A DNA stretch of 64,000 nt from Gemmatales bacterium (GTDB taxonomy: Bacteria > Planctomycetota > Planctomycetia > Gemmatales > HRBIN36). Under the pieces are notes generated by a model. The model did not search any database. It was given only the letters and a program-made list of their open reading frames with translations, and was not told where the DNA came from. Of this stretch, positions 1 through 64,000 are shown piece by piece; the stretch's first letter is position 1, and each line of letters starts with the position of its first letter. Position numbers and translations under genes: made by a program. The stretch is taken from assembly GCA_041640595.1 (NCBI GenBank), contig JBEPZY010000003.1, positions 380,342-444,341 on the forward strand, written 5' to 3'.

Positions 1-47
1 CGAATGTCTGCCGGCGAAAAAACGATGTTTGCGATGCACGACGCACA

Positions 48-568
48 TTACCAGGAGCGGTGGGCGTGAGCCCGCCGTGGGTTTGTAAACCCCGTCTGCA
101 ATTGCAATGCGACGAATTTCGGCGCTTCGAGTTCGCATGCGCTGGGTGCATTCCACGGGGGGCTGACGCCCCCCGCTCTTGATTGCAGCACGATCGTTCG
201 CCGGTGAAATAACGCCTTTTGCGATGCACGAACGCACGTTACCAGGAGCGGCGGGCGTCAGCCCGCCGTGGTTCGCAAACCGTGTTTGCAACGGGGACGG
301 TCTATCGCGGGGTGATTGCGTTTCTCACGCATGACCGACACCCGCACCACAGCTGGCTCACCCCAGCCGCTCCTGTTCGGATGTGCGGATGCGATTGCCA
401 GCGGCGATTGTGTTCCGGCAATTCGCTCTACCTTGCGCGATAGCTGGCCACGGGGGGCTGACGCCCCCCCGCTCTTGTGTTGGTGTGCGGACGTCTGCCG
501 GCGAAAAAACGATGTTTGCGATGCACGAACGCACGTTACCAGGAGCGGCGGGCGTCAGCCCGCCGTGG
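48..568. repeat. Cluster of REP-like palindromes in inverted pairs (BIME/MITE-like)
   Basis: Hairpin CCACGGGGGGCTGACGCCCCCCGCTC at 153 and 448, with a variant at 347. Inverted copies GAGCGGCGGGCGTCAGCCCGCCGTGG end at 80, 271 and 568, with conserved linkers. Same family at 56027-56701. Confidence 0.85.
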
Positions 569-650
569 TCCGGTAAACGCGCCTGCAACGGCGAAATGAC
601 AATTTTCTCGGTGGACCACCGGTAAGTGTTACGTCAACGTCAGACGAATC

Positions 651-840
651 GCGGTCACAACACACGGGAGCTGGCAGTAGCATCGGGTGCCCGTTCTCGG
701 TGCCCGGGCACCGATAAGAGTTGCGGTAACAATGCACGGGGGGGCTAGCGGCAGCTGGTCGTAGCCTATCGCGCCGTAAAAGGCGGGGGACGCAAATGGG
801 ACGTAACAGTACACGGGGGCTGGCGGTAGCTGGTCGTAGT
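651..840. repeat. Degenerate three-copy direct repeat, period 72-77 bp
   Basis: cacgggagctggcagtagc (663), cacggggggggctagcggcagctggtcgtag (735), cacgggggctggcggtagctggtcgtag (812). Confidence 0.6.
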
Positions 841-965
841 AGGTGGTACGGGGGTGCGGATGGCGATTGATCAGGGGTTCGATGGGGGAGGGGAGTCATT
901 TTCGCGATCGGATACTCCAACAGGGGTGCGAATCGTGGATGGTCAGGGGTGCGGATGGCGATTGG

Positions 966-2411
966 TCACGAGCCCGGATGGCGCTGGGATTGCCACTGTT
1001 CGAGGAGTTTACCGATGTCGCGGTAGAAATAGTCGAGGTCGGCGAGCTCGGTGCCCAGTCGGATGGCGGTGTCGAAATCTCTGTCCTCGGCAGCCAGGGT
1101 GGCCAGTTCGAACAGCAATTCCTTGCGTGTTTCTTCTTCGCCGGCGGGAAGTTGTTTGAGGGCCTCCTGGAAATTGCGGACTGCCAGAGCCGGGTTGCGT
1201 TTCTTACGAAAACACCGTCCCAGTCCCAGCAAGGCTCGCCAGGCGGTTTTTGGGTCTTTGCGTGCCGACTGGAATTCCTGGATCGCTTCGTCGAGCAGTC
1301 CGAGCATCATGAGCCGCGTGGCCAACTGTAAGCGGGTCTCGTTGTCGTGAGGATAGCGGTCGAGCCGAGCGCGGAAATAATCGAGTTCGCGGCGGAGCAA
1401 TTCGGTAGCGAGCTTTTCGCGTAGCTGCCGGGCCAGTTCGTCCTGGGGATTCTGTTCGACTTTACGGTTGGCGACTCGCAGATTGTTGCGGAGCGTTTCG
1501 ATTTCGAGTTCGGCCAGGGCCTGTTGCAGGTCAAACTGGGGGCCGAGCTTTTGTATCCCTTCCTGCAACGTGCGGGCTGCCTCTTCCAGCTGACCGCGCC
1601 GGCGGTAGATGTCGGCCAGGCTCAGGAAATGCGAGACCTGCGGCGACTCGGACTGAATGTGAGCCCGCAGCAGTTCGATGCGGCGATGGTCGGGGTCGAG
1701 TGCACTGGCCGCCGATCGTTCCAGAGGCGTATCCTGCATGGCCTGGTTAGCGGCAGGAGTTTCGGCAGGCTGCTCCGGCGAACCGGTCGGACGTTCATAA
1801 CCACCGCGGGCAATGGTATCCATCGCCGCCAAGTCTTTTTGTTTGCGGTTGGCTTCCTGATCGGTCGGACAAAGCCGGGCCACGACTGTCCAAACCTGGG
1901 CGGCCTTTTGGAAATCTCCCATTCGCTCCAGGAAGCGACCGTACTGGCGATGGGCTTCGGCATGTTTGGGCCCGGCCTCGCAGGCTTTGCGAAGCAACCA
2001 TTCGGCAAGCGGATTCAGCCCGAGCTTTTCTGCCGCCTGTGCCATGGCGATGTGGGCACCGATATCCCAGGGGTTGCGGAGCAGGATGCGTTCGCCCCAG
2101 TGAAGAACGTCGCGGTAACGCTGTTGCTGCAAAGCCAGCTGCATTTTGGCGCGGGCCCGCATGGTTCGCAGCCAGGCCAGCCACGCCCAGGGACGCTTTT
2201 CGCCCAGCCGCGCTATTTCCGTCCGCCGCAGCAGTTGCCGATACGGCAGGTTGCCTGGGTCGAGTCGGCAGCATTCCATCAGGAGCGAGATGGCATAGTC
2301 GAGGTTCCTGGCGCCGCTGTTAATCAGTTGCCGCGCCCGCTCATACTGCTGGCTGGCAATACGCCGCTCTTCCGGTCGAACCACGAGCGTCGGCGATTGT
2401 TCCTGAGTCAT
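966..2411 (-). CDS. Tetratricopeptide repeat protein
   Basis: 481-aa helical ORF with repeated TPR-like units (e.g. LDEAIQEFQSARKDP, ALLGLGRCF, AVRNFQEALKQLP). Confidence 0.85.
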   Translation of the reverse strand: MTQEQSPTLVVRPEERRIASQQYERARQLINSGARNLDYAISLLMECCRLDPGNLPYRQLLRRTEIARLGEKRPWAWLAWLRTMRARAKMQLALQQQRYRDVLHWGERILLRNPWDIGAHIAMAQAAEKLGLNPLAEWLLRKACEAGPKHAEAHRQYGRFLERMGDFQKAAQVWTVVARLCPTDQEANRKQKDLAAMDTIARGGYERPTGSPEQPAETPAANQAMQDTPLERSAASALDPDHRRIELLRAHIQSESPQVSHFLSLADIYRRRGQLEEAARTLQEGIQKLGPQFDLQQALAELEIETLRNNLRVANRKVEQNPQDELARQLREKLATELLRRELDYFRARLDRYPHDNETRLQLATRLMMLGLLDEAIQEFQSARKDPKTAWRALLGLGRCFRKKRNPALAVRNFQEALKQLPAGEEETRKELLFELATLAAEDRDFDTAIRLGTELADLDYFYRDIGKLLEQWQSQRHPGS

Positions 2412-2590
2412 GACTTTCTCCCGTAATTCCAGAAAACTGGCCCGGCTTTTATGCCGCGCTGGGCTTCAACGTGGGCGCTCGCCGATTTGCCAGGACACAT
2501 TCGATCGCGAGCGACAAAAGGACGCACCTGCTTACACTCCGGACTGGTAATCCCCGGCTGCCCGACCGACTTTTCGCCGTCGGGGCATCG

Positions 2591-3538
2591 TTATTCCGAA
2601 GCCGTGGCCGAAAGCACGCCCGCACGGGCTGCCGTTGTTATCATAATCGTTCGCAAGAGCGATCGGTAGCGGTGAGCGATTTGGTCAACGGCCGGCTGCA
2701 ACCGTTCTTTCGGGCCGATGGCAAACACGGTCGGTCCCCAGGACGACTGTCCCGCAGCAGGTACCCCCAGTTGCCGAAATTCCTCGACCAGCCGGGCAAC
2801 GAGTTCGCTATGGTACGGCCCCTGCTGCCAGCGTGCGAAACATTGCCCGGCCAGACGATTGTATTCGAATAAGCCTTCGGCAAAATCGTCGTAACGCTGT
2901 TCCAGCAGGGCCGGGAGGATGTGAAGCAACGCCAGTCGGCACAGACGCTCGCTCGCGGTGTTCGCTTCGCCAGCAAATTGGGCAAAAACTTCCGCTTCCT
3001 TGTCGCCATGCAGTCCGGTCGGCACCTCCGGCAGCACCAGCGCGATCTGCCATTCCATCGGAAATGCCAGACGCAGGAAAGGAGCAGGACGATCGGTCTC
3101 AGGAAGGCGGCCGAGGTCCACGATAAAACCACCGCCGGCAAACGCGGCTATGCCGATGCCCGACCGCTGCCCACGTCCTGTCCAGAGCTGCAATTGCTCC
3201 CGGCTCGGTGCCATTCCCGCACTTCGCGCCATCAACCACGCCAGCGCCAGGGCCAGTTGCGTTCCACTGCCCAGCCCGACGTGTTCCGGTATCGCCTGAA
3301 CAATGTGCAAATGAAGCGGGGGAGCCTGCGCTAACTCCGGCCGATGGCGCAACCGTTCCACCCACACCGCAGCGCGTTCCGTAGCCGCACCCGTAATTTT
3401 CCACGCCTCCGCCCGTTCCGCTTCGATCACCCAGCCCGGTTCCGCCAGCGCTAGCCCTAATCCGCCATAGCGTCTTCGCCAGCCCGTTCCGGGTACCAGC
3501 AGGCCAAAATGTAAGCGGCTGGGCGTCTGAATCCGCAA
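2591..3538 (-). CDS. mptG: Beta-ribofuranosylaminobenzene 5'-phosphate synthase (GHMP kinase family, H4MPT biosynthesis)
   Basis: N-terminal TPSRLHFGL, GHMP loop IPEHVGLGSGTQLALA, GRGQRSGIGIAAF..GGFIVD and GQSSWGPT are characteristic of beta-RFAP synthase. Confidence 0.85.
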   Translation of the reverse strand: MRIQTPSRLHFGLLVPGTGWRRRYGGLGLALAEPGWVIEAERAEAWKITGAATERAAVWVERLRHRPELAQAPPLHLHIVQAIPEHVGLGSGTQLALALAWLMARSAGMAPSREQLQLWTGRGQRSGIGIAAFAGGGFIVDLGRLPETDRPAPFLRLAFPMEWQIALVLPEVPTGLHGDKEAEVFAQFAGEANTASERLCRLALLHILPALLEQRYDDFAEGLFEYNRLAGQCFARWQQGPYHSELVARLVEEFRQLGVPAAGQSSWGPTVFAIGPKERLQPAVDQIAHRYRSLLRTIMITTAARAGVLSATASE

Positions 3539-3680
3539 GGTCAGTTTCTCCCGTCTGTTTTCTTGCCGGCTCCAGGCGAATGGCGGCTCCGCGTCGGCTA
3601 CCTGACACCGGTGATGTCAGCTCCGGAGACAGCAGCGTCCGTCCGGGTTGCTGGGCGTTTACTGAGAGCGGGCAGCCTTA

Positions 3681-3780
3681 CGGTCAGCGCTTACGACACC
3701 GCCAGATTGCGGCGTTATTTTCATGTTTGTTGGCTGGTTTTGGGGCGGAGTGCTTCGGTCAGCGCTTACGACACCGCCAG
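3681..3780. repeat. 25-bp perfect direct repeat (period 75) duplicating the ggt 3' end and stop codon
   Basis: cggtcagcgcttacgacaccgccag at 3681-3705 and 3756-3780. Confidence 0.9.
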
Positions 3781-5523
3781 GGCCGAGCCCCAGATGCGAG
3801 TGTCGGCGATTGCCCAGTACATCCGTTTGCTGGCATCGTAGAAGATCGAATGAGCGTCGCCCTGTCGCTGACCACGTACCAATCGGTGTCCACGTTTTTT
3901 CAGAGCTTCCAGCAGCGCTTCCGAAAAAGCTTCACCTGGTTCGTAACGCACCTCGTCCGGAAACCATTGATGATGCAGGCGTGGCAGACTGACCGATTCT
4001 GCGGGCGCTAAGGAAAATCCCAGGCGATTCAACAGCACCTGGGCCACGGTGTTGATGATGGTTCGCCCGCCCGGACTCCCGGTAACCAGCACGGCACGGT
4101 CATTTTGCACGGCAATGGTCGGCGTCATGGACGAAAGCATCCGCTTGCCGGGAGCAATTTGATTCGGCAAAGTGCCAATGTGCCCGTCCGTCGTCGTGAC
4201 ACCCGGGAACCAGTTGAAATCCACCATCTCGTTGTTCAGCAGGAAACCAGCACCCCGCACGACGATCCGCGAACCGTAGCTGTGTTCCAGAGTGTAGGTG
4301 TTGGCGACGGCCAGACCGTCTCCATCCACCACGGAGAAATGCGTCGTCTCGTTGCCTTCCGGAGCCAGCGGAATGTCCGGAGCAATTTCCCGACTGGGTG
4401 TAGCCCGATCGAGAGAAATAGTTTTGGCCAGCCGGGCGGCGTATTGCGGGTCGAGCAATTCCTCGGGAATACGGACAAAGTCCGGATCGCCGAGCCAGCG
4501 AGCCCGTTCCGCATACGCTCGCCGCATCGCTTCCACCAGCACATGCACCGTCCGTACATCCCAGCGTCCCCAATCGCGATACGGAAAGTGCTCGATTTGC
4601 CGCAGGATCAGCCCCAGACAAATGCCTCCAGAACTGGCCGGGGGAACGCTGTAAATCTCATGCCCGGCAAAGCGGAAATGCACCGGCTTTCGCAATCGTG
4701 GACGATAGCTCCGCAAATCTTCGTGGGTTATCAATCCGCCGCCTCGCTGCATCTCCGCAACGATCTTGTCCGCGATAGCACCCTGGTAAAACGCTTCCAC
4801 ACCGCCTTCGGCCAGTTCCCGCAAGCTCCACGCCAGGTCTGCTTGCCTTAACCGATCCCCGGCTTTCCAGTTTTGCCCGTCCGGTGGAGCGAAAACTCTC
4901 TGCAGTTCGCTGAATTGCTTGCTCCCAGCCAGCACCTGGTTCAACGAACGTGCCAGGGATGCATCCACAGCAAAGCCATCGCGGGCCAGTTCCACCGCCG
5001 GCTCTACCAGTTGCCGCCACTTCAACCGCCCATACCGTTCGTGAGCCAGCCACAGTCCCGCGACGGTTCCCGGCACGCCTACCGTCTTGTGCTGGTGCGG
5101 CGAATCGCCTTTGCGGAACATCTCCTTATGAGCCTTCCATGGCGCTGTCTCCCGATAGTCAATAACCCAGGCCGGCTCGACGGAGCCGTCGGTGTATTTG
5201 CCTCGTAAATGCGGCGGAATAAAGACGTTCATAAATCCACCACCGCCGATGTTCCCTGCGGCCGGGTGCGTTACCGCCAGGGCCATCGCTACTGCCACCG
5301 CAGCATCCACGGCGTTGCCCCCTTTGCGGAGGATTTCCACACCGACTCGCGTGGCTGGTTCCGATACGCTCACCACTACCCCGCGTGTGCCCGAGGCGGT
5401 GCGAGTTACTTCCTGGCCTGCCAGGTCGGTTGCGGTTGCCAGTGCCAGCACACTGACACTGGCGCCATACAGAAACTCCCGTCGCGTGCAGTCATCTCGC
5501 GGGCAGCCGTCCGGATTTTTCAT
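3766..5523 (-). CDS. ggt: Gamma-glutamyltransferase with probable Tat signal
   Basis: GGNAVDAAVA, GNIGGGGF, IDYRETAP, catalytic ETTHFSVVD, NNEMVDF, GKRMLSSMTP, GSPGG; N-terminal TRREFL twin-arginine motif. Confidence 0.95.
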   Translation of the reverse strand: MKNPDGCPRDDCTRREFLYGASVSVLALATATDLAGQEVTRTASGTRGVVVSVSEPATRVGVEILRKGGNAVDAAVAVAMALAVTHPAAGNIGGGGFMNVFIPPHLRGKYTDGSVEPAWVIDYRETAPWKAHKEMFRKGDSPHQHKTVGVPGTVAGLWLAHERYGRLKWRQLVEPAVELARDGFAVDASLARSLNQVLAGSKQFSELQRVFAPPDGQNWKAGDRLRQADLAWSLRELAEGGVEAFYQGAIADKIVAEMQRGGGLITHEDLRSYRPRLRKPVHFRFAGHEIYSVPPASSGGICLGLILRQIEHFPYRDWGRWDVRTVHVLVEAMRRAYAERARWLGDPDFVRIPEELLDPQYAARLAKTISLDRATPSREIAPDIPLAPEGNETTHFSVVDGDGLAVANTYTLEHSYGSRIVVRGAGFLLNNEMVDFNWFPGVTTTDGHIGTLPNQIAPGKRMLSSMTPTIAVQNDRAVLVTGSPGGRTIINTVAQVLLNRLGFSLAPAESVSLPRLHHQWFPDEVRYEPGEAFSEALLEALKKRGHRLVRGQRQGDAHSIFYDASKRMYWAIADTRIWGSALAVS

Positions 5524-5535
5524 GTCCTTCTCCCT

Positions 5536-5645
5536 GTTTCGTGCTGGCCCCGGAAATTCTTTCCGTTGTTATGTCTTTTGCCGGTATAAGCTGACTATAA
5601 ATTCCTGGGTTTCCTGCTGGCCCCGGAAGTTCTTTCCGTTGTTAT
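5536..5645. repeat. 37-bp direct repeat pair (2 mismatches) around a 36-bp unique insert
   Basis: gtttcgtgctggccccggaaattctttccgttgttat (5536-5572) and gtttcctgctggccccggaagttctttccgttgttat (5609-5645). Confidence 0.9.
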
Positions 5646-6087
5646 AGCAGAGCACTCGCACGGTTCTAAGCCCGCTAACCAGCACCGCTCGAGGTGAATT
5701 TTCAGCGTTCCCGCGCACTGGTGTGTCCGACTCGAAGGAGATTCACACCTTTACCGCCGAGAAAACCGGCCAAGTTCCAGCCCGCCGGCAAGCCGCTGTT
5801 TCCATCATCTTTCGCAGTCGTTGCCGTGCAGGTTGTCGGCGTTCCCGCGCGCCGGCAATTCGACTCTAAGCACGATCACTACAGCCGTCCGACCGCGAAG
5901 TCGCCGCGAAATTGTCTGTAACCGGAGCGGACAACCTTCGCCCAACCCGCCCGCGAACAGGCTTTTGCCACCACAACCTCCTCGGCCAACCACGCGATCG
6001 CAAGCGGCCGACTAGAATAGCTGTGCACCAGCTGGTGAGCCGTCCAGTCTGGAACCTGGCGTACAAGATATTGCAGGAAACCGAAGT

Positions 6088-6546
6088 ATGCCGCAATGGC
6101 GAGTATTTGCAGATGATTCAGCTCTCACTGTAAAAGCGGCGCAAACTCACGCGGCCAGCGACGGAGAGATCCTGAAAGTTCTGGAGCCTATCCGAATTGC
6201 GACCGGTGAGTCGGACACGGGAACAGTGGCCGGCCTGGATTGGGTGCAGGTAAGGAATCGCCTGGAGCAGTTTCGCCATCTGGAGAACGATTGGGACGGA
6301 CAAGGGAGTCCGGCGCCGGATGAGGATGTCATTGGGGGCGCAATTCGCCTGGCCGATTCCCTAGCCGCGTTGGACTACCCCGCACCGCAGGCGGTCGTGG
6401 TCGGGGTCAACGGCACGATTTACCTGGAATGGAACACTGCCGACGTTTACCAGGAAATTGAAGTAACTTCGGGCTGCGCTGCCGAGTGTCGCCGCGTGGA
6501 CAAACGAACCCGCACGGTAAGTAGTTACCAGCTACGCTGGTGTTAG
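6088..6546 (+). CDS. Hypothetical protein, putative antitoxin-like partner of the downstream gene
   Basis: 152-aa ORF with LENDWDGQGSPAP...GTIYLEW motif; co-oriented with and 75 bp from the next gene. Confidence 0.65.
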   Translation: MPQWRVFADDSALTVKAAQTHAASDGEILKVLEPIRIATGESDTGTVAGLDWVQVRNRLEQFRHLENDWDGQGSPAPDEDVIGGAIRLADSLAALDYPAPQAVVVGVNGTIYLEWNTADVYQEIEVTSGCAAECRRVDKRTRTVSSYQLRWC

Positions 6547-6621
6547 TATGTTTGCGGATATATCCCACGACTTCGTTCGTCGCACAGGTTATAGTCGCTG
6601 GCAGGTTGCCATTGCAACCAG

Positions 6622-7083
6622 ATGGGACTAACACCCATGAAGCACGAATTTGACCCCGTTACGGATGATGAATGGCTGCTGCGCCGCGTGCATCGGCAGT
6701 ATTTCCGCAACGACCCGAACCTGTTGATTTCTCCCAACGCTTTCGAGCCACGCCTAAAAGGTAGAGAGCCCGACGTGGACGGCATCAGCTTATTCCGTTT
6801 GGCTTGCCTGCCTAGCCATGAGGCAATCTTAGCCCATATTGCTGAAGACAAGCGAAAAGATTATGGCGTAGTTCGCGTTTCGGTCCGGCTGGTTGTCGAT
6901 CTCGGTTTGACAGTGGTCGCTAAGCCGATTCCTCAGCTTCCCGGCCACATCGTACTCGCTGAGCTGAACGCAAATGCGTACCGTGCTAATAAATCGCAGT
7001 TCATCGTGATGAAGTTGCGCTTAGCTGAAGAAGCCAGCCGACCCGAAAACATCCTGGTCTATCCAAAAAGCCTTGGGCCATAA
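6622..7083 (+). CDS. Hypothetical protein, possible ADP-ribosyltransferase-like (Tse2/RES-like) toxin
   Basis: LLRRV ... GISLFR ... PGHIVL gives an R-S-H pattern as in Tse2-like ART folds; function is inferred. Confidence 0.55.
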   Translation: MGLTPMKHEFDPVTDDEWLLRRVHRQYFRNDPNLLISPNAFEPRLKGREPDVDGISLFRLACLPSHEAILAHIAEDKRKDYGVVRVSVRLVVDLGLTVVAKPIPQLPGHIVLAELNANAYRANKSQFIVMKLRLAEEASRPENILVYPKSLGP

Positions 7084-7199
7084 GCATCAGGGAAGGCAGG
7101 CCAGCGAACAAACTCGCTGTAAAAAGCGATGCACCCTTTCCCGCGTTTCACCCGTAAGAGGTTGCACCTCACCCGGCGCCCTGGTCATTGTGTCCAGGG

Positions 7200-10100
7200 C
7201 TACCGGGGGAGGATGGTGGTGGGGGTGAGGGTTTGCAGGAAGGCGTAGAGGTCGGCCAGATCGGAATCGGTGAGGTCTTTGAGCAGGCCGTCGGGCATGA
7301 GCGACCGGCGACCAACACTGCGATGCCGAATATCCTCCGTCGCCAGGCGGATCGTGGTGGTGGCATCGGTTTGCAAAATGATGCCATCGGCGGACTCGAA
7401 AATAACTATACCCGTGTACACTTGACCCTGGTGGGTCTCGACGAGTTCGGTGCGGTAGGCCGGTGCGACTTCGCGGCTGGGAAAGAAAATGGCTTCGAAC
7501 AGGTCTTCGCGGGAAAAACGGCTGGTGACGCCGGACAGGTCAGGGCCAATCCGACTGGTACCGGTATGGCAAGCCAGACAGCCGCGTTGCCGGAAAAGCA
7601 CCTCACCGCGAGCGGCCTGGCCTTGTGCCCAGTTCACGCGTGCCAATCGCTCCCGCCAGGAACGGTCGTCGGCTTCGGTGTCGCCGAGCACAATGGTCGC
7701 TAATTCGGGATGCTGCTTCAGGAACGCTTCCCAGAGGGGCCGATAAGTTTCCCGCAGGCTTTTGCTGTCTTTTTGCGTTTCGCGTGGCGGGGAACCAATG
7801 TCAGCCGAGTGGCAATACAATCGCACCAGCCGTTGCCGCAAATGCTCCGCACGGGGTTCGCTGAGTTGCGAGCGCAATGCACGTAACAACCAGGCTTGAT
7901 GCTGTGGCTGACGCGAGACCGGTAAACGTTCCAGAGCTTCGAGACAGGCCTGCACGACATCGGACTGAGCCGAGTCGAGCCCCTCCAGGTAAGCCTGGCG
8001 ATCGGTTTCATCGGGATGGCGAGCCAGATATTTCAACACGACAGGACGCAGAGCCGGGTCCTGCAGACGGGAACGCAACACCGGCCGGGATTTCTCCGGT
8101 GGCAGTTCGGCGAGTAACTGCACCAGCGCGGGCGTCCAGACAAAATCGGGGTCGCGGCCAGCAGTTTGTAAGAACCGTTCGGCAGCCTGAGTGCGTTCGG
8201 GCAGAGGCAAAGCGAGGGCGATAAACACCTGGCTCGGTTGCACCAGTTGTGGATGCTGGGCGAGATGTCTGGCCAGCAATGGCTGACGCTGGGTCAGCAA
8301 TTGCACCAGTTCCGCTAACCGCTCGCCCCAGGTGAGTTTGACCCGCAATTGTTTTCCTTCCAGGCGCTGTTGCAATCCGACCAGCACATCGGCCACCTGA
8401 GGGACGAGCTTTTCCGGCCAGGCAGCACCAGCACAGGCCAGCACGATCAGGTAATGCAAATCCCAGGTGGGATCGGATTGCGGCGACCAGAAGGTGGCGA
8501 GCTTGTCGGGAAGCTGGGGCGTATCATCGCGGAGCATGGCGAGGAGTCGTGCGGCCTCCTGATTCCAACGGGCATCATGAGTCGGCCAGTGTCGGTGCAG
8601 CGCTGCCAGTAGCCGCTTGCGTAACTCGCCAGGTAACTGGTGCCGCAGGGTGTAACCGCTGAGAATTTCGACGGGCGGTTTGTCCAGCTCCCAATCACCG
8701 CAGGCCAGCATGACCAAGCGCAGGGCGTCCCAGCGATCCTGGGAAGTGGCCGTCTCGCTGGCGAGCATGTGCGAGGCCAGTTCGGCAACTTCCGGCAACC
8801 ATTGCCCCTGGTCCTGCCGCCAGCAATACGCCAGACCCAGCGTCAACTGTGCCCGTTGCGAAAAGGTGTGCCGACGCTGCCACAGGGATTGCCAGGCATT
8901 CGGTGCTAATAACCTGGCCAGACTCGCTGCCGCCTGGCGAACCCGTTTTTCGGGCGAGTCGAGGTTGCGGCAAATCGCATCCGTCAGGGCCTCGTCGGGA
9001 AAGATCGTTCTCTGCCTGGCCAGCGCTTCCAGTGCTCGCCGACGTACCAGCGGGTGCGCATCGGTGGCCAGGGGCAACAATAGAGCGGCGGGTGAATTGC
9101 CTTTGCTGGCCGGCAATTTCGCAGCTTCGCCGTCGCGGCTGGTATCATCCAGAGGCACACATCCCAGCGACCAGGCAGTGGCAGCTCGCACTTCGTAAGC
9201 AGCATCGGAAACCAGCACCCGGGCCGTTGCCAGGTCTAAACCGCCGAACAGTTCCGTAACAATTTCGATGGCGCGCACACGTTCTGGAGCTGGGCGAGTC
9301 GCATCGCGGGCTGCCTGCAGGAACGCTGCTTGTCCGAGTTTGCGTGCCCGCGGTTCCCAGACCGCCCGCGACCAGGCATCGAGCGGTTGTGGTGCGCGGA
9401 GCACTTGATCGAGTTCGCTGGCCGCTCCAACAGCCGGGGACGTTAGCCCCCCGTGCTTTACCGGTGGTCGGCCTGGCGGAAACAGATTCTCGATTCGACC
9501 CGCACCCTGGCCGACATAGCGAATCCGATACACCGAGCCGCGCGTGCGTCGGCCACCGATACAGACGAAGAGTTCGCCATCGCGGCCAACAGCCAGATCG
9601 GTCGGGGCGAATCCTTCCTGGCCGGTTGGTTCGAGGAACACTTCAGGACGACCGCCGTAACTGCAACCGTGCGGCACCAGCGGCACGAAATAAATTCGGC
9701 CAAATGTCCAGTCGGCGACAAACAGTCCGCCACGATACCGCTCTGGAAATTGCCAGTGCCGATAGCACACTACGCCGGTTGGCGAACCGCGACCGATCGG
9801 CCAGAGCATATCTACAGTATCCAGGTAATCGTCGCAACGTGCCCAGCTTCGCAAGTAACCGGGTAACCGCCAGCCGTGATGACCACCCCAGGCCACGTGG
9901 TAAATCCGCGTCGGCACGTACCACGGCAGCAAAAAGGTGCGCTCGACATCGCTGTCGTAGGTGAAGATTTCACCGCCTGGGCCAAAGTCAAAGTCATACG
10001 GATTGCGAAACCCGTGCGCGATCACCTGCACCTGCCAGGGATTGTTGTTCGGTTTGGGTGGATGCAAACGCAAGATGCAGCCTGCTTCCGGTCGGCGAAT

Positions 10101-10760
10101 CGGAGAAGCGGGATCGTTGACCAGTTCGGCGGTGACGCGGGCATCGTTACCGGCCATTACATACCACCAGCCATCCGGGCCTTTGCGCATGGCGTGTCCA
10201 CCATGTTCGTTGAAGGCCAGCGGGAGGATTTTCTCCGGTTCGCTCGCCAGTTCGCCGTTCGGCCCGATGCGGCGATAGCGTGACAGCCAGCCATCGCCAC
10301 AGTAATAGAGATATTCGCCATCGCAAAATAGTCCCATACCGCCGCTGCGCGGCGTGGCCAGCAACACCGCTCGATCGGCCCGTCCGTCGCCATCGCTGTC
10401 TTCCAGACGCTTGATGTAACCGGCACTGGTAACCACGACCCGCCCCTGTTCGTCGAGGGTCATGGCGTAGATATCGTTGGCGAGCTTTTCATCCGCGTAT
10501 TGCTCCAGAACAAATCCGGGCGGCAGGCGGAACGCTCCTGAAGGCACAGATCGGGTAGCAGGCTCAGCAACCAATAACGCAAACCCGGCGGCAAGCATCC
10601 CTATGACCAACCATCCTGGTTTTCGCAATGTCTGCCTATTTCCGATGGACAAAGGAGGTATTGGCGGCACGGTATGGCACTCCTGCACCCGAACCTTGCT
10701 GGTTGCTGCAATGGTCGGCCGATCGTCCATCGCACCGGCACCAAATTCGCCGATCGGCAA
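7200..10760 (-). CDS. PVC-type heme-binding CxxCH protein (propeller/dehydrogenase-like domain, HEAT repeats, C-terminal cytochrome c)
   Basis: FRLPPGFVLEQYA, EDSDGDGRAD, GFRNPYDFDF, HEAT-like repeats, CLACH heme motif, GPDLS, SLMPDGL; true start uncertain. Confidence 0.9.
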   Translation of the reverse strand: MPIGEFGAGAMDDRPTIAATSKVRVQECHTVPPIPPLSIGNRQTLRKPGWLVIGMLAAGFALLVAEPATRSVPSGAFRLPPGFVLEQYADEKLANDIYAMTLDEQGRVVVTSAGYIKRLEDSDGDGRADRAVLLATPRSGGMGLFCDGEYLYYCGDGWLSRYRRIGPNGELASEPEKILPLAFNEHGGHAMRKGPDGWWYVMAGNDARVTAELVNDPASPIRRPEAGCILRLHPPKPNNNPWQVQVIAHGFRNPYDFDFGPGGEIFTYDSDVERTFLLPWYVPTRIYHVAWGGHHGWRLPGYLRSWARCDDYLDTVDMLWPIGRGSPTGVVCYRHWQFPERYRGGLFVADWTFGRIYFVPLVPHGCSYGGRPEVFLEPTGQEGFAPTDLAVGRDGELFVCIGGRRTRGSVYRIRYVGQGAGRIENLFPPGRPPVKHGGLTSPAVGAASELDQVLRAPQPLDAWSRAVWEPRARKLGQAAFLQAARDATRPAPERVRAIEIVTELFGGLDLATARVLVSDAAYEVRAATAWSLGCVPLDDTSRDGEAAKLPASKGNSPAALLLPLATDAHPLVRRRALEALARQRTIFPDEALTDAICRNLDSPEKRVRQAAASLARLLAPNAWQSLWQRRHTFSQRAQLTLGLAYCWRQDQGQWLPEVAELASHMLASETATSQDRWDALRLVMLACGDWELDKPPVEILSGYTLRHQLPGELRKRLLAALHRHWPTHDARWNQEAARLLAMLRDDTPQLPDKLATFWSPQSDPTWDLHYLIVLACAGAAWPEKLVPQVADVLVGLQQRLEGKQLRVKLTWGERLAELVQLLTQRQPLLARHLAQHPQLVQPSQVFIALALPLPERTQAAERFLQTAGRDPDFVWTPALVQLLAELPPEKSRPVLRSRLQDPALRPVVLKYLARHPDETDRQAYLEGLDSAQSDVVQACLEALERLPVSRQPQHQAWLLRALRSQLSEPRAEHLRQRLVRLYCHSADIGSPPRETQKDSKSLRETYRPLWEAFLKQHPELATIVLGDTEADDRSWRERLARVNWAQGQAARGEVLFRQRGCLACHTGTSRIGPDLSGVTSRFSREDLFEAIFFPSREVAPAYRTELVETHQGQVYTGIVIFESADGIILQTDATTTIRLATEDIRHRSVGRRSLMPDGLLKDLTDSDLADLYAFLQTLTPTTILPR

Positions 10761-10830
10761 GGAAGTCTGCGACTGCTGCCCTGTTTCTATTGTGTTGCCG
10801 AGAACGCCAGCGAAAAGCTCTGCGATTCGG

Positions 10831-13296
10831 CTAATCCGCCGGTGCCGGATAGAAATAGATGCGAACGAAAACCATGCGGTGGAGCTTGCCGGGAAGATTC
10901 GGTTCGATGCTTTGGAGAGTCACGGCAAGCCCCGGTAACTGGTGCATTTGATCCAGAGGTACTTCGCAGGGGGGAATCATGCCCAGAAGCACCGCCTGAC
11001 CGTAACGCAACCGACGACTTTGGTCGAGAAATGGCAGATAGGGAATGGGCTGCTGGTTTGGCCCGACCACAAGCAAACGCTGGAAGGTCAAGTGTCGCAG
11101 GATATCGAGCACCTGGCTGGACGGAGATGATTGCACCGATGGCGAAACTCCATCGGCCGGGTGGGAAGCGACTGCTGGGCCACCAGGCTCGATTGACGTT
11201 CCCGGCCGGGGCGAAAGATCGTCGAAGCTGCGACCGAATCGGTGCCGATCAAGCAGGCCGTAATCATTGCGGCGGAGCACTACGGTTTGTCCCGGGTTGA
11301 GCTGACCGAGCGGCCAGACGCGGTTACCGTAAACCAGTTCCGCATGGTGGAGCGGCCAGGATGCCCGCCAGGTGAGTTGTCCGCGAAGGGTAGTGAGATC
11401 CGGCGCACGGATTTGCCATTCGGCCAGGAGCGGCGGCTGGTGCCAGTCGAAGAGCCAGCGGCCGAACAGCGTCTTGAGCGACCAGGTCTGCAACGGAATA
11501 TTGGCGATGCTACCCTGTCCCGGTTGCAGAAGGATGGCCGACTGCACCAGGTTCTCACGACCGCCGCGACGCAACGCTTCGTCATCCGGTCGAATCGCCC
11601 AGCTCAGCACGGCTTCGCGCAAAGCGACGCCGTGCGCCGGGGAGGCTGGCGATAAGTGAGCCGCGGATGGATTCGTGGATGCGTTCTCCAGCGCTGTCGC
11701 TGGCGAAACCGAATCGGAAGCGGTTGTGCTCAAGGCCAGGGAAAATGCAGCCAGTCGGGGACTTTTCACCACCAGCCAGCTGCTGCCACTACCGCGGCTT
11801 ACGATCGCCTGGCCTGACCGGGACGAGGCAGGTTCCACTTCCAGGTCGTAAACGTCCAGTTGATACACCTGCAGGGATGTGCCGTGAATTGCCTGAGCCG
11901 AGTACCAGGCCATCACGCTGATCCCCGCCACCAGCATGGGCAGAGTCAGCCAGCCGAGAACTGGCCGACGCAGCCACCGCACCAGAATCAGGTAATCGAG
12001 AGGCCCGGCCAGAAGTAGATAGGCCAGCATCAGCCCGGCCACCAGGGCAAAGGGAATTTCTGCTCCCGGCGACTGTTCCAGCTGATGCAGCAGACGGGTG
12101 AGGAAATCTTCCTCCAGCGTTGTGGTCAGGGCAGTGCGATAGCTTTGCCGGACTGGTAACGGTTCGGTTTCGAGTAACCATTCCCAGAAGGCGGTTTGGC
12201 CTTCCCAGGACGTAAAGGGCGGGAGATTGGTGTCGAACGCCACCAGGGTTACCTGTCCGGCACCGTAAGGCCAGACCAGCACGGCAGGTTTTTCTCGTTC
12301 AGGTCCGAAAGCCCGCTGAAAGGCTCCGGGTTTTTTGCGGAAGTCGGCAAAGGTACATCGCAAGGCCGACAACGCACTGGCCTCGCGGTGGCGATGCATG
12401 GCCACATCGCGCACACCGACCAGCACTTCTTCGTAAACCGCCCGGCCAGGAGCAACTTCGCCCGGAAGCATATCCGCCAGAGGAAACTGCTCGGATGCAC
12501 TCAGACGCGAGGCGTGCTGGGCAGCCGTAACGATCAGGTGCCCGCCTTGCTGTGTCCAGTCCCGAATCGCCTGGCATACTTGCGGACGTTTTCGCAGTAC
12601 CTCCAGCCAGAATTTGCCCTTGTCTCCGCCGGTGGCAATGACCAGGGCCTGGACGCTGTCATAGCCGAACCACCGTTCGGGCAACTCATCGGGCTGCTGG
12701 ATGTGGGAGACGCGATAACCGGGATCCCGGCCAGTTTCGTCGCTGACACCGGTTCGCCCGCGAGTATCCGAACCGCCGACGGTGCGACTCAAGCCAGCCG
12801 GTTCGCCGATGGTCAATACCTGCATCACCTGCGGCGGCAGGAGTTGCCAGGTTTCGGTACCAGCAGCGTCATCGGGATAGGTAAAACTGGCCAGCCGGCG
12901 ACCGATACCATCGCGGAGTTCGACCCGCAACTTCCCATGCCCGCACGGCAGGTAAGCCCATACCGTCTGCTTCGATTGTCCTGGAGAAAGATGCACCGTG
13001 GGATGTGCCTGGACTTCGTTGAGAATGCCATCGGCGTCCGGAGTCATGACCCAGACCGCAGCTTGGAGAGTTTCCCCGCGGTCGGCCTCCACGGTGATAC
13101 GCAGCGGTAACCAGTGACCGAACCGGCCATATCGTGTATGCCCACTGGCATCGGCAAAACCGACCTGCACCTGGGTGATTCGCACGCCTGCCCAGACCGG
13201 CCAGGCCATCAGCATTAATAACCCAACTACCAGCACTCGCACCAGCTTTCGCGGCAGCATCTTTCTCCTTCCCGCACCGGGACCTGCCCCGTGCAA
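10831..13296 (-). CDS. Conserved hypothetical membrane protein (signal peptide, GATase-like central domain, two TM helices)
   Basis: Signal-like VLVVGLLMLMAWPVWA, LPERWFGYDSVQALVI, DWTQQGGHLIV, YLLLAGPLDYLIL; start probably about 13260. Confidence 0.75.
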   Translation of the reverse strand: MHGAGPGAGRRKMLPRKLVRVLVVGLLMLMAWPVWAGVRITQVQVGFADASGHTRYGRFGHWLPLRITVEADRGETLQAAVWVMTPDADGILNEVQAHPTVHLSPGQSKQTVWAYLPCGHGKLRVELRDGIGRRLASFTYPDDAAGTETWQLLPPQVMQVLTIGEPAGLSRTVGGSDTRGRTGVSDETGRDPGYRVSHIQQPDELPERWFGYDSVQALVIATGGDKGKFWLEVLRKRPQVCQAIRDWTQQGGHLIVTAAQHASRLSASEQFPLADMLPGEVAPGRAVYEEVLVGVRDVAMHRHREASALSALRCTFADFRKKPGAFQRAFGPEREKPAVLVWPYGAGQVTLVAFDTNLPPFTSWEGQTAFWEWLLETEPLPVRQSYRTALTTTLEEDFLTRLLHQLEQSPGAEIPFALVAGLMLAYLLLAGPLDYLILVRWLRRPVLGWLTLPMLVAGISVMAWYSAQAIHGTSLQVYQLDVYDLEVEPASSRSGQAIVSRGSGSSWLVVKSPRLAAFSLALSTTASDSVSPATALENASTNPSAAHLSPASPAHGVALREAVLSWAIRPDDEALRRGGRENLVQSAILLQPGQGSIANIPLQTWSLKTLFGRWLFDWHQPPLLAEWQIRAPDLTTLRGQLTWRASWPLHHAELVYGNRVWPLGQLNPGQTVVLRRNDYGLLDRHRFGRSFDDLSPRPGTSIEPGGPAVASHPADGVSPSVQSSPSSQVLDILRHLTFQRLLVVGPNQQPIPYLPFLDQSRRLRYGQAVLLGMIPPCEVPLDQMHQLPGLAVTLQSIEPNLPGKLHRMVFVRIYFYPAPAD

Positions 13297-13727
13297 TTAG
13301 TTTTGCAAGTTCGGCATGGAAATATCCAGAACGGCGCCACTGGTATTCGATTCTACGGTGTTCCGCACACAGGTTTGGGAAGGTACCCGGTTTTTTCGCC
13401 CCGTTGGTGTGCGATTCGCCAGCCGCTTCTCCGGGCGTGCTACCACGAAGTTGCCGCGGATGCCAGCGGTATGCGTATCCGCTCGGCTGGCCGGAAGATT
13501 TTTCGCTTGCAGACTATTCTCTTCACGCATAAGCTGAACAATAATAGATAATGGAAAAGTCGGGTCCGATGAGGCGGATCGAAACGTAACAGGTCGAACG
13601 GGGTAACTTCGACTCAGGAGAAAACGGTAACAACTCGCGGGCTCGCGCTGGGCGTCGGGACAACCAAAAAGGCAGCCGTTGTACAGTGCGGGCCGGGCAA
13701 TTGCTGGCCGGAAGGGGAGGTCTGGCC

Positions 13728-15443
13728 ATGGCCAAAGGGCGTGGCGATTTTACCGATGTGTTGCTGCGGAAGAAAATCATCAGTGCGGATCAGCTCCGCG
13801 AAGCGTTACAGCTGCAGAAATCCACAGGCGCTAAACTGGCCGATGCTCTGGTCAAACTCGGCTACGTTACTCCCAGCGAAGTGATGCAGGCCATCGCCGA
13901 GCATCACGGTTTACAGGCCGTGGATTTGAACGAGGTGAGCATTCCTCCTGCGGTCATTGAGCTGGTGCCCGAATCGGTGGCGCGGGAAAACGTTGTTCTG
14001 CCGCTGGCGCAGGAAAACGGGACGCTCAAGGTGATCATGAGCGACCCCATGGACATTGACACCATTCAGAAGCTGCAATTCATCCTGAACAAAGACATTC
14101 TGCCGGTGCTGGCTCCGCGCGAACAGATCATCGAAGCGATCAACCGTTATTACGGGCAGAGCGAAACCGAGTCGGTGGACTCGATGTTGCAGGAATTCAC
14201 CGACACCGCCATTGACACCACGCAAACCGAAACTGCCGCTGCCGTTGCCGCCGCCATGATGGACAGCGACGCCCCGGTGGTCAAACTCGTCAACCTGATC
14301 ATTCAGGAGGCGGTGAGTCTTCGGGCCAGCGACATTCACATCGAACCGTTTGCTGACCATATCCGTGTGCGCTACCGCATAGATGGAATCCTGGTGCAGC
14401 GGGACAGTCCACCGAAACGATTGCTGCCGGCGATCATCTCGCGCATCAAGATCATGGCGAAGATGGATATCGCCGAAAAACGCCGACCGCAGGATGGCCG
14501 CATCAAAATGGTGCTCAACGGCAAGCATTACGATCTGCGCGTGAGCATTCTGCCGACCAATCACGGCCAGGCCTGCGTCATGCGCATCCTCGACCGGCAG
14601 AATGTGCAGATCAGCATCCGCGACCTGGGCTTCTGCGAAGAGGATTACCAGAAGTTTGTGCAGATCATCAAGCGACCCAACGGCATATTCCTGGTCACTG
14701 GGCCGACAGGCTCGGGTAAGACCACGACTTTGTACGCGGTGCTCAACGAACTCAACCGCCCGGACCGCAAGATCATCACCGCGGAAGACCCGGTCGAATA
14801 CTACCTGCCCGGTGTCAACCAGGTGGAGGTGAAGCATCAAATCGGTCTGGACTTCGCGCGGATCATCCGGGCGATGTTGCGGCAGGCGCCGAACATCCTG
14901 CTGATCGGCGAAATCCGCGACAAAGAGACGGCTGAGGCTGCCATTCAGGCCTCGCTCACCGGTCACCTGGTCTTCAGTACTCTGCACACCAACGATGCTC
15001 CCAGCGCGATCACACGGTTGGTGGATATCGGCCTGCAACCGTTTCTGATCGCTTCGAGCTTGATCGGCGTGATGGCACAGCGACTGGTGCGGCTGGTGTG
15101 TCCGAAATGCCGCGAGCCGGATCAACCGACAGCCGCCGAGATTAAAGCAGCCGGGCTGACACCGGAACGCTTGAAGACCGCCACCTTCTATCGCGGTCGC
15201 GGCTGCCAGCATTGCCACCATACCGGTTACCGTGGCCGAACCGGCATCTTCGAACTCATGAAAATGAACAGCACCCTGCGCGAGCTAACCTTTAAGCGGG
15301 AACCGACCCAGGTCATTCGCCGCTACGCTCGCATGTTCGGTATGCGCACGCTTCTGGAAGACGGCGTGGAGAAAGCCTGTCGCGGCATGACCACCCTGGA
15401 AGAAGTGCTCAGCATTTGCCATCACGAAAGCGCTTATGCGTGA
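13728..15443 (+). CDS. pilB: Type IV pilus/T2SS assembly ATPase (PilB/GspE family)
   Basis: ASDIHIEP, PQDGR, Walker A GPTGSGKTTT, EDPVE, GEIRD, STLHTN, CxxC..CxxC; ATG at 13728 after GGAGG. Confidence 0.95.
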   Translation: MAKGRGDFTDVLLRKKIISADQLREALQLQKSTGAKLADALVKLGYVTPSEVMQAIAEHHGLQAVDLNEVSIPPAVIELVPESVARENVVLPLAQENGTLKVIMSDPMDIDTIQKLQFILNKDILPVLAPREQIIEAINRYYGQSETESVDSMLQEFTDTAIDTTQTETAAAVAAAMMDSDAPVVKLVNLIIQEAVSLRASDIHIEPFADHIRVRYRIDGILVQRDSPPKRLLPAIISRIKIMAKMDIAEKRRPQDGRIKMVLNGKHYDLRVSILPTNHGQACVMRILDRQNVQISIRDLGFCEEDYQKFVQIIKRPNGIFLVTGPTGSGKTTTLYAVLNELNRPDRKIITAEDPVEYYLPGVNQVEVKHQIGLDFARIIRAMLRQAPNILLIGEIRDKETAEAAIQASLTGHLVFSTLHTNDAPSAITRLVDIGLQPFLIASSLIGVMAQRLVRLVCPKCREPDQPTAAEIKAAGLTPERLKTATFYRGRGCQHCHHTGYRGRTGIFELMKMNSTLRELTFKREPTQVIRRYARMFGMRTLLEDGVEKACRGMTTLEEVLSICHHESAYA

Positions 15444-15641
15444 TCCCGTCGGCCTCAGGCGGAGCGGTCGAGTGGCGGACACCAGGCAAACGATCGGGAC
15501 GGAATGCGTACCAGACCGGGTCGTGGTCACACTGGCATTCCTGAGGCAAAGAATTCCTGGCGGCGTCCCTTACACATAGCGGAGGGGCCGTTTCGTCAGC
15601 GGGTACCAGGCTTTATGTAACGTCATAATGGAGGGCCAGCG

Positions 15642-16802
15642 ATGCCGAGTGGTCAGGTCTTGATGGAAAAACTCCTGGAGACCGTTTACCAGTTGAATGC
15701 TGCGGACCTGCATATCCGCGTAGGACAACCACCTGTCATTCGCCATGAAGGCCGACTCAAACGCCTGGAAACGAAAGTTCTGGAGCCGGACGATACCCAG
15801 GCTTTGATGAAGGCGATCACGCCAGACCGTTGCCAGCAGGAATTGCAGGAGCGTGGCAGCGCCGACTTCGGTTTTGCCTACGGCGACAAATGCCGATTCC
15901 GCGTTTCCGTGTTCAAAGAGCGTGGTCGCATCGGCATCGTGTTGCGGCGAATTCCCAGCAAGTTCCTGACGTTTGAACAAATCCGCATGCCGGAGGCGAT
16001 TCGGCGTCTGATTGTGCGACCGCGCGGTTTGCTGCTGGTGACCGGCCCGACCGGTTCCGGCAAAACCACGACCCTGGCCAGCATGATCAACTGGCTCAAC
16101 GAGAATTACGACCGCCACATCATCACCATCGAAGACCCGATTGAGTATTACCATCAGCACAAACGTTCCATCATCACCCAGCGGGAAATCGGCGTGGATG
16201 TACCGAGTTTCGCGGAAGCGTTGCGGCGAGCGTTACGGCAGGACCCGGATGTGATCCTCGTCGGCGAAATGCGCGACCTGGAAACCATCCAGACCGCCAT
16301 CGAAGCTGCGGAAACCGGGCACGTCGTGTTCGGCACCCTGCACACCAGCGGCGCCGCCAGCACCATTAACCGTATCGTGGACGTCTTCCCCAAGGAACAG
16401 CAGGACCAGATTCGCACGCAATTATCCACGGCACTGATCGGTGTGCTTTCGCAAACCCTTTTGCCTCGCAAACCGAGCGGGCTGGTGGCCGCTTTCGAAA
16501 TGATGGTCGTTACTCCCGCGATCCAGAACCTGATCCGCGAAAACAAAATCTACCGTATCGAGTCGGTTATTCAGACCGGTCGAAAAGAAGGTATGTTCTT
16601 GCTCGACGACAACCTCTTCCAGCTCTGGAAAGAAGGATTGGTGGACAAAGAGGAGGTCCTGCTGCGGGCCAACCGTCCGGCAGAACTCGCCCAGAGAATT
16701 GCCCTGGCCGAGAAGGGCATCGAACAGGAATACGAAGAGGAAGAGGAGGAAGAAGAATACGAGGAAGATGAATATGATGAAGAAGACGAGGACGAAGAGT
16801 AA
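15642..16802 (+). CDS. pilT: Twitching motility retraction ATPase with acidic C-terminal tail
   Basis: ADLHI, GPTGSGKTTT, TIEDPIE, ALRQDPDVILVGEMRD, AIQNLIRE motif. Confidence 0.95.
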   Translation: MPSGQVLMEKLLETVYQLNAADLHIRVGQPPVIRHEGRLKRLETKVLEPDDTQALMKAITPDRCQQELQERGSADFGFAYGDKCRFRVSVFKERGRIGIVLRRIPSKFLTFEQIRMPEAIRRLIVRPRGLLLVTGPTGSGKTTTLASMINWLNENYDRHIITIEDPIEYYHQHKRSIITQREIGVDVPSFAEALRRALRQDPDVILVGEMRDLETIQTAIEAAETGHVVFGTLHTSGAASTINRIVDVFPKEQQDQIRTQLSTALIGVLSQTLLPRKPSGLVAAFEMMVVTPAIQNLIRENKIYRIESVIQTGRKEGMFLLDDNLFQLWKEGLVDKEEVLLRANRPAELAQRIALAEKGIEQEYEEEEEEEEYEEDEYDEEDEDEE

Positions 16803-16875
16803 TGTCGTCCCCGTCCAGCGCAAATCCGTGCGGACTCCTGAGCAGTTGCCCTGAACGCCGACGCCGAGGAAAACT

Positions 16876-18921
16876 ATGTCCCAGAAAGAGTCGCATCCGC
16901 CAACTGGCCAGCCGAAGCCTGGAAGCCCGGCAACACGTCCTGCGGTGGGCGGAGGTAATGTCGGCCAGAATGCAGCAACTCCAGGCCGGGGAACTCCTAA
17001 TACAAGTAGCGCAGCGGCAGCGAATCGGCCTGCCGTGAATCCAGCACCGCGTGTGAGTCCCGCGCCTAACCAGGCCGCTGGACAGGCACGCACGCCGTCG
17101 GCCACGCCGGCTAAACCTGCAGTTACGCCGGCAAAACCGGCTGCCTCAGCCGCTGCCAAAACCGACAAAGTGCCTCCGAAAAAGTCCGGGGACAAAACCA
17201 CCGGCGGTCGCCGTAAGCTGGGCCAAATCCTGGTGGACCTCGGTTACCTCGACGAAGACCAGCTTTGGGACCTGCTCAACGAAGCCCGTACCACGCAACA
17301 ACCAATTGGCCAGGTCGCTCTGGCTCGCGGTCTGATTACCGAAGAGCAGCTCTTGCAAGCGCTGGCTGAACAGTTCAATCTCAAGGTGGTCAACCTGCAG
17401 GAGGTTAAGCCTCAGCCGGAAGCGATCCAGGCGGTTCCGGAAACGATGGCCAGCGTGTACAAGGTTCTGCCGTTGACTTACAAGGATAATGTGCTGACCG
17501 TGGCCATAGCGGATCCGGCGAATCTGGCAGCACTGGATGACCTCCGCAACTTCCTGGGCGTCAAACAAGTCGTACCGGTGCTGGCCAGTCAGCGCGCCTT
17601 GCAGGAAGCGATCCCCAAAGCCTACGCCGGCAAAGAAGAATCCATCGTGGACATTATCCAGCAACTGGAGAATGATCCCGAAATCGGCAAATACGTTCAG
17701 CACCGCGAGACCAGCATTGATCTGGAGAGCTTGCAGGAGTTGCAGGATGCGGCCCCGGTGCGTAAGCTCATCAACATGGTGCTCTTGATGGGCATCAAAG
17801 ACCGGGCCAGTGACATCCATTTCGAGCCATTCGAGGAAGAATACAAATTGCGCTACCGTTGCGATGGCGTCATGTACGAACTGGTACCGCCCCCGCGACA
17901 CCTCGCCCCGGCCATCAGTTCGCGTATCAAGGTGATGGCCAACCTGGATATTGCTGAACGGCGGTTACCGCAGGACGGGCGCATCGAACTCAACGTGGGC
18001 GGCAATCCCGTGGATTTGCGCGTCAGCGTTCTGCCCACCATGTTCGGCGAAAGCGTCGTCATCCGCGTGCTTGACCGAACCGTTGTTCAGCTCGACCTCG
18101 ACCGCCTCGGCATGGATCCCGACACGCTCTCCAAGTTCCGCGAGCTTATCCGCAAGCCCAATGGGATCATCCTGGTGACCGGGCCTACCGGTTCTGGGAA
18201 GAGCACCACGCTTTACTCCGCTCTTAACGAACTCAACGACGTTACGGAAAAAATCATCACCACCGAAGACCCGATCGAATACGATCTGGACGGAATTGTG
18301 CAGGTGCCGATCAACCCGGATATCGGCGTAACGTTCGCCAACGTGCTGCGGGCCATCCTGCGGCACGATCCGGATAAAATCATGGTTGGAGAAATCCGCG
18401 ACGTGGAGACAGCTCAGATCGCTGTGCAGGCAGCGTTGACCGGCCACCTGGTCCTGAGCACGCTCCACACCAACGACGCTCCCAGCACAGTAACCCGCTT
18501 GCGCGACATGGGTGTCGAACCGTATCTGATCACCGCCACGCTGGAAGGAGTGCTGGCACAGCGACTGGTTCGCCGCATCTGTCCCGACTGCCGTACCGAG
18601 TATGAGCCGAGCAAAGAACTGCTCATGGAACTCAACCTCACACCGGAACAGGTGCAGGGCAAGAAATTCTATTACGGTCGCGGCTGTGAACGCTGCAACA
18701 ATACCGGCTTCAAAGGCCGCACCGGGATTTTCGAATTGCTGGTCATGAACGACACGATCCGCGACCTGGTGGCCAACAACGCCAGCGCCGATGCCATTCG
18801 CCAGGCCGCTCGCAAAGCGGGTATGAAAACCCTGCGGGAAGCCGGATTGCAGGCCCTGTTCAGCGGTATCACCACCATCGAAGAGGTCGTCCGCGAAACT
18901 GCCATCGAGGATGAAAGCTGA
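16876..18921 (+). CDS. pilB: Second PilB/GspE-family ATPase with Pro/Ala-rich N-terminal extension and MshEN-like domain
   Basis: RKLGQILVDLGYL, ASDIHFEP, GPTGSGKSTT, EDPIE, GEIRD, CxxC..CxxC. Confidence 0.95.
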   Translation: MSQKESHPPTGQPKPGSPATRPAVGGGNVGQNAATPGRGTPNTSSAAAANRPAVNPAPRVSPAPNQAAGQARTPSATPAKPAVTPAKPAASAAAKTDKVPPKKSGDKTTGGRRKLGQILVDLGYLDEDQLWDLLNEARTTQQPIGQVALARGLITEEQLLQALAEQFNLKVVNLQEVKPQPEAIQAVPETMASVYKVLPLTYKDNVLTVAIADPANLAALDDLRNFLGVKQVVPVLASQRALQEAIPKAYAGKEESIVDIIQQLENDPEIGKYVQHRETSIDLESLQELQDAAPVRKLINMVLLMGIKDRASDIHFEPFEEEYKLRYRCDGVMYELVPPPRHLAPAISSRIKVMANLDIAERRLPQDGRIELNVGGNPVDLRVSVLPTMFGESVVIRVLDRTVVQLDLDRLGMDPDTLSKFRELIRKPNGIILVTGPTGSGKSTTLYSALNELNDVTEKIITTEDPIEYDLDGIVQVPINPDIGVTFANVLRAILRHDPDKIMVGEIRDVETAQIAVQAALTGHLVLSTLHTNDAPSTVTRLRDMGVEPYLITATLEGVLAQRLVRRICPDCRTEYEPSKELLMELNLTPEQVQGKKFYYGRGCERCNNTGFKGRTGIFELLVMNDTIRDLVANNASADAIRQAARKAGMKTLREAGLQALFSGITTIEEVVRETAIEDES

Positions 18922-19098
18922 CCGGCACACTCTTCACTTCCCCAGGTGCCATCGCGTCGGTCAGCTTCATTGCAGGCCGCTTGCAAGAGGATAGCATAAC
19001 ACCGGCGGCTGATACTTTTGCGATGCAGGGTCTGGATCGCTACAGGTCGCCCATCCGCTTTACAGTAGCAGACAGTCATAAAATCAGGGGCCGAGACC

Positions 19099-20355
19099 AT
19101 GCCGACCTACAAGTTCGAGGCGATGAGTGCCAAGGGCGAGGAGGTCAAGGATTCGATTGAGGCCGCCTCCGAGGAAGAAGCGCAGCAGAAAATCCGCCAG
19201 ATGGGCTATTTCGTTACCCGCCTGCAAGAAGTACGCGACGGCCGAAAAAAGGCCGGCAAGGCGGGCAAAAAGAAGGAGAAGAAGGGTAAAACCTTCACCA
19301 TTGGCGGTGTGTCGGAAAAACAGCTGTGCACCTTCACCCGCCAGTTCTCTGTTCTCCAGGATGCTGGTTTGCCGGTTCTCCGCAGTCTCAGGATTCTCAA
19401 AAACCAAATGAAACCCGGCGTGTTGAAAAATGCGTTGATTGACGTGGTGGACGATGTGGAAAGCGGCTCGGCCCTGAGCGAAGCCCTGGCACGCCATCCC
19501 AAGGTGTTCGATCGGCTTTACGTCAACATGGTGCGTGCCGGCGAGGTCGGCGGTGCCCTCGAAGTCATCCTTCGCCGCCTTGCCGAATTCAAAGAAAAGG
19601 CCCAGAGCCTCAAACGTAAGGTGATCGGTGCCATGATCTACCCCGTGGTTGTGATCCTGGCGGCCATCGGCATCCTCTCCTTCATCATGATCGCTATCGT
19701 CCCGAAGTTCAAAGAAATCTTCGCCGCGTTTGAAATGAAACTCCCGGCCATGACGCAAACCTTGCTCGACATCTCCGACTTCATGAAAAACTACTTCTGG
19801 ATCATGCCCCTGGTGCTGATCGGCTGGATTATTTTCTGTCGCCTGCTCCGCCTGATGTACTGGGGCCGATACGTCCTGGACTGGGTCTGGCTCCACGTGC
19901 CGATCATCGGCGGCATATTGGAAAAAACTATCGTCGCTCGCACTATGCGCACGCTGGGTACCCTGGTAAGTTCCGGTGTGCCCATCCTGGAGGCGTTGTC
20001 CATCGTCAAAGAAACCGCCGGCAACGCCGTCTTCGAGGAAATGTTTCAGCGGGTCTTCGAATCGGTACGCGAGGGCGAAAGTATCGCCATGCCCATGAAA
20101 GAGAGCCGACTCGTAGACGACATGGTCGTCAACATGATTGACGTCGGCGAAGAGACCGGCGAACTCGACAAAATGCTCAACAAAATCGCCGATGTCTATG
20201 ACGAAGAAGTGGACGTCCTTGTTCAGGGTCTGGTCAAATTGCTCGAACCGGTGATGGTCTTATTCCTGGGTGGTTGTGTCGGCTTCATTGTCGTCGCGTT
20301 GTTCATGCCCATGCTGGCCATCCTGGAAAAACTCAGCTCCGGCGCCGGCGGCTAA
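19099..20355 (+). CDS. pilC: Type IV pilus/T2SS inner-membrane platform protein (PilC/GspF)
   Basis: FTRQFSVLQDAGLP, MVRAGEVGGAL, AMIYP, VGEETGELDKML, LLEP. Confidence 0.95.
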   Translation: MPTYKFEAMSAKGEEVKDSIEAASEEEAQQKIRQMGYFVTRLQEVRDGRKKAGKAGKKKEKKGKTFTIGGVSEKQLCTFTRQFSVLQDAGLPVLRSLRILKNQMKPGVLKNALIDVVDDVESGSALSEALARHPKVFDRLYVNMVRAGEVGGALEVILRRLAEFKEKAQSLKRKVIGAMIYPVVVILAAIGILSFIMIAIVPKFKEIFAAFEMKLPAMTQTLLDISDFMKNYFWIMPLVLIGWIIFCRLLRLMYWGRYVLDWVWLHVPIIGGILEKTIVARTMRTLGTLVSSGVPILEALSIVKETAGNAVFEEMFQRVFESVREGESIAMPMKESRLVDDMVVNMIDVGEETGELDKMLNKIADVYDEEVDVLVQGLVKLLEPVMVLFLGGCVGFIVVALFMPMLAILEKLSSGAGG

Positions 20356-20711
20356 GCCTGGCGAACATCCCGCAAACCTTTAGCGTGTCGCCCGCGCGAC
20401 GCGGAGCAGGGGTAGCTTCGCCCGGCTCGTGACCAGGACCTTCCCTGCAAAGATCGGTCGCCCATCATCACTGCGACCCCAGATGGGCCGGATATTCCCG
20501 CTGTGGTGGATGGCATCGCCTGCAACATCGCTCGCCTTCAGCGCCACGACTATGGCGCTCGACCTAACGGGAAATCGGCCCAGGGTCACCCTTGCGGATG
20601 CGGTGCTAAGCTATCTCCGATGGGTACGAATTTTGCATTGATTGTCAACAGCCGCTCAACTACGGGCATTTTCGGCCTCCAGGTGTGCTATTTCGCAACA
20701 CGGGGTGTGCT

Positions 20712-21974
20712 ATGCTGCAACACCTAACCTTCCCCCGGCGGGCTATAACTCTTGTGGAATTGATTACGGTTTTACTCATCATGTTGCTTTTGATGTCCAT
20801 CAGTGTTCCCTTGATCCTGTATTTCGGCCGAACCAATCGCGATCAGGGTCAGGTTGACGGCTTAGCTCGGTACCTGGGCTCGAATCAATTTCAAGCTATC
20901 CTTCTGCGACAACCCAGGGGCATCAAGCTCAGCCGAAACGCAGGCCCAGATAGTCCGCTACCTCCGAATTCGAGTTGGTTCAACAGGGTCGAGTTTGTTG
21001 AACTCTATCACGATTTTGCTATGCGCGATGCGAGCTTGGCTTTAGGTTGGTCGAGGCTAAGAGCTTTGATGCCTACAGGCCAGGTGCAGGTTATTTCGCG
21101 TGGGTGGGCGATGCTTCCCTCTCTGGTTCAAACTAATCAGGGTCGCACGGTTTATCACCCGGCCGTGGTAAGCTTATATGTGCCCAGCGGCAATCAGTGG
21201 AGAGCTTACCAGCATGGACTGACATCATCGAACTGGCCGAACCTGACTTTGTTTATCGAGTTTGCAGGGCAGGGTCAGACCCGGCAAGCCATTCCTCCAC
21301 TTAGTCCAAATCCGCCTGCCCCGTTGCTCGACCCTTATACTTTTCCGCCACCACCGACATACCGTCCTTATCCTACGACTCCGGTACCATCCGAAAACCC
21401 GCCCATCATGGTTTTCGACCCGTTGAGCGGTCCGAGCGGTCAATGGGTTGCGTTGCGTCCCGGTGAAGAGCCGATATTGCAATCGCATCAACTGTATTTA
21501 GTTGACCCGGCTGCTCCGTGGCCGCCTCCCCCTCAGTTACCCCAGGCACGCCCAGTAAGCGTGTTGTTCTTGCAGGAGCCGAACCCGATTAGCCTCACTT
21601 CGTTCAATTATTCCCTGTACTCTCTCGCAGATAACCCTATCGGCAACGTGGGCAATGAATTTCTGAAAGAGCCGGTGGTTGTGGACAGCACTCGTTGTGT
21701 TCCGGCTAACATAGACAAGGTCATTTTCTCTTACGATCGCTCGGTGCTCTTTCCAAGTGAAGGGCAACTCAGTGGACGAACGATCAACGGCTGGATCGTC
21801 TTCTGGGTCGGCCCTTACGAGGAGCAACCACCGGGTAGCGGGCAATGGGTAATCAAGCCGGAGAAGAGCACGCTGGTATGTATTCACGCAAAAACCGGCC
21901 GAATTCGCCAATTCCCGGTAAATACTGATTCGAGTCTCGGCGACGCCTACTACTATGTCCGTCTGGGACAGTAA
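20712..21974 (+). CDS. Minor pilin/pseudopilin (FimU/GspH-like)
   Basis: Prepilin-like leader RRA|ITLVELITVLLI followed by a hydrophobic helix; C-terminal AKTGRI motif. Confidence 0.75.
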   Translation: MLQHLTFPRRAITLVELITVLLIMLLLMSISVPLILYFGRTNRDQGQVDGLARYLGSNQFQAILLRQPRGIKLSRNAGPDSPLPPNSSWFNRVEFVELYHDFAMRDASLALGWSRLRALMPTGQVQVISRGWAMLPSLVQTNQGRTVYHPAVVSLYVPSGNQWRAYQHGLTSSNWPNLTLFIEFAGQGQTRQAIPPLSPNPPAPLLDPYTFPPPPTYRPYPTTPVPSENPPIMVFDPLSGPSGQWVALRPGEEPILQSHQLYLVDPAAPWPPPPQLPQARPVSVLFLQEPNPISLTSFNYSLYSLADNPIGNVGNEFLKEPVVVDSTRCVPANIDKVIFSYDRSVLFPSEGQLSGRTINGWIVFWVGPYEEQPPGSGQWVIKPEKSTLVCIHAKTGRIRQFPVNTDSSLGDAYYYVRLGQ

Positions 21975-22000
21975 CTTGCTAAGTCCTGATGGGGTCTGCC

Positions 22001-22753
22001 ATGCCGCGTAAGGGATACACGCTGGTTGAGGTGCTGATGGCCCTCTTCCTGCTCGCCTTTGGCCTTCTGGCTATGCTGGTGCTGATGACCGCAGGCATTT
22101 TCCAAACGATGCGACAGGGGCAGGACTTGTCTGTAGAGTACACTTCCGAAAATGCTCATAGTCTGGTGCGGCTCGTCTTGAATTCGCAACCGCCCACCGC
22201 TTCGTTTCAGTGGTACTATCAGCCAGGCGCCTCCCCCAATCTAGGGAATATTTCCGTTGACAAGCCGAACCCACTAAGCGATAACCGGTTATTCTTTTCT
22301 TTGGACACGGAGGGGCCTTATCAAGTCGCAAACAGGGGTATAGCTGGTACTCCGTACCCGTCGCCTGTCCACACTGGCTATCGTGTTCCTTCGCCGGACC
22401 CGGCGCGTTATAGCTATGCCATCGCTGTTCGAAAGATTGACGATACACTCGTGGAGGCAACCGTGGTTACTTTCGCTGAGTGGGACAGCAGCCGTCCGGC
22501 ATACCTTGCTGTTGGTTGGACCCTTGTCCAGGGTCAGGATAGCCTGCCCGCACCACTACCACCTGACCCGAACGGCAATCTGCCTCCTGCTAGAGCCGTT
22601 GGGCTCCTTGATGCCACCAACGGTTTTGCCTATCGCGTAACTCCCTCAGGGGAAATCGTTCCTCCGGTGCGGGCCAATACCAACCAGGTCTATGTGCTGC
22701 AGCAGGTGGTCGGCGTCTTCGATTTAGGGATTATCAACTGGAGAAGGCCGTGA
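22001..22753 (+). CDS. Minor pilin (PilV/GspI-like)
   Basis: RKG|YTLVEVLMALFLLAFGLLAML. Confidence 0.8.
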   Translation: MPRKGYTLVEVLMALFLLAFGLLAMLVLMTAGIFQTMRQGQDLSVEYTSENAHSLVRLVLNSQPPTASFQWYYQPGASPNLGNISVDKPNPLSDNRLFFSLDTEGPYQVANRGIAGTPYPSPVHTGYRVPSPDPARYSYAIAVRKIDDTLVEATVVTFAEWDSSRPAYLAVGWTLVQGQDSLPAPLPPDPNGNLPPARAVGLLDATNGFAYRVTPSGEIVPPVRANTNQVYVLQQVVGVFDLGIINWRRP

Positions 22754-22773
22754 GCTTTTGCGGGAGAATATCC

Positions 22774-24105
22774 ATGTCAGGGCGACGCTCGGCTTTCTCG
22801 CTGGTCGAGATGCTGGTGGTGCTCGCTTTGTCGCTGCTGATTTTCATGCTAACGGCCATGGCGTTCAACATGGCCTCCCGGGCCATGCGTGTGCATCGGG
22901 CTTACGCCGAGGACAGCACTGATCTCGGCAATTTCGAGCGGCAGTTGCGTTTCCTCCTTCGCCAGCGGCATTTTGAAAGCGATCTGCGCGTCAGCGAGAT
23001 AGACCCCAACGATCCGAATCGCCAGCCCAAAGCGGGTTTTTTCGCGGTCATCGAGGGCGGCCCGGAACCTCTCCCGCCTGGGGTTACCTCCCCGCCTGAA
23101 GGAATCTACGTCAAGGACGGACTGAATTTCACGGTTCGGCTCGTTGGCAACTCGCCTACCGACTTTTTCGAAACATCCCTGGTTCAGCCTCCAAACTGGA
23201 CTGCTTCACGGCAGTCTGGATTCAACTTTACGGGACTGCAACCACCGACCTGGCTGCAATTGTACGGGGGTTATCCGGAGTCGCGTTACCAGCCTCTTGC
23301 TACGTCGCCCACGGGTAATTACTCGACCGTTTTCCGCAGTCAGTGGGCCGAGATTGCGATCTTCCTCAGCCGCCAGCCCGATCCCGATGATCCGACCAAG
23401 CGTGCGGCTACGGTACCGATTGACCATCCGGCCCATCCCGATTATTCGCCAAGCCCGAGCAATCCGCCGGCAGCTCGGTTGTACCGATTGCATCTCCGGA
23501 AGCTCCTGCTGTTGCCTTCGCATTTCGCTAAGGGCCAGCAAAACTTTGATATTACACCCGGTGCGCCGGGTGCCGGCACGCCAGGTATAGTCGTTCATAC
23601 CCTGCAGCCACCGCAACCGTGGGGAAACGACCCATGGGGCCGACCGAATCCAGTTTACTACCCGGATGCCTTCGACTTGAGTGTGCGTCGGAACATTCCG
23701 CCTGGCCAACCTTACGAGGAATGGCTCGTGAACACTCCCGTGGACGTAATGAATTCGTCCAATCGCTTTTACAATTCGAGCCTGTTTCGCGCGGGGCGAC
23801 CCTGGGAACCTAATGAGTACGCCGACAATCCCACAACACCGACCAAGTACGAAGGTGATTGGCCGCCTGGCTGGCCCGGACCGCTCAGTTACTACTCCGG
23901 CCGCCAGGGCGAGGATGTCATCCTGCAGAATGTCGTCTCCTTCGATGTCAAGCTGATCCTGATCCAGGGCGGCAGTGTAAACGTAAACGATGGCGGTTAC
24001 GATTCAACGAGCAACAAGCCGCTGCAAGGCATCTGGATACGCATTCGCATTTTCAATCCCAAGACGCAGCAGATGCGCGATTTGGTGATCGTCGAGGCCC
24101 TTTAG
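22774..24105 (+). CDS. Minor pilin (PilW/GspJ-like)
   Basis: RSA|FSLVEMLVVLAL; C-terminal EDVILQNVVSFDVK...LQGIWIRIRI. Confidence 0.8.
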   Translation: MSGRRSAFSLVEMLVVLALSLLIFMLTAMAFNMASRAMRVHRAYAEDSTDLGNFERQLRFLLRQRHFESDLRVSEIDPNDPNRQPKAGFFAVIEGGPEPLPPGVTSPPEGIYVKDGLNFTVRLVGNSPTDFFETSLVQPPNWTASRQSGFNFTGLQPPTWLQLYGGYPESRYQPLATSPTGNYSTVFRSQWAEIAIFLSRQPDPDDPTKRAATVPIDHPAHPDYSPSPSNPPAARLYRLHLRKLLLLPSHFAKGQQNFDITPGAPGAGTPGIVVHTLQPPQPWGNDPWGRPNPVYYPDAFDLSVRRNIPPGQPYEEWLVNTPVDVMNSSNRFYNSSLFRAGRPWEPNEYADNPTTPTKYEGDWPPGWPGPLSYYSGRQGEDVILQNVVSFDVKLILIQGGSVNVNDGGYDSTSNKPLQGIWIRIRIFNPKTQQMRDLVIVEAL

Positions 24106-24161
24106 TCGGCAAACTGTCCGCCTGCTGACGGCCAGGACCCGGCGAGAACCGGAGGCCAACC

Positions 24162-27100
24162 ATGCACCTGGAATCGAAAACCCGTCGCGGGATGGTGCTC
24201 TTTATCGTAGTGGCGATGCTGGCGCTGTTTGCGGTGGTCAGCGTCGCATTTTACTATTACGCCACGCAGGAGAGCATGGCTTCCCGTCTTACCCTCGATG
24301 CGCAACAACGCCTCCGCCCCGACCCCGACGCCCTCTTCGCCTACGCCCTGCGCCAACTGGTGTTCGACGAACCTGGTAACGGCCCGTTCAAAAGCCACAT
24401 GGCCACTCACAGCTTGCTGCGCAATCTGTTCGGCTCCGAAGGACTGGAGCCCTTCTCCGGCACCGGGCGACTGCACGGCCGGGATTATAGTTACTATTCC
24501 AGCAGTTATTACGACACATACTACGCGACTTGCTATGTAAATCGCAGTTACGATCCCGCAAGGGATGGTAGCTGCAACCCGCCCTATACTTTTCCCGATT
24601 TCAACCATTGTTTCCTGGGTCGCATTACTACGGATGGACCGACTGGTCCGCTGGTAGTCCTGGAACAATCCTTCATCCGGCGGAGTGTTCCGGGATCTCC
24701 CGGCCTTGGAGGTGTGCCGCCTTCCAGCTATTTCGACCCGTATGATCCGGTCAATATTGGCTTTTGGAACAACCCGAACTGGCCGGACCCGAATAGCCCT
24801 ATGCCGGTTGCTCTGCGCCAGGCGATCGTTTTTCGCCCGCACCCGCTGTTGCAGCAGTTCGACCCGGCGACGGGCCAACCGAGGTTTCCGCCACCGGCCG
24901 ACATCGGCGGCGATGTTCGCAATTTGCCGCCCGGCATTCCGGTAAAGATTCTGGCGCCAGACCCCAAAACCGGCCAGCTGGTAGATACTGGGCTGCGACA
25001 TTACGGCAACGACAGCATCTGGATGGATCTCGGTTTCCCGGTGCAAACCGGACCCGACGGCCGAACCTATAAGCCCCTGTTCGCATTTTTTATCACCGAC
25101 CTGGACGGGAGGCTTAATTTGAACCAAGTTTTTTGGAACCAGGGGCTGATTTTTGTGCCCGGCGAAAGTCCAGGCGGCTTGAATGGCCACCATGACCATG
25201 AAATGGAGGCGATTTTGCGCCACGGCGACACCCTGGCGGATAGTTTCACCTCTCTGCTTTTTCCAAAACTACCCAACACCATGAAAGACCTTCGTCGCAG
25301 GCACATGCTGACCACGTACAGCGCTGACCTCCGTTACGCCGGCTTCGTCCCGCAAGTCTATCGCGAGTCCTCGACCAAACCCGATTCCTGGGATGGTTCG
25401 CCGAGCCAGAATGACGCGAAGAACAATATCGTCTATCCCGCAGGTAACCCCGATCTTGGACCGCGCTGGGCGGCTTACTCAATGCAGTACCGGGTTCCCC
25501 CCGGCGACACCGAACCCCCTACTTCCCGAACTGTGAACTGGGACTGGCTTGGCCCCAGCCAACCAGGCCAGAAGCCACTTAATAACCTTTACCGCAACCA
25601 GGGCGACTTTCTGACGGTGATAACCACAGCAAAGAGCGGCCAGCCGATCGGTCTCTGGACAGGGCGCACGGCAACCTTTGTCAACCGCTACGACCAGCAG
25701 GGCAACATCATTGGCACAGCCAATTTCCCTTCACGGCAACGCCTTGACCTCAGAAGCAGGGTCAGTTCTCTGCCGCCATATCCACTGGTCGTCAACCTCG
25801 ATAATCCACGACTGGACCCGACGACCAACCTGCCAGAGCCGCGCCGACAGCAACTGGCTAAGGCCATCGCGGCCAGACAGAATCTGGCTCGCGAGATTTA
25901 TTTCCGCCTGCTCTATGTATGCGGCCTGCTGGACGAGGATCCCGCTCCCATTACCGCCCCTGCACCTGGCTGGCTTTCTAAGGTGTATCCAACAAGGCCG
26001 CAGTGGCCTCCTACAGGTGTCCGCGCACGCGTGCTAGATCCCACTAGTCCGACGGACGAAGAGCTAAAGCCACTGCGCTTTCTCGCTCAGCTGGCTGTCA
26101 ATATCGTGGATTTCCTCGATCCGGACGACTACAGCACCCCCTTCATGTTCTACACCGACATGGACGGCTATCCCTTAGCTGATCCGTGGGCACAGGATGC
26201 GAATGGCAATCCGAAATACTGGGTGTTCGGCACGGAAAAGCCCAGGGTGGTGATCAACGAAGTGCTCTTCGAATATCAAGAACCCTATGACAATATGAAG
26301 AGTGCCCGCGTGGATGGCCCGTTCGACATGCGCTGCTGGGTAGAACTTTTGAACGCCAGCGGAGCAAATGTTGTATTGGGCCCCGATGACCCGAATGCAG
26401 GAAATCCTGATGCAGTTGACCTCTCCCGCTATCAAATCGTAATAGCCAGCGCTAGAAATGCCGGCAATACCGTTGACCAGCTGGCTGGTGATAGCAACGG
26501 AGGAAACGTCCTCGGATCATTCCCTGGAAAGGACCTCCGGACTCAGACGAGCGATTCGGACTTCCTGCAGCCGCCACCTGCCGGACAAACTAGTCCAACT
26601 CCTCCGTGGGCCCTGAATTCGACAGAGGCCCTGGTAATAGGTCCTTCAGGGGATACAGTTGACGGGACGCTGGCCGCGACGAACCCCCCGAAGCGGATTC
26701 AATCAGACAATTTGAAATTTTCGCTGGATCGCGCCGGCAATGACTGGAAGTACATGAGCGATGTGGAGCCGACCCCCAAGGGGTATTTCGTGTTGCTTCG
26801 CCGGCTAGCTTACCCGGAAATGCGACGCAATCAGGGAAACCCGGCTGAAGTTCACACCACGGCTGCTACCGTGACGGTGATTCCCAATACAGGTGCGGGA
26901 CCTGCCTGGCTCGATGACTTCGATCCCGGGCAAAACCCGCTCGTGTTGAACCCGTACCTGACTTACGACTATGTTTTGGTCAAGCAAAACCAGGGCCTCT
27001 GCGACCGCACGCAGGATGCCAACCCCAATGAGTCAGTCTCGTGGGCACGCACCCACCCCTATGCCGATTCCAGAAACCAGCAACACAAAAATCTCAATCC

Positions 27101-28061
27101 CAATCCGATTATGGTGAATGGAAACCCGACCAAAACCTGGCATTCGCTTGGTTTCCCAAATCCTAACGAAGCCGAGGCTCCTCCGCTTTACCATCCGAAT
27201 GGTCTTTTCCGGTCCGCAAATCCCACTCCGGTTCCGATAGGCACAATGGACTTGCTGCGAGTATCCGCGTTCAAGCAGCACCTGCTGACGCAGCGGTTTT
27301 TGAAAAGTGATCCAAGCTATCCGAATTACCATTACGCGCCCTGGTTCGACGAACCGCCGGGGCAGGGGCAAACAGCTCGGATTTACCGTGCTCTGGAGTT
27401 CCTGGAGATAACTCCCGATAACCTTGCAAAAATGAATGTGAATCCTAGCGCACATCGCACGGTGGGGAAAGTCAATATTAACACCGCGACTCCCGAAGAA
27501 ATTTTCTTAGCACTTACGAACGCTACCCAGGGCGGGCGTTGGCAGGCTATATATAGTCGCCGCGAAGCTCCATCGCCGCCTCAACCCATTTACGGATTTG
27601 CGCCAGGGCAAATCGCTGCCACTCCTCCGCCGCTACCGAACGGTCTCAGCAGAGAGGATTCCTGGTGGCGAATGGATAGTGGCGGCAACTCGCAGGTGTT
27701 TTTGGATGCCTTCCCGAGTTCAATTCCTGATCCCCTCCATGAGCAGGCAAATCTGTTTGCGGACCTTTACGATAAAATCACCACGCGGAGTAATGTGTTT
27801 GCGGTGTGGTGTACGGTCGGCTTCTTCGAGGTGGATCAGAACGGCAAGCTGGGGCCGGAGATTGATGCGGATGTGGGTCGGCAGGTGCGCTATCGTTTCT
27901 TCGCCATCGTGGACCGCACCATTATCGCCGAGTGGATGTTGCAGAACAACAAGCCCGTGGAAACTCAGCTGGGGCGAACGGATATCGATCCGAGACGGAC
28001 TGGCCCCAGCCGCCCCAACGGCGAGCCCCCGTGTGTGATTTACTGGTCGCGGATTCAGTGA
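24162..28061 (+). CDS. Giant PilX/GspK-like minor pilin (1299 aa)
   Basis: RRG|MVLFIVVAMLALF (no Glu5, as in PilX/GspK), DLDGRLNLN, VNIVDFLDPD, GKVNINTA, TTRSNVFAVW. Confidence 0.8.
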   Translation: MHLESKTRRGMVLFIVVAMLALFAVVSVAFYYYATQESMASRLTLDAQQRLRPDPDALFAYALRQLVFDEPGNGPFKSHMATHSLLRNLFGSEGLEPFSGTGRLHGRDYSYYSSSYYDTYYATCYVNRSYDPARDGSCNPPYTFPDFNHCFLGRITTDGPTGPLVVLEQSFIRRSVPGSPGLGGVPPSSYFDPYDPVNIGFWNNPNWPDPNSPMPVALRQAIVFRPHPLLQQFDPATGQPRFPPPADIGGDVRNLPPGIPVKILAPDPKTGQLVDTGLRHYGNDSIWMDLGFPVQTGPDGRTYKPLFAFFITDLDGRLNLNQVFWNQGLIFVPGESPGGLNGHHDHEMEAILRHGDTLADSFTSLLFPKLPNTMKDLRRRHMLTTYSADLRYAGFVPQVYRESSTKPDSWDGSPSQNDAKNNIVYPAGNPDLGPRWAAYSMQYRVPPGDTEPPTSRTVNWDWLGPSQPGQKPLNNLYRNQGDFLTVITTAKSGQPIGLWTGRTATFVNRYDQQGNIIGTANFPSRQRLDLRSRVSSLPPYPLVVNLDNPRLDPTTNLPEPRRQQLAKAIAARQNLAREIYFRLLYVCGLLDEDPAPITAPAPGWLSKVYPTRPQWPPTGVRARVLDPTSPTDEELKPLRFLAQLAVNIVDFLDPDDYSTPFMFYTDMDGYPLADPWAQDANGNPKYWVFGTEKPRVVINEVLFEYQEPYDNMKSARVDGPFDMRCWVELLNASGANVVLGPDDPNAGNPDAVDLSRYQIVIASARNAGNTVDQLAGDSNGGNVLGSFPGKDLRTQTSDSDFLQPPPAGQTSPTPPWALNSTEALVIGPSGDTVDGTLAATNPPKRIQSDNLKFSLDRAGNDWKYMSDVEPTPKGYFVLLRRLAYPEMRRNQGNPAEVHTTAATVTVIPNTGAGPAWLDDFDPGQNPLVLNPYLTYDYVLVKQNQGLCDRTQDANPNESVSWARTHPYADSRNQQHKNLNPNPIMVNGNPTKTWHSLGFPNPNEAEAPPLYHPNGLFRSANPTPVPIGTMDLLRVSAFKQHLLTQRFLKSDPSYPNYHYAPWFDEPPGQGQTARIYRALEFLEITPDNLAKMNVNPSAHRTVGKVNINTATPEEIFLALTNATQGGRWQAIYSRREAPSPPQPIYGFAPGQIAATPPPLPNGLSREDSWWRMDSGGNSQVFLDAFPSSIPDPLHEQANLFADLYDKITTRSNVFAVWCTVGFFEVDQNGKLGPEIDADVGRQVRYRFFAIVDRTIIAEWMLQNNKPVETQLGRTDIDPRRTGPSRPNGEPPCVIYWSRIQ

Positions 28062-28086
28062 GGGGGACTGGGACGGAGGCAGGGAA

Positions 28087-28700
28087 CCATCCGGCCGGCG
28101 GCATTCCCTCACCCGGCGACAGGTGTGTGGAACAGGATGACGGCCAGCAGTTCGATTAGCGTCCATCCCCGGTGGCATTCGCTCACCTGGCGGCAGGTGT
28201 GTGGAAGAGGGCCGTTTCCATCGCAGCGATGCAGCCCGCCGTTATCCGTCCGACGCCCGCCTCAACGGCAATTTGTTGGCCCCGCAGCGTTTCCATCGCA
28301 GCGATGCAGCCTTTCGCTATTCGTCCCGCCCGGCGATACCCGGCCCCTGGTTGCACCATCCCGCGGTGTGTGTCAGGTGGGCGATTATCCGACCCGTCAA
28401 CAGGATTCGGTTCCGCGTGGCATCATCGCCCGGTAGCGCGGTGTGCTCGGCAGGTGGGCGATTGTCCATCTCCGCGACAACATTCGTCTCAACGTGGCGC
28501 CGTGCCACTATGCCGCGCTTGCCCGGCAAGCAGCTGGGTCTGGACGACCGCATTTCGAGCCGTCTGCCGCCGGTTCACCGACGGGGCTATGCACAGCATT
28601 GTCGTCTAAGCGACCGCATTTCGAGCCGTTTGCAGCCAACGCGATGACGGGGCGTTGCATAGCAGTACCAGGTAAGCGACGGCACTTCGAAACGGAGCCG
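28087..28700. repeat. Mosaic of four different local direct-repeat sets
   Basis: 28100/28174 (period 74), 28214/28289 (75), 28363/28438 (75-77), 28545/28611/28677 (66). Confidence 0.8.
28214..28325 (-). CRISPR. Candidate two-repeat mini-array (37-bp repeats, 38-bp spacer); may be an ectopic integration scar instead
   Basis: Minus-strand repeat ends TGCA-TCGC-TGCG-ATGGAAAC; 5 mismatches between copies; about 0.8 kb downstream of and co-oriented with the cas operon. Confidence 0.3.
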
Positions 28701-29113
28701 CAAAGCGACCGGCTGAGTGTGGCCGCGACAGTGTTCGAACTGCCGGCGTGGTTCGTGTACCTTGCCCCGTTTGGCCGCAAGCTGCCGACGAAGTGAGCCT
28801 GCGATGCTCGCCCTGAGTTATGCCCAGTTTTGACGGGAGCTCCGCTGGAGGTGAGGTGTGGGGATAATAACGGTTACGTCGGATGGCCTGGTTTTCCTGG
28901 GGCACCTGGAACACGCAAGGCCTGCCTGTGCTTGCTCAGGTTATGGCAAAGGGCCACCGACCGCCAGGCACGCAGTTGGCTACGATCGGCTTGGCTGCAC
29001 GCAACAATGATGTCAGCGCCCGGTGCGTGAGGCCGGGAAAAACAGAAGTTTTCGTAAGCTCTTGGCCTGCGTGTGTTGCGAAATCGCCCGCCCTTACCAA
29101 AACCGTGGATGAG

Positions 29114-29485
29114 TCAGCTTTGGCGACGACGGCCGGAGTCTCTTCGACGTTCGCGGGGAGCAACTTGTTCACCGCCGCTCCCTTGGGTAAACGTCAGCCA
29201 CTCCAGCTCCCGGCTTACGTAGCCGAAGACCTCCTCTAAATCATCGAGGGAAATTCCTTGCAACCTGGTGTAATGCTGTTGGATAGTTTGGAAAATGCAT
29301 TCAGCTGCTCTCTTGGGGTCTGGGCGCACCACAGGCGAGTTGCTTAGGTAACGAGCGAACTGCAGGGCACGCTGCAGGTCGCGGACTTGAGCAAAGTAAT
29401 TAGCCCATCGCTGCCATTCGCTCCGCTTTATTCGAAGTGCTTCAGCTAACCCACGGGCTAGTGTTACCTTTTCATCAGTGGTCAT
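29114..29485 (-). CDS. Small alpha-helical Cas-associated protein (second Cas11/small-subunit-like)
   Basis: 123 aa, translationally coupled (TGATG) to the upstream RAMP gene; helical, ends FGYVSRELEW. Confidence 0.6.
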   Translation of the reverse strand: MTTDEKVTLARGLAEALRIKRSEWQRWANYFAQVRDLQRALQFARYLSNSPVVRPDPKRAAECIFQTIQQHYTRLQGISLDDLEEVFGYVSRELEWLTFTQGSGGEQVAPRERRRDSGRRRQS

Positions 29486-30480
29486 CAGTATAAGCCTCCC
29501 GGACATGGTGGGTTGGTTTTGGACGCGAACTCCCGGACGGCATTGTTCCACGAAGCCAGGTGTAGCAGTGCACGCTCGCGGCATTCCTTAAGGCAGCGGA
29601 GTGAGAACTCAATTAATTGCTGTCCCACGATCTCCTGGCGAGTGAAAAGCCCCTGGCGGGTGAGGTTCCAGAGGCGTAACCGGGCCAGGCTAACACTGGC
29701 CGAACCCAAGCAGCGCGGCTTGGCACCACCGAGCTTGGGGACGAAGACCTCTGTCAATTGGTTGTCCTTCATTTCCCAGCCGAAGGCGTAAAAGATGAGT
29801 CCCAGCTCTGCTTCGCTAACATTTTCGATGGTTAGAGTTCCTCGAAACTTCGTATCCTTGGACACCGCCTCCACAAATCGAAATCCAGATTGTGGTCGAG
29901 AATTGCCCACGGGTTGAAAACGTTTACGCTCGTAAAAACGACGTTGGGTGTGGTCGTATCGCTTTGGCTCCCAAAGTTCGCCAATTTTGATGATTTCGGG
30001 CCGGACATCCGATTCAGGCAAAAAGTCTGAAAAATGCACCCGCCCTCGGTAGCCCGTTGTCCCGAAGAGTCGGCAAGCAGGGCAGAGCGGGCTGTTTTCG
30101 TCCTTGAATCCACAGAGATGGTGGGCGTTTGAACGCACCTGCTCTCTGGGGCGTCGAATTTGCGACACGCACGAATTGGAGATGGCCTCGACGATGGCCC
30201 GGATGGCGCCTTTGATGCTGGTGCCGGGCACGCAGAGTTTCCCATTGCGACGATAAAACGTGTACCAGACATCGGGGCGGTCGCCTCGAGCGTTCGGATC
30301 GAACTCATACGCTCCGGAACCGACAAAGAGATACTCCGACGCTACGGTGAAAGACAGTTCCAAGCGACCGGTGAGACCCGTAAACTTCTCATGCGTTACC
30401 ACGGGTTTGCGGTCCGGGGCTTGAGTGGGGATGGGGATGAGAGCAAACGGTTTCGGCTCGATGTTAGGATTTCTCGGCAT
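29485..30480 (-). CDS. RAMP/Cas7-group protein (terminal III-D Cas7)
   Basis: KPFALIP, GRLELSF, VPGTSIKGAIRAIVEAISNSC, CPACRLFG, G-rich loop LGGAKPRCLG. Confidence 0.85.
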   Translation of the reverse strand: MPRNPNIEPKPFALIPIPTQAPDRKPVVTHEKFTGLTGRLELSFTVASEYLFVGSGAYEFDPNARGDRPDVWYTFYRRNGKLCVPGTSIKGAIRAIVEAISNSCVSQIRRPREQVRSNAHHLCGFKDENSPLCPACRLFGTTGYRGRVHFSDFLPESDVRPEIIKIGELWEPKRYDHTQRRFYERKRFQPVGNSRPQSGFRFVEAVSKDTKFRGTLTIENVSEAELGLIFYAFGWEMKDNQLTEVFVPKLGGAKPRCLGSASVSLARLRLWNLTRQGLFTRQEIVGQQLIEFSLRCLKECRERALLHLASWNNAVREFASKTNPPCPGGLY

Positions 30481-30916
30481 ACTGCACCTCCCTTGGGCTG
30501 ACAAAGACCTTGACGCCGTTACGTGAAAAAACCCGACACCGCAGTTTTGCGCCCGAACGACCGCCGCCGGGATAGGCAGAAAACTGCGGGGCAAAGCGCT
30601 TGTCGTCGAGGTCCACGAGATGAAGCTCAGACTCGTGATGCTGCCAGGTTCCCTCCAGGAGTTTGATTTCCTGGGGCAAGTTCGTGAGCTCGGTGTCGCT
30701 CAGGATAAGTACACGAAAACGAGCGTGGGAAGTGGCTTCCCAGCGGACTTCCAGATTGGAGTTAAAAGCAGAGCCAGCCTGCCGAAGCTCTATGCCAGGT
30801 GGGAAGTCGAGCCGAGCCAGGTCCCAGCTCAGAATCGTGAGTTCTGCAAATGACTGAAGGAGCGAGCGGAGCGTTGCACTGTCGAGCTGGCCGCCGTACA
30901 CCCATCCTTTGTTCAT
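30464..30916 (-). CDS. csx19: Csx19-like type III-D subunit
   Basis: 150 aa, located just before the terminal Cas7 as in III-D operons; AFNSNLEVRW motif. Confidence 0.65.
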   Translation of the reverse strand: MNKGWVYGGQLDSATLRSLLQSFAELTILSWDLARLDFPPGIELRQAGSAFNSNLEVRWEATSHARFRVLILSDTELTNLPQEIKLLEGTWQHHESELHLVDLDDKRFAPQFSAYPGGGRSGAKLRCRVFSRNGVKVFVSPREVQYAEKS

Positions 30917-31794
30917 GCCGCCTCCGTCAGCTGTGTGAGGGATGCGATGGCTTTTTCGGCAAGACGTGGCCAGGACGCCTGGTCGTAAACCCGCCGGATA
31001 AAGATGCCGAGGTCTGTTTCCTGTGCTTCGGGCAACCCTTCCAGTTTGTCTCGCGATGAAAGACCATAAGCCCGTTGTTCGTCTTCGCTGACAAATGCGC
31101 CCGCACCCCAGATGGATTGTCGAGATGGCTCGGGTCGCTTGGCCATTTCCACGGTCGCTTGCGTAACCAGGGCGGTTATCTCGCCGAAGCCGCGGTTCTT
31201 GCCGAAGCCGACTTTCACCAGTCCGTCATTGAGCGCCTGAAGTGTGAGTGCTACCAGCCCCAGTTGCCAGACTTCAAAGTTCTCCAGCACAAGCGAGGTT
31301 TTGAACTTGCCCTGGACGAGCACTTCGATGTCGAAGGGGCCTACGGCAACGGCATTCGTCAGGCGTGAAATCGCCACGCCGTAGCGGGTTTCGGTCTTCA
31401 CTTCACCATCGGGGAAAGCATCGGTGAAGGAAAGGCGCCCGCGCAGGCGCGTGTTGCCGTAAACTTTGCAAGCACGACAGGACAGGCGATAGACCTCGGC
31501 CGTGTTGTCTTCTTCCGATAATCGCCGCCCGCAATAGTTGGAGCTGGAAGGGAATGGTTCGCATGCCCAATCTGGATTCACTGTGCGCAAGACCTTTTCG
31601 GTAAAGCTGCGGAAGGTGCCTTTCAGTGAAGAGCCGGGAATGAAAACCGTTTCCCCATGCGGCGTCATGGTGCGCACGAATTGCATGTCGGGAAGTGACG
31701 GATTCGGCGAAGCCGCCCCCGACTTGATCAGCAGCGGTGCTCGCGGTTCGATCACCAGTTCCAGTTTCAAAGCATTCCAGCGGCGTTTATGCAT
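30913..31794 (-). CDS. csm3: RAMP/Cas7 (Csm3-like) protein
   Basis: PLLIKSG, PDMQFVRT, FIPGSSLKGTFR, CRACKVYG, VAISR, GFGKNRGFG. Confidence 0.85.
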   Translation of the reverse strand: MHKRRWNALKLELVIEPRAPLLIKSGAASPNPSLPDMQFVRTMTPHGETVFIPGSSLKGTFRSFTEKVLRTVNPDWACEPFPSSSNYCGRRLSEEDNTAEVYRLSCRACKVYGNTRLRGRLSFTDAFPDGEVKTETRYGVAISRLTNAVAVGPFDIEVLVQGKFKTSLVLENFEVWQLGLVALTLQALNDGLVKVGFGKNRGFGEITALVTQATVEMAKRPEPSRQSIWGAGAFVSEDEQRAYGLSSRDKLEGLPEAQETDLGIFIRRVYDQASWPRLAEKAIASLTQLTEAA

Positions 31795-32647
31795 GGCCGA
31801 CTCCATGAAGTTGTTCACTGAAACGGCGGAGAAGATGCGTAGCGTCCTTCTCCTCCGGGGGTGTGAGACCGGCGAGGTACGCCAGAAGATTGGTTTTGCT
31901 GATGTGCTGGATTCGGAGGTTGGTCAGTTCTGTCCAACCCGGACCGCGGGTGGTTTTGCCTCCGATGGGGAGTTCGCCACGCTTCATGGCTTGCAGTGCC
32001 AGAAGCAGAAGCCCGACTTCCCAGTCGTCGGCGTTCTCCACGACAATGGTGAGGGCAAACTCTGCTCCTGCGGGCACGGTCTCGAAGTCGTATTTGATAC
32101 CGGATTTGGCCGAGCCCAGGTCGCGGTCAATACCCACCCCGTCCCGCACTTCGGTCAAGCGCAGCAGGCTGTCGCGATTGGCAAGCATCGCATCCTGAAA
32201 CGCTACCCGCGAGGCGAGCCAGGGCGAACCAAAAAGCCGGCACGCAGTGCAGGAAAGTTGCCAGAGCCTTTTTGTAAATTCCTCATCATCGTCTCGGGCA
32301 CGCTCAACGAGTTCTCTTTTGCGTTCGCCAGTGACGCACCGATTCGCTTCGTCCAGAGGATCGCACGCCCAGAGGCGTTGTCCCTGATATTGGCTTTTCA
32401 TCCCCTCCATAGTGCGGAGCACACGCTCGACATAGGTTCGCACCACACCTTTGAGCGAAGAGCCGGGGATAAACGGTACGCCCTCCGGCGTCTTGATGAC
32501 AGGTAGATCCGAACCCGCTGGCAGGAGTGAAGCCCGGCTCCCGACAGATAACGCCGTCTTCATTCGCAGGGTCGCGGTAATGAGCCAGCGATTGTCAAAT
32601 TGCCAGAAAGAGTTCAAGGCCGTTCCTCCGTTTCTTTTACCAGCCAT
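31787..32647 (-). CDS. csm3: RAMP/Cas7 (Csm3/Csx7-like) backbone protein
   Basis: ALSVGS...SDLPVIK (catalytic Asp position), FIPGSSLKGVVR, CTACRLFGS, RDGVGIDR, IGGKTTRGPG; likely TTG start at 32617 after GGAGG. Confidence 0.9.
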   Translation of the reverse strand: MAGKRNGGTALNSFWQFDNRWLITATLRMKTALSVGSRASLLPAGSDLPVIKTPEGVPFIPGSSLKGVVRTYVERVLRTMEGMKSQYQGQRLWACDPLDEANRCVTGERKRELVERARDDDEEFTKRLWQLSCTACRLFGSPWLASRVAFQDAMLANRDSLLRLTEVRDGVGIDRDLGSAKSGIKYDFETVPAGAEFALTIVVENADDWEVGLLLLALQAMKRGELPIGGKTTRGPGWTELTNLRIQHISKTNLLAYLAGLTPPEEKDATHLLRRFSEQLHGVGHA

Positions 32648-33073
32648 TCAGGCGCTTGCCGAAGCGAGGTTTCGATCGCTTGCAAGGCGTGCTTCTCTGA
32701 GAAGCATGCGTACGGCGGCTTCCCATCGGATTCGCTCCTCACCGGTTCGTTCATAGATGCAGACGCCGGTACGCATGATCTGTTCCCGAAGCCAGAGCGG
32801 AGCCTGGGGAAGCTCCACGAGGTCCAGGCGATCGGTCCCGAGCAGTTCGGAGAGTTCCGCATAAAAAGACGGAAAGCGAAAGCCGGGAGCAGGAAAAATC
32901 GCCAAATCTATGTCCTGCGCATGTTCTGGATTGTGAACCGCGGAGCCGAAAAGGTAGGCCAGTTGAATCGGATACCGTGCGCAGAGCCTGGAAAGCCCCT
33001 GCTGCCAGCCTGGCGCCAGCGTTCCTAAGGCAGGCAAATGAGCGTATTTCTCGCGCACCGCCATAGGAATCAC
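32648..33073 (-). CDS. Minimal nucleotidyltransferase (MNT, MntA-like) inside the cas operon
   Basis: LAYLFGSAVHNPEHAQDIDLAI ... DRLDLVELPQAPLWLREQI; GTG start overlaps the upstream stop codon. Confidence 0.85.
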   Translation of the reverse strand: MIPMAVREKYAHLPALGTLAPGWQQGLSRLCARYPIQLAYLFGSAVHNPEHAQDIDLAIFPAPGFRFPSFYAELSELLGTDRLDLVELPQAPLWLREQIMRTGVCIYERTGEERIRWEAAVRMLLREARLASDRNLASASA

Positions 33074-33453
33074 CCCTTCTTGCGCTCGGCCACGAACTTG
33101 CGCACCAGGAATCCCAAATACAGCCGAATAAGCTCCATTCGCGCCCGCCGAAGAGCCTCGGGGTTGCCACCAGCCAGTTCTTCAGCCTTCTTGCCCAGCT
33201 GCTGGATATCCTTCAGAATCTGTTGTCCCACTCGATCGGGGATCTTTTTTCGACCCATCTGGTAGCTGATGAAGTTCTCCAGAGCCAGCACCGAGTCCGT
33301 TGCGGCAGCCAGGTTCTGAAGGTTGCGAAGCTGGGACTCTTCCAGGTCAGCCCTTGCTGCGGCTCCTGTAGCAGTGATGCACTTTTCCGCGACGCTTACG
33401 ATTTCATCCAGATGCTTTTCAATGTTCTGCAACAGTTTGGCCTCGACGGTCAT
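33070..33453 (-). CDS. Type III small subunit (Cas11/Csm2-like)
   Basis: 127-aa helical protein, SQLRNL...NFISYQMGR...RLYLGFLVR, directly after csx10. Confidence 0.75.
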   Translation of the reverse strand: MTVEAKLLQNIEKHLDEIVSVAEKCITATGAAARADLEESQLRNLQNLAAATDSVLALENFISYQMGRKKIPDRVGQQILKDIQQLGKKAEELAGGNPEALRRARMELIRLYLGFLVRKFVAERKKG

Positions 33454-34658
33454 ACCGGCATTACCTCCTTATGAAATGGATGGCAGACCAGGATTTCCCC
33501 CAATCCCTCGTCAGTGCGCTGCCCCACGCCCTGGGCTTCCAAGGATTCAAGCCAGGAAAGCAGTTGTGCATCGTCAGGCTGGTTATCCACGCGAAAAACA
33601 TAAACGCTCCCTGCTGCCGCACCCAGTTGAGTCGGCTTGGGCAATCCCCAGGCCGTCGAAAATCCACCAACGAACGTCGCTTGCGTGGCCCAAAATACGG
33701 GCGCTAACCATTGCCCCGAACGCTCCAACCAGAGCTGGAGCGTGGGGATGCCATCGGGGTCGCGGAGAATCGCAGGGCCCAGCAGGTCGACAGAGAAATA
33801 GGTGCCGGGAGGCGCGTCGGGAAGCGTGATGGACGAATCTACCTGCCGAGCAAGAGCGACCAAATCACGCCAGACCTGCCGTAATTGGTCGTTGAATTCT
33901 CGCAGACGAGCTCGCAGGGGTGTAATGGCAGGCTCGGTTTTCGCAATTCGTACGGTGCCGAAACCGCGGGTGGTCAGTGCTCCGACACCGATACGCTCAA
34001 TGGCTTGCTGAATTTCTTTCACCACCGCCTCATCGTCGGTCCAGAGCCTTCCGACGAAGTGCCCATTCGGTCGCACTCCGACCACGCGGTACAACATTCC
34101 TTCCTGAGCGGCTCGCCGATAGCGGCTCAACGCCACCTTGGTCTGCAGGGCTTTCTGAAGTTTGATGACTCTCCAGCCTTCAGGAGGGGGAGCATAAAAT
34201 CCGCTCACCCGCTCCATGCGTCCACCGCACTTCTGACCGTTTCCCTCGTGCGTGCAGCGCAGGAGCATGGGCACAGGAAAGCTGGCGCCCAGTTTCTTCA
34301 GCTCCGCATAGGCCAGGGTTACGAGCAGGCTATCTCGAATACCGTGACCGGGTTTGTCCTCGCCTGGTTCGGGAACCTGCCGAAAACCGCCGTAAAGCTT
34401 GCATTCCAACGCCGTCATGGGAAAGGGCAAAGACCACACCCGTTCAGACGGTGTGGGAAAGAAATTTCCAAAGCGGACTTTCTGTACCGATGGGAGAATC
34501 TCTTCAGCTCGCCCCTGGGCTTTCAACCACTCAGCCCAGGCCCCTCGCAGGATGCTACCCGGTAGATATTCGCGCGTGTCCAAATAATCCCCGCGCGGTT
34601 TCAGCGTGCCGGTGCGCAATGGCTTTTCAGGCGTGAGGCAAAGGAAGTGTTCCGTCAC
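33450..34658 (-). CDS. csx10: Csx10 (Cas5-group RAMP, type III-D)
   Basis: EYLPGSILRGAWA, VGALTTRGFG, GGFSTAWGLPK, GSVYVF, GVGQRTDEGLG (two G-rich loops). Confidence 0.85.
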   Translation of the reverse strand: MTEHFLCLTPEKPLRTGTLKPRGDYLDTREYLPGSILRGAWAEWLKAQGRAEEILPSVQKVRFGNFFPTPSERVWSLPFPMTALECKLYGGFRQVPEPGEDKPGHGIRDSLLVTLAYAELKKLGASFPVPMLLRCTHEGNGQKCGGRMERVSGFYAPPPEGWRVIKLQKALQTKVALSRYRRAAQEGMLYRVVGVRPNGHFVGRLWTDDEAVVKEIQQAIERIGVGALTTRGFGTVRIAKTEPAITPLRARLREFNDQLRQVWRDLVALARQVDSSITLPDAPPGTYFSVDLLGPAILRDPDGIPTLQLWLERSGQWLAPVFWATQATFVGGFSTAWGLPKPTQLGAAAGSVYVFRVDNQPDDAQLLSWLESLEAQGVGQRTDEGLGEILVCHPFHKEVMPV

Positions 34659-35308
34659 CAGGCAACCTCCAGGGGTTTACCCAGATGTTGAATCTGCTGG
34701 TAAATGTCTTCCTTAGCTACCGGTTGGTCATCCACCTTGACCGACCACTGGTGCAACTGAACCCATCCTAACCCTCTGGAACGCGCGGCACCGATGGCGT
34801 AGCCGGTTTGGGCAGCAAGCACGAGAATAGCTGCGGCCTGGAGCGACCGGCTGCGCGAGTCGAACCATCCTCCGATTTGTGCGCGTACCTGCCTGGACCA
34901 GGCCACCTCGGTGGAAAAGAGGCGTTCTTCATAAGCCGTCTTACGCCAGCGACTGAGGGAAACATTCATGCGCACCTCGGTGGCCGAATCGTCCAAAACT
35001 GCATCCGAGAAATACAACCACGAACGCTGTCGAGGAGCGCCGAAAACCTGGCAAACCAGGCAGAACTGCTGGTTGCAGATACTATCCGCCCGAGAGCCAT
35101 CACAAACCGTTTGTCCCAATCCCCGCAGAATGCGTTCTGCCCTTTCCCGGAGCCAGCCTTTGAGCGTGGTTGCCGGCACCACTGGCTTGCTGCCATCACG
35201 CCAATCCACCACAAGCGCTTTATCTGTCCACAGCTTTGCCAGCTCACCAGTGATGTGCACGCCAGAGTTAAGCTGAAAAACAAGCTCAATCTGCAGCGGG
35301 TGCACCAT
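34655..35308 (-). CDS. csm3: RAMP/Cas7 (Csm3-like) protein
   Basis: VPATTLKGWLRERAE, CLVCQVFG, SLSRWRKTA..LFSTE, IGAARSRGLG; ATG at 35308. Confidence 0.85.
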   Translation of the reverse strand: MVHPLQIELVFQLNSGVHITGELAKLWTDKALVVDWRDGSKPVVPATTLKGWLRERAERILRGLGQTVCDGSRADSICNQQFCLVCQVFGAPRQRSWLYFSDAVLDDSATEVRMNVSLSRWRKTAYEERLFSTEVAWSRQVRAQIGGWFDSRSRSLQAAAILVLAAQTGYAIGAARSRGLGWVQLHQWSVKVDDQPVAKEDIYQQIQHLGKPLEVAW

Positions 35309-37541
35309 GATGTTCTCCGGTTGGGTAATGTTTTTCAGCGCCCAGTTCAATGAGTTCCAGCGCATCCAGCAAGGCTGTTTTCCAGCCTGCTTGAGGCACC
35401 TTGTGCCAGAACCAGAACCCAGAGGATGGAGCCTCCAGCAGTTCGCCCAACTCCTGAAACGTCTCGCGCAGTGCTTGTCGTTGTTGCTGTTCTTTTTGCC
35501 GGGCCGCTTGATACAGGGAATAATTGAGCGAAACATGCACGCCTTTTTCTAAGGCCTCTGCGAGCGTGCGACGTTGGGTAGCCGGTAGAACTGCGAGTTT
35601 TTGAGCCAGGATCGTAAGCTTTGCTGCATCCTCGTGAGTGTACGGACGAGCGGTGAGCAGGACGGTTCCCTGCTCCGATTGCCGCTCGTACAGGGCATCC
35701 AGCACCGTCTCCGCCTTTTCAGAAATGACCGGTGCCCGCAACCAGAGATGGCATAGTGTGCCCTTGCCACGCTGCCGCGCCAAATATTTGGCTCGTTTGA
35801 GCAGCCCCTCTGCAAGGGTGAAGAGGAAACTTACCGGATACTTCATATCCGCAATGGCAAGTCCGGCCGACAGAGTCAGTGAGATGCGACGACGCAAAAT
35901 ACCTTCACCGAATTGCTCCCTGATTTCGCTTTCGAGCTTTCGAATGCCCGGATGGCTTTCAAACCTTTTGAGCACCTGCAGGGCAAGCGCCCAGCCCTGT
36001 TCAGCGCGAACCATCACCACCACATCGTCGCCTCCCAGGGCAATGATTTCGAAGGGAACGGACTGGCTCGCCCTTGTCAACAACTCTTCGCCGAAGACCG
36101 TCCAGATCGCCTCGAACAGCGCTTCTTTGGTGGCGGATTCCAGCACTTGCGAAAAATGCCGATACGATGCCGGTGAAGGCATAAGCTGCAGCAGGTCGCC
36201 CATGTTGTTGCCATCGGCATACAGAAGGGCAATTTTGCCGCCGGTACCCGCCAGAGTTTCCAAGTCTTCTGAACAGCGAAATTTGGTCTGGCAACCGCGA
36301 TTTTTGGCCGACCACTCTTCAAATTCGCCCAGAAATTGCCGGCGTTCCTTTCGCCCAGTGTCACGCTTGTTCTGGCACACACAGCACAGCCATTCCTGCT
36401 TCACGGAGTCCCAACTTTCGGCTGGGCGTTTGCCGCAGGAGCTGCACCGTCGAGACACGGGTAAAGCTTCGATAAACGGTGTGCGTTCCCGCATGCGCTT
36501 GGCTTGTTGAAGCTTGGCGGTGACAGCGGAGACGAGCTCCCCGAAGTTTTTCCGCTTGTTGCGGTCGGTAAGCAGGGCCTCAAAATGACTGAAAAGTAAA
36601 TCCGCTGCCAGTCCCTCACCGGACAGACTTCGCAGCACATCCTCGGAATGAGGTGCCAGTCCACGCGCGAACTGAGCATAACCCAACGGCTCAGAAGCCA
36701 CCACCGTTACCGTTGCGACCTGCGTTTTCTGCAGATAACATTTTTCGAGCTCCTGCTTCAATTCCTCCACCATGCTGGCGGGCACGAGAGCCAAAAAGCC
36801 ACCACCGCCGCAGTAGATGAGGCATTCCTTGGCAAGTCTCTTGCCAAATAATGCGAAGACATCTTGTTCCCGCTTCACCAGAATCTGACTGGCACCGCGA
36901 ATATCGGGCAACGCGTGCGACTCGTAAACGTAGCTTTTGATGGCGTCGGTATCGCCCATGAGCAGGCAAAGGGGCGGTTGTACTCCGAACAGTTCTCCCT
37001 CCAATTGTTCCGTCGCTGCGACGTGCTCCTCCAACGGCTGATGAGTGCCAGCGTGGCTCACTTCCGGTCGATCGCCGGCTGAGGCGTAAATGTTGGCCAA
37101 CGCCACAAGCTTTTCCAGCAACGTCCCCGGATTATCGCGCAGATGATGGCGGGCTACGCTTCTCACGATCACCTCGCGCAACTGTCCCTCAACTCCCTTT
37201 GCGGTCAGCCACTCGGCAGCATATTCCGCCCCCCGCTGTACATGCAGCCGATATTCACTCCTTGCTACTCGGGCTTTCCCCAGGTCGTGTAGTAGTCCGC
37301 AGAGACAGGCCAGCAAACGCAGTTCAGGTGAACTCAACGAAAGCCCGCAAAGTTCCTCTGGTGATTTTCCGCGGCGCAGCAGCTCCTCGGCAAAGGCGGC
37401 GGCGATTCCGCTCGTCAGCACCAGGTGCTCGTACAGCGAAATCCGGCCGACCCGACCATCGGCCAGAAGGTAACTTTCCTGGCCCAGCGATTCTTCAAAT
37501 TCCCGGTGAAAACTCGCTACAAGTTCTTCCAGGTCGCTCAT
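35286..37541 (-). CDS. cas10: Cas10 large subunit (N-terminal HD domain, two Palm domains, Zn finger, intact GGDD)
   Basis: SLYEH...LLHDLGK...RHH; GDTDAIKSYVYES..IRGAS; CSSC...CCVC; YADGNNMG; ALGGDDV; most plausible start MSDLEE at 37541. Confidence 0.95.
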   Translation of the reverse strand: MSDLEELVASFHREFEESLGQESYLLADGRVGRISLYEHLVLTSGIAAAFAEELLRRGKSPEELCGLSLSSPELRLLACLCGLLHDLGKARVARSEYRLHVQRGAEYAAEWLTAKGVEGQLREVIVRSVARHHLRDNPGTLLEKLVALANIYASAGDRPEVSHAGTHQPLEEHVAATEQLEGELFGVQPPLCLLMGDTDAIKSYVYESHALPDIRGASQILVKREQDVFALFGKRLAKECLIYCGGGGFLALVPASMVEELKQELEKCYLQKTQVATVTVVASEPLGYAQFARGLAPHSEDVLRSLSGEGLAADLLFSHFEALLTDRNKRKNFGELVSAVTAKLQQAKRMRERTPFIEALPVSRRCSSCGKRPAESWDSVKQEWLCCVCQNKRDTGRKERRQFLGEFEEWSAKNRGCQTKFRCSEDLETLAGTGGKIALLYADGNNMGDLLQLMPSPASYRHFSQVLESATKEALFEAIWTVFGEELLTRASQSVPFEIIALGGDDVVVMVRAEQGWALALQVLKRFESHPGIRKLESEIREQFGEGILRRRISLTLSAGLAIADMKYPVSFLFTLAEGLLKRAKYLARQRGKGTLCHLWLRAPVISEKAETVLDALYERQSEQGTVLLTARPYTHEDAAKLTILAQKLAVLPATQRRTLAEALEKGVHVSLNYSLYQAARQKEQQQRQALRETFQELGELLEAPSSGFWFWHKVPQAGWKTALLDALELIELGAEKHYPTGEHHGAPAAD

Positions 37542-37579
37542 GCTTTCCGCCCATTTCCACGAATGCCGTTCGCAGTCAG

Positions 37580-37693
37580 CTCTGCCGAATGCAATTCCTT
37601 TTTCCCAGCGGTTCACGCGATGGGTCCCGCAAACGAACCGTGTTGTCCCGGCTTCTCTGCGGACTGCACTTCCTTTTTTCCAGCAGTTGACGC
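37580..37693. repeat. 34-39-bp direct repeat pair, period 75, just upstream of cas10
   Basis: ctctgccgaatgcaattcctttttcccagcggtt (37580) and ctctgcggactgcacttccttttttccagcagtt (37655). Confidence 0.8.
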
Positions 37694-37754
37694 TGGCCAC
37701 GATCACAGGCCCGACGCTTCTGGAGCATATCTTCATTCACGGCTCCCTTTCGTT

Positions 37755-38010
37755 TCACCTGGCTACCGTGGATTCGGGCCGAACGTGCTCCTTGATTTCA
37801 GGAAGAGTCAGAAAGACCTCCGCACGATGTTTGGCGTCGCCGGTCTGAAGCAACACCACCAGCCGCGTATGTCCCTAGCGATTTTCTGGCTCAACGGACT
37901 CGCCAAAGGTAACTGATGCGATCCCGGTGACTTACCACGCGGGTAGGCCACACAGTATCTTGTGAACACGGGCGACATCGGTGGCATCCTCGTTTGGTGC
38001 ATTTTAGACA
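37755..38010 (-). pseudogene. Possible decayed Dabb (stress-responsive A/B barrel) gene
   Basis: One frame reads DATDVARVHKILCGLPAW*VTGIASVTFGESVEPENR*GHTRLVV..., resembling Dabb motifs, with two internal stops. Confidence 0.3.
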
Positions 38011-38116
38011 GTTGCTATACTTGTATTCGAGAATCCAAACCGCGGCAATGGTCAACACTCGATTTTGTCTCTGATTGGCACAATGGCGACCGGCCGCGGA
38101 AACGGCAGCTATAGAC

Positions 38117-38400
38117 GCCACCGGCTGGGAACCTGCCCGGGCTTCTTCCCCATTGGTATTTATCGCACAGTAACTACTGATGCCGCCGGTTGGGAATCTG
38201 CCTCAGCTTCCTCTCGTGGCTCGACGACCTGTTCGCGCCTATGGATGCAAGCGGTTCGGAATCTACCCCCAGTAGTGCCTACGACCAGACTCGCCGGGGT
38301 CAACGACGCAAGGGCGATGTCTCGGTCTGGGAATCTACTCCCCGGGAGTGCCTGCGACCAGACGCGCCGCGGCTAACGGCGGAAGGGCGATGTCCCGGTT
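38117..38400. repeat. Degenerate four-unit array, periods 65/65/71
   Basis: gctgggaacctgccc (38124), gttgggaatctgcct (38189), gttcggaatctaccc (38254), gtctgggaatctactc (38325). Confidence 0.65.
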
Positions 38401-38416
38401 TCGCGGCTGATGGTGT

Positions 38417-39071
38417 GTGGCAACTTGTTCCCGTGCCGTGTGCAGATTCCCCAGTGGCCGTGCAATGACGAAATGGCAACTCGCAATCGGCATGTCCACG
38501 TGCTTGGGCAGGTGCACAGAGTGCGGTGTGGAGATAGGCCGGGCGCCGTGTAATGACAAAAGCGCGGCTCGCCATCTGCAGGCCAAAGCGTTGGCTCAGG
38601 TATTACCGCAGCATTTGGTGGCCGACGCGGGCTATGATGCGGCGTGGGTGCACGAGTTTTGTCGGGAGCGATGGCGGGTAAACAGTTGGACACCGCTGGC
38701 GGTGCATAGTGGGGATGGTCAGGTGCGAGGCCACCGGCGTTCCCAGAGGAGGGAGATGCCGAAGGTGTACCGTCAGCGTTGGCACGTGGAATTGTTCCTA
38801 AGTGGGCAGAAGCGAACCACTGGGTCGCAATTGACGGCGTGGCGGTAGAGTTAGGCCTGGTAGCCAGGCGTTACACTGTCAGCCACAGTTGGGGGCGCGG
38901 CGGGGGAAAAACTGTAGGAGGATGGTCATGTACAGCGCCGGTGCTACACTGTCAGCCACAGTTGAGCACGTGGCGGGAGAAGACGTTGAACAATGAAGCG
39001 GCTCTGCGGGTGGTGGCTTACGCCGTTCGCCGTTAGTTTGCGCCCACACGCAACTATGTTTTCGACAGAGC
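38417..39071 (+). mobile_element. 5'-truncated, interrupted DDE transposase remnant (IS5/IS1182-like)
   Basis: LVADAGYD, YRQRWHVE...KRTTGSQL; the frame resumes WREKTLNNEAALRVVAYAVRR after an insert; IS-end-like gttttcgacagagc at 39058-39071. Confidence 0.75.
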
Positions 39072-39081
39072 AGTGTAATTC

Positions 39082-39582
39082 TTAGTCCTCGTCTTCCTTC
39101 TCTTCGTCGAGCTTCAGTTGCTTACGCAATCGCTCATATTCGCGCATCGCCTTCAGCGTCGGCACCAACGTGACTATGCAATACATAGCCGTGGGATCGG
39201 AGAAGGGTTTCTCAATAGCTTTCCACTCTCGGGCAATCTTCTTGAGTGCCTCGCTATATCCCATGTCCCACGGCCGCCAGTCGAGCGTAGGGCCGTGTTC
39301 GCGAACATACGCGTGGTACCAGCGTAGCCGTTCTTCGGGCGATAGACCCGGAGGCGGTTCTGGACCAATCCGAAACGTCTCCCCGGCCACTAAATAACCC
39401 TCTGCCAAACAATGTTTCAGGAGTCGAAGAGTCCTTTCCATAAGCTCTTCATCACTGATTTGAGACTCGTCGGACGATGCATCAATAACAGCGCTCCAAA
39501 TATAACAAAGGGGCACGTCGCCATAGTGTGCGGATGCTAATATGTCAGCAAGAGCACGATTCCAATCGTAATCTGATCGCAT
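39082..39582 (-). CDS. Putative immunity protein of the orphan toxin tip
   Basis: Starts 10 bp after the orphan tip stop; TLRLLKHCLAEGYLVAG...WRPW...KIAREW pattern is reminiscent of DUF596-like immunity proteins. Confidence 0.7.
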   Translation of the reverse strand: MRSDYDWNRALADILASAHYGDVPLCYIWSAVIDASSDESQISDEELMERTLRLLKHCLAEGYLVAGETFRIGPEPPPGLSPEERLRWYHAYVREHGPTLDWRPWDMGYSEALKKIAREWKAIEKPFSDPTAMYCIVTLVPTLKAMREYERLRKQLKLDEEKEDED

Positions 39583-39592
39583 ATAGAAACTC

Positions 39593-39982
39593 CTAACCTA
39601 TATGAATTTCTCTCCAGCGCTTGAATCTGCCTGAACCTCTTACTCTCTCGATAAAAATATCAATCGTTGCTCCACCTGACCTTGATTCCTCGCGGAAGAT
39701 TAGACGGACAGTACCGAGGGCTGTGTCGGTGAGCTCTACCATCCGTTCTATTTCCTGGGCTCTATGCGCAGCAGTCAACGGCACCTCTACACCTCCTTGG
39801 GCATATTTATTGAAGATGTCCAGCAGCTCCTCTTCAGACTTGACAACGCGAACATGGCCTTGTTTCCCAGGCCGGCCTATTTTGCTGATATCCTTAGTTA
39901 TATCGCACGCATTATGTGCCCAGACGGAGAAGGGCCAGGATTGGTCGCAGACAAAATACGTATGGAAGGAGCGAATGGCAAG
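39593..39982 (-). pseudogene. Orphan toxin C-terminal cassette (HINT 3' fragment plus alternative toxin tip, no start codon)
   Basis: Open frame HLAIRSFHTYFVCDQSWPFSVWAHNACDI-TKDISK...FREESRSGGATIDI...EIHIG; first about 80 bp nearly identical to 40783-40863. Confidence 0.85.
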
Positions 39983-40024
39983 ATGTTAGGCCCACTCGTA
40001 TTCCTAGGCAACTTAATTCCATCT

Positions 40025-40501
40025 TCACTCATTTTCGTTGCCAAGGATCCGCTTCCTAGCTTCCTCGGCTGACATGGGGGGTACATACTCTGCGGCATGA
40101 AGTACAACTGCATCTTCCGCACCTGCAACTTTCGAGGTCTGTGAGGGAAATTCAAAGTCAGTAAGAGGGCCAGGAGCTTTGCCCTCCAGATAGTAATGGC
40201 ACAAATATGGGTCCACATGTTTTTCCAAATGATAGCGACTTAGGCCGAGAAGAACTCTTCGATCTCGTTTACTGATCTGAAGGAAAGAATCGCCATCTCG
40301 GACATAACGTATTTCAAGCTGCATTGAGGATCCGGCCGTTGGCATTACGACGGCATCAACGTATTCACCTAACAAAACATGCGCAATAGCCAACCAATCC
40401 AATAAATTTTTGTCTGTGATATAGATATCCAGAATCAGCCAACCATCCTGTTGCTGCTCAATATGATACTCTAGGGGCTTCGGAATCCATTTCTTTCTCA
40501 T
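40025..40501 (-). CDS. Putative cognate immunity protein
   Basis: Starts 2 bp after the toxin stop, AT-richer, 158 aa. Confidence 0.75.
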   Translation of the reverse strand: MRKKWIPKPLEYHIEQQQDGWLILDIYITDKNLLDWLAIAHVLLGEYVDAVVMPTAGSSMQLEIRYVRDGDSFLQISKRDRRVLLGLSRYHLEKHVDPYLCHYYLEGKAPGPLTDFEFPSQTSKVAGAEDAVVLHAAEYVPPMSAEEARKRILGNENE

Positions 40502-40503
40502 CG

Positions 40504-43500
40504 CTATCTCCCAACTAGAAAGTGTAAGTGCCAGTTCTCGAGCACCTCCCCTGTTTTGGGGTCTAAAAGTTCCAAGTGCACGTGCTTCCGGGCTACATCG
40601 TTAGGCTTGGCTCTATATTGCCATCTGCCATCAGCACTTCTCCACTTCCCTGGAGCCACCTTTATTATGTCACTACCTAACTTCTGCCTTGCAAGAGCTC
40701 TAGCTTCTCCCTCTGTTGTGAAATATGCATGGAGTTCTTTTGTCCGCTTACCCTTGAAATCCCTGACTTTGGCGACATCGATATCGCACGCATTATGTGC
40801 CCAGATGGAGAAGGGCCAGGATTCGTCGCAGACAAAGTAGGTGTGGAAGGAGCGGATGGCAAGGTTATAGACGCGTTCGTATTGGCCGGTGTCGTACAGC
40901 TCGGCGACCGCCACCCGCTGACCATCGTGGCTGACCAGCAAGTCGCCGGGTCGCAACTCGCCTGCCGGCACCCAGCCACGCCCATCCACATAAAACGGAT
41001 GCTCCGCCGTGGTGCGGATGACCTGCCCGCTGGCCAGGTGCAGGTGCCAGATACGAGCCACGTTCTCGAACCGTGCCTCAACCTGGCTAACCAGCACCGG
41101 TGCATCCGGCTCCCATTCCAGTCGGGTGAGGATTTCGTCACCGACCTGGAACGTTTCAATCGCTTTCGGCCCGTGCGGCGTCAGCAACTTCGTCCCCGCC
41201 GCAAAACAGGCCCGCAATGCTTGAGCAACGCCAAATATGGCCCCGGCGCCATGTAAAGCTGCGCCAAGGTAGTCTCCTTGCTTATAAGCATCAATTGCAT
41301 TGATAGCGTTGCCGATCGCTTCGACGCCTTGCCAGACGCGGTAAGCAGAGCCCGCAAAACGGAGCAAGGCGCTGCCAAAGGCCGCTAACGAGCAGGGGTT
41401 GACAAAAGCAGCGGCGATAGCGACCACCGTGCCGGTGATCGCTCCTGCTTGATACCAGGAACTTTGCTGCAGTTGTTCGAGAGTTTCGGGACTAAAGTAG
41501 CCAATTACACGGTCGGAGAGTCCGGCCGTCAGCCCGCTCAACAAGCCGGCGCCGAACTCGAGAGCCCTCTGGCCGTAATAGGCGGTTACTTCTGCAAAAT
41601 AGTCAATAGCCTGCTCAGCTAGGCCAGCAAATGTTTGAAATGCCTGACCATAGTTGCCCGTCAAGAAATAATAAAAGCCTTGAGCAACCTGGTCTCGCCA
41701 GGTAGGATAAGTGCGGACTCGCTCAACTAAGTTTTCGCCTTCCCAGCGCAGGCTGTATACTTCCTTGGTAGTTGTGAGCCTGTTGGGATCGCCATACGAA
41801 GAGACACTGTTGGGAAGGTAAATGTCCTTGCCCCACCAACGTACGGAGGATTCGATGGTCTCTTCGCCGGTACTGCTATTGGAATCTCCCTGGCGATTGA
41901 TTCGGTGCGAATTGAATCCGCGATAGTGGCTTTCCTGGATCCTCTCGGGGTCGGAATAATTCCAGTCGTAGTTGTGCCAGGTCTCCTGGATTTCTTCCAT
42001 GAAGATGCTGCTGAAGTACGTGTTACCCTGTTGAGTAGTGCCCTTGCGATTGTCCGTTAGGTTTTCTTTGGTGAAGAAGTAACTCTGATGATGATTGGAA
42101 GTGGGAAGCAGAGGTTCGAAGGTTTCGTGGATAGTATCTAAGGTTTCCTTGCGCGACTTATTGCGTTGGTGATTGTGTTCGAAAGTGAAGTTGTCAGGAT
42201 TTCCCCTGGTTGTGCGGCTATCTTTTTCAAAGTACCGGACCTCAGTTATACTCGTACTGGCACTATGAGTGCTACCATCGGGGGCCCAGTATTCGGAATG
42301 CTCACGGACAGCGCCCTTGGCGTACACCTGCTGGTTCGTGTCGGTCTCGAAACTGCGGGAAGCTTCTGTCCAGCTCGATCCATCGGAGGAGGTGAAGGTA
42401 GTTGTCACCTTTGCCTTTGTGTAATTGGGCTGATCAATGGACGTTTGGGTTTCGGGGGCAGTGGATTCGCGATAAGACCAGCTGACCGTACCGCCCTGCG
42501 AATCTGTGTATTGACCTTGCGCTTGTAGAAGGTAGCCAGAGCTGCTATCATCACTGGAGAAAACAGTACGGCTATATTGACCGCTGTTGCCGGAATAAAT
42601 AACTCCATGGATAGTATCCTGATACTGGTTGTTGCCACTACCCCGTTCGAAGTAACTGCCACTGGCGTTATTAACCGGATCACTAGAGGTCTGCAACTTG
42701 CGATAAGCATTGTTGGCATTGACTTCGGTATAGCTGTTGAAGGTCCCCGAGCGATCCCCATTAGAGAGCGTGAATTCCCCGCGGGTTGTGCTCTCGGTAT
42801 CCTCGGTCGAACGATAGCGGTTGTTCACGGTGTAAGTGATGGAGTCCTGTGTATAGGAACCGATCAGCCAGGTGTAATTGGTAACCTTCTGTGAGCTCCA
42901 GCTATGTTCTATTTTGGAACCCGTATACTGGTCCGGCCCCTGATAATCACGCGATTCCTTGCTCCACTGAGTACCGTTGCCGACGTCGCTGGTAAAGGTG
43001 TATTCCTTGGGTTGATTCGTGCGTGTGATCTCCCACCAGTACTTATTATCCCAAGACGGGTTGCGTGAGCGGTCCTGCTTGTAAGTGCCACCGATAAGCT
43101 TACCGGATGCATCCAGCTGGCCATCTTGTTGGGTATGATCTTCCCAGGCAGCCGAGTTATAAGTTCTGCTGAAGTAACTATAGTTAGCAGAATTGTCCCA
43201 AACCTGATGAGTCTCCAATAAGTATTGGAGTTCCGTATCGGTCCCTGAAACTTCTGTTTTCTGGCGCAGGTGATAAGTCTGGGTTAGTGGAGCCGACGAG
43301 AAATGGTACTGATTCTTTGATTGTGAATGGGAATCGGTGGTGCGGAGCCAAGAGGTAGTGGTTCGTCCAGGGGCAAAATCTTGGGAGGTATTCCAACGCG
43401 ACCAGATACCGACATAGACGGTACTCCCTTGCGTATTAAGCTGTGAGTTGCCGCTCGACGTAACCGTCAGTTCCAATGGTTGGCCCGTACTATCCCAGGA

Positions 43501-45549
43501 GCCGTTGTAGTTTACATCCTGCGTATAGTTTCCGGCACGGTCTTCATCCGTGATGTAACGGCTGTCCCAGCTATAGTTTGGATAGTCTTTGTGATAGATA
43601 CTGACGGAATAATAACGGTTTCGGAGTAATTGGCCTTCCTCGTGATGGGCGGAACTGTATGTGGCGGAGTCTAAATGGTCGCCGACCCAGGTTATATTTC
43701 CGGAAATGGAACCTCTATAGTTGCTTTGGGTTTGATAGTCCGTCAGCCATGCAGAAACCTCGCGGATGTTCGCTCCGTTGCTGTCGGTCTGGGAAGAGCT
43801 GGAACGTCCGGTGGCGTAATAGCGGTAAGCGTATTTTCCCTGGTAGTTGGAATCGTTAGTGATCTGAAATTTCTGGAGTGTTTCGGGGGTGGGCGGAGTA
43901 TAGCGAACAGTGTAAACAGTATTTTGCGAGTCGGAACGATAAAAACTTTCCAGATAAGAGGTGCCGGTGGCCACGTCGCGGAAGAAATCATCCGGTAGGT
44001 TCTCGACGGGGGGAAGTTGCGGCGATGGAACATTAGCAGACTGGTCGCTGATGGTGTATTGACCGGTAAAGTTGCCGTTCGCGGTAATTGTGTAAATCAA
44101 GGTGTTGGGATTTTCTTCGGCACCATTTTCAGAAGGTGTTTCGCTACCAGCTGGCTGAGGTTGCCAGACTGCATTCCAGGATTGATTGAGGCCAAAACTG
44201 AAGAAGTAGGTGCGGCCGTTAGTGGCGGCGAAACTTCCCGAGCCGGTATAGGTAACCTGGTCTTGCAGTGTCTGTTTTGACCAGTTGTAGTTATTCAAAT
44301 TCGTTGTCGCGGTATCAAACCAAGAATCACTTGCGGAACCAAGAGGCATAATGGTATATGAGGAATTAGTAGGGGAAACCTGGTAAGTGTATTCGTAACC
44401 GACGTGGTCATAGTGGAAAACATATTCGTCCTGAACGCGGAGCCAGGCCGTATAAGTTACGGTACCGGTTTCTGATACGGAAGTGGCACCGTCGCTGTTG
44501 GAAACGGAGATGGAACTGGAAATGGCCGTTTCAAAATAAGCAGTGGCGTTATCAGCGGTGAGCTGCACTGTATAGCTTCGTTGGTAGCTGCCGGAGAATT
44601 GGGCCAGTTGATAAGCTACCGTCGCAGGTTGGTTGGCGTTGGTGACCGGAGCATTGGCAAAGGTCGGGTCGTTATCGAGTGCTTGCAACCAGGCCGTAAA
44701 CACGTCGGGGGAATTCTGGAGTTGCTGGAACTGCTGAGCAACATCGTCCGGCATGTTAGGAGGCTGACTGATGTCCGGGAACGAACCGTCGAATTCCGGG
44801 TCACTCAGCAACTGCGGATCTATCCAGGAATCGGAGAGGTTGCTGTCCGTATCTAGTTGAAACCATGAGTCGTCCGAAATGTGCGAGCCACAATTGGAAT
44901 TGTCGGAAGATAGGCCGCCTCCGTCGGTAGGACTGTTTTGCGTGGTGCTTGTGGAATCTTGCGTGACAACGGAAGAGTTGTCAGTACTGCTGTTCGAAGG
45001 ACCAAGTTGGTCGTTGCTGGTACTGGAGCTGCTGGTTTGCGTCGTGGCAGAATCTGGGTTCGAATTGCTGCCGGGAAGCAAGGTGCCATCTGAGGTGGAA
45101 GAATCCGGTGGACTACTGGGATTGTTCGCAGCGTCCGGTGCGTCGAGAATGGTCCAGGTAAATGTAACGGAGTGGGATTCCGTGCCGTCGGAGGCGGTGA
45201 GGGTGATAGTGAAGTCCACACTGGGCTGGTCGGGGTGGGCGATGGAGTAATCCGGACTGCCGGTGATAACGCCACTAAGAGCGTCCAGGGTAAGGCCCGG
45301 CGGCAAGCCGCTAGCGGTGAATGCGATACTGCCGGCAGTTTCGGGTGGAGGTTGCGTGTACTGGAGATACTCATTCAGGTGGAGCGAGACAACTTCGCCT
45401 TCTTGCGTGAATAGCGGCCCCGGATTTTGCAACGTGAAATAACTGGCTGGAGCGGTACGGTCTTCGAGTTGTTCAAAACGCAGCAAGATAGGCTTGGCAT
45501 ACGAAACTGGTCGAGCCGGCCAGAGGAACCGGCGTAACTTCAATCCCAA
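40504..45549 (-). CDS. Polymorphic toxin: LEDR N-terminal motif, putative Ig domain, S/T/Y/N-rich stalk, hydrophobic pre-toxin helices, HINT, C-terminal toxin
   Basis: FEQLEDRTAPA; SGLPPGLTLDALSGVITGSP; CFAAGT...TTAEHPF...GELRPGD...VYNL..HTYFV..WAHN; 95-aa tip with SADGRWQYR..HVHLE..NWH. Confidence 0.9.
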   Translation of the reverse strand: MGLKLRRFLWPARPVSYAKPILLRFEQLEDRTAPASYFTLQNPGPLFTQEGEVVSLHLNEYLQYTQPPPETAGSIAFTASGLPPGLTLDALSGVITGSPDYSIAHPDQPSVDFTITLTASDGTESHSVTFTWTILDAPDAANNPSSPPDSSTSDGTLLPGSNSNPDSATTQTSSSSTSNDQLGPSNSSTDNSSVVTQDSTSTTQNSPTDGGGLSSDNSNCGSHISDDSWFQLDTDSNLSDSWIDPQLLSDPEFDGSFPDISQPPNMPDDVAQQFQQLQNSPDVFTAWLQALDNDPTFANAPVTNANQPATVAYQLAQFSGSYQRSYTVQLTADNATAYFETAISSSISVSNSDGATSVSETGTVTYTAWLRVQDEYVFHYDHVGYEYTYQVSPTNSSYTIMPLGSASDSWFDTATTNLNNYNWSKQTLQDQVTYTGSGSFAATNGRTYFFSFGLNQSWNAVWQPQPAGSETPSENGAEENPNTLIYTITANGNFTGQYTISDQSANVPSPQLPPVENLPDDFFRDVATGTSYLESFYRSDSQNTVYTVRYTPPTPETLQKFQITNDSNYQGKYAYRYYATGRSSSSQTDSNGANIREVSAWLTDYQTQSNYRGSISGNITWVGDHLDSATYSSAHHEEGQLLRNRYYSVSIYHKDYPNYSWDSRYITDEDRAGNYTQDVNYNGSWDSTGQPLELTVTSSGNSQLNTQGSTVYVGIWSRWNTSQDFAPGRTTTSWLRTTDSHSQSKNQYHFSSAPLTQTYHLRQKTEVSGTDTELQYLLETHQVWDNSANYSYFSRTYNSAAWEDHTQQDGQLDASGKLIGGTYKQDRSRNPSWDNKYWWEITRTNQPKEYTFTSDVGNGTQWSKESRDYQGPDQYTGSKIEHSWSSQKVTNYTWLIGSYTQDSITYTVNNRYRSTEDTESTTRGEFTLSNGDRSGTFNSYTEVNANNAYRKLQTSSDPVNNASGSYFERGSGNNQYQDTIHGVIYSGNSGQYSRTVFSSDDSSSGYLLQAQGQYTDSQGGTVSWSYRESTAPETQTSIDQPNYTKAKVTTTFTSSDGSSWTEASRSFETDTNQQVYAKGAVREHSEYWAPDGSTHSASTSITEVRYFEKDSRTTRGNPDNFTFEHNHQRNKSRKETLDTIHETFEPLLPTSNHHQSYFFTKENLTDNRKGTTQQGNTYFSSIFMEEIQETWHNYDWNYSDPERIQESHYRGFNSHRINRQGDSNSSTGEETIESSVRWWGKDIYLPNSVSSYGDPNRLTTTKEVYSLRWEGENLVERVRTYPTWRDQVAQGFYYFLTGNYGQAFQTFAGLAEQAIDYFAEVTAYYGQRALEFGAGLLSGLTAGLSDRVIGYFSPETLEQLQQSSWYQAGAITGTVVAIAAAFVNPCSLAAFGSALLRFAGSAYRVWQGVEAIGNAINAIDAYKQGDYLGAALHGAGAIFGVAQALRACFAAGTKLLTPHGPKAIETFQVGDEILTRLEWEPDAPVLVSQVEARFENVARIWHLHLASGQVIRTTAEHPFYVDGRGWVPAGELRPGDLLVSHDGQRVAVAELYDTGQYERVYNLAIRSFHTYFVCDESWPFSIWAHNACDIDVAKVRDFKGKRTKELHAYFTTEGEARALARQKLGSDIIKVAPGKWRSADGRWQYRAKPNDVARKHVHLELLDPKTGEVLENWHLHFLVGR

Positions 45550-45583
45550 TTGGCGAGCCCAATGGGCAAGACATAGTCTCTGC

Positions 45584-45623
45584 GAGAGAGAGACTTCTCT
45601 TCAACATGACTGCTCCCTCCTCG
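45584..45623 (-). promoter_or_regulatory. Strong RBS and ATG (45607) followed by a (TC)5 tract, out of frame with the toxin ORF
   Basis: Minus strand GAGGAGGGAGCAGTC-ATG TTG AAG AGA AGT CTC TCT CTC GCA; 58 nt upstream of the ORF's TTG. Confidence 0.6.
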
Positions 45624-45697
45624 AATGTTCAGGACCCGGATTTTGCCTAGTAGCGATCGCAGCAAAGAGTCGGTGGGAAGGTCAAGGGGTAATTTGG

Positions 45698-47215
45698 CTG
45701 CCTCATCCCCACTTTTGGGCTTCGGAGAAAAGCGCTCCCAGAAGGGCATTAAGTGCTTCGGCGGCCCGCACCTGCATTCGCTCAATCATCTGTCGCCCAA
45801 TGAAAAACAGACTACACGCTCCCTGGCGATTACTGCTGCACCACATCCCAGGCAAATAGCGCCGCATGGCCACCAAAGCCACTGCCAGCAAAATCCAGTA
45901 CGCCAACGCCAGAATCAGCAGCAGGCGATCGAACCAATCGCGGCACATCCGTGCCGACTTACGTTAAGAAACACCAATGCAAGAATCAGTAGCAAGCGCT
46001 CCAACCAGTTGGCACGAGTGATGATATAGGTCGCCATGAGTGATCAACGTGTCGCACTAGCCCCAGCCTAATCGTCGGTTCTTAGCATGCTGTTCATATT
46101 AGCCTGGAGGCCCTGGGGGATACGTCGCGTACAGCCAGGCCTTACCGCCGGTGCTTAGTATTGCCGCAACAACTCTTCGGATTTACGAAGCTTATAACTT
46201 CACAAAGCACATCAAGTCAACCTAATCGTCGGTCCTTGGCATGCTGTCCATATTAGCCTCGAGGACCCAGGAGGATTCATCGCGTACAGCCAGGCCGTAA
46301 CACCGGTGCTTAGTATTCCGCAACAACTTTTCGATGCTCCTCCGCCGTGCGTAAATCATGCCCGTGTATGCACTGGGTGCGCCAGCTCGGTCATCGGATA
46401 CCTGCACGCATTCCGATGCTGCGGCAAGGTTTCATATCTGTAAGCCGCCAGATGGTACGCCACCGAATGCGATTAGCGGAACTGCATTTTTTGAACAAGC
46501 GAAGGCTAGCCCAGTTCGTGGGGTCGCCGTTTAAGATTCCTAGGATGAATCTTTCGCTGCGACCGATGGCGAGGGACTCAGGTTAGCGGCCTGCGCATTG
46601 CACTAGCGGTCCAGATGCATCCGTGATAAGCCACCGCTAGTTGCCATCGGTCAACCATGACTGGTCCTGATTAGGAACCACTGATCATGCAACGGCAAAC
46701 GGTGGCGAATCCTGGAGCGCGTTGGAAACCATGCTTAGTGGCCTTATGAGTGCAGGTGACCAGATGTCGTCCCAGTTCGGTCAAGCTTTTGCGTCGCACT
46801 GGCAGAGCTGTTGTGACCCAAGCCACTAGCATTTTCCTCTGCCTGATGCTTTCAGCCAGCTAGGTTGCCAGGCCAGCGACGCTGCCGAGACCAAATCGGC
46901 CAGCGTTTCTCTCCGCTTTTTGTCAGACGCATAACTGGTGAACCGATCGAACCACAGTAGAATTGAAACGAGTGTGGCTGACTTGCCTCAGCACTCGCCG
47001 CTTGGTCGAGGATGACAAGCTTAACCCGCTGGCTCGCCCTTGTTCTCCGTCGTGATTAGACTGGTGGCCCACGGCAAAACTTCCAGGGATTGGATGGCGG
47101 TTCCCTCCGTAGGTTCTGGTGGCAGTGGGCGACCTTTTCTAAACATGTACGAACATAGGACTTCGGGGCCACCGCCATTTTTTCCGCACTCCCCATAAAA
47201 CTGGGGATGGATCAG
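45698..47215 (-). mobile_element. Decayed IS4-family element with imperfect terminal inverted repeats
   Basis: Transposase fragments ETLADLVSAA..SLTELGRHL, YARRRSIEKLLRNTK..YG and DRLLLILALAY..WCSSN..CSLFFIGR..KWG; IRs ctgcctcatccccactttt and aaaactggggatggatcag (15/19). Confidence 0.75.
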
Positions 47216-47576
47216 TCTCGGAATAGGTTGTCTCCTGGAATCTAATATTATTCGCCTGAGCGCAAGCAGTTCCGGAGGTAACTCGCGTTGCGGTAACGAA
47301 GCGGCTAAAACACAGGCGAATTCGACGCAGGATCGGCGTCATGTTGGTTGGTCGGCTTGGTGAGCCGTCTAAGCAGAAGCGAATGCAAAGAAGCCCCCGG
47401 GCGGTGGCAATGTTTCGGGCTAACATGACCTGTCCTGCGTTTAAGCAGGAGGAAATGCCAAGAAACATCGGCACTCAAACTAGAGCCTTCAGGTAATCGC
47501 GGACCGTCGGCTTGCAGGAAGCGCCGACACTATTCTGCCAATCAAACGGCCGGCCAGGCATTCCAACCGAAGGAAC

Positions 47577-47650
47577 TACCCCCGGCAGGATTCGAACCTG
47601 CGACCTGCGGTTTAGGAAACCGCCGCTCTATCCGACTGAGCTACGGGGGC
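47577..47650 (-). tRNA. tRNA-Arg (anticodon CCT), no encoded CCA
   Basis: GCCCCCG-TAGCTCAGTCGGATAGAGC-G-GCGGT-TTCCTAA-ACCGC-AGGTC-GCAGG-TTCGAAT-CCTGC-CGGGGGT-A folds as a cloverleaf. Confidence 0.97.
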
Positions 47651-47724
47651 AATCTCGCCAAGTCGTTGCCGTTTAGCGTGGCGGTTGACTGTTGTTCATC
47701 GAGTTTGATTTCGTCCGTGGGAAA

Positions 47725-47955
47725 TCTGGCCGGGTCGTTGCAGCTTAGTGTGGCGGTGTCAAGATAATGGTTCCGCCAACTAGGCCGGTAGTCTGGCCAG
47801 GTCGTTGCAGCTTAGCCGTGGTACTTCTGTGTATCCAGCCCGATAGTGTTCGGGCAGGGGCGTGCAAGCTGCTCCTGCCTAGGCCGAGGTGGCAGTAATA
47901 GCGTTGATACTATCAACTTGCCCGGGTGCGCAAGCTACTCCTGGCCAAGCCAAGG
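47725..47955. repeat. Two local direct-repeat pairs, periods 67 and 66
   Basis: tctggcc(g/a)ggtcgttgcagcttag at 47725/47792; gtgcaagctgctcctgcctaggccgagg (47862) vs gcgcaagctactcctggccaagccaagg (47928). Confidence 0.75.
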
Positions 47956-48428
47956 GCGATTGCGCGCGTAGCCGCGGTATGTGGCCCGAATTTCGCGGAA
48001 GATCGGCACGTCCATGAGCAGTACTAAGAAAATCGGTTACTCGGCGTGTTGCTCATCCTGACCACGGGGGCTTGCGAGCCCGCTCTTTCCATCTGCGAGT
48101 GGTTATCCACCCGACCGCGGTGCTGATTCTGCTACGGTTACTGCGGAGTAATGCCTGGCAGCATCACGCCGGGCTTACACCCACGGCTCCTGATCAAGGC
48201 GGTTTACTGGCTAGCAGACCAGGTCAATGAATCCTATCAATGTTTTTCGGCGGTTGCCAGGTTAATTTCGATTTACGAGCTGCGCAGGACCGCCGCCGTC
48301 AAATTGCAACACGCCAAGTTATTATGGACTTGGATTTACGAGGCCGATGCCAGGAGCATAGAGACGGCAAGATAACGCGAGAAGCTTCATATAAATAATG
48401 CCGCTACGTCTAACCGGGAGCACAAGCG

Positions 48429-49289
48429 ATGAGCGATGAATTTCCGCGTTTGGGATTTTTGGGGGCTGGGAAAATGGCCGCGGCTCTGGTGCGCGGCGTG
48501 CTGGCTGCGGGTCTGACCACGCCGGATCGCATCTACGTCAGCAGTGCTCGGGAAGAATCGCGGCGTGGCCTGGCCCGGACAACGAACGTCCAGGCTGTGG
48601 AAAGTAACTGCGAGGTGGTAGGCAAAAGCGAGGTGGTGGTGCTGGCGGTCAAACCTCAGGTGGCCGCGACAGTCCTTCGAGAAATAGCCCCTGCTGTCCA
48701 GGAACGCCATCTGCTGATTTCGGTGGTAGCGGGACTACGGCTGGCGACGATGCAGGCGATTTTAGGGCCGAGAGTGCGACTGGTGCGAGCGATGCCGAAC
48801 ACTCCGTGCCTGGTGGGCGCAAGTGCCACGGCTTACTGCAGCGGAAGCACAGCCCGGCCAGAAGATTGTGCCCTGGTGGAGAGGATTTTCCAGGCGGTGG
48901 GAGAATGTCTGGCGGTTCCCGAAGAATGGCTCGATGCCGTCACCGGACTGAGCGGAAGTGGGCCAGCGTATGTGGCCGTGGTGATCGAAGCGTTGACCGA
49001 TGGTGGAGTGCGAGCGGGCTTGCCGCGGGAGGTGGCGTATCGGCTGACGTTGCAGACGGTGCTGGGCACGGTTCGACTCCTGCGGGAATGCCAACTGCAT
49101 CCGGCACAGCTCAAAGATCAGGTAGCCAGTCCGGGCGGAACTACCATTGCCGGGTTGCATCGGCTGGAAGAAGGGGGATTGCGAGCGGCGTTGATTAACG
49201 CAGTCGTCGCTGCTACTGAGCGAGCGCGGCAACTGGGTGCCGTGGAAAATGCCGGCTGTGCCAGTCAAGCCCCGGCCGCTTCCGATTGA
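48429..49289 (+). CDS. proC: Pyrroline-5-carboxylate reductase
   Basis: GFLGAGKMA, LAVKPQ, RAMPNTP, TGLSGSGPAY, VASPGGTTIAG. Confidence 0.97.
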   Translation: MSDEFPRLGFLGAGKMAAALVRGVLAAGLTTPDRIYVSSAREESRRGLARTTNVQAVESNCEVVGKSEVVVLAVKPQVAATVLREIAPAVQERHLLISVVAGLRLATMQAILGPRVRLVRAMPNTPCLVGASATAYCSGSTARPEDCALVERIFQAVGECLAVPEEWLDAVTGLSGSGPAYVAVVIEALTDGGVRAGLPREVAYRLTLQTVLGTVRLLRECQLHPAQLKDQVASPGGTTIAGLHRLEEGGLRAALINAVVAATERARQLGAVENAGCASQAPAASD

Positions 49290-50857
49290 ACCTGGATTGT
49301 CGTTGGGTGTTGCAGAGCGGCCTGGATGTCCGCTGGCAAGAGTGTGTCCATCTGGGCATCGTTGCGCAACCACATTCTTTCGAGGATTTGCGGGCGGAGT
49401 TGCAAAAACACCTCGGCCAGATGGGGGTCGAACTGGGTACCGGCATGTTTGCGAATCTGCTGGAACGCTAAATCCGCGGGCATGCCGGGGCGGTAGGGGC
49501 GATTGGAAGTCATGGCGTCAAAGGCGTCTGCCAGGGCCACGATTCGCGGCAGCAGATCAATTTCCTCGCCTTTCAGGCCGTCGGGATACCCTTTGCCGTC
49601 CCAGCGTTCGTGATGGTGGCGGACAATCGGAATGTAGGGGCGCAGGTCGGGTAGCGTTTCCAGGATCGCCGTTCCTTTGATGGTGTGGGATTTCATGATT
49701 TCGAATTCTTCCTGGGTGAGTGGCCCGGCTTTGCGGAGGATACGATCGTCTATGCCGATTTTGCCGATATCGTGCAGGGGAGTGCCAATTTCGAGAATGC
49801 GGCGTTTTTCGGGGGGAAGCTTGATGGCATCGGCGAGCATGAGCGCATATTCGGTGACGCGCAGCGTGTGGCCGCCGGTGTATGGATCGCGCATTTCCAC
49901 TGCCTGGGCCAGGGCGGTCACGGTTTGGACAAACATCTCGCGTTGCTTTTCCAGAAGCTGAGCACACTCGATGCTTGCCGACACACTGGCAGCCAGAGCG
50001 TCGGCCAGGCGTAAGTCCTCCTCGGTGAATGGCGACTGCGAGAAATGGCGATCCAGATGGAGCACGCCGAGTTTTTTGCGTGGCGAACGCAACAAGGCAC
50101 AGATAATGGACGACATGGCTCCTTCCATGATGCTGGAACTGGCCTTCAACTCGTTCGAAACACGAACATCGCGGCACAGGAGCGACTCTCCCTGAAGGAA
50201 GCAGCGTTGCGCTAAACTGCTGCTGTACCAGGTGCGGGTGGCCAGTTCCCGTTCCCCCGTGGAAACCGCACGAATCTTGAGTTGCGCTTCCCGCTCGTCC
50301 CACAGCACAATAGCGGCGCGCTGGGCGTCCAGAGCCCGTACCGTATCTTCCAAAATGGCCTGCAGCAGTTCATCCAGCGATTCGCTGTGTGTCAGATGGT
50401 AGCTGGCCCGCAACAGTACCAGCAAGCGATCACCCGCCTGGGGTTTATCACTGAGCACCCCTGCCGCAACTTGTAATGCCTGGTCCCAGCTATGCTGAGC
50501 GCTGGATTCAACTAAGAAATTCTTGGAAGGGGTCTCCACAGGAAACCTGGGGGTTTCCTCTTCGACGACCACCGCCAGGAATAACACATTGCCGCACTGT
50601 AACAGATCGCGGGGTCGAATACGCCGTTCGACCATGCCCACCCGCACGCCATTGAGAAAGGTGCCGTTGGTGCTGCCCAGGTCACGCACCACCCAGCCCT
50701 GATCGGTGTAATGGATTTCGGCATGCCGGCGACTGACAGAAGGATCGTTGATAACGACCTCCTGACCTTCCAGCCGACCAATGCGCAAGGTTCCACTCGA
50801 TTCCCAATACCGACCTTCCCATTGAGGACTGACCGCTTTCAGGCGAATACGCGGCAC
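49265..50857 (-). CDS. FHA-GAF-HD-GYP cyclic dinucleotide phosphodiesterase
   Basis: FHA IGR..SVSRRHA..DLGSTNGT; GAF region; RDPYTGGH, LHDIGKIGI, HHERWDGKGYPDGL; GTG start after GAGGAG. Confidence 0.9.
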   Translation of the reverse strand: MPRIRLKAVSPQWEGRYWESSGTLRIGRLEGQEVVINDPSVSRRHAEIHYTDQGWVVRDLGSTNGTFLNGVRVGMVERRIRPRDLLQCGNVLFLAVVVEEETPRFPVETPSKNFLVESSAQHSWDQALQVAAGVLSDKPQAGDRLLVLLRASYHLTHSESLDELLQAILEDTVRALDAQRAAIVLWDEREAQLKIRAVSTGERELATRTWYSSSLAQRCFLQGESLLCRDVRVSNELKASSSIMEGAMSSIICALLRSPRKKLGVLHLDRHFSQSPFTEEDLRLADALAASVSASIECAQLLEKQREMFVQTVTALAQAVEMRDPYTGGHTLRVTEYALMLADAIKLPPEKRRILEIGTPLHDIGKIGIDDRILRKAGPLTQEEFEIMKSHTIKGTAILETLPDLRPYIPIVRHHHERWDGKGYPDGLKGEEIDLLPRIVALADAFDAMTSNRPYRPGMPADLAFQQIRKHAGTQFDPHLAEVFLQLRPQILERMWLRNDAQMDTLLPADIQAALQHPTTIQVQSEAAGA

Positions 50858-51206
50858 AGGAGTTCTCCTCAAGCAAGTCTGGGCACAACCCAGGTGCAGG
50901 CAGGCGAGGATTGCTTCGGGCTGGGCTGCCAGCGCAGCGCAGTGAGCCGATTTGCCATCGGCAGCACCAGGTTTTCCCGCAGTCCAAGCAACTATAGCTC
51001 ACGTTTTTCCGCAAAAAGTCGCTTTAGACGCGCTATTCGATACCTTTCGTGCTTCGATTACGCTCAGACCGAAAAAACCAGATGGCGGATGGAAAAAATT
51101 TCAGTTCGGTTGACGCTGGCAGTTCATCGGGCAGACTTGAATGACTGGTCGGGACGGCGACTTTGCCAACCGAGCCATTGCAACATCGGCTACAGGAGCG
51201 AACCCA

Positions 51207-51467
51207 ATGAAGCGCGTGGTGATTCTGGCCACAGCGGTGATGGTGATGAATGGCTGTGCGAGTTGCCCCTCGCATCCGTGGCTGAGCCGATTGTTTCGCC
51301 GCGATTGTCCGCCCGTGTTAGAAGCACCGCCTGCGACTTCCCTGACGGTGCCTGCTCCTGTGGTGACCGAAGCTCCCCCGCTACCGCCACCGCGAGTTTC
51401 GGAAATGATGCCGAGTCCCCGGCTGGCTCCCGAATATCCGGCTCCGCCCAATTCCCACCAGCCTTAG
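51207..51467 (+). CDS. Small Pro-rich putative lipoprotein
   Basis: AGGAG RBS; MKRVVILATAVMVMNG|C lipobox-like. Confidence 0.65.
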   Translation: MKRVVILATAVMVMNGCASCPSHPWLSRLFRRDCPPVLEAPPATSLTVPAPVVTEAPPLPPPRVSEMMPSPRLAPEYPAPPNSHQP

Positions 51468-51559
51468 TACCGTTTCGTGGACCGGACTGCACCTGTCTGC
51501 TCCGTGCTGGTGTGGCATCCTAGATCGCTTTAGTACCGTCCCGCGGGCTGACTTGCACC
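51461..51559. repeat. Degenerate 33-bp direct repeat, period 66, duplicating the lipoprotein stop codon
   Basis: gccttagtaccgtttcgtggaccggactgcacc (51461) vs gctttagtaccgtcccgcgggctgacttgcacc (51527). Confidence 0.6.
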
Positions 51560-51839
51560 GAGTCGGTTCTGCAAGCGGTATCATTGATTCTCCGAACTCA
51601 TCGGCAAAGCGTATGTAACGGTGTCCGAGACCGGCACCGGTTGCAACCTTTTCGCCGCAGCCATTTGCAACTTTTTCGTTTGACGAACAGGGGCGAAGTT
51701 CGTACACTGCATCGGCGCTTTTACCCGGTTGGCGTCGCGGTTCCGGGGTGGGAAGTCGGACAAAGCCCGGCTAATCGCGGCCCATTTCCCTACCACTCCG
51801 GACTCGCCTTCGCCAGCAACCAAGGAGCAAAGAAAAGCT

Positions 51840-54560
51840 ATGGCGAAAAAATACGTCTATTTCTTCGGTGGCGGCAAAGCGGAAGGCACGGCCGAGATGC
51901 GCGATCTGCTCGGTGGCAAAGGGGCCAACCTCGCCGAGATGACCAACATTGGCCTGCCTGTGCCACCGGGCTTCACCATTACCACGGAAGTGTGCACTTA
52001 CTACTACGCTCACAATCGCACGTACCCGCCCGAACTCAAGGAGCAGGTGGATGCGGCGCTCAGGCGAGTCGAGGAACTGGTCGGGGCCCGTTACGGTGAC
52101 CCGAAAAACCCCCTGCTCGTTTCCTGCCGATCCGGGGCGCGGGCCAGCATGCCGGGCATGATGGATACCGTGCTCAATATCGGTTTGAATGACCGCACCG
52201 TTCAGGGGCTCATTGAGCAAACCAACAACGAACGTTTTGCCTGGGATGCCTATCGCCGGTTTGTCGCCATGTACGGCGACGTGGTGCTGGGACTCAAACC
52301 GCAGTCCAAGACCGAGATAGACCCGTTCGAAAAAATCCTCGAAGACATGAAACACCGTCGCGGTGTCCACTATGACACGGAGTTGACGACGGCCGATCTG
52401 AAGGAACTGGTGCGCTTGTTCAAGCAGGCGATTCGTGAACGGCTGGGCAAGGAGTTTCCCGAAGACCCGTATGAGCAGCTCTGGGGAGCGATCGGGGCGG
52501 TGTTCGGTTCCTGGATGAACGATCGGGCAGTGGTCTATCGCCGGCAATTCAACATTCCGCACGACTGGGGCACCGCCGCCAACGTCCAGGCGATGGTCTT
52601 CGGCAACATGGGCGAGGATTCATGCACCGGTGTGTGTTTTACCCGCGACCCGGCCACTGGAGAAAAGGTGCTCTACGGCGAGTATCTGACCAATGCTCAG
52701 GGTGAGGACGTAGTCGCCGGTATCCGCACGCCCAAGAAGATTGCCGAACTCAAGCACGAAATGCCGGCTGTTTACGAACAACTCGAACGCATCCGCGAGA
52801 TTCTCGAACGGCATTACCGCGATATGCAGGATATCGAGTTTACGGTGCAAAAAGGCAAGCTCTACATGCTGCAGACCCGCAACGGCAAGCGAACCGGTTT
52901 CGCGGCGGTTCGCATCGCCGTGGATATGGTGGACGAAGGTTTGATCACCAAGGAGGAAGCTCTCAATCGTGTCGAACCGGACGCGCTGAACCAGTTACTG
53001 CAGCCGATCTTCGACCCGGAGGCCAAACGCCGCGCTATCGCGGAAGGTCGCCTGCTGGCCAAGGGAATCAATGCCGGGCCTGGTGCAGCCACGGGCAGAA
53101 TCGTCATGCACGCCAGCGACGCGGAAGCCTGGACCCAGCGAGGTGAAAAGGTCATCCTGGTACGCCGCGAAACCAGCCCCGAAGATATCCGTGGCATGAC
53201 CGTAGCGCAGGGAATCCTGACCGCGTTCGGTGGCGCCAGCAGTCACGCTGCTCTGGTCAGTCGGCAGATGGGCAAAGTCTGCGTGGTCGGTTGTGGTGCG
53301 CTCAACATCAACTACGAAGCAGGCGAAATTCGCGTCGGCAACAGAGTGCTCCGCACCGGCGACTGGATCAGCATTGACGGATTCACCGGCGAAGTGCTGG
53401 AAGGTCAGGTGGCTACTCGACCCAGCGAGGTCGTGCAGGTGCTTTTGGAGAAAAGCCTCAAACCGGAACAGTCCCGCGTTTATCAGCAATTTGCGGAACT
53501 GATGGCCTGGGCCGACGAGAAACGCAAACTCGGTGTGCGCACCAACGCCGATCTGCCTAACCAGGCCGCTGAGGCTATCGCGTTCGGAGCCGAAGGAATC
53601 GGTTTGTGCCGCACCGAACACATGTTCTTCGAGGGCGACCGCATTGACGCCATGCGGGAAATGATCCTTGCCGAAACCACCGAGGATCGCCGCAAGGCAC
53701 TGGCGAAATTGTTGCCGTATCAGCGGGGCGATTTTGAGGGCATATTCCGCGTGATGCAGGGTCGTCCGGTGACCATCCGCACGCTTGACCCACCGTTGCA
53801 TGAGTTCTTGCCGCAGACGGAAGAAGAGCAGGCGAAACTGGCGAGCAAACTCGGCGTGCCGCTCGAAAAAGTGCAGCGGCGCGTCCGCGAATTGCACGAA
53901 TTCAACCCGATGCTTGGTCATCGTGGTTGCCGACTCGGTATCACCTACCCCGAAATCACCGAGATGCAATGCCGGGCCATTTTCGAGGCCGCCTGCAAAG
54001 TGCAAAAAGAAGGCATCCCGGTCGAACCGGAGATCATGATCCCGCTGGTCGGTTTCCCACGCGAGTTACAGGAGCAGGCGAAAATCGTTCATCAGGTGGC
54101 CGAGCAGGTCTTCCGCGAACAGGGCGTGCGTGTGCCTTACAAAGTCGGCACCATGATCGAAGTGCCGCGGGCCTGTGTCGTCGCGGATCAGATTGCCGCC
54201 GAAGCTCAATTTTTCAGTTTCGGCACCAACGACCTGACCCAGATGACCCTGGGCATGAGCCGCGACGATTACGGCGCTTTCATCCGCGAGTACATCGAAC
54301 GCGATATTGTGCCCCGCGATCCGTTCCAGACCATTGACACCGAGGGCGTGGGCGAGTTAATGCGCATGGCCGTGCAGAAGGGCCGCAGTAAACGCCCCGA
54401 CCTGAAAGTCGGCATCTGCGGTGAACATGGCGGCGATCCCGACACGGTCAAGTTCTGCCACAAAATTGGTCTGGATTACGTCTCCTGCTCGCCGCGACGT
54501 GTGCCGATTGCCCGACTCGCCGCTGCTCAGGCTGCTTTGAAAACCAGCAAGTCCGACTAA
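51840..54560 (+). CDS. ppdK: Pyruvate, phosphate dikinase
   Basis: [35 protein letters not shown] (phospho-His), [27 protein letters not shown]. Confidence 0.98.
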
Positions 54561-55321
54561 TTTTCCCGGCTTTCAGGCAGACGGCGGGGCAGCTTGACCG
54601 TGAAAGTCGTACCGCGACCCACCAGGCTTTCGACACGAATACGGCCCTGGTGGGCTTCAATGATTTGCCGGCAGATGCTCAAACCCAACCCGGTCCCTCC
54701 CTGACCATTTTCGTCGGGCTGCCTGGTGGTGTAGAACGGCTCGAAAATGGTGCGTAATTTGTCCGCAGGAATACCGACGCCCGTATCCTGGATGACAATC
54801 TCCACCATGTCGGTCTGCGGATTTTCGCGTACCTGCACCGTGAGTTGTCCACCTTGCGGCATAGCCTGCCGAGCATTGAGGATCAGGTTGAGCAGCAGTT
54901 GCTGGATCTGCCCGGGGACCACGGGAGCCTGAGGTCGGCCCTGATAATTCTTTTCCAGGCGGATTTTATGACGCTGCAGGTCGCGTTCGGTGAGGGCGAG
55001 TACCTCCTCGACCAGCGCGACGATGTCGGTCATCTCCCGACGCAGATTGTTTTTGCGGAGCAATCCCAGCAAACTGAGCGTGATGGTCATGCCGCGCTGA
55101 CTGGCCTTGAGAATCCGTTCGAGAGCGTCGCGGCGTTCCTCATCGGAGTCGGCCTGCAAACCCAGCCGCGCGAAATTCACAATCGTGGTCAGCAGGTTGT
55201 TGAACTCGTGGGTGATGCTCGAGGTGAGCAAACCGATCTGGCTGAGCATTTGCAGCCGTGCTATCTGCTGGCGTAGCTGTTCGACTTCCGTCGCTGGAGA
55301 TTCCTGCACGGAAGTGGTCAT
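54557..55321 (-). CDS. Cytoplasmic histidine kinase (HisKA plus HATPase, no sensor domain)
   Basis: H-box [10 protein letters not shown]-box [26 protein letters not shown]. Confidence 0.9.
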
Positions 55322-56026
55322 GCCGGTTCGCCTCCTTGCCCGCAGGGGGACGCCGCAACTTTCCCCCGGCTGGTTTTCCACCAGCCGCATCCGCGCTTTG
55401 ATCCGGGTCAGATTGCCGACTGGCATAGGTATCGGTTGCCCGGCAAGGCGAACTTCACCGCAACTCTCGGTGGCAGCGCTTGTTAAGACAAGAAGCTGGA
55501 CGAAAGTGGCGAGAATGAAATCACTGGGGCTGGTTGCAGCCGACTAAGCCAACTATTGCCTCTGGCGAGATGCGGTAAAAGAGACAATCTGCCATGGCCT
55601 TACTGCCGTCCGGACGGAATCGTTTGTGCGGGCTGCTCTTTGGGTCCCGCAGCATCTCCGTCTGGCTGGAACATGCCTCTACCAGGTGGACACGGAGCCT
55701 CGGGGCACCAGAGGGTCTCCATTTCCGTCGCGCTGGAAGATCGCCCTTGTGTGTCAGCCGATAAGCCTGACTGTAGCCAAGCAACCAACCCGCTATTTCC
55801 GTCGCGCTAAAAGATTGCCCTTCCGTGGCGTGCTTTGGTGCCTGCAAAACAATGAAAGGTTGACGCGGATGCGACAGCTTCCCCGGCGTGTCTTGCCGCC
55901 CAGGAAGTGAACCGACCAGCGGCAACGCATTTACCAAATCCCGGCTGACTGACACCGACCGCTCTTGAATGGACATGCGAAAGCCGCGCGAAATACACGT
56001 TTCCATGTGCAATCGCGTCGCACACG

Positions 56027-56701
56027 CCACGGGGGGCTTACGCCCCCCGCTCCTGGTGCTGTTGCAACGACCGTTCGCCGGAAAGAATGGCGATTTCTGC
56101 GGTGCACAAACGCATATTCCCAGGAGCGTCGCACGTCAGTCCGCCGTGGGTGTGATTATCGTGCTTGCAAGGGGAAACGATTTCGTCATCAGCGGGTACG
56201 GTCATGAACGAGAGCGTCGCACGTCAGCCCGCTGTGGGTGTGGCCGGGCGAGTGTTGTCGGTAATGTGCTGGAAACGCACCTGTAAGCGCGTTTGCGAAA
56301 CCACGGGGGGCTTACGCCCCCCGCTCCTGGTGCTGTTGCAACGACCGTTCGCCGGAAAGAATGGCGATTTCTGCGGTGCACAAACGCATATTCCCAGGAG
56401 CGTCGCACGTCAGCCCGCCGTGGGTGTGAGTGTCGCGCTTGCAGCGGGAAACGATTTCGGGATGACCGGCTATGGTCATGAGCAAGAGCGGCGGGCGTCA
56501 GCCCGCCGTGGGCTGCAAACCGCATCTCCAACAGCAATGCGATGAATTTCCGCGTTTCGAGTTCGCATGCGGAGGGTATTCCACGGGGGGCTTACGCCCC
56601 CCGCTCCTGGTGCTGTTGCAACGACCGTTCGCCGGAAAGAATGCCGATTTTTGCGGTGCACAAACGCATATTCGCAAGAGCGGCGGGCGTCAGCCCGCCG
56701 T
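56027..56701. repeat. REP/BIME-like cluster: three about 120-bp elements bounded by inverted REP hairpins plus solo REPs
   Basis: ccacggggggcttacgccccccgctcctgg...gtcag(c/t)ccgccg starting at 56027, 56301 and 56581. Confidence 0.9.
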
Positions 56702-56744
56702 TTTTTGTTAGCACGGTCGTAGAGCCGTTCGGTCAGCGGCAAGC

Positions 56745-56928
56745 AAGCCGTCGCCTGTTCGGCAGGATTGCCGCATCGCCGCTGGGCCAGCGAAACGAAA
56801 ACACACCCAACGCCGACTAAGCCGTCACCCATTCGGCAGGATTGCCGCATCGCCGCTGGGCCAGCGAAACGAAAACACACCCAACGCCGGCTAAGCGGTC
56901 GCCCATTCGGCAAGATTGACGCTTCGCC
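56745..56928. repeat. Three 36-bp repeats separated by two near-identical 38-bp spacers (period 74)
   Basis: Repeats at 56745, 56819, 56893 (aagc.gtc.cc..ttcggca.gattg.cgc.tcgcc); spacer gctgggccagcgaaacgaaaacacacccaacgccg(a/g)ct. Confidence 0.85.
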
Positions 56929-57168
56929 AGGTTTGCCAGCCTTTGTTTCTGTGATGTTGACTTCCTTGAGCGGTTGCCCATGCGACAAGACTGCCGTTTT
57001 GCCAGTGTCAGCGTGGTCTTTTGTCGGAAATAAGGCTGCGTGCAGCGCGAGTGAATCCAGACTGGACAAAGGCCCGCGGGAGCAGATCGGTTTCTTCGGC
57101 AGCTGAACGTCCTATTTCATGTCGCGGCGATCTCCAATATGCTTCTCACCAGAGCCGCTGGCCCAGGA

Positions 57169-57535
57169 TCAACGCTCATGGCAATCGCTGCGATGCAGGG
57201 ACATTGCCGTCGCTGAGCTGGTCCCCGCTTACAGCTCACGCTCGTCCCAATCGCTGCGATGCAGGGGAGACTTTTGCGCTCGCTTTTGTCCGTGGGGCAT
57301 GTGTCACGCCGACCGCAATCGCTGCGATGCACGAGCATTGCTTCCACCCGGCTTGTCGCTGATGACAGGTCGCAGTCATCGGAATCGCCGCAATGCAGGG
57401 GGCAATGATAATGGCCTGGCCGCTGATGAAAACAGGGGACTCCTGCGAATCAGAATCGCCACAATTCCGGCGCGATTGCGAGCCCGGCGGTTAGCGACAA
57501 CCTGAACCGCTCGCTCATCGGGATCGCTACCCAGA
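57169..57535. repeat. Degenerate 5-6 unit array, period about 67
   Basis: aatcgctgcgatgca core at 57183, 57249, 57317; degenerate copies at 57383, 57454, 57522. Confidence 0.75.
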
Positions 57536-57555
57536 GGGTAATTGGGGAAATAGCC

Positions 57556-58302
57556 GTGGCTTCGCTGTCGGTCTGGTTGCAGCAGCGCTTTCGTGAACTG
57601 TTATTCGGGGTGCGAGATTTCGTCTTTCCCCCGATTTGCTGGCTATGCGGTCAGGTCATGGAAACCGAGCCGGATTTTTGCCGTTCCTGCCAGGAGAGAT
57701 TTCGAGAATCTTACCGTCGCGCCTGCTGGCGTTGTGGGCGGAGTGTGGGGCCATTTGCCGATACTTCGGGCGGTTGTGATCGGTGTGCGGGAGAGCATTA
57801 TCCGTTCCGGTCGGTGCGGCGGTTAGGGCGATACGAAGGCGTGCTGCGTGAGGCCATTCTGAAAATCAAGCATTTGAACGGCGAAGGACTGGCCGTGGCA
57901 TTAGGCCGATTGCTGGGTCAGATGTTAGCCCAGACCGATTGTCCGTGCGACGCGGTGGTTCCTGTGCCGTTACACTGGCTTCGCTACTGGCAACGCGGTT
58001 ACAATCAAGCCCAGGCCATCGCGGAAGGGATCGCCCAGGTGCTGGGTAAACCGGTTCTGCCACGATTGCTGCGCCGCCAGCGTTATACGCCCAGCCAGCC
58101 AAACCAGCCGGTAACCAGGCGTGAGGAGAATTTACGGGGCGCGTTCGCTTTAGGGCGGGGAGCGTCGCATCTGCCCTCGGCGATCTTGCTTGTGGACGAT
58201 GTGATGACCACGGGCAGCACCTTGCGGGAAGCGGCCCGAGTGTTGCGTTCTGCCGGGGTGCGACAAATCCATGTCGCGGTTCTGGCCAGAGCCGAACACT
58301 GA
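57556..58302 (+). CDS. comF: ComF family protein (Zn ribbon plus phosphoribosyltransferase)
   Basis: CxxC motifs, VPVPLH..RGYNQA, LLVDDVMTTGSTL. Confidence 0.92.
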   Translation: MASLSVWLQQRFRELLFGVRDFVFPPICWLCGQVMETEPDFCRSCQERFRESYRRACWRCGRSVGPFADTSGGCDRCAGEHYPFRSVRRLGRYEGVLREAILKIKHLNGEGLAVALGRLLGQMLAQTDCPCDAVVPVPLHWLRYWQRGYNQAQAIAEGIAQVLGKPVLPRLLRRQRYTPSQPNQPVTRREENLRGAFALGRGASHLPSAILLVDDVMTTGSTLREAARVLRSAGVRQIHVAVLARAEH

Positions 58303-58799
58303 ATCGGAATGAGTGACACCGAGCAGTCCGCCCGGCAGACGAGGGCGCGGTCGCGCCCAGGAAATTCGCTGATGTTTGGCGACGCAGCGGAAACTACGTT
58401 GCAGGCGCAGCTGCACCTTCGCGGGACGAATCGGCTTTTGTGCACTGCTGAGCCACGGCGAAAGAAATCCGGCAAAAAGAGAAAACTGTAGGGGGCAAAA
58501 TCTTCGTGGGCAAATGAAATCGAGGTCGGCAAATGCTGGCGCAGTTTCTGGAGTTTACTTCTGTTTGCCAGGCCGCGAATTTTGTGCCTGTCGTGCAACC
58601 GTTGCGATGCGCATTATGCCGAGTTTGTCGCAGGCATTTTTGCTCAAGTCGCAGGTGCGCAGCGTTGACACTGCCTCGGGCCAAAAGTAAACTTCAGGCG
58701 AACTCGGCAAGCTCCGGGCGGTCGTGAAACAAGCTTCTCCACACCATCCTTTTCGGCCGCGAATCACCCAGCCGACAGCGCGGCCCAGCGGGGTCCGGC

Positions 58800-59558
58800 A
58801 TGCACACCTATCAGCTCTACCAGCAACTGGCCGCAGCTTCTCAGACGCCGGAAAGCGGATTTTACCTCTCGGAATTATCCACACCGGCGCGCTGGCCGTT
58901 ACTGACCTTCCTGCCCACAGCTTACGAACCAGGCTATGCCTATCCGTTGCTGGTGTTTTTGCACGGTCGCGGTGGCAGCGAACGCCAGTTGATCCCCTGG
59001 ATGCCAGCTCTGTCGCAGCGCAATTATGTGGCGATCGCTTTGCGTGGCCTGCAAATGGTTCGTTGCGGCAAGTGCCGGCGTGGAGCTGCTTCGGTCGGCT
59101 TGCGGTCGCAGCCTGGTTACACCTGGCGACTACCGGCCAGCGCAGATGGTGCTATCGAAGAGTATGTGTTCGAAGCCATCGCCCAGACGCAACAACGTCT
59201 GCATATTCACCCGCAACGCATTTTCCTGATGGGTTTCTGCGAGGGTGCAGAAGTGGCGTATCGGCTGGCGTTGCGGTATCCGGAGCGGTTTGGCGGGCTG
59301 GTGGTGCTGAACGGGGCGTTGCCATCGTGCCGACCTTTGTTGCGATTGCCCCAGGCTCGCCAGCTGTCGGTCTTTATCGCCCACGGCATCGCCAATGCCG
59401 TCTTACCGTTATCCGCCGCACGGCAAGCAGCTTCCCTGCTGTACACGGCCGGGCTCAACGTGCAGTTTCGCGTTTATCCCACCACTCACCGGCTCCATCC
59501 GGCCATGTGGCAGGATGCCAACCGCTGGCTGATGCAACTGATCACCGCCCGACCGTAA
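58800..59558 (+). CDS. Alpha/beta hydrolase (phospholipase/carboxylesterase-like) with atypical active site
   Basis: YPLLVFLHGRGG, RIFLMGFCEGA, FIAHGIAN, YPTTH. Confidence 0.8.
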   Translation: MHTYQLYQQLAAASQTPESGFYLSELSTPARWPLLTFLPTAYEPGYAYPLLVFLHGRGGSERQLIPWMPALSQRNYVAIALRGLQMVRCGKCRRGAASVGLRSQPGYTWRLPASADGAIEEYVFEAIAQTQQRLHIHPQRIFLMGFCEGAEVAYRLALRYPERFGGLVVLNGALPSCRPLLRLPQARQLSVFIAHGIANAVLPLSAARQAASLLYTAGLNVQFRVYPTTHRLHPAMWQDANRWLMQLITARP

Positions 59559-59919
59559 TCGCTGGCCATTTATGGCGAGCGTTCGTGAGGCTACCGCGCG
59601 TGGCCACTTGTTACTTACGAGCATTGCCCGCCGCGTCATGGGCGTTTGCAACCTTGTCCGTCTGCGTTAAGAGACGTATTCCAGGTCTCTGCCGCACGGT
59701 GCAAACAAGCCCTGCTGTGTGGGAACTAAAACGCTGCCAGGTTCGTCAAAAAGCTAAGACCGGGGGACTGCTGCCGAGCTTGGCGATCTTTGCCGGGGTT
59801 TTTAGCAAATCCGCAGGAACCAGCATCGCTGTCCGCTATCGTGCCAGGCGATAACCGGACGATTTAGCCGCCTCTCCGATCAATCCCATACGTAACAAAC
59901 CAACCACCGTGGGTCATCT

Positions 59920-62562
59920 ATGCGAAAGCTGGGAGCTATTTTTTGCGTTGTCGCTGTCGTAGTTGCCGCCCGCGATGAGGCTTCTGGCTCGAAGCCGGAC
60001 TATGTTATGCTGGACATGTTCGAAGTAGCGCCTGGCTGGAAGGTGCGGATGGCGGCGAGTGATGGCATGGTTCACTGGGTCGGCAGTTTGGCGTTCGATC
60101 GGCACGGAAATGCCTGGCTCGTCGAGAAAAGCGAAACGGGCAGCCGACTTTGCCGGCTTACCGATACCGACAACGACGGCGTTTATGACCGGCGCGACGA
60201 AATTCGCCTGTCCATTCCTCGCCCCGTCAGCGTCGCAGTCTGGGGCGATTGGCTTTATCTGGTCGGCGATGGGCAGTTGAAGCGCTGGCGAATTGGGACA
60301 AACGGAACCGGCCAGCCGAAAAGGATGCCTTTAGAGGAACCGAAAGAGACCCTGCTCGAAGGCCTGGGAGCTGGGCCAGCGTTTTTGAGTGTGTCGGCTG
60401 CCGGCGTGTACGTGCGTGGTCGCGGCAATGGCATTCGGCAACCGGGCCGGCCAGCGAATGGGCCCCGAAGCGAGGATGCCGTCTTGCTGCTTCCGCATGA
60501 ATCAGGCACAATTCGCTGGCTCGCTTCGAGTCAGACGACTTCCGTCGCACCCATAGCCGTTGACCCGACCGGAAATATCTGGCTCGTTCACGAAACGACA
60601 AACCGCCAGGTGCAGTTGCTTCGCTGGCAGGCGAATACGGAAACATTTTCGCCAATTGGTCGGCATCACCCCAGCGAATTGCCCGTAGCGAATGGCGAAA
60701 CTCAGCGCGATTCGGGTACCAGACCGGCGGGTCGGACAGAAGCTTCGACAGCCGAAGCGGAATCTGCGCCCGCGTTCGGACAAGGCGAATTCGGAGAAAT
60801 GTTGCCCGTTCCGCCCCGAATCCGCACGCCTTTGCCGTCAACGGTGATCGGTCTGGTCGGGGTTTACCACAGTCCCAACGAGGAGGCCCCAACGAACTGG
60901 TTGTGGGCGAGGGCCTGGCCGCCCGCTTTAGTTGGCCTTTCCGAGAAAGACGCACCGACCTTGCTCGTCAGCGTGAAACCTTCTTTCCGGGCGTCGGTGA
61001 TTTTCACCGCACTGGCCAGTGATCGGCAAGGAAATATCTACCTGGCCGGTTGCTATCGTTTGCCTGCAAACCAGGAGCGTGGTTTCCTGGTTCGCCTCGA
61101 GCCACCGCAGGGGCAATCCCAAGCAAAATCTCCCGACGATCTCAGTCGGCTGGAAGAAAGGCAATTGCTGGAGCATCTGGTCCGAGCCCATCCTGCGGAA
61201 TTATTGGCGGTGCAGGAGGAAATTTATCGGCGGGGCAAAACGATTCTTCCCGCACTGGTCAGCCTGGCCGAAAGCTTGACGGCAAACGAGCACCCTGCCG
61301 ACACCGCTTCGCCGAGAGCCAGCGTGCGTGTTCTGCAATTGCTGGCGGCATTGCGAAGCGGTCAGGGCGGAAATTTACCGCCGCAGCTAGCCGACTCAAT
61401 TCGCCGGCTGGGAATGACACTCGTTCGTCACAACTCGCCCGAACTGGTGCTGGCGGGCATCGCGCTACTCCGTGGCGATACCAGCGAATCCGCACAGGCA
61501 GCGCTGGTGCAGTTGCTCGAGGATCGAGCGATCCGGGTGCGGCAGGCAGCTGTACTGGCACTGGCCGAGATCGGCAGTGCTGAGGTAGCGGCGACGCTGG
61601 CCAACTTCTTACGGTTTTACGATGGCCGCGAACCGGACTGGCTGGCCACCCTGGCGCGCGGATTGGAATGGTGCGGCGAATCGGGACTGGCGGCATTATG
61701 GGAACTGGCGAACTCCGGTTCGGCCAGCGAACTGGCGCACGCCCTTGCTGCCTGGACCCGGCTACGCTCTGCCCGGGCACTGGAATATGTCGGAAAATGG
61801 CTTGAGCATCCGCATCTCAACGACGAGCAGCGCCGCTCTATTCTGGTCTGGTGGTCGCTGGGTGCACGCCAGTACCCGGCCGATGTTCGACCGATCCGGA
61901 ACTGGCTGGCAAAGCAGGACCATCCGGCTCCGGCTTTGCTTGCTGCCGCATTGCAAGCCTTAGCGGTGCAGGCTGCCGAAGAGGGTTTCGCTGTCGGCCA
62001 GCTGGCAGCGAAATGGTTAGACCACGACGATCTGTCGGTTCGTCTGGCAGCGATGAGTTGTTTGCGATCTACGCGAGAGCTGGCTGTGGAAACGATTTTG
62101 TTACGTCGGGTTCATGAAAATGCCCGTTCGCCGCAGGAACGCTTGCTGGCCGCCGAGGTGTTGCTGGCCCAGCGTTCGACAAAAATACCCCCGGTGCTGC
62201 TCGAGCTGCTGGTGGATCGGTCTCAAACACCGGCTCTGCGCGAGCAAGTGGCGGTCTTGCTCCTCCGCTATGGCGACGAGACGCTTCGTCAGCAATGCCT
62301 GGCTCGATTGCGGGATTGGCCTGCCGATATGTGGCAGGTCCTCCTGCACCATCTGCGACCGGAAAAGGATTTATTGCTCCACCTGGCCCAGCGCTATCGA
62401 AACGGTAATGTTATACCGGAAGAAGCGAGCCTGCCGTGGTACTGGAGAATTGCCCTGGCCCGTCCGGTGGGACTGAAAGAAGCCCTTATCGAAGCGCTGG
62501 GCGTCTGGTGTGCGGACGACCCTGCTGCCTGGAGAGCACTGGGGAACCTGAGCCTGCAATAA
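59920..62562 (+). CDS. Secreted HEAT-repeat protein with a degenerate PVC propeller-like N-terminus
   Basis: Signal peptide, FEVAPGWKV, LTDTDNDGVYD, HEAT-like repeats (LVQLLEDRAIRVRQAAVLALA); no CxxCH. Confidence 0.7.
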   Translation: MRKLGAIFCVVAVVVAARDEASGSKPDYVMLDMFEVAPGWKVRMAASDGMVHWVGSLAFDRHGNAWLVEKSETGSRLCRLTDTDNDGVYDRRDEIRLSIPRPVSVAVWGDWLYLVGDGQLKRWRIGTNGTGQPKRMPLEEPKETLLEGLGAGPAFLSVSAAGVYVRGRGNGIRQPGRPANGPRSEDAVLLLPHESGTIRWLASSQTTSVAPIAVDPTGNIWLVHETTNRQVQLLRWQANTETFSPIGRHHPSELPVANGETQRDSGTRPAGRTEASTAEAESAPAFGQGEFGEMLPVPPRIRTPLPSTVIGLVGVYHSPNEEAPTNWLWARAWPPALVGLSEKDAPTLLVSVKPSFRASVIFTALASDRQGNIYLAGCYRLPANQERGFLVRLEPPQGQSQAKSPDDLSRLEERQLLEHLVRAHPAELLAVQEEIYRRGKTILPALVSLAESLTANEHPADTASPRASVRVLQLLAALRSGQGGNLPPQLADSIRRLGMTLVRHNSPELVLAGIALLRGDTSESAQAALVQLLEDRAIRVRQAAVLALAEIGSAEVAATLANFLRFYDGREPDWLATLARGLEWCGESGLAALWELANSGSASELAHALAAWTRLRSARALEYVGKWLEHPHLNDEQRRSILVWWSLGARQYPADVRPIRNWLAKQDHPAPALLAAALQALAVQAAEEGFAVGQLAAKWLDHDDLSVRLAAMSCLRSTRELAVETILLRRVHENARSPQERLLAAEVLLAQRSTKIPPVLLELLVDRSQTPALREQVAVLLLRYGDETLRQQCLARLRDWPADMWQVLLHHLRPEKDLLLHLAQRYRNGNVIPEEASLPWYWRIALARPVGLKEALIEALGVWCADDPAAWRALGNLSLQ

Positions 62563-62637
62563 CCCAGCGTGGTCTTCGTCTGGTCGCCAGGATCGGGACG
62601 CAAAACGCTGGCCCGACCATAAGCTTTGGAGAACGAT

Positions 62638-63402
62638 ATGCTTCCCGAAACGTGGAAAGCCCAGCGGTATGCGGTGTGGATTATCGTCTGCGTGAAGGTG
62701 GCTCTTGCAGCAACGCTTGCCTTTGCTGAAAAACCCGTCAATCAAAAAACGGCCCGGGAAGCCTTGCGCCCGTTCAACGATCTGATTGGGGCATGGCGAG
62801 CCACTGGCGAACCGGCTACCGGCACGCTTGCGGAAAAACAAAAAGGGTTCTGGAGCGAGAAAATCTCCTGGACCTGGAAATTCAAGGGCGAGGACGCCTG
62901 GCTGGTGATGGAGATTCAGAACGGGAAGCGGTTCCGTGGCGGCGAACTGCGGTATCTGCCCGAAAAGCAGCTGTATCAGCTGACCCTGCTGCCGGTCGGA
63001 GAAGATACTCCCCGGGTGTATCATGGCCAGTACGACGACAAGACGCGGACGCTGGTGTGCGAACGCACCGACCCGCAGCGGAAACAGGATGAACGCGTGA
63101 CCATCAGTCTCGTGGACGACATCCGCTTCGTTTACCGGTTTGATTATCGTCCCAGCGGACGCAAGCTGTACAACCGGGACTTTCTTGTCGGGGCGACGCG
63201 AGAAGGTCAAAGTCTGGCCGTCGAACGCCGCAAGGGGCCGGAATGTGTGGTCAGCGGTGGGCTCGGCACGATCCCCGTCAGTTACAAAGGCCAGACCTAT
63301 TACGTATGCTGCACCGGTTGCCGCAACGCCTTCAACGAGAATCCGGAAAAGTACGTCCAGGAATTTCTGAAGCGCAAAGCGCAGGAACAGAAACCGGAGT
63401 AA
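62638..63402 (+). CDS. YHS-domain protein
   Basis: C-terminal CVVSGG..VSYKGQTYYVCCTGCRNAFNENPEKYV; N-terminal signal-like segment. Confidence 0.85.
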   Translation: MLPETWKAQRYAVWIIVCVKVALAATLAFAEKPVNQKTAREALRPFNDLIGAWRATGEPATGTLAEKQKGFWSEKISWTWKFKGEDAWLVMEIQNGKRFRGGELRYLPEKQLYQLTLLPVGEDTPRVYHGQYDDKTRTLVCERTDPQRKQDERVTISLVDDIRFVYRFDYRPSGRKLYNRDFLVGATREGQSLAVERRKGPECVVSGGLGTIPVSYKGQTYYVCCTGCRNAFNENPEKYVQEFLKRKAQEQKPE

Positions 63403-63564
63403 CTTTGCCTGCTCTGCCGGCTGGCTTTGCCGTCGGGCAGGAAAATTTTTACAATGCTCTTGACGCGGCTCGACGATTTTGCTAATGTGCAGTGGGGGAG
63501 GTTGCGGACACCTCCCGGCAAAATCCCGCCTCAAACCATCCTGCCTAAAGAAGGGGGGCCAAGC

Positions 63565-64000
63565 ATGTTGACGATCTATGGCTCTGCACAGCGGTTCTGC
63601 GACGGAATCAGCCGTCGGAATTTCCTCAAGATCGGGGCCTTTGGTGCCGGCCTGACACTCGCGGACCTGCTCCGCTTCCGCGCTCAGGCTGCCGAGACCA
63701 GCAAGGGGAAAGTCTCCCTGCCCAACAAAGCCGCCATCATGATTTACCTGCCCGGCGGCCCATCGCACATGGATACCTACGACCTCAAACCCAACGCACC
63801 GGCCGAATTCCGCGGCGAATTCAAGCCCATCAAGACCAACGTTCCCGGCATCGAAATTTGCGAATACTTCCCGCTCCAGGCCAAAATCATGGACAAGCTG
63901 GCGATTATCCGTTCCATCGTCAGCGTGGATGAGCATTCCGACTCGCTGGTGATGACGGGTTATCCGGAGCGGATTTCGCGGGTGACCAACCATCCGTCGT
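63565..64000 (+). CDS. DUF1501-family protein (partial, runs off the window end)
   Basis: MLTIYG..CDGISRRNFLKIG (Tat motif), IYLPGGPSHMDTYDLKP.AP.E.RGEF.PI.TNVPGIEICE; not in the supplied ORF track because it has no stop. Confidence 0.92.
   Translation, partial: MLTIYGSAQRFCDGISRRNFLKIGAFGAGLTLADLLRFRAQAAETSKGKVSLPNKAAIMIYLPGGPSHMDTYDLKPNAPAEFRGEFKPIKTNVPGIEICEYFPLQAKIMDKLAIIRSIVSVDEHSDSLVMTGYPERISRVTNHPS

Follow-up and report, generated by a model that had tools for sequence, protein, structure and literature searches.

The window, a 64,000-nt stretch of one contig of the 4.4-Mb genome of a Gemmatales bacterium, contains a type III-D effector operon and, scattered along it, a series of short units in which a piece of local sequence (R) is found on both sides of an insert (S). 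These R-S-R units, here called scars, fall into two classes with periods of about 66 and 74 bp, and are listed in Table 1 together with empty sites and a likely insert source. The type III-D operon is context and not part of the scars, several of which flank type III operons. An earlier note on this DNA had read the scars as off-target integration by Cas1-Cas2 adaptation modules encoded elsewhere; this location holds for the cas1-cas2 genes, found on contigs C8 and C1 of the assembly, but the window does carry effector genes of its own.

Table 1. Features of the window (d, spacing of repeats in nt; fractions of 28, identities in the best ungapped 28-nt match)
Feature	Position	Strand	Details
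Three-copy unit, spacing 72 + 75, 74 class	664..847		663/735 17/28, weak; 735/812 24/28, clear; 740-764 d75, 92% identity
R-S-R scar, d75	3681..3780		25/25 identical core; 26/28
Clean R-S-R scar, R 37 nt, S 36 nt, 74 class	5536..5645		95% identity, d73, flanks unrelated
Likely insert source	26322..26357		For 66-class scar C2:136237; 34/36 over insert only, flanks 20-28%
R-S-R scar, R 42 nt, d74	28095..28210		Opens a run of four abutting scars; type III-D operon lies upstream
R-S-R scar, R ~39 nt, S 36 nt, d75	28213..28326		87%; begins 3 nt past 28095..28210 scar
Diverged pair, d77, weak 74-class member	28374..28498		73% over 48 nt; 21/28
Three 66-nt units	28538..28699		73% over whole 66 nt
Type III-D effector operon	29485..37736	-	Cas10, Csx10, several Csx7-like RAMPs; MntA-like gene pair inside
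R-S-R scar, R 39 nt, S 36 nt, 75-nt insertion	37580..37693		Upstream end of Cas10 ORF; paralogous empty site
Three repeats, d65, two different 35-nt inserts, 66 class	38109..38268		22/28 and 21/28
Two 73-nt units	38267..38399		Period 73, 84%
Empty site	38459..38494		Empty also in C8 paralog
R-S-R scar, R 37 nt, S 36 nt, 73-nt insertion	38867..38981		Within four-copy repeated element
Empty site	40941..40978		Same 38 nt triplicated, ~76-nt spacing, in C10 paralog
Empty site	45773..45808		Paralog C1:320842 has these 36 nt twice, 75 nt apart
Pair, d71, 74-class-like	45900..46007		81% over 37 nt; 23/28
Borderline pair, d74	46807..46908		19/28, the null's 99th percentile
Three repeats, spacing 72 + 67	47644..47819		Direct-repeat search
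Pair, d66, 66 class	47858..47953		22/28
Old pair, d66	51461..51559		73% over 33 nt; 20/28
Pair, d74, R 28-33 nt	55721..55827		85%; absent from the earlier list
2.5 units of 74 nt	56734..56928		Period 74, 91%; 110 nt at 92%
Mini-array, five 29-nt repeats, inserts 37, 39, 37, 42 nt, all different	57172..57471		66-class geometry

Repeat units in the window

The 21 repeat pairs listed previously were re-scored by the best ungapped 28-nt match near the reported positions and offsets. Nineteen proved real, with 20-28 identities of 28 against a window null with a mean of 12.7 and a 99th percentile of 19; the weak ones are 663/735 and 46807/46881. An independent direct-repeat search of the window returned 33 short-range families, with spacings of 66-77 in most of the 20 listed. 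Two scars adjoin the gamma-glutamyltranspeptidase gene (3766-5523, minus strand): the second repeat at 3681 overlaps its 3' end, and the scar at 5536 lies directly upstream of its start. The locus at 47644 reaches into tRNA-Arg(CCT) (47576-47651, minus strand), whose 5' end its first repeat overlaps.

Some loci have a more complex history. The first two inserts at 28538-28699 are homologous to each other, indicating later unit duplication of a 66-class scar; similarity over 60 nt marks 38267-38399 as largely a unit duplication; and at 56734-56928 the "inserts" are identical, which identifies a whole-unit tandem duplication, either secondarily derived from a scar or possibly unconnected with scars. 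The three-repeat locus at 38109-38268 is duplicated in its entirety on C8 (matching the C8:38736 locus), and the five repeats at 57172-57471, a candidate nascent array, decay rightward.

Two periods and two resident adaptation modules

Both period classes are real genome-wide. With true CRISPR arrays excluded, ungapped self-pairs at offsets 65, 66, 67, and 68 number 26, 65, 47, and 20 (sum 158), and those at offsets 72 through 76 number 44, 52, 60, 54, and 14 (sum 224), whereas control offsets average 2.7 pairs with a maximum of 8. The nine peak offsets therefore hold 382 pairs against approximately 24 expected from neighbouring offsets, a sharply bimodal distribution, and when the genome was simulated with a first-order Markov model, 0 pairs arose throughout offsets 30 to 130. 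The same scars are present on independent metagenome contigs (e.g., one from run X2 with 0 differences over 28001-28842), which argues against an assembly artefact. The further peak of 202 pairs at offsets 88-93 belongs to a separate dispersed family of GC-rich hairpins and does not represent scars.

The genome contains two giant CRISPR arrays, each with its own cas1-cas2 alongside. Array A, of type I-B, comprises 344 repeats (30 nt) and 341 spacers (modal length 36 nt), and its Cas1 was identified with an E value of 1.4e-127; array B comprises 247 repeats (37 nt) and 246 spacers (modal length 37 nt), and is accompanied, like other RT-associated CRISPR adaptation modules, by cas2, a stand-alone group-II-like RT, and the cas1 that this RT adjoins. 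Repeat plus spacer gives 30 + 36 = 66 and 37 + 37 = 74, exactly the two scar classes. The components agree as well: the duplicated length R has a median of 30 nt at offsets 65-68 and 38 nt at offsets 72-76, short R (27-33 nt) and long R (34-41 nt) stand at 86:14 for the 66 class but at 31:88 for the 74 class (Fisher p 7e-20), and insert lengths peak at 35-39 nt and 36-38 nt, respectively. The scar repeats show a weak end preference for G, which occupies position 1 at 87/178 and 73/176 ends, as it does at three of four native repeat ends.

Could the units be ordinary tandem duplications, produced by replication slippage or unequal crossing-over, whose "insert" is merely the faster-diverging half? 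Whole-unit similarity of this kind is seen in 12 of the 158 pairs of the 66 class and 41 of the 224 of the 74 class, and in the window at 28538-28699, 38267-38399, and 56734-56928, but most inserts are not diverged unit copies. Slippage has no reason to favour 66 and 74 bp, or to conserve 30 nt at the one period and 37 nt at the other, and the repeats end abruptly, giving way to unrelated sequence at both edges. Together with the insert-only matches and the empty sites lacking exactly R+S described below, this makes the explanation highly improbable; it is refuted as a general cause, leaving a secondary amplification step at a minority of loci. Because 53/382 pairs reflect either later copying of a whole unit or tandem or coding repeats of unrelated origin, and because some pairs within genes are probable protein repeats, the number of events is smaller than the number of pairs.

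Local origin of the repeats, empty sites, and sources of the inserts

The repeats derive from the local sequence: 243 clean R sequences form 190 similarity groups, of which 159 are singletons. Resemblance to a native repeat was found only at chromosomal locus C3:328836 and on contig C20, both related to native repeat A. A second explanation holds that each unit is what is left of a genuine CRISPR array, many such arrays, of different types, having been acquired and since eroded to two or three repeats. It draws on these two resemblances, on the few loci that have the appearance of small arrays, their spacers differing and their repeats decaying (57172-57471, with five repeats; 38109-38268, with three), and on the scars beside type III operons. 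It would require some 190 unrelated families of repeats within one 4.4-Mb genome, all limited to the two geometries of the resident arrays. Of the 293 pair clusters, 240 consist of a single pair, and the repeats include gene ends and one tRNA end. As the empty paralogous sites described below also indicate that the "repeat" pre-existed as a single local copy, we consider array remnants very unlikely.

That no intact gene is interrupted, as proposed earlier, is approximately true. The "confident coding" mask, a crude proxy combining ORFs with GC content by codon position rather than a gene caller, covers 78% of the genome; 192 of the 243 clean pairs nonetheless lie fully outside it, which supports purifying selection on scar positions, while 28 extend across the end of a gene and 23 fall inside. 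Part of the latter resemble 24/25-residue protein repeats, and some of the 72/75-nt pairs within genes are probably just that. Scar density is uneven, from 17 per 100 kb on C2 to 0 in 256 kb of C6, which could partly reflect assembly into 42 contigs; the unrelated hairpin family has the same uneven regional distribution. Scars are not lineage-wide on the DNA compared: 133 kb from a genome of the same genus, which carries a B-like array, yielded 0 against approximately 11 expected at the density found here, and 256 kb of a same-family genome yielded 1 weak pair.

Because same-genus genomes are only 70-75% identical in scar-flanking genes, empty sites come from paralogs within the genome rather than from sister species. 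For 27/243 clean pairs a paralogous copy aligns as flank, one R, and flank, without insert, and five insertions were inspected by alignment. The filled site at 37580 corresponds to C8:38183-38420, which is 97.5% identical across both flanks and has a single R. In the four-copy element, three insertions (67, 66, and 73 bp) occupy different copies, the remaining copies being empty; the scar at 38872 is shared by C1:329805 and absent from C2:80242. In each case, what the empty site is missing is exactly R+S. The converse is found at 40941 and 45773, where the window is empty and paralogs are filled: C10:63289-63635 has three copies of the former repeat (C10:60586-60863 is contiguous), an X2 contig repeats the 38 nt with 38 letters between, and X2 and X3 contigs repeat the 36 nt of the latter with 39 letters between. 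A filled copy of the 38459 site was not found in this genome, but in two other runs (X6, depth 34.2; X9, depth 12.2) the 36 nt are duplicated around a 38-nt insert. Paralogous empty sites could in principle also arise by loss of the insert through recombination between two R copies.

Most inserts (211/243) match nothing anywhere in the genome, and 18 of the other 32 belong to whole-locus paralogs. Nine of the 243 have insert-only matches elsewhere, with flank identity of 16-48%. One 66-class insert matches a native array-A spacer (C8:12371; 30/31 nt, offset 2), and contig C15, the target of 31 array-A spacers, is matched by two 66-class inserts, that of the orphan locus C3:328836 (among the nine) and, in addition, that of C2:407699. 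Other sources are 23S rRNA, for two inserts, cas1 on C8, for one, and further genes of the chromosome. The likely source in the window lies within a 1299-aa ORF (24162-28061) and is followed by CGG. Support from the PAM is thin: that of array A is NGG after the spacer, and among the five 66-class inserts whose source could be identified, three or four fit it, allowing for boundary ambiguity, and one does not.

A third explanation invokes some other, unrecognised integrase or tiny mobile element, independent of CRISPR, that inserts pieces of about 36 bp with target-site duplications of 30 or 37 bp. The link to Cas1-Cas2 is correlative, and the regional distribution shared with the hairpin family would suit such an agent. 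Yet the inserts do not constitute a family, the two duplication lengths are the two native repeat lengths, and inserts and native spacers have common sources, so that this too seems most improbable.

We conclude, with a probability of roughly 0.9, that the scattered units arose when the two adaptation modules of this genome integrated spacers off target (non-canonically), and then became fixed, as the geometry, the empty sites, the insert origins, and the presence of the enzymes all support; the attribution to these particular Cas1-Cas2 enzymes is drawn from geometry and co-occurrence. By analogy with established Cas1-Cas2 integration chemistry, each module would transfer strands at two staggered positions one native repeat length apart, approximately 30 bp with the I-B Cas1-Cas2-Cas4 module and 37 bp with its RT-associated Cas1-Cas2 counterpart. 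Where this occurs in ordinary DNA, repair of the gaps would leave the local stretch duplicated on either side of a new spacer of about 36-37 bp, producing R-S-R units of about 66 or 74 bp. Most events would survive only where harmless, in non-coding DNA, gene ends, or dead mobile elements; some scars may have been copied later through unequal recombination, and a few may have gained further spacers and so come to resemble small arrays. Such integration might act as a mutagenic or recording process, as previously suggested.

Comparison with known integration errors

Non-canonical Cas1-Cas2 integration giving rise to "neo-CRISPR" loci was described by Nivala, Shipman and Church (2018, Nat Microbiol). 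According to papers that cite that work (bioRxiv 10.1101/148544, PMC7054753, PMC6698737), such integration was found in E. coli with over-produced Cas1-Cas2, and circumstantial evidence for it came from two further species. As in the scars, DNA outside CRISPR arrays is duplicated over one repeat length on either side of a spacer-length insert, this happens at many unrelated places in the chromosome, and reuse of one site generates small arrays. Unlike those loci as so described, the scars would represent hundreds of events that became fixed in a wild bacterium, where no over-expression was engineered, from two modules (I-B and RT-associated), each with its own geometry; self sequences, 23S rRNA for instance, occur among their inserts, and they are strongly filtered to non-coding DNA and uneven over contigs. 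Spacer misplacement, an error known from laboratory E. coli, would then have been fixed hundreds of times in this hot-spring bacterium. No report of off-target scars with the geometry of an RT-associated module, as in the 74 class, was found in the literature searched.

Pyrococcus furiosus Cas1-Cas2 integrates in vitro at non-CRISPR plasmid sites that have some repeat-like sequence features (PMC6698737). The enrichment of G at the first repeat position is a likeness to those sites, whereas site preference is weak here, and most scar repeats have no similarity to native repeats. In the I-B system of Haloarcula hispanica, according to the abstract of PMC4872114, the 30-bp repeat is duplicated precisely and accuracy requires two mid-repeat motifs. 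The scars likewise have about 30 bp duplicated, but at sites with no detectable shared motif, which suggests that the repeat-length ruler may here be intrinsic to the protein.

Repeat pairs at two fixed spacings

The window contains many short direct repeats with a spacing of 65–77 bp. A direct-repeat search limited to 120 bp returned 33 families, with a spacing of 66–77 bp in most of the 20 listed, and Tandem Repeats Finder detects only the three most regular repeats (see the table). The earlier note had picked out 21 such pairs and read them as the product of off-target Cas1-Cas2 integration; on rescoring, 19 of the 21 reached 20–28 identities in their best 28-nt block (window null: mean 12.7, 99th percentile 19), the weak ones being 663/735 (17/28) and 46807/46881 (19/28). 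One further locus, 55721/55795, was absent from that list.

The whole assembly (4.45 Mb, 42 contigs, designated C1, C2 and so on; the window corresponds to C3:380342–444341) was scanned, and the two period classes that had been proposed from the window reappear as sharp peaks, at 65–68 and 72–75 bp and their multiples, in the offsets at which exact 12-mers recur. With the CRISPR arrays removed, ungapped self-alignments (score at least 18) number 26, 65, 47 and 20 at offsets 65–68 (the 66 class) and 44, 52, 60, 54 and 14 at offsets 72–76 (the 74 class), a total of 382 pairs, whereas control offsets average 2.7 pairs each, with a maximum of 8. When the whole genome was simulated with a first-order Markov model, no pairs arose at any offset between 30 and 130. 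A third peak, at offsets 88–93, belongs to a separate, dispersed family of GC-rich, REP-like hairpin repeats of about 28 nt, which are often paired at that distance (202 pairs genome-wide).

Each pair consists of a locally duplicated repeat (R) on either side of an insert; we refer to such a unit in ordinary DNA as a scar. Tandem duplication of the slippage type was considered as their origin and rejected, because similarity runs through the whole unit in 53 of the 382 pairs only (12 of 158 in the 66 class and 41 of 224 in the 74 class; in the window at 28538–28699, 38267–38399 and 56734–56928), and those pairs are either later copies of whole units or repeats with no connection to the scars. 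In the remainder, R ends abruptly and the sequence beyond it is unrelated on either side.

Geometry, native arrays and empty sites

The genome carries two native CRISPR arrays, one of type I-B (array A) and one linked to a reverse transcriptase (array B). In array A, a 30-nt repeat occurs 344 times and the 341 spacers are most often 36 nt long; in array B, a 37-nt repeat occurs 247 times and the commonest length of the 246 spacers is 37 nt. Adaptation modules encoded elsewhere in the genome had been postulated, and the genome has two cas1–cas2 pairs, each next to one of the arrays. On C8, array A is followed by cas2, a I-B cas1 (E = 1.4e-127), cas4, cas3, cas5b, cas7 and a III-B cmr operon, and on C1, cas2 is followed by a stand-alone group-II-intron-like reverse transcriptase, cas1 and array B, with no effector genes found adjoining array B.

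The two scar classes match these two arrays in their measurements. Median R length is 30 nt in the 66 class, against 30 nt in the native repeat, and 38 nt (mode 36–38) in the 74 class, against 37 nt. R sequences of 27–33 nt outnumber those of 34–41 nt by 86 to 14 in the 66 class, whereas the 74 class has 31 of the shorter and 88 of the longer kind (Fisher p = 7e-20; Mann-Whitney p = 1e-16). Strict geometry leaves 243 clean pairs, 122 in the 66 class and 121 in the 74 class, with insert lengths that peak at 35–39 and 36–38 nt, respectively, the length of the native spacers; the wider tails arise from eroded repeat edges. A subset of "young" pairs (identity at least 0.94), tried as a means of sharpening the R lengths, was dropped because it is skewed to short pieces of eroded repeats.

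The repeat sequences themselves are diverse, with the 243 clean R sequences falling into 190 similarity groups, of which 159 are singletons. Only the orphan locus C3:328836 and contig C20 carry repeats resembling native repeat A; elsewhere, comparison of scar R sequences with the native repeats gave only chance-level matches of 7–10 nt. That the scars are functional CRISPR arrays, whose dimensions they share, was therefore rejected: their repeats are unrelated to the native ones and 240 of the 293 pair clusters consist of one pair. The first position of R is enriched for G on both strands (87/178 and 73/176), with T next at 34%, and G is also the first base at three of the four ends of the native repeats. 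In the scar at 28095–28210, the insert (28137–28168) shares 10 consecutive nucleotides with native repeat A, which may be chance or a slipped spacer carrying repeat sequence.

The pre-integration site (flank, one R, flank) was rebuilt for the clean pairs and searched for in the genome, and for 27 of the 243 a paralogous copy aligns straight across it. Alignment with sister genomes had been proposed as a way to find empty sites, but intergenic orthology with same-genus genomes is not alignable because matches are confined to genes, at 70–75% identity; empty sites were instead found among paralogs within this genome, which have one R and no insert for the scars at window positions 37580 and 38872 and at C1:321599 and C1:321769. 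The flanks of window 37580–37693 are 97.5% identical on both sides to C8:38183–38420, where a single R is present and precisely 75 bp are missing, 39 duplicated and 36 inserted. An element present in four copies shares a 73-bp insertion between window 38867–38981 and C1:329805, missing from the copy at C2:80242, and its copy at C1:321560 bears insertions of 67 and 66 bp that are absent from the other three. The reverse also occurs: window 40941–40978 and 45773–45808 are empty, and the duplication is found in paralogs on C10 and C1.

The two R copies of a scar are mostly 82–98% identical. At window 37580, they differ from the empty paralog at 7 of 78 positions versus 2 of 200 in the flanks, which suggested error-prone gap filling of R; this was dropped, since over 11 filled/empty comparisons the mismatch is 9.3% in R and 9.9% in the flanks. 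These equal rates indicate that divergence between R copies reflects age, and the excess at 37580 may be due to gene conversion of the flanks.

Table. Locations of repeats, CRISPR-Cas features and inserts with a match elsewhere in the genome (coordinates without a contig name are window positions)
Feature	Location	Strand	Match or detail
Tandem repeat, period 73	38258–38399		Tandem Repeats Finder
Tandem repeat, period 74	56745–56928		Tandem Repeats Finder
274-bp tandem repeat built of the hairpin repeat, 2.4 copies	56027–56701		Tandem Repeats Finder; unrelated to scars
Hairpin repeat, example loci	56027–56701; C1:764202–764955
CRISPR array A	C8:2–21676, continuing at end of C10		Period 66–67
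CRISPR array B	C1:359749–377935		Period 73–75
Type III-D operon	29485–37736	minus	Cas10 with HD domain, Csx10, several Csx7-like RAMPs
Insert, 66 class	C2:174386		Native array-A spacer C8:12371; 30/31 positions, offset 2 nt
Insert of orphan locus, 66 class	C3:328836		Contig C15; among the nine insert-only matches
Insert, 66 class	C2:407699		Contig C15; additional to the nine, as a tenth
Insert	C2:136237		Window 26322–26357
Insert	C3:643266		C1:732923–732955, identical
Inserts	C3:484583; C3:554031		23S rRNA gene
Insert	C9:139927		cas1 gene on C8

Insert origins and interpretation

Searching the inserts against their own genome found a match elsewhere for 32 of the 243 and none for 211. Of the 32, the whole locus is paralogous in 18 and the match is mixed in 5, which leaves 9 that match in the insert only, with a flank identity of 16–48%. 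The targets of these nine include a native spacer and contig C15, sources shared with the native arrays; the insert at C2:407699 falls outside the nine, its best hit being to a paralog. A transposon or MITE, with R as its target-site duplication, was rejected, since the inserts are mutually unrelated, paralogous whole loci aside, and do not form one family.

Contig C15 (9585 bp) is a target of 31 spacers of array A and one of array B; most of these spacers lie close to the leader end and nearly all are in one orientation, a pattern that suggests ongoing primed adaptation. Typing of C15 as a phage was not borne out, as none of its nine larger ORFs matches PHROGs. In 28–29 of 33 rows, the spacer match is followed by NGG, the PAM of array A (CCN in the crRNA sense); sources could be assigned to five 66-class inserts, of which three or four are compatible with this PAM and one is not. 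C15 hits aside, only 2 of 587 native spacers match outside the arrays, one by a 20-nt partial match to C7 and the other being C8:12371, which matches a scar insert. Set against these two, the self and rRNA pieces in scars suggest that self-derived sequence is tolerated in scars but seemingly not in working arrays.

We conclude, with a probability of roughly 90%, that the scattered units are scars of off-target Cas1-Cas2 integration; the reading of the earlier note is thus supported by geometry, empty sites, insert origins and the resident cas1-cas2 pairs. The closest known process is non-canonical Cas1-Cas2 integration yielding neo-CRISPR loci. According to papers that cite the original work, off-target integration has been described in Escherichia coli over-producing Cas1-Cas2, with circumstantial evidence only in two other species (10.1101/148544, PMC7054753, PMC6698737), and has been regarded as a rare laboratory side reaction whose natural traces are circumstantial (10.1101/148544). 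Our search of the open-access literature found no report of genome-scale natural scars in a wild organism. The present case is a very large natural instance of an already known process; its novelty is that two modules, one linked to a reverse transcriptase, appear to have left their respective ruler lengths in a single wild genome, where such events have been fixed some 200–350 times.

For a I-B and a reverse-transcriptase-associated integrase, the scars offer natural data on the intrinsic ruler and on preferred sites, and the inserts of the scars show spacer capture where selection against self-targeting is absent. The scars also bear on the possible origin of new arrays. Window 57172–57471 has five repeats separated by different inserts of 37, 39, 37 and 42 nt, with the repeats decaying rightwards, and window 38109–38268 has three repeats with different inserts; both look like small arrays that received spacers serially. 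A tentative extension, to which we give rather less than even odds, is that off-target integration steadily supplies this lineage with new DNA and new CRISPR arrays, in quantitatively important amounts. These two loci would then have arisen de novo in ordinary sequence before the I-B integrase used them again, and the reverse-transcriptase-linked module would have acted likewise with RNA-derived spacers, for example from 23S rRNA. If so, the genome would be a natural record of CRISPR array origin and of module capture unpurged by autoimmunity.

Distribution, relatives and other features

Against a coding mask that covers 78% of the genome and is a crude proxy, 192 of the 243 clean pairs lie wholly outside, 28 across a gene end and 23 inside. 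This depletion from genes shows the cost and filtering of such events. Scar density per 100 kb is 17.4 on C2, 11.7 on C3 and 2.9 on C1, with none in 256 kb of C6, an unevenness that may reflect chromosome regions, replicons or the composition of the assembly; C7 and the middle of C1 are likewise scar-poor. Hairpin repeats share this regional bias, from 0–3 per 100 kb (C1, C6, C7) to 25–38 (C2, C3, C4). A link at fine scale was rejected: a hairpin occurs within 500 bp for 30% of the scars and for 25% of random non-coding positions, which is no meaningful association.

Counting this genome, 20 of the 31 genomes searched have cas1. Scar counts in relatives come from contig samples rather than whole genomes: a 133-kb same-genus contig ending in a B-like array has none, against about 11 expected at the mean density of this genome, and a 256-kb sample of a same-family genome has one weak pair.

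Parts of the stretch occur in 20 public sequencing runs, mostly hot-spring and mat metagenomes, and contigs of four of these were compared over window 28001–48000, a comparison of contigs only, in which an absent joint is uninformative. One contig (run X2) carries the scars at 28095–28700 without differences, which argues against the assembly artefact that had been named as a concern. Joints that looked empty or filled were considered as polymorphism and are mostly explained by paralogs within this genome. In contigs of two runs (X6 and X9), window 38459–38494 is duplicated around a 38-nt insert; this form is absent from the present genome and so is probably a strain-specific event.

Several other features deserve mention. 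The III-D operon has no adjoining cas6, cas1 or array; in its middle are a gene for an MntA-like nucleotidyltransferase antitoxin (32648–33073) and a small partner ORF (33070–33453), and a second copy of the stretch just upstream of the operon (about 37460–38400) lies on C8, upstream of the III-B operon there. At the leader end of array B (C1:359749–360500), adjacent spacers overlap as shifted copies of one source sequence, as if a few short templates had been sampled again and again. The 23S rRNA gene at C5:166219–169683 spans 3465 nt versus 2925 positions in the model and may hold an intervening sequence. A 1681-amino-acid ORF (40504–45549, minus strand) has a polymorphic-toxin-like architecture with a pretoxin-HINT domain near its C-terminus; paralogous C-terminal fragments are found on C10, one with a three-copy scar. 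Window 13686–20355 encodes three successive T2SSE-type secretion ATPases followed by a T2SSF platform protein, the second ATPase having a long Glu-rich C-terminal tail from a GAA/GAG repeat (16722–16799).
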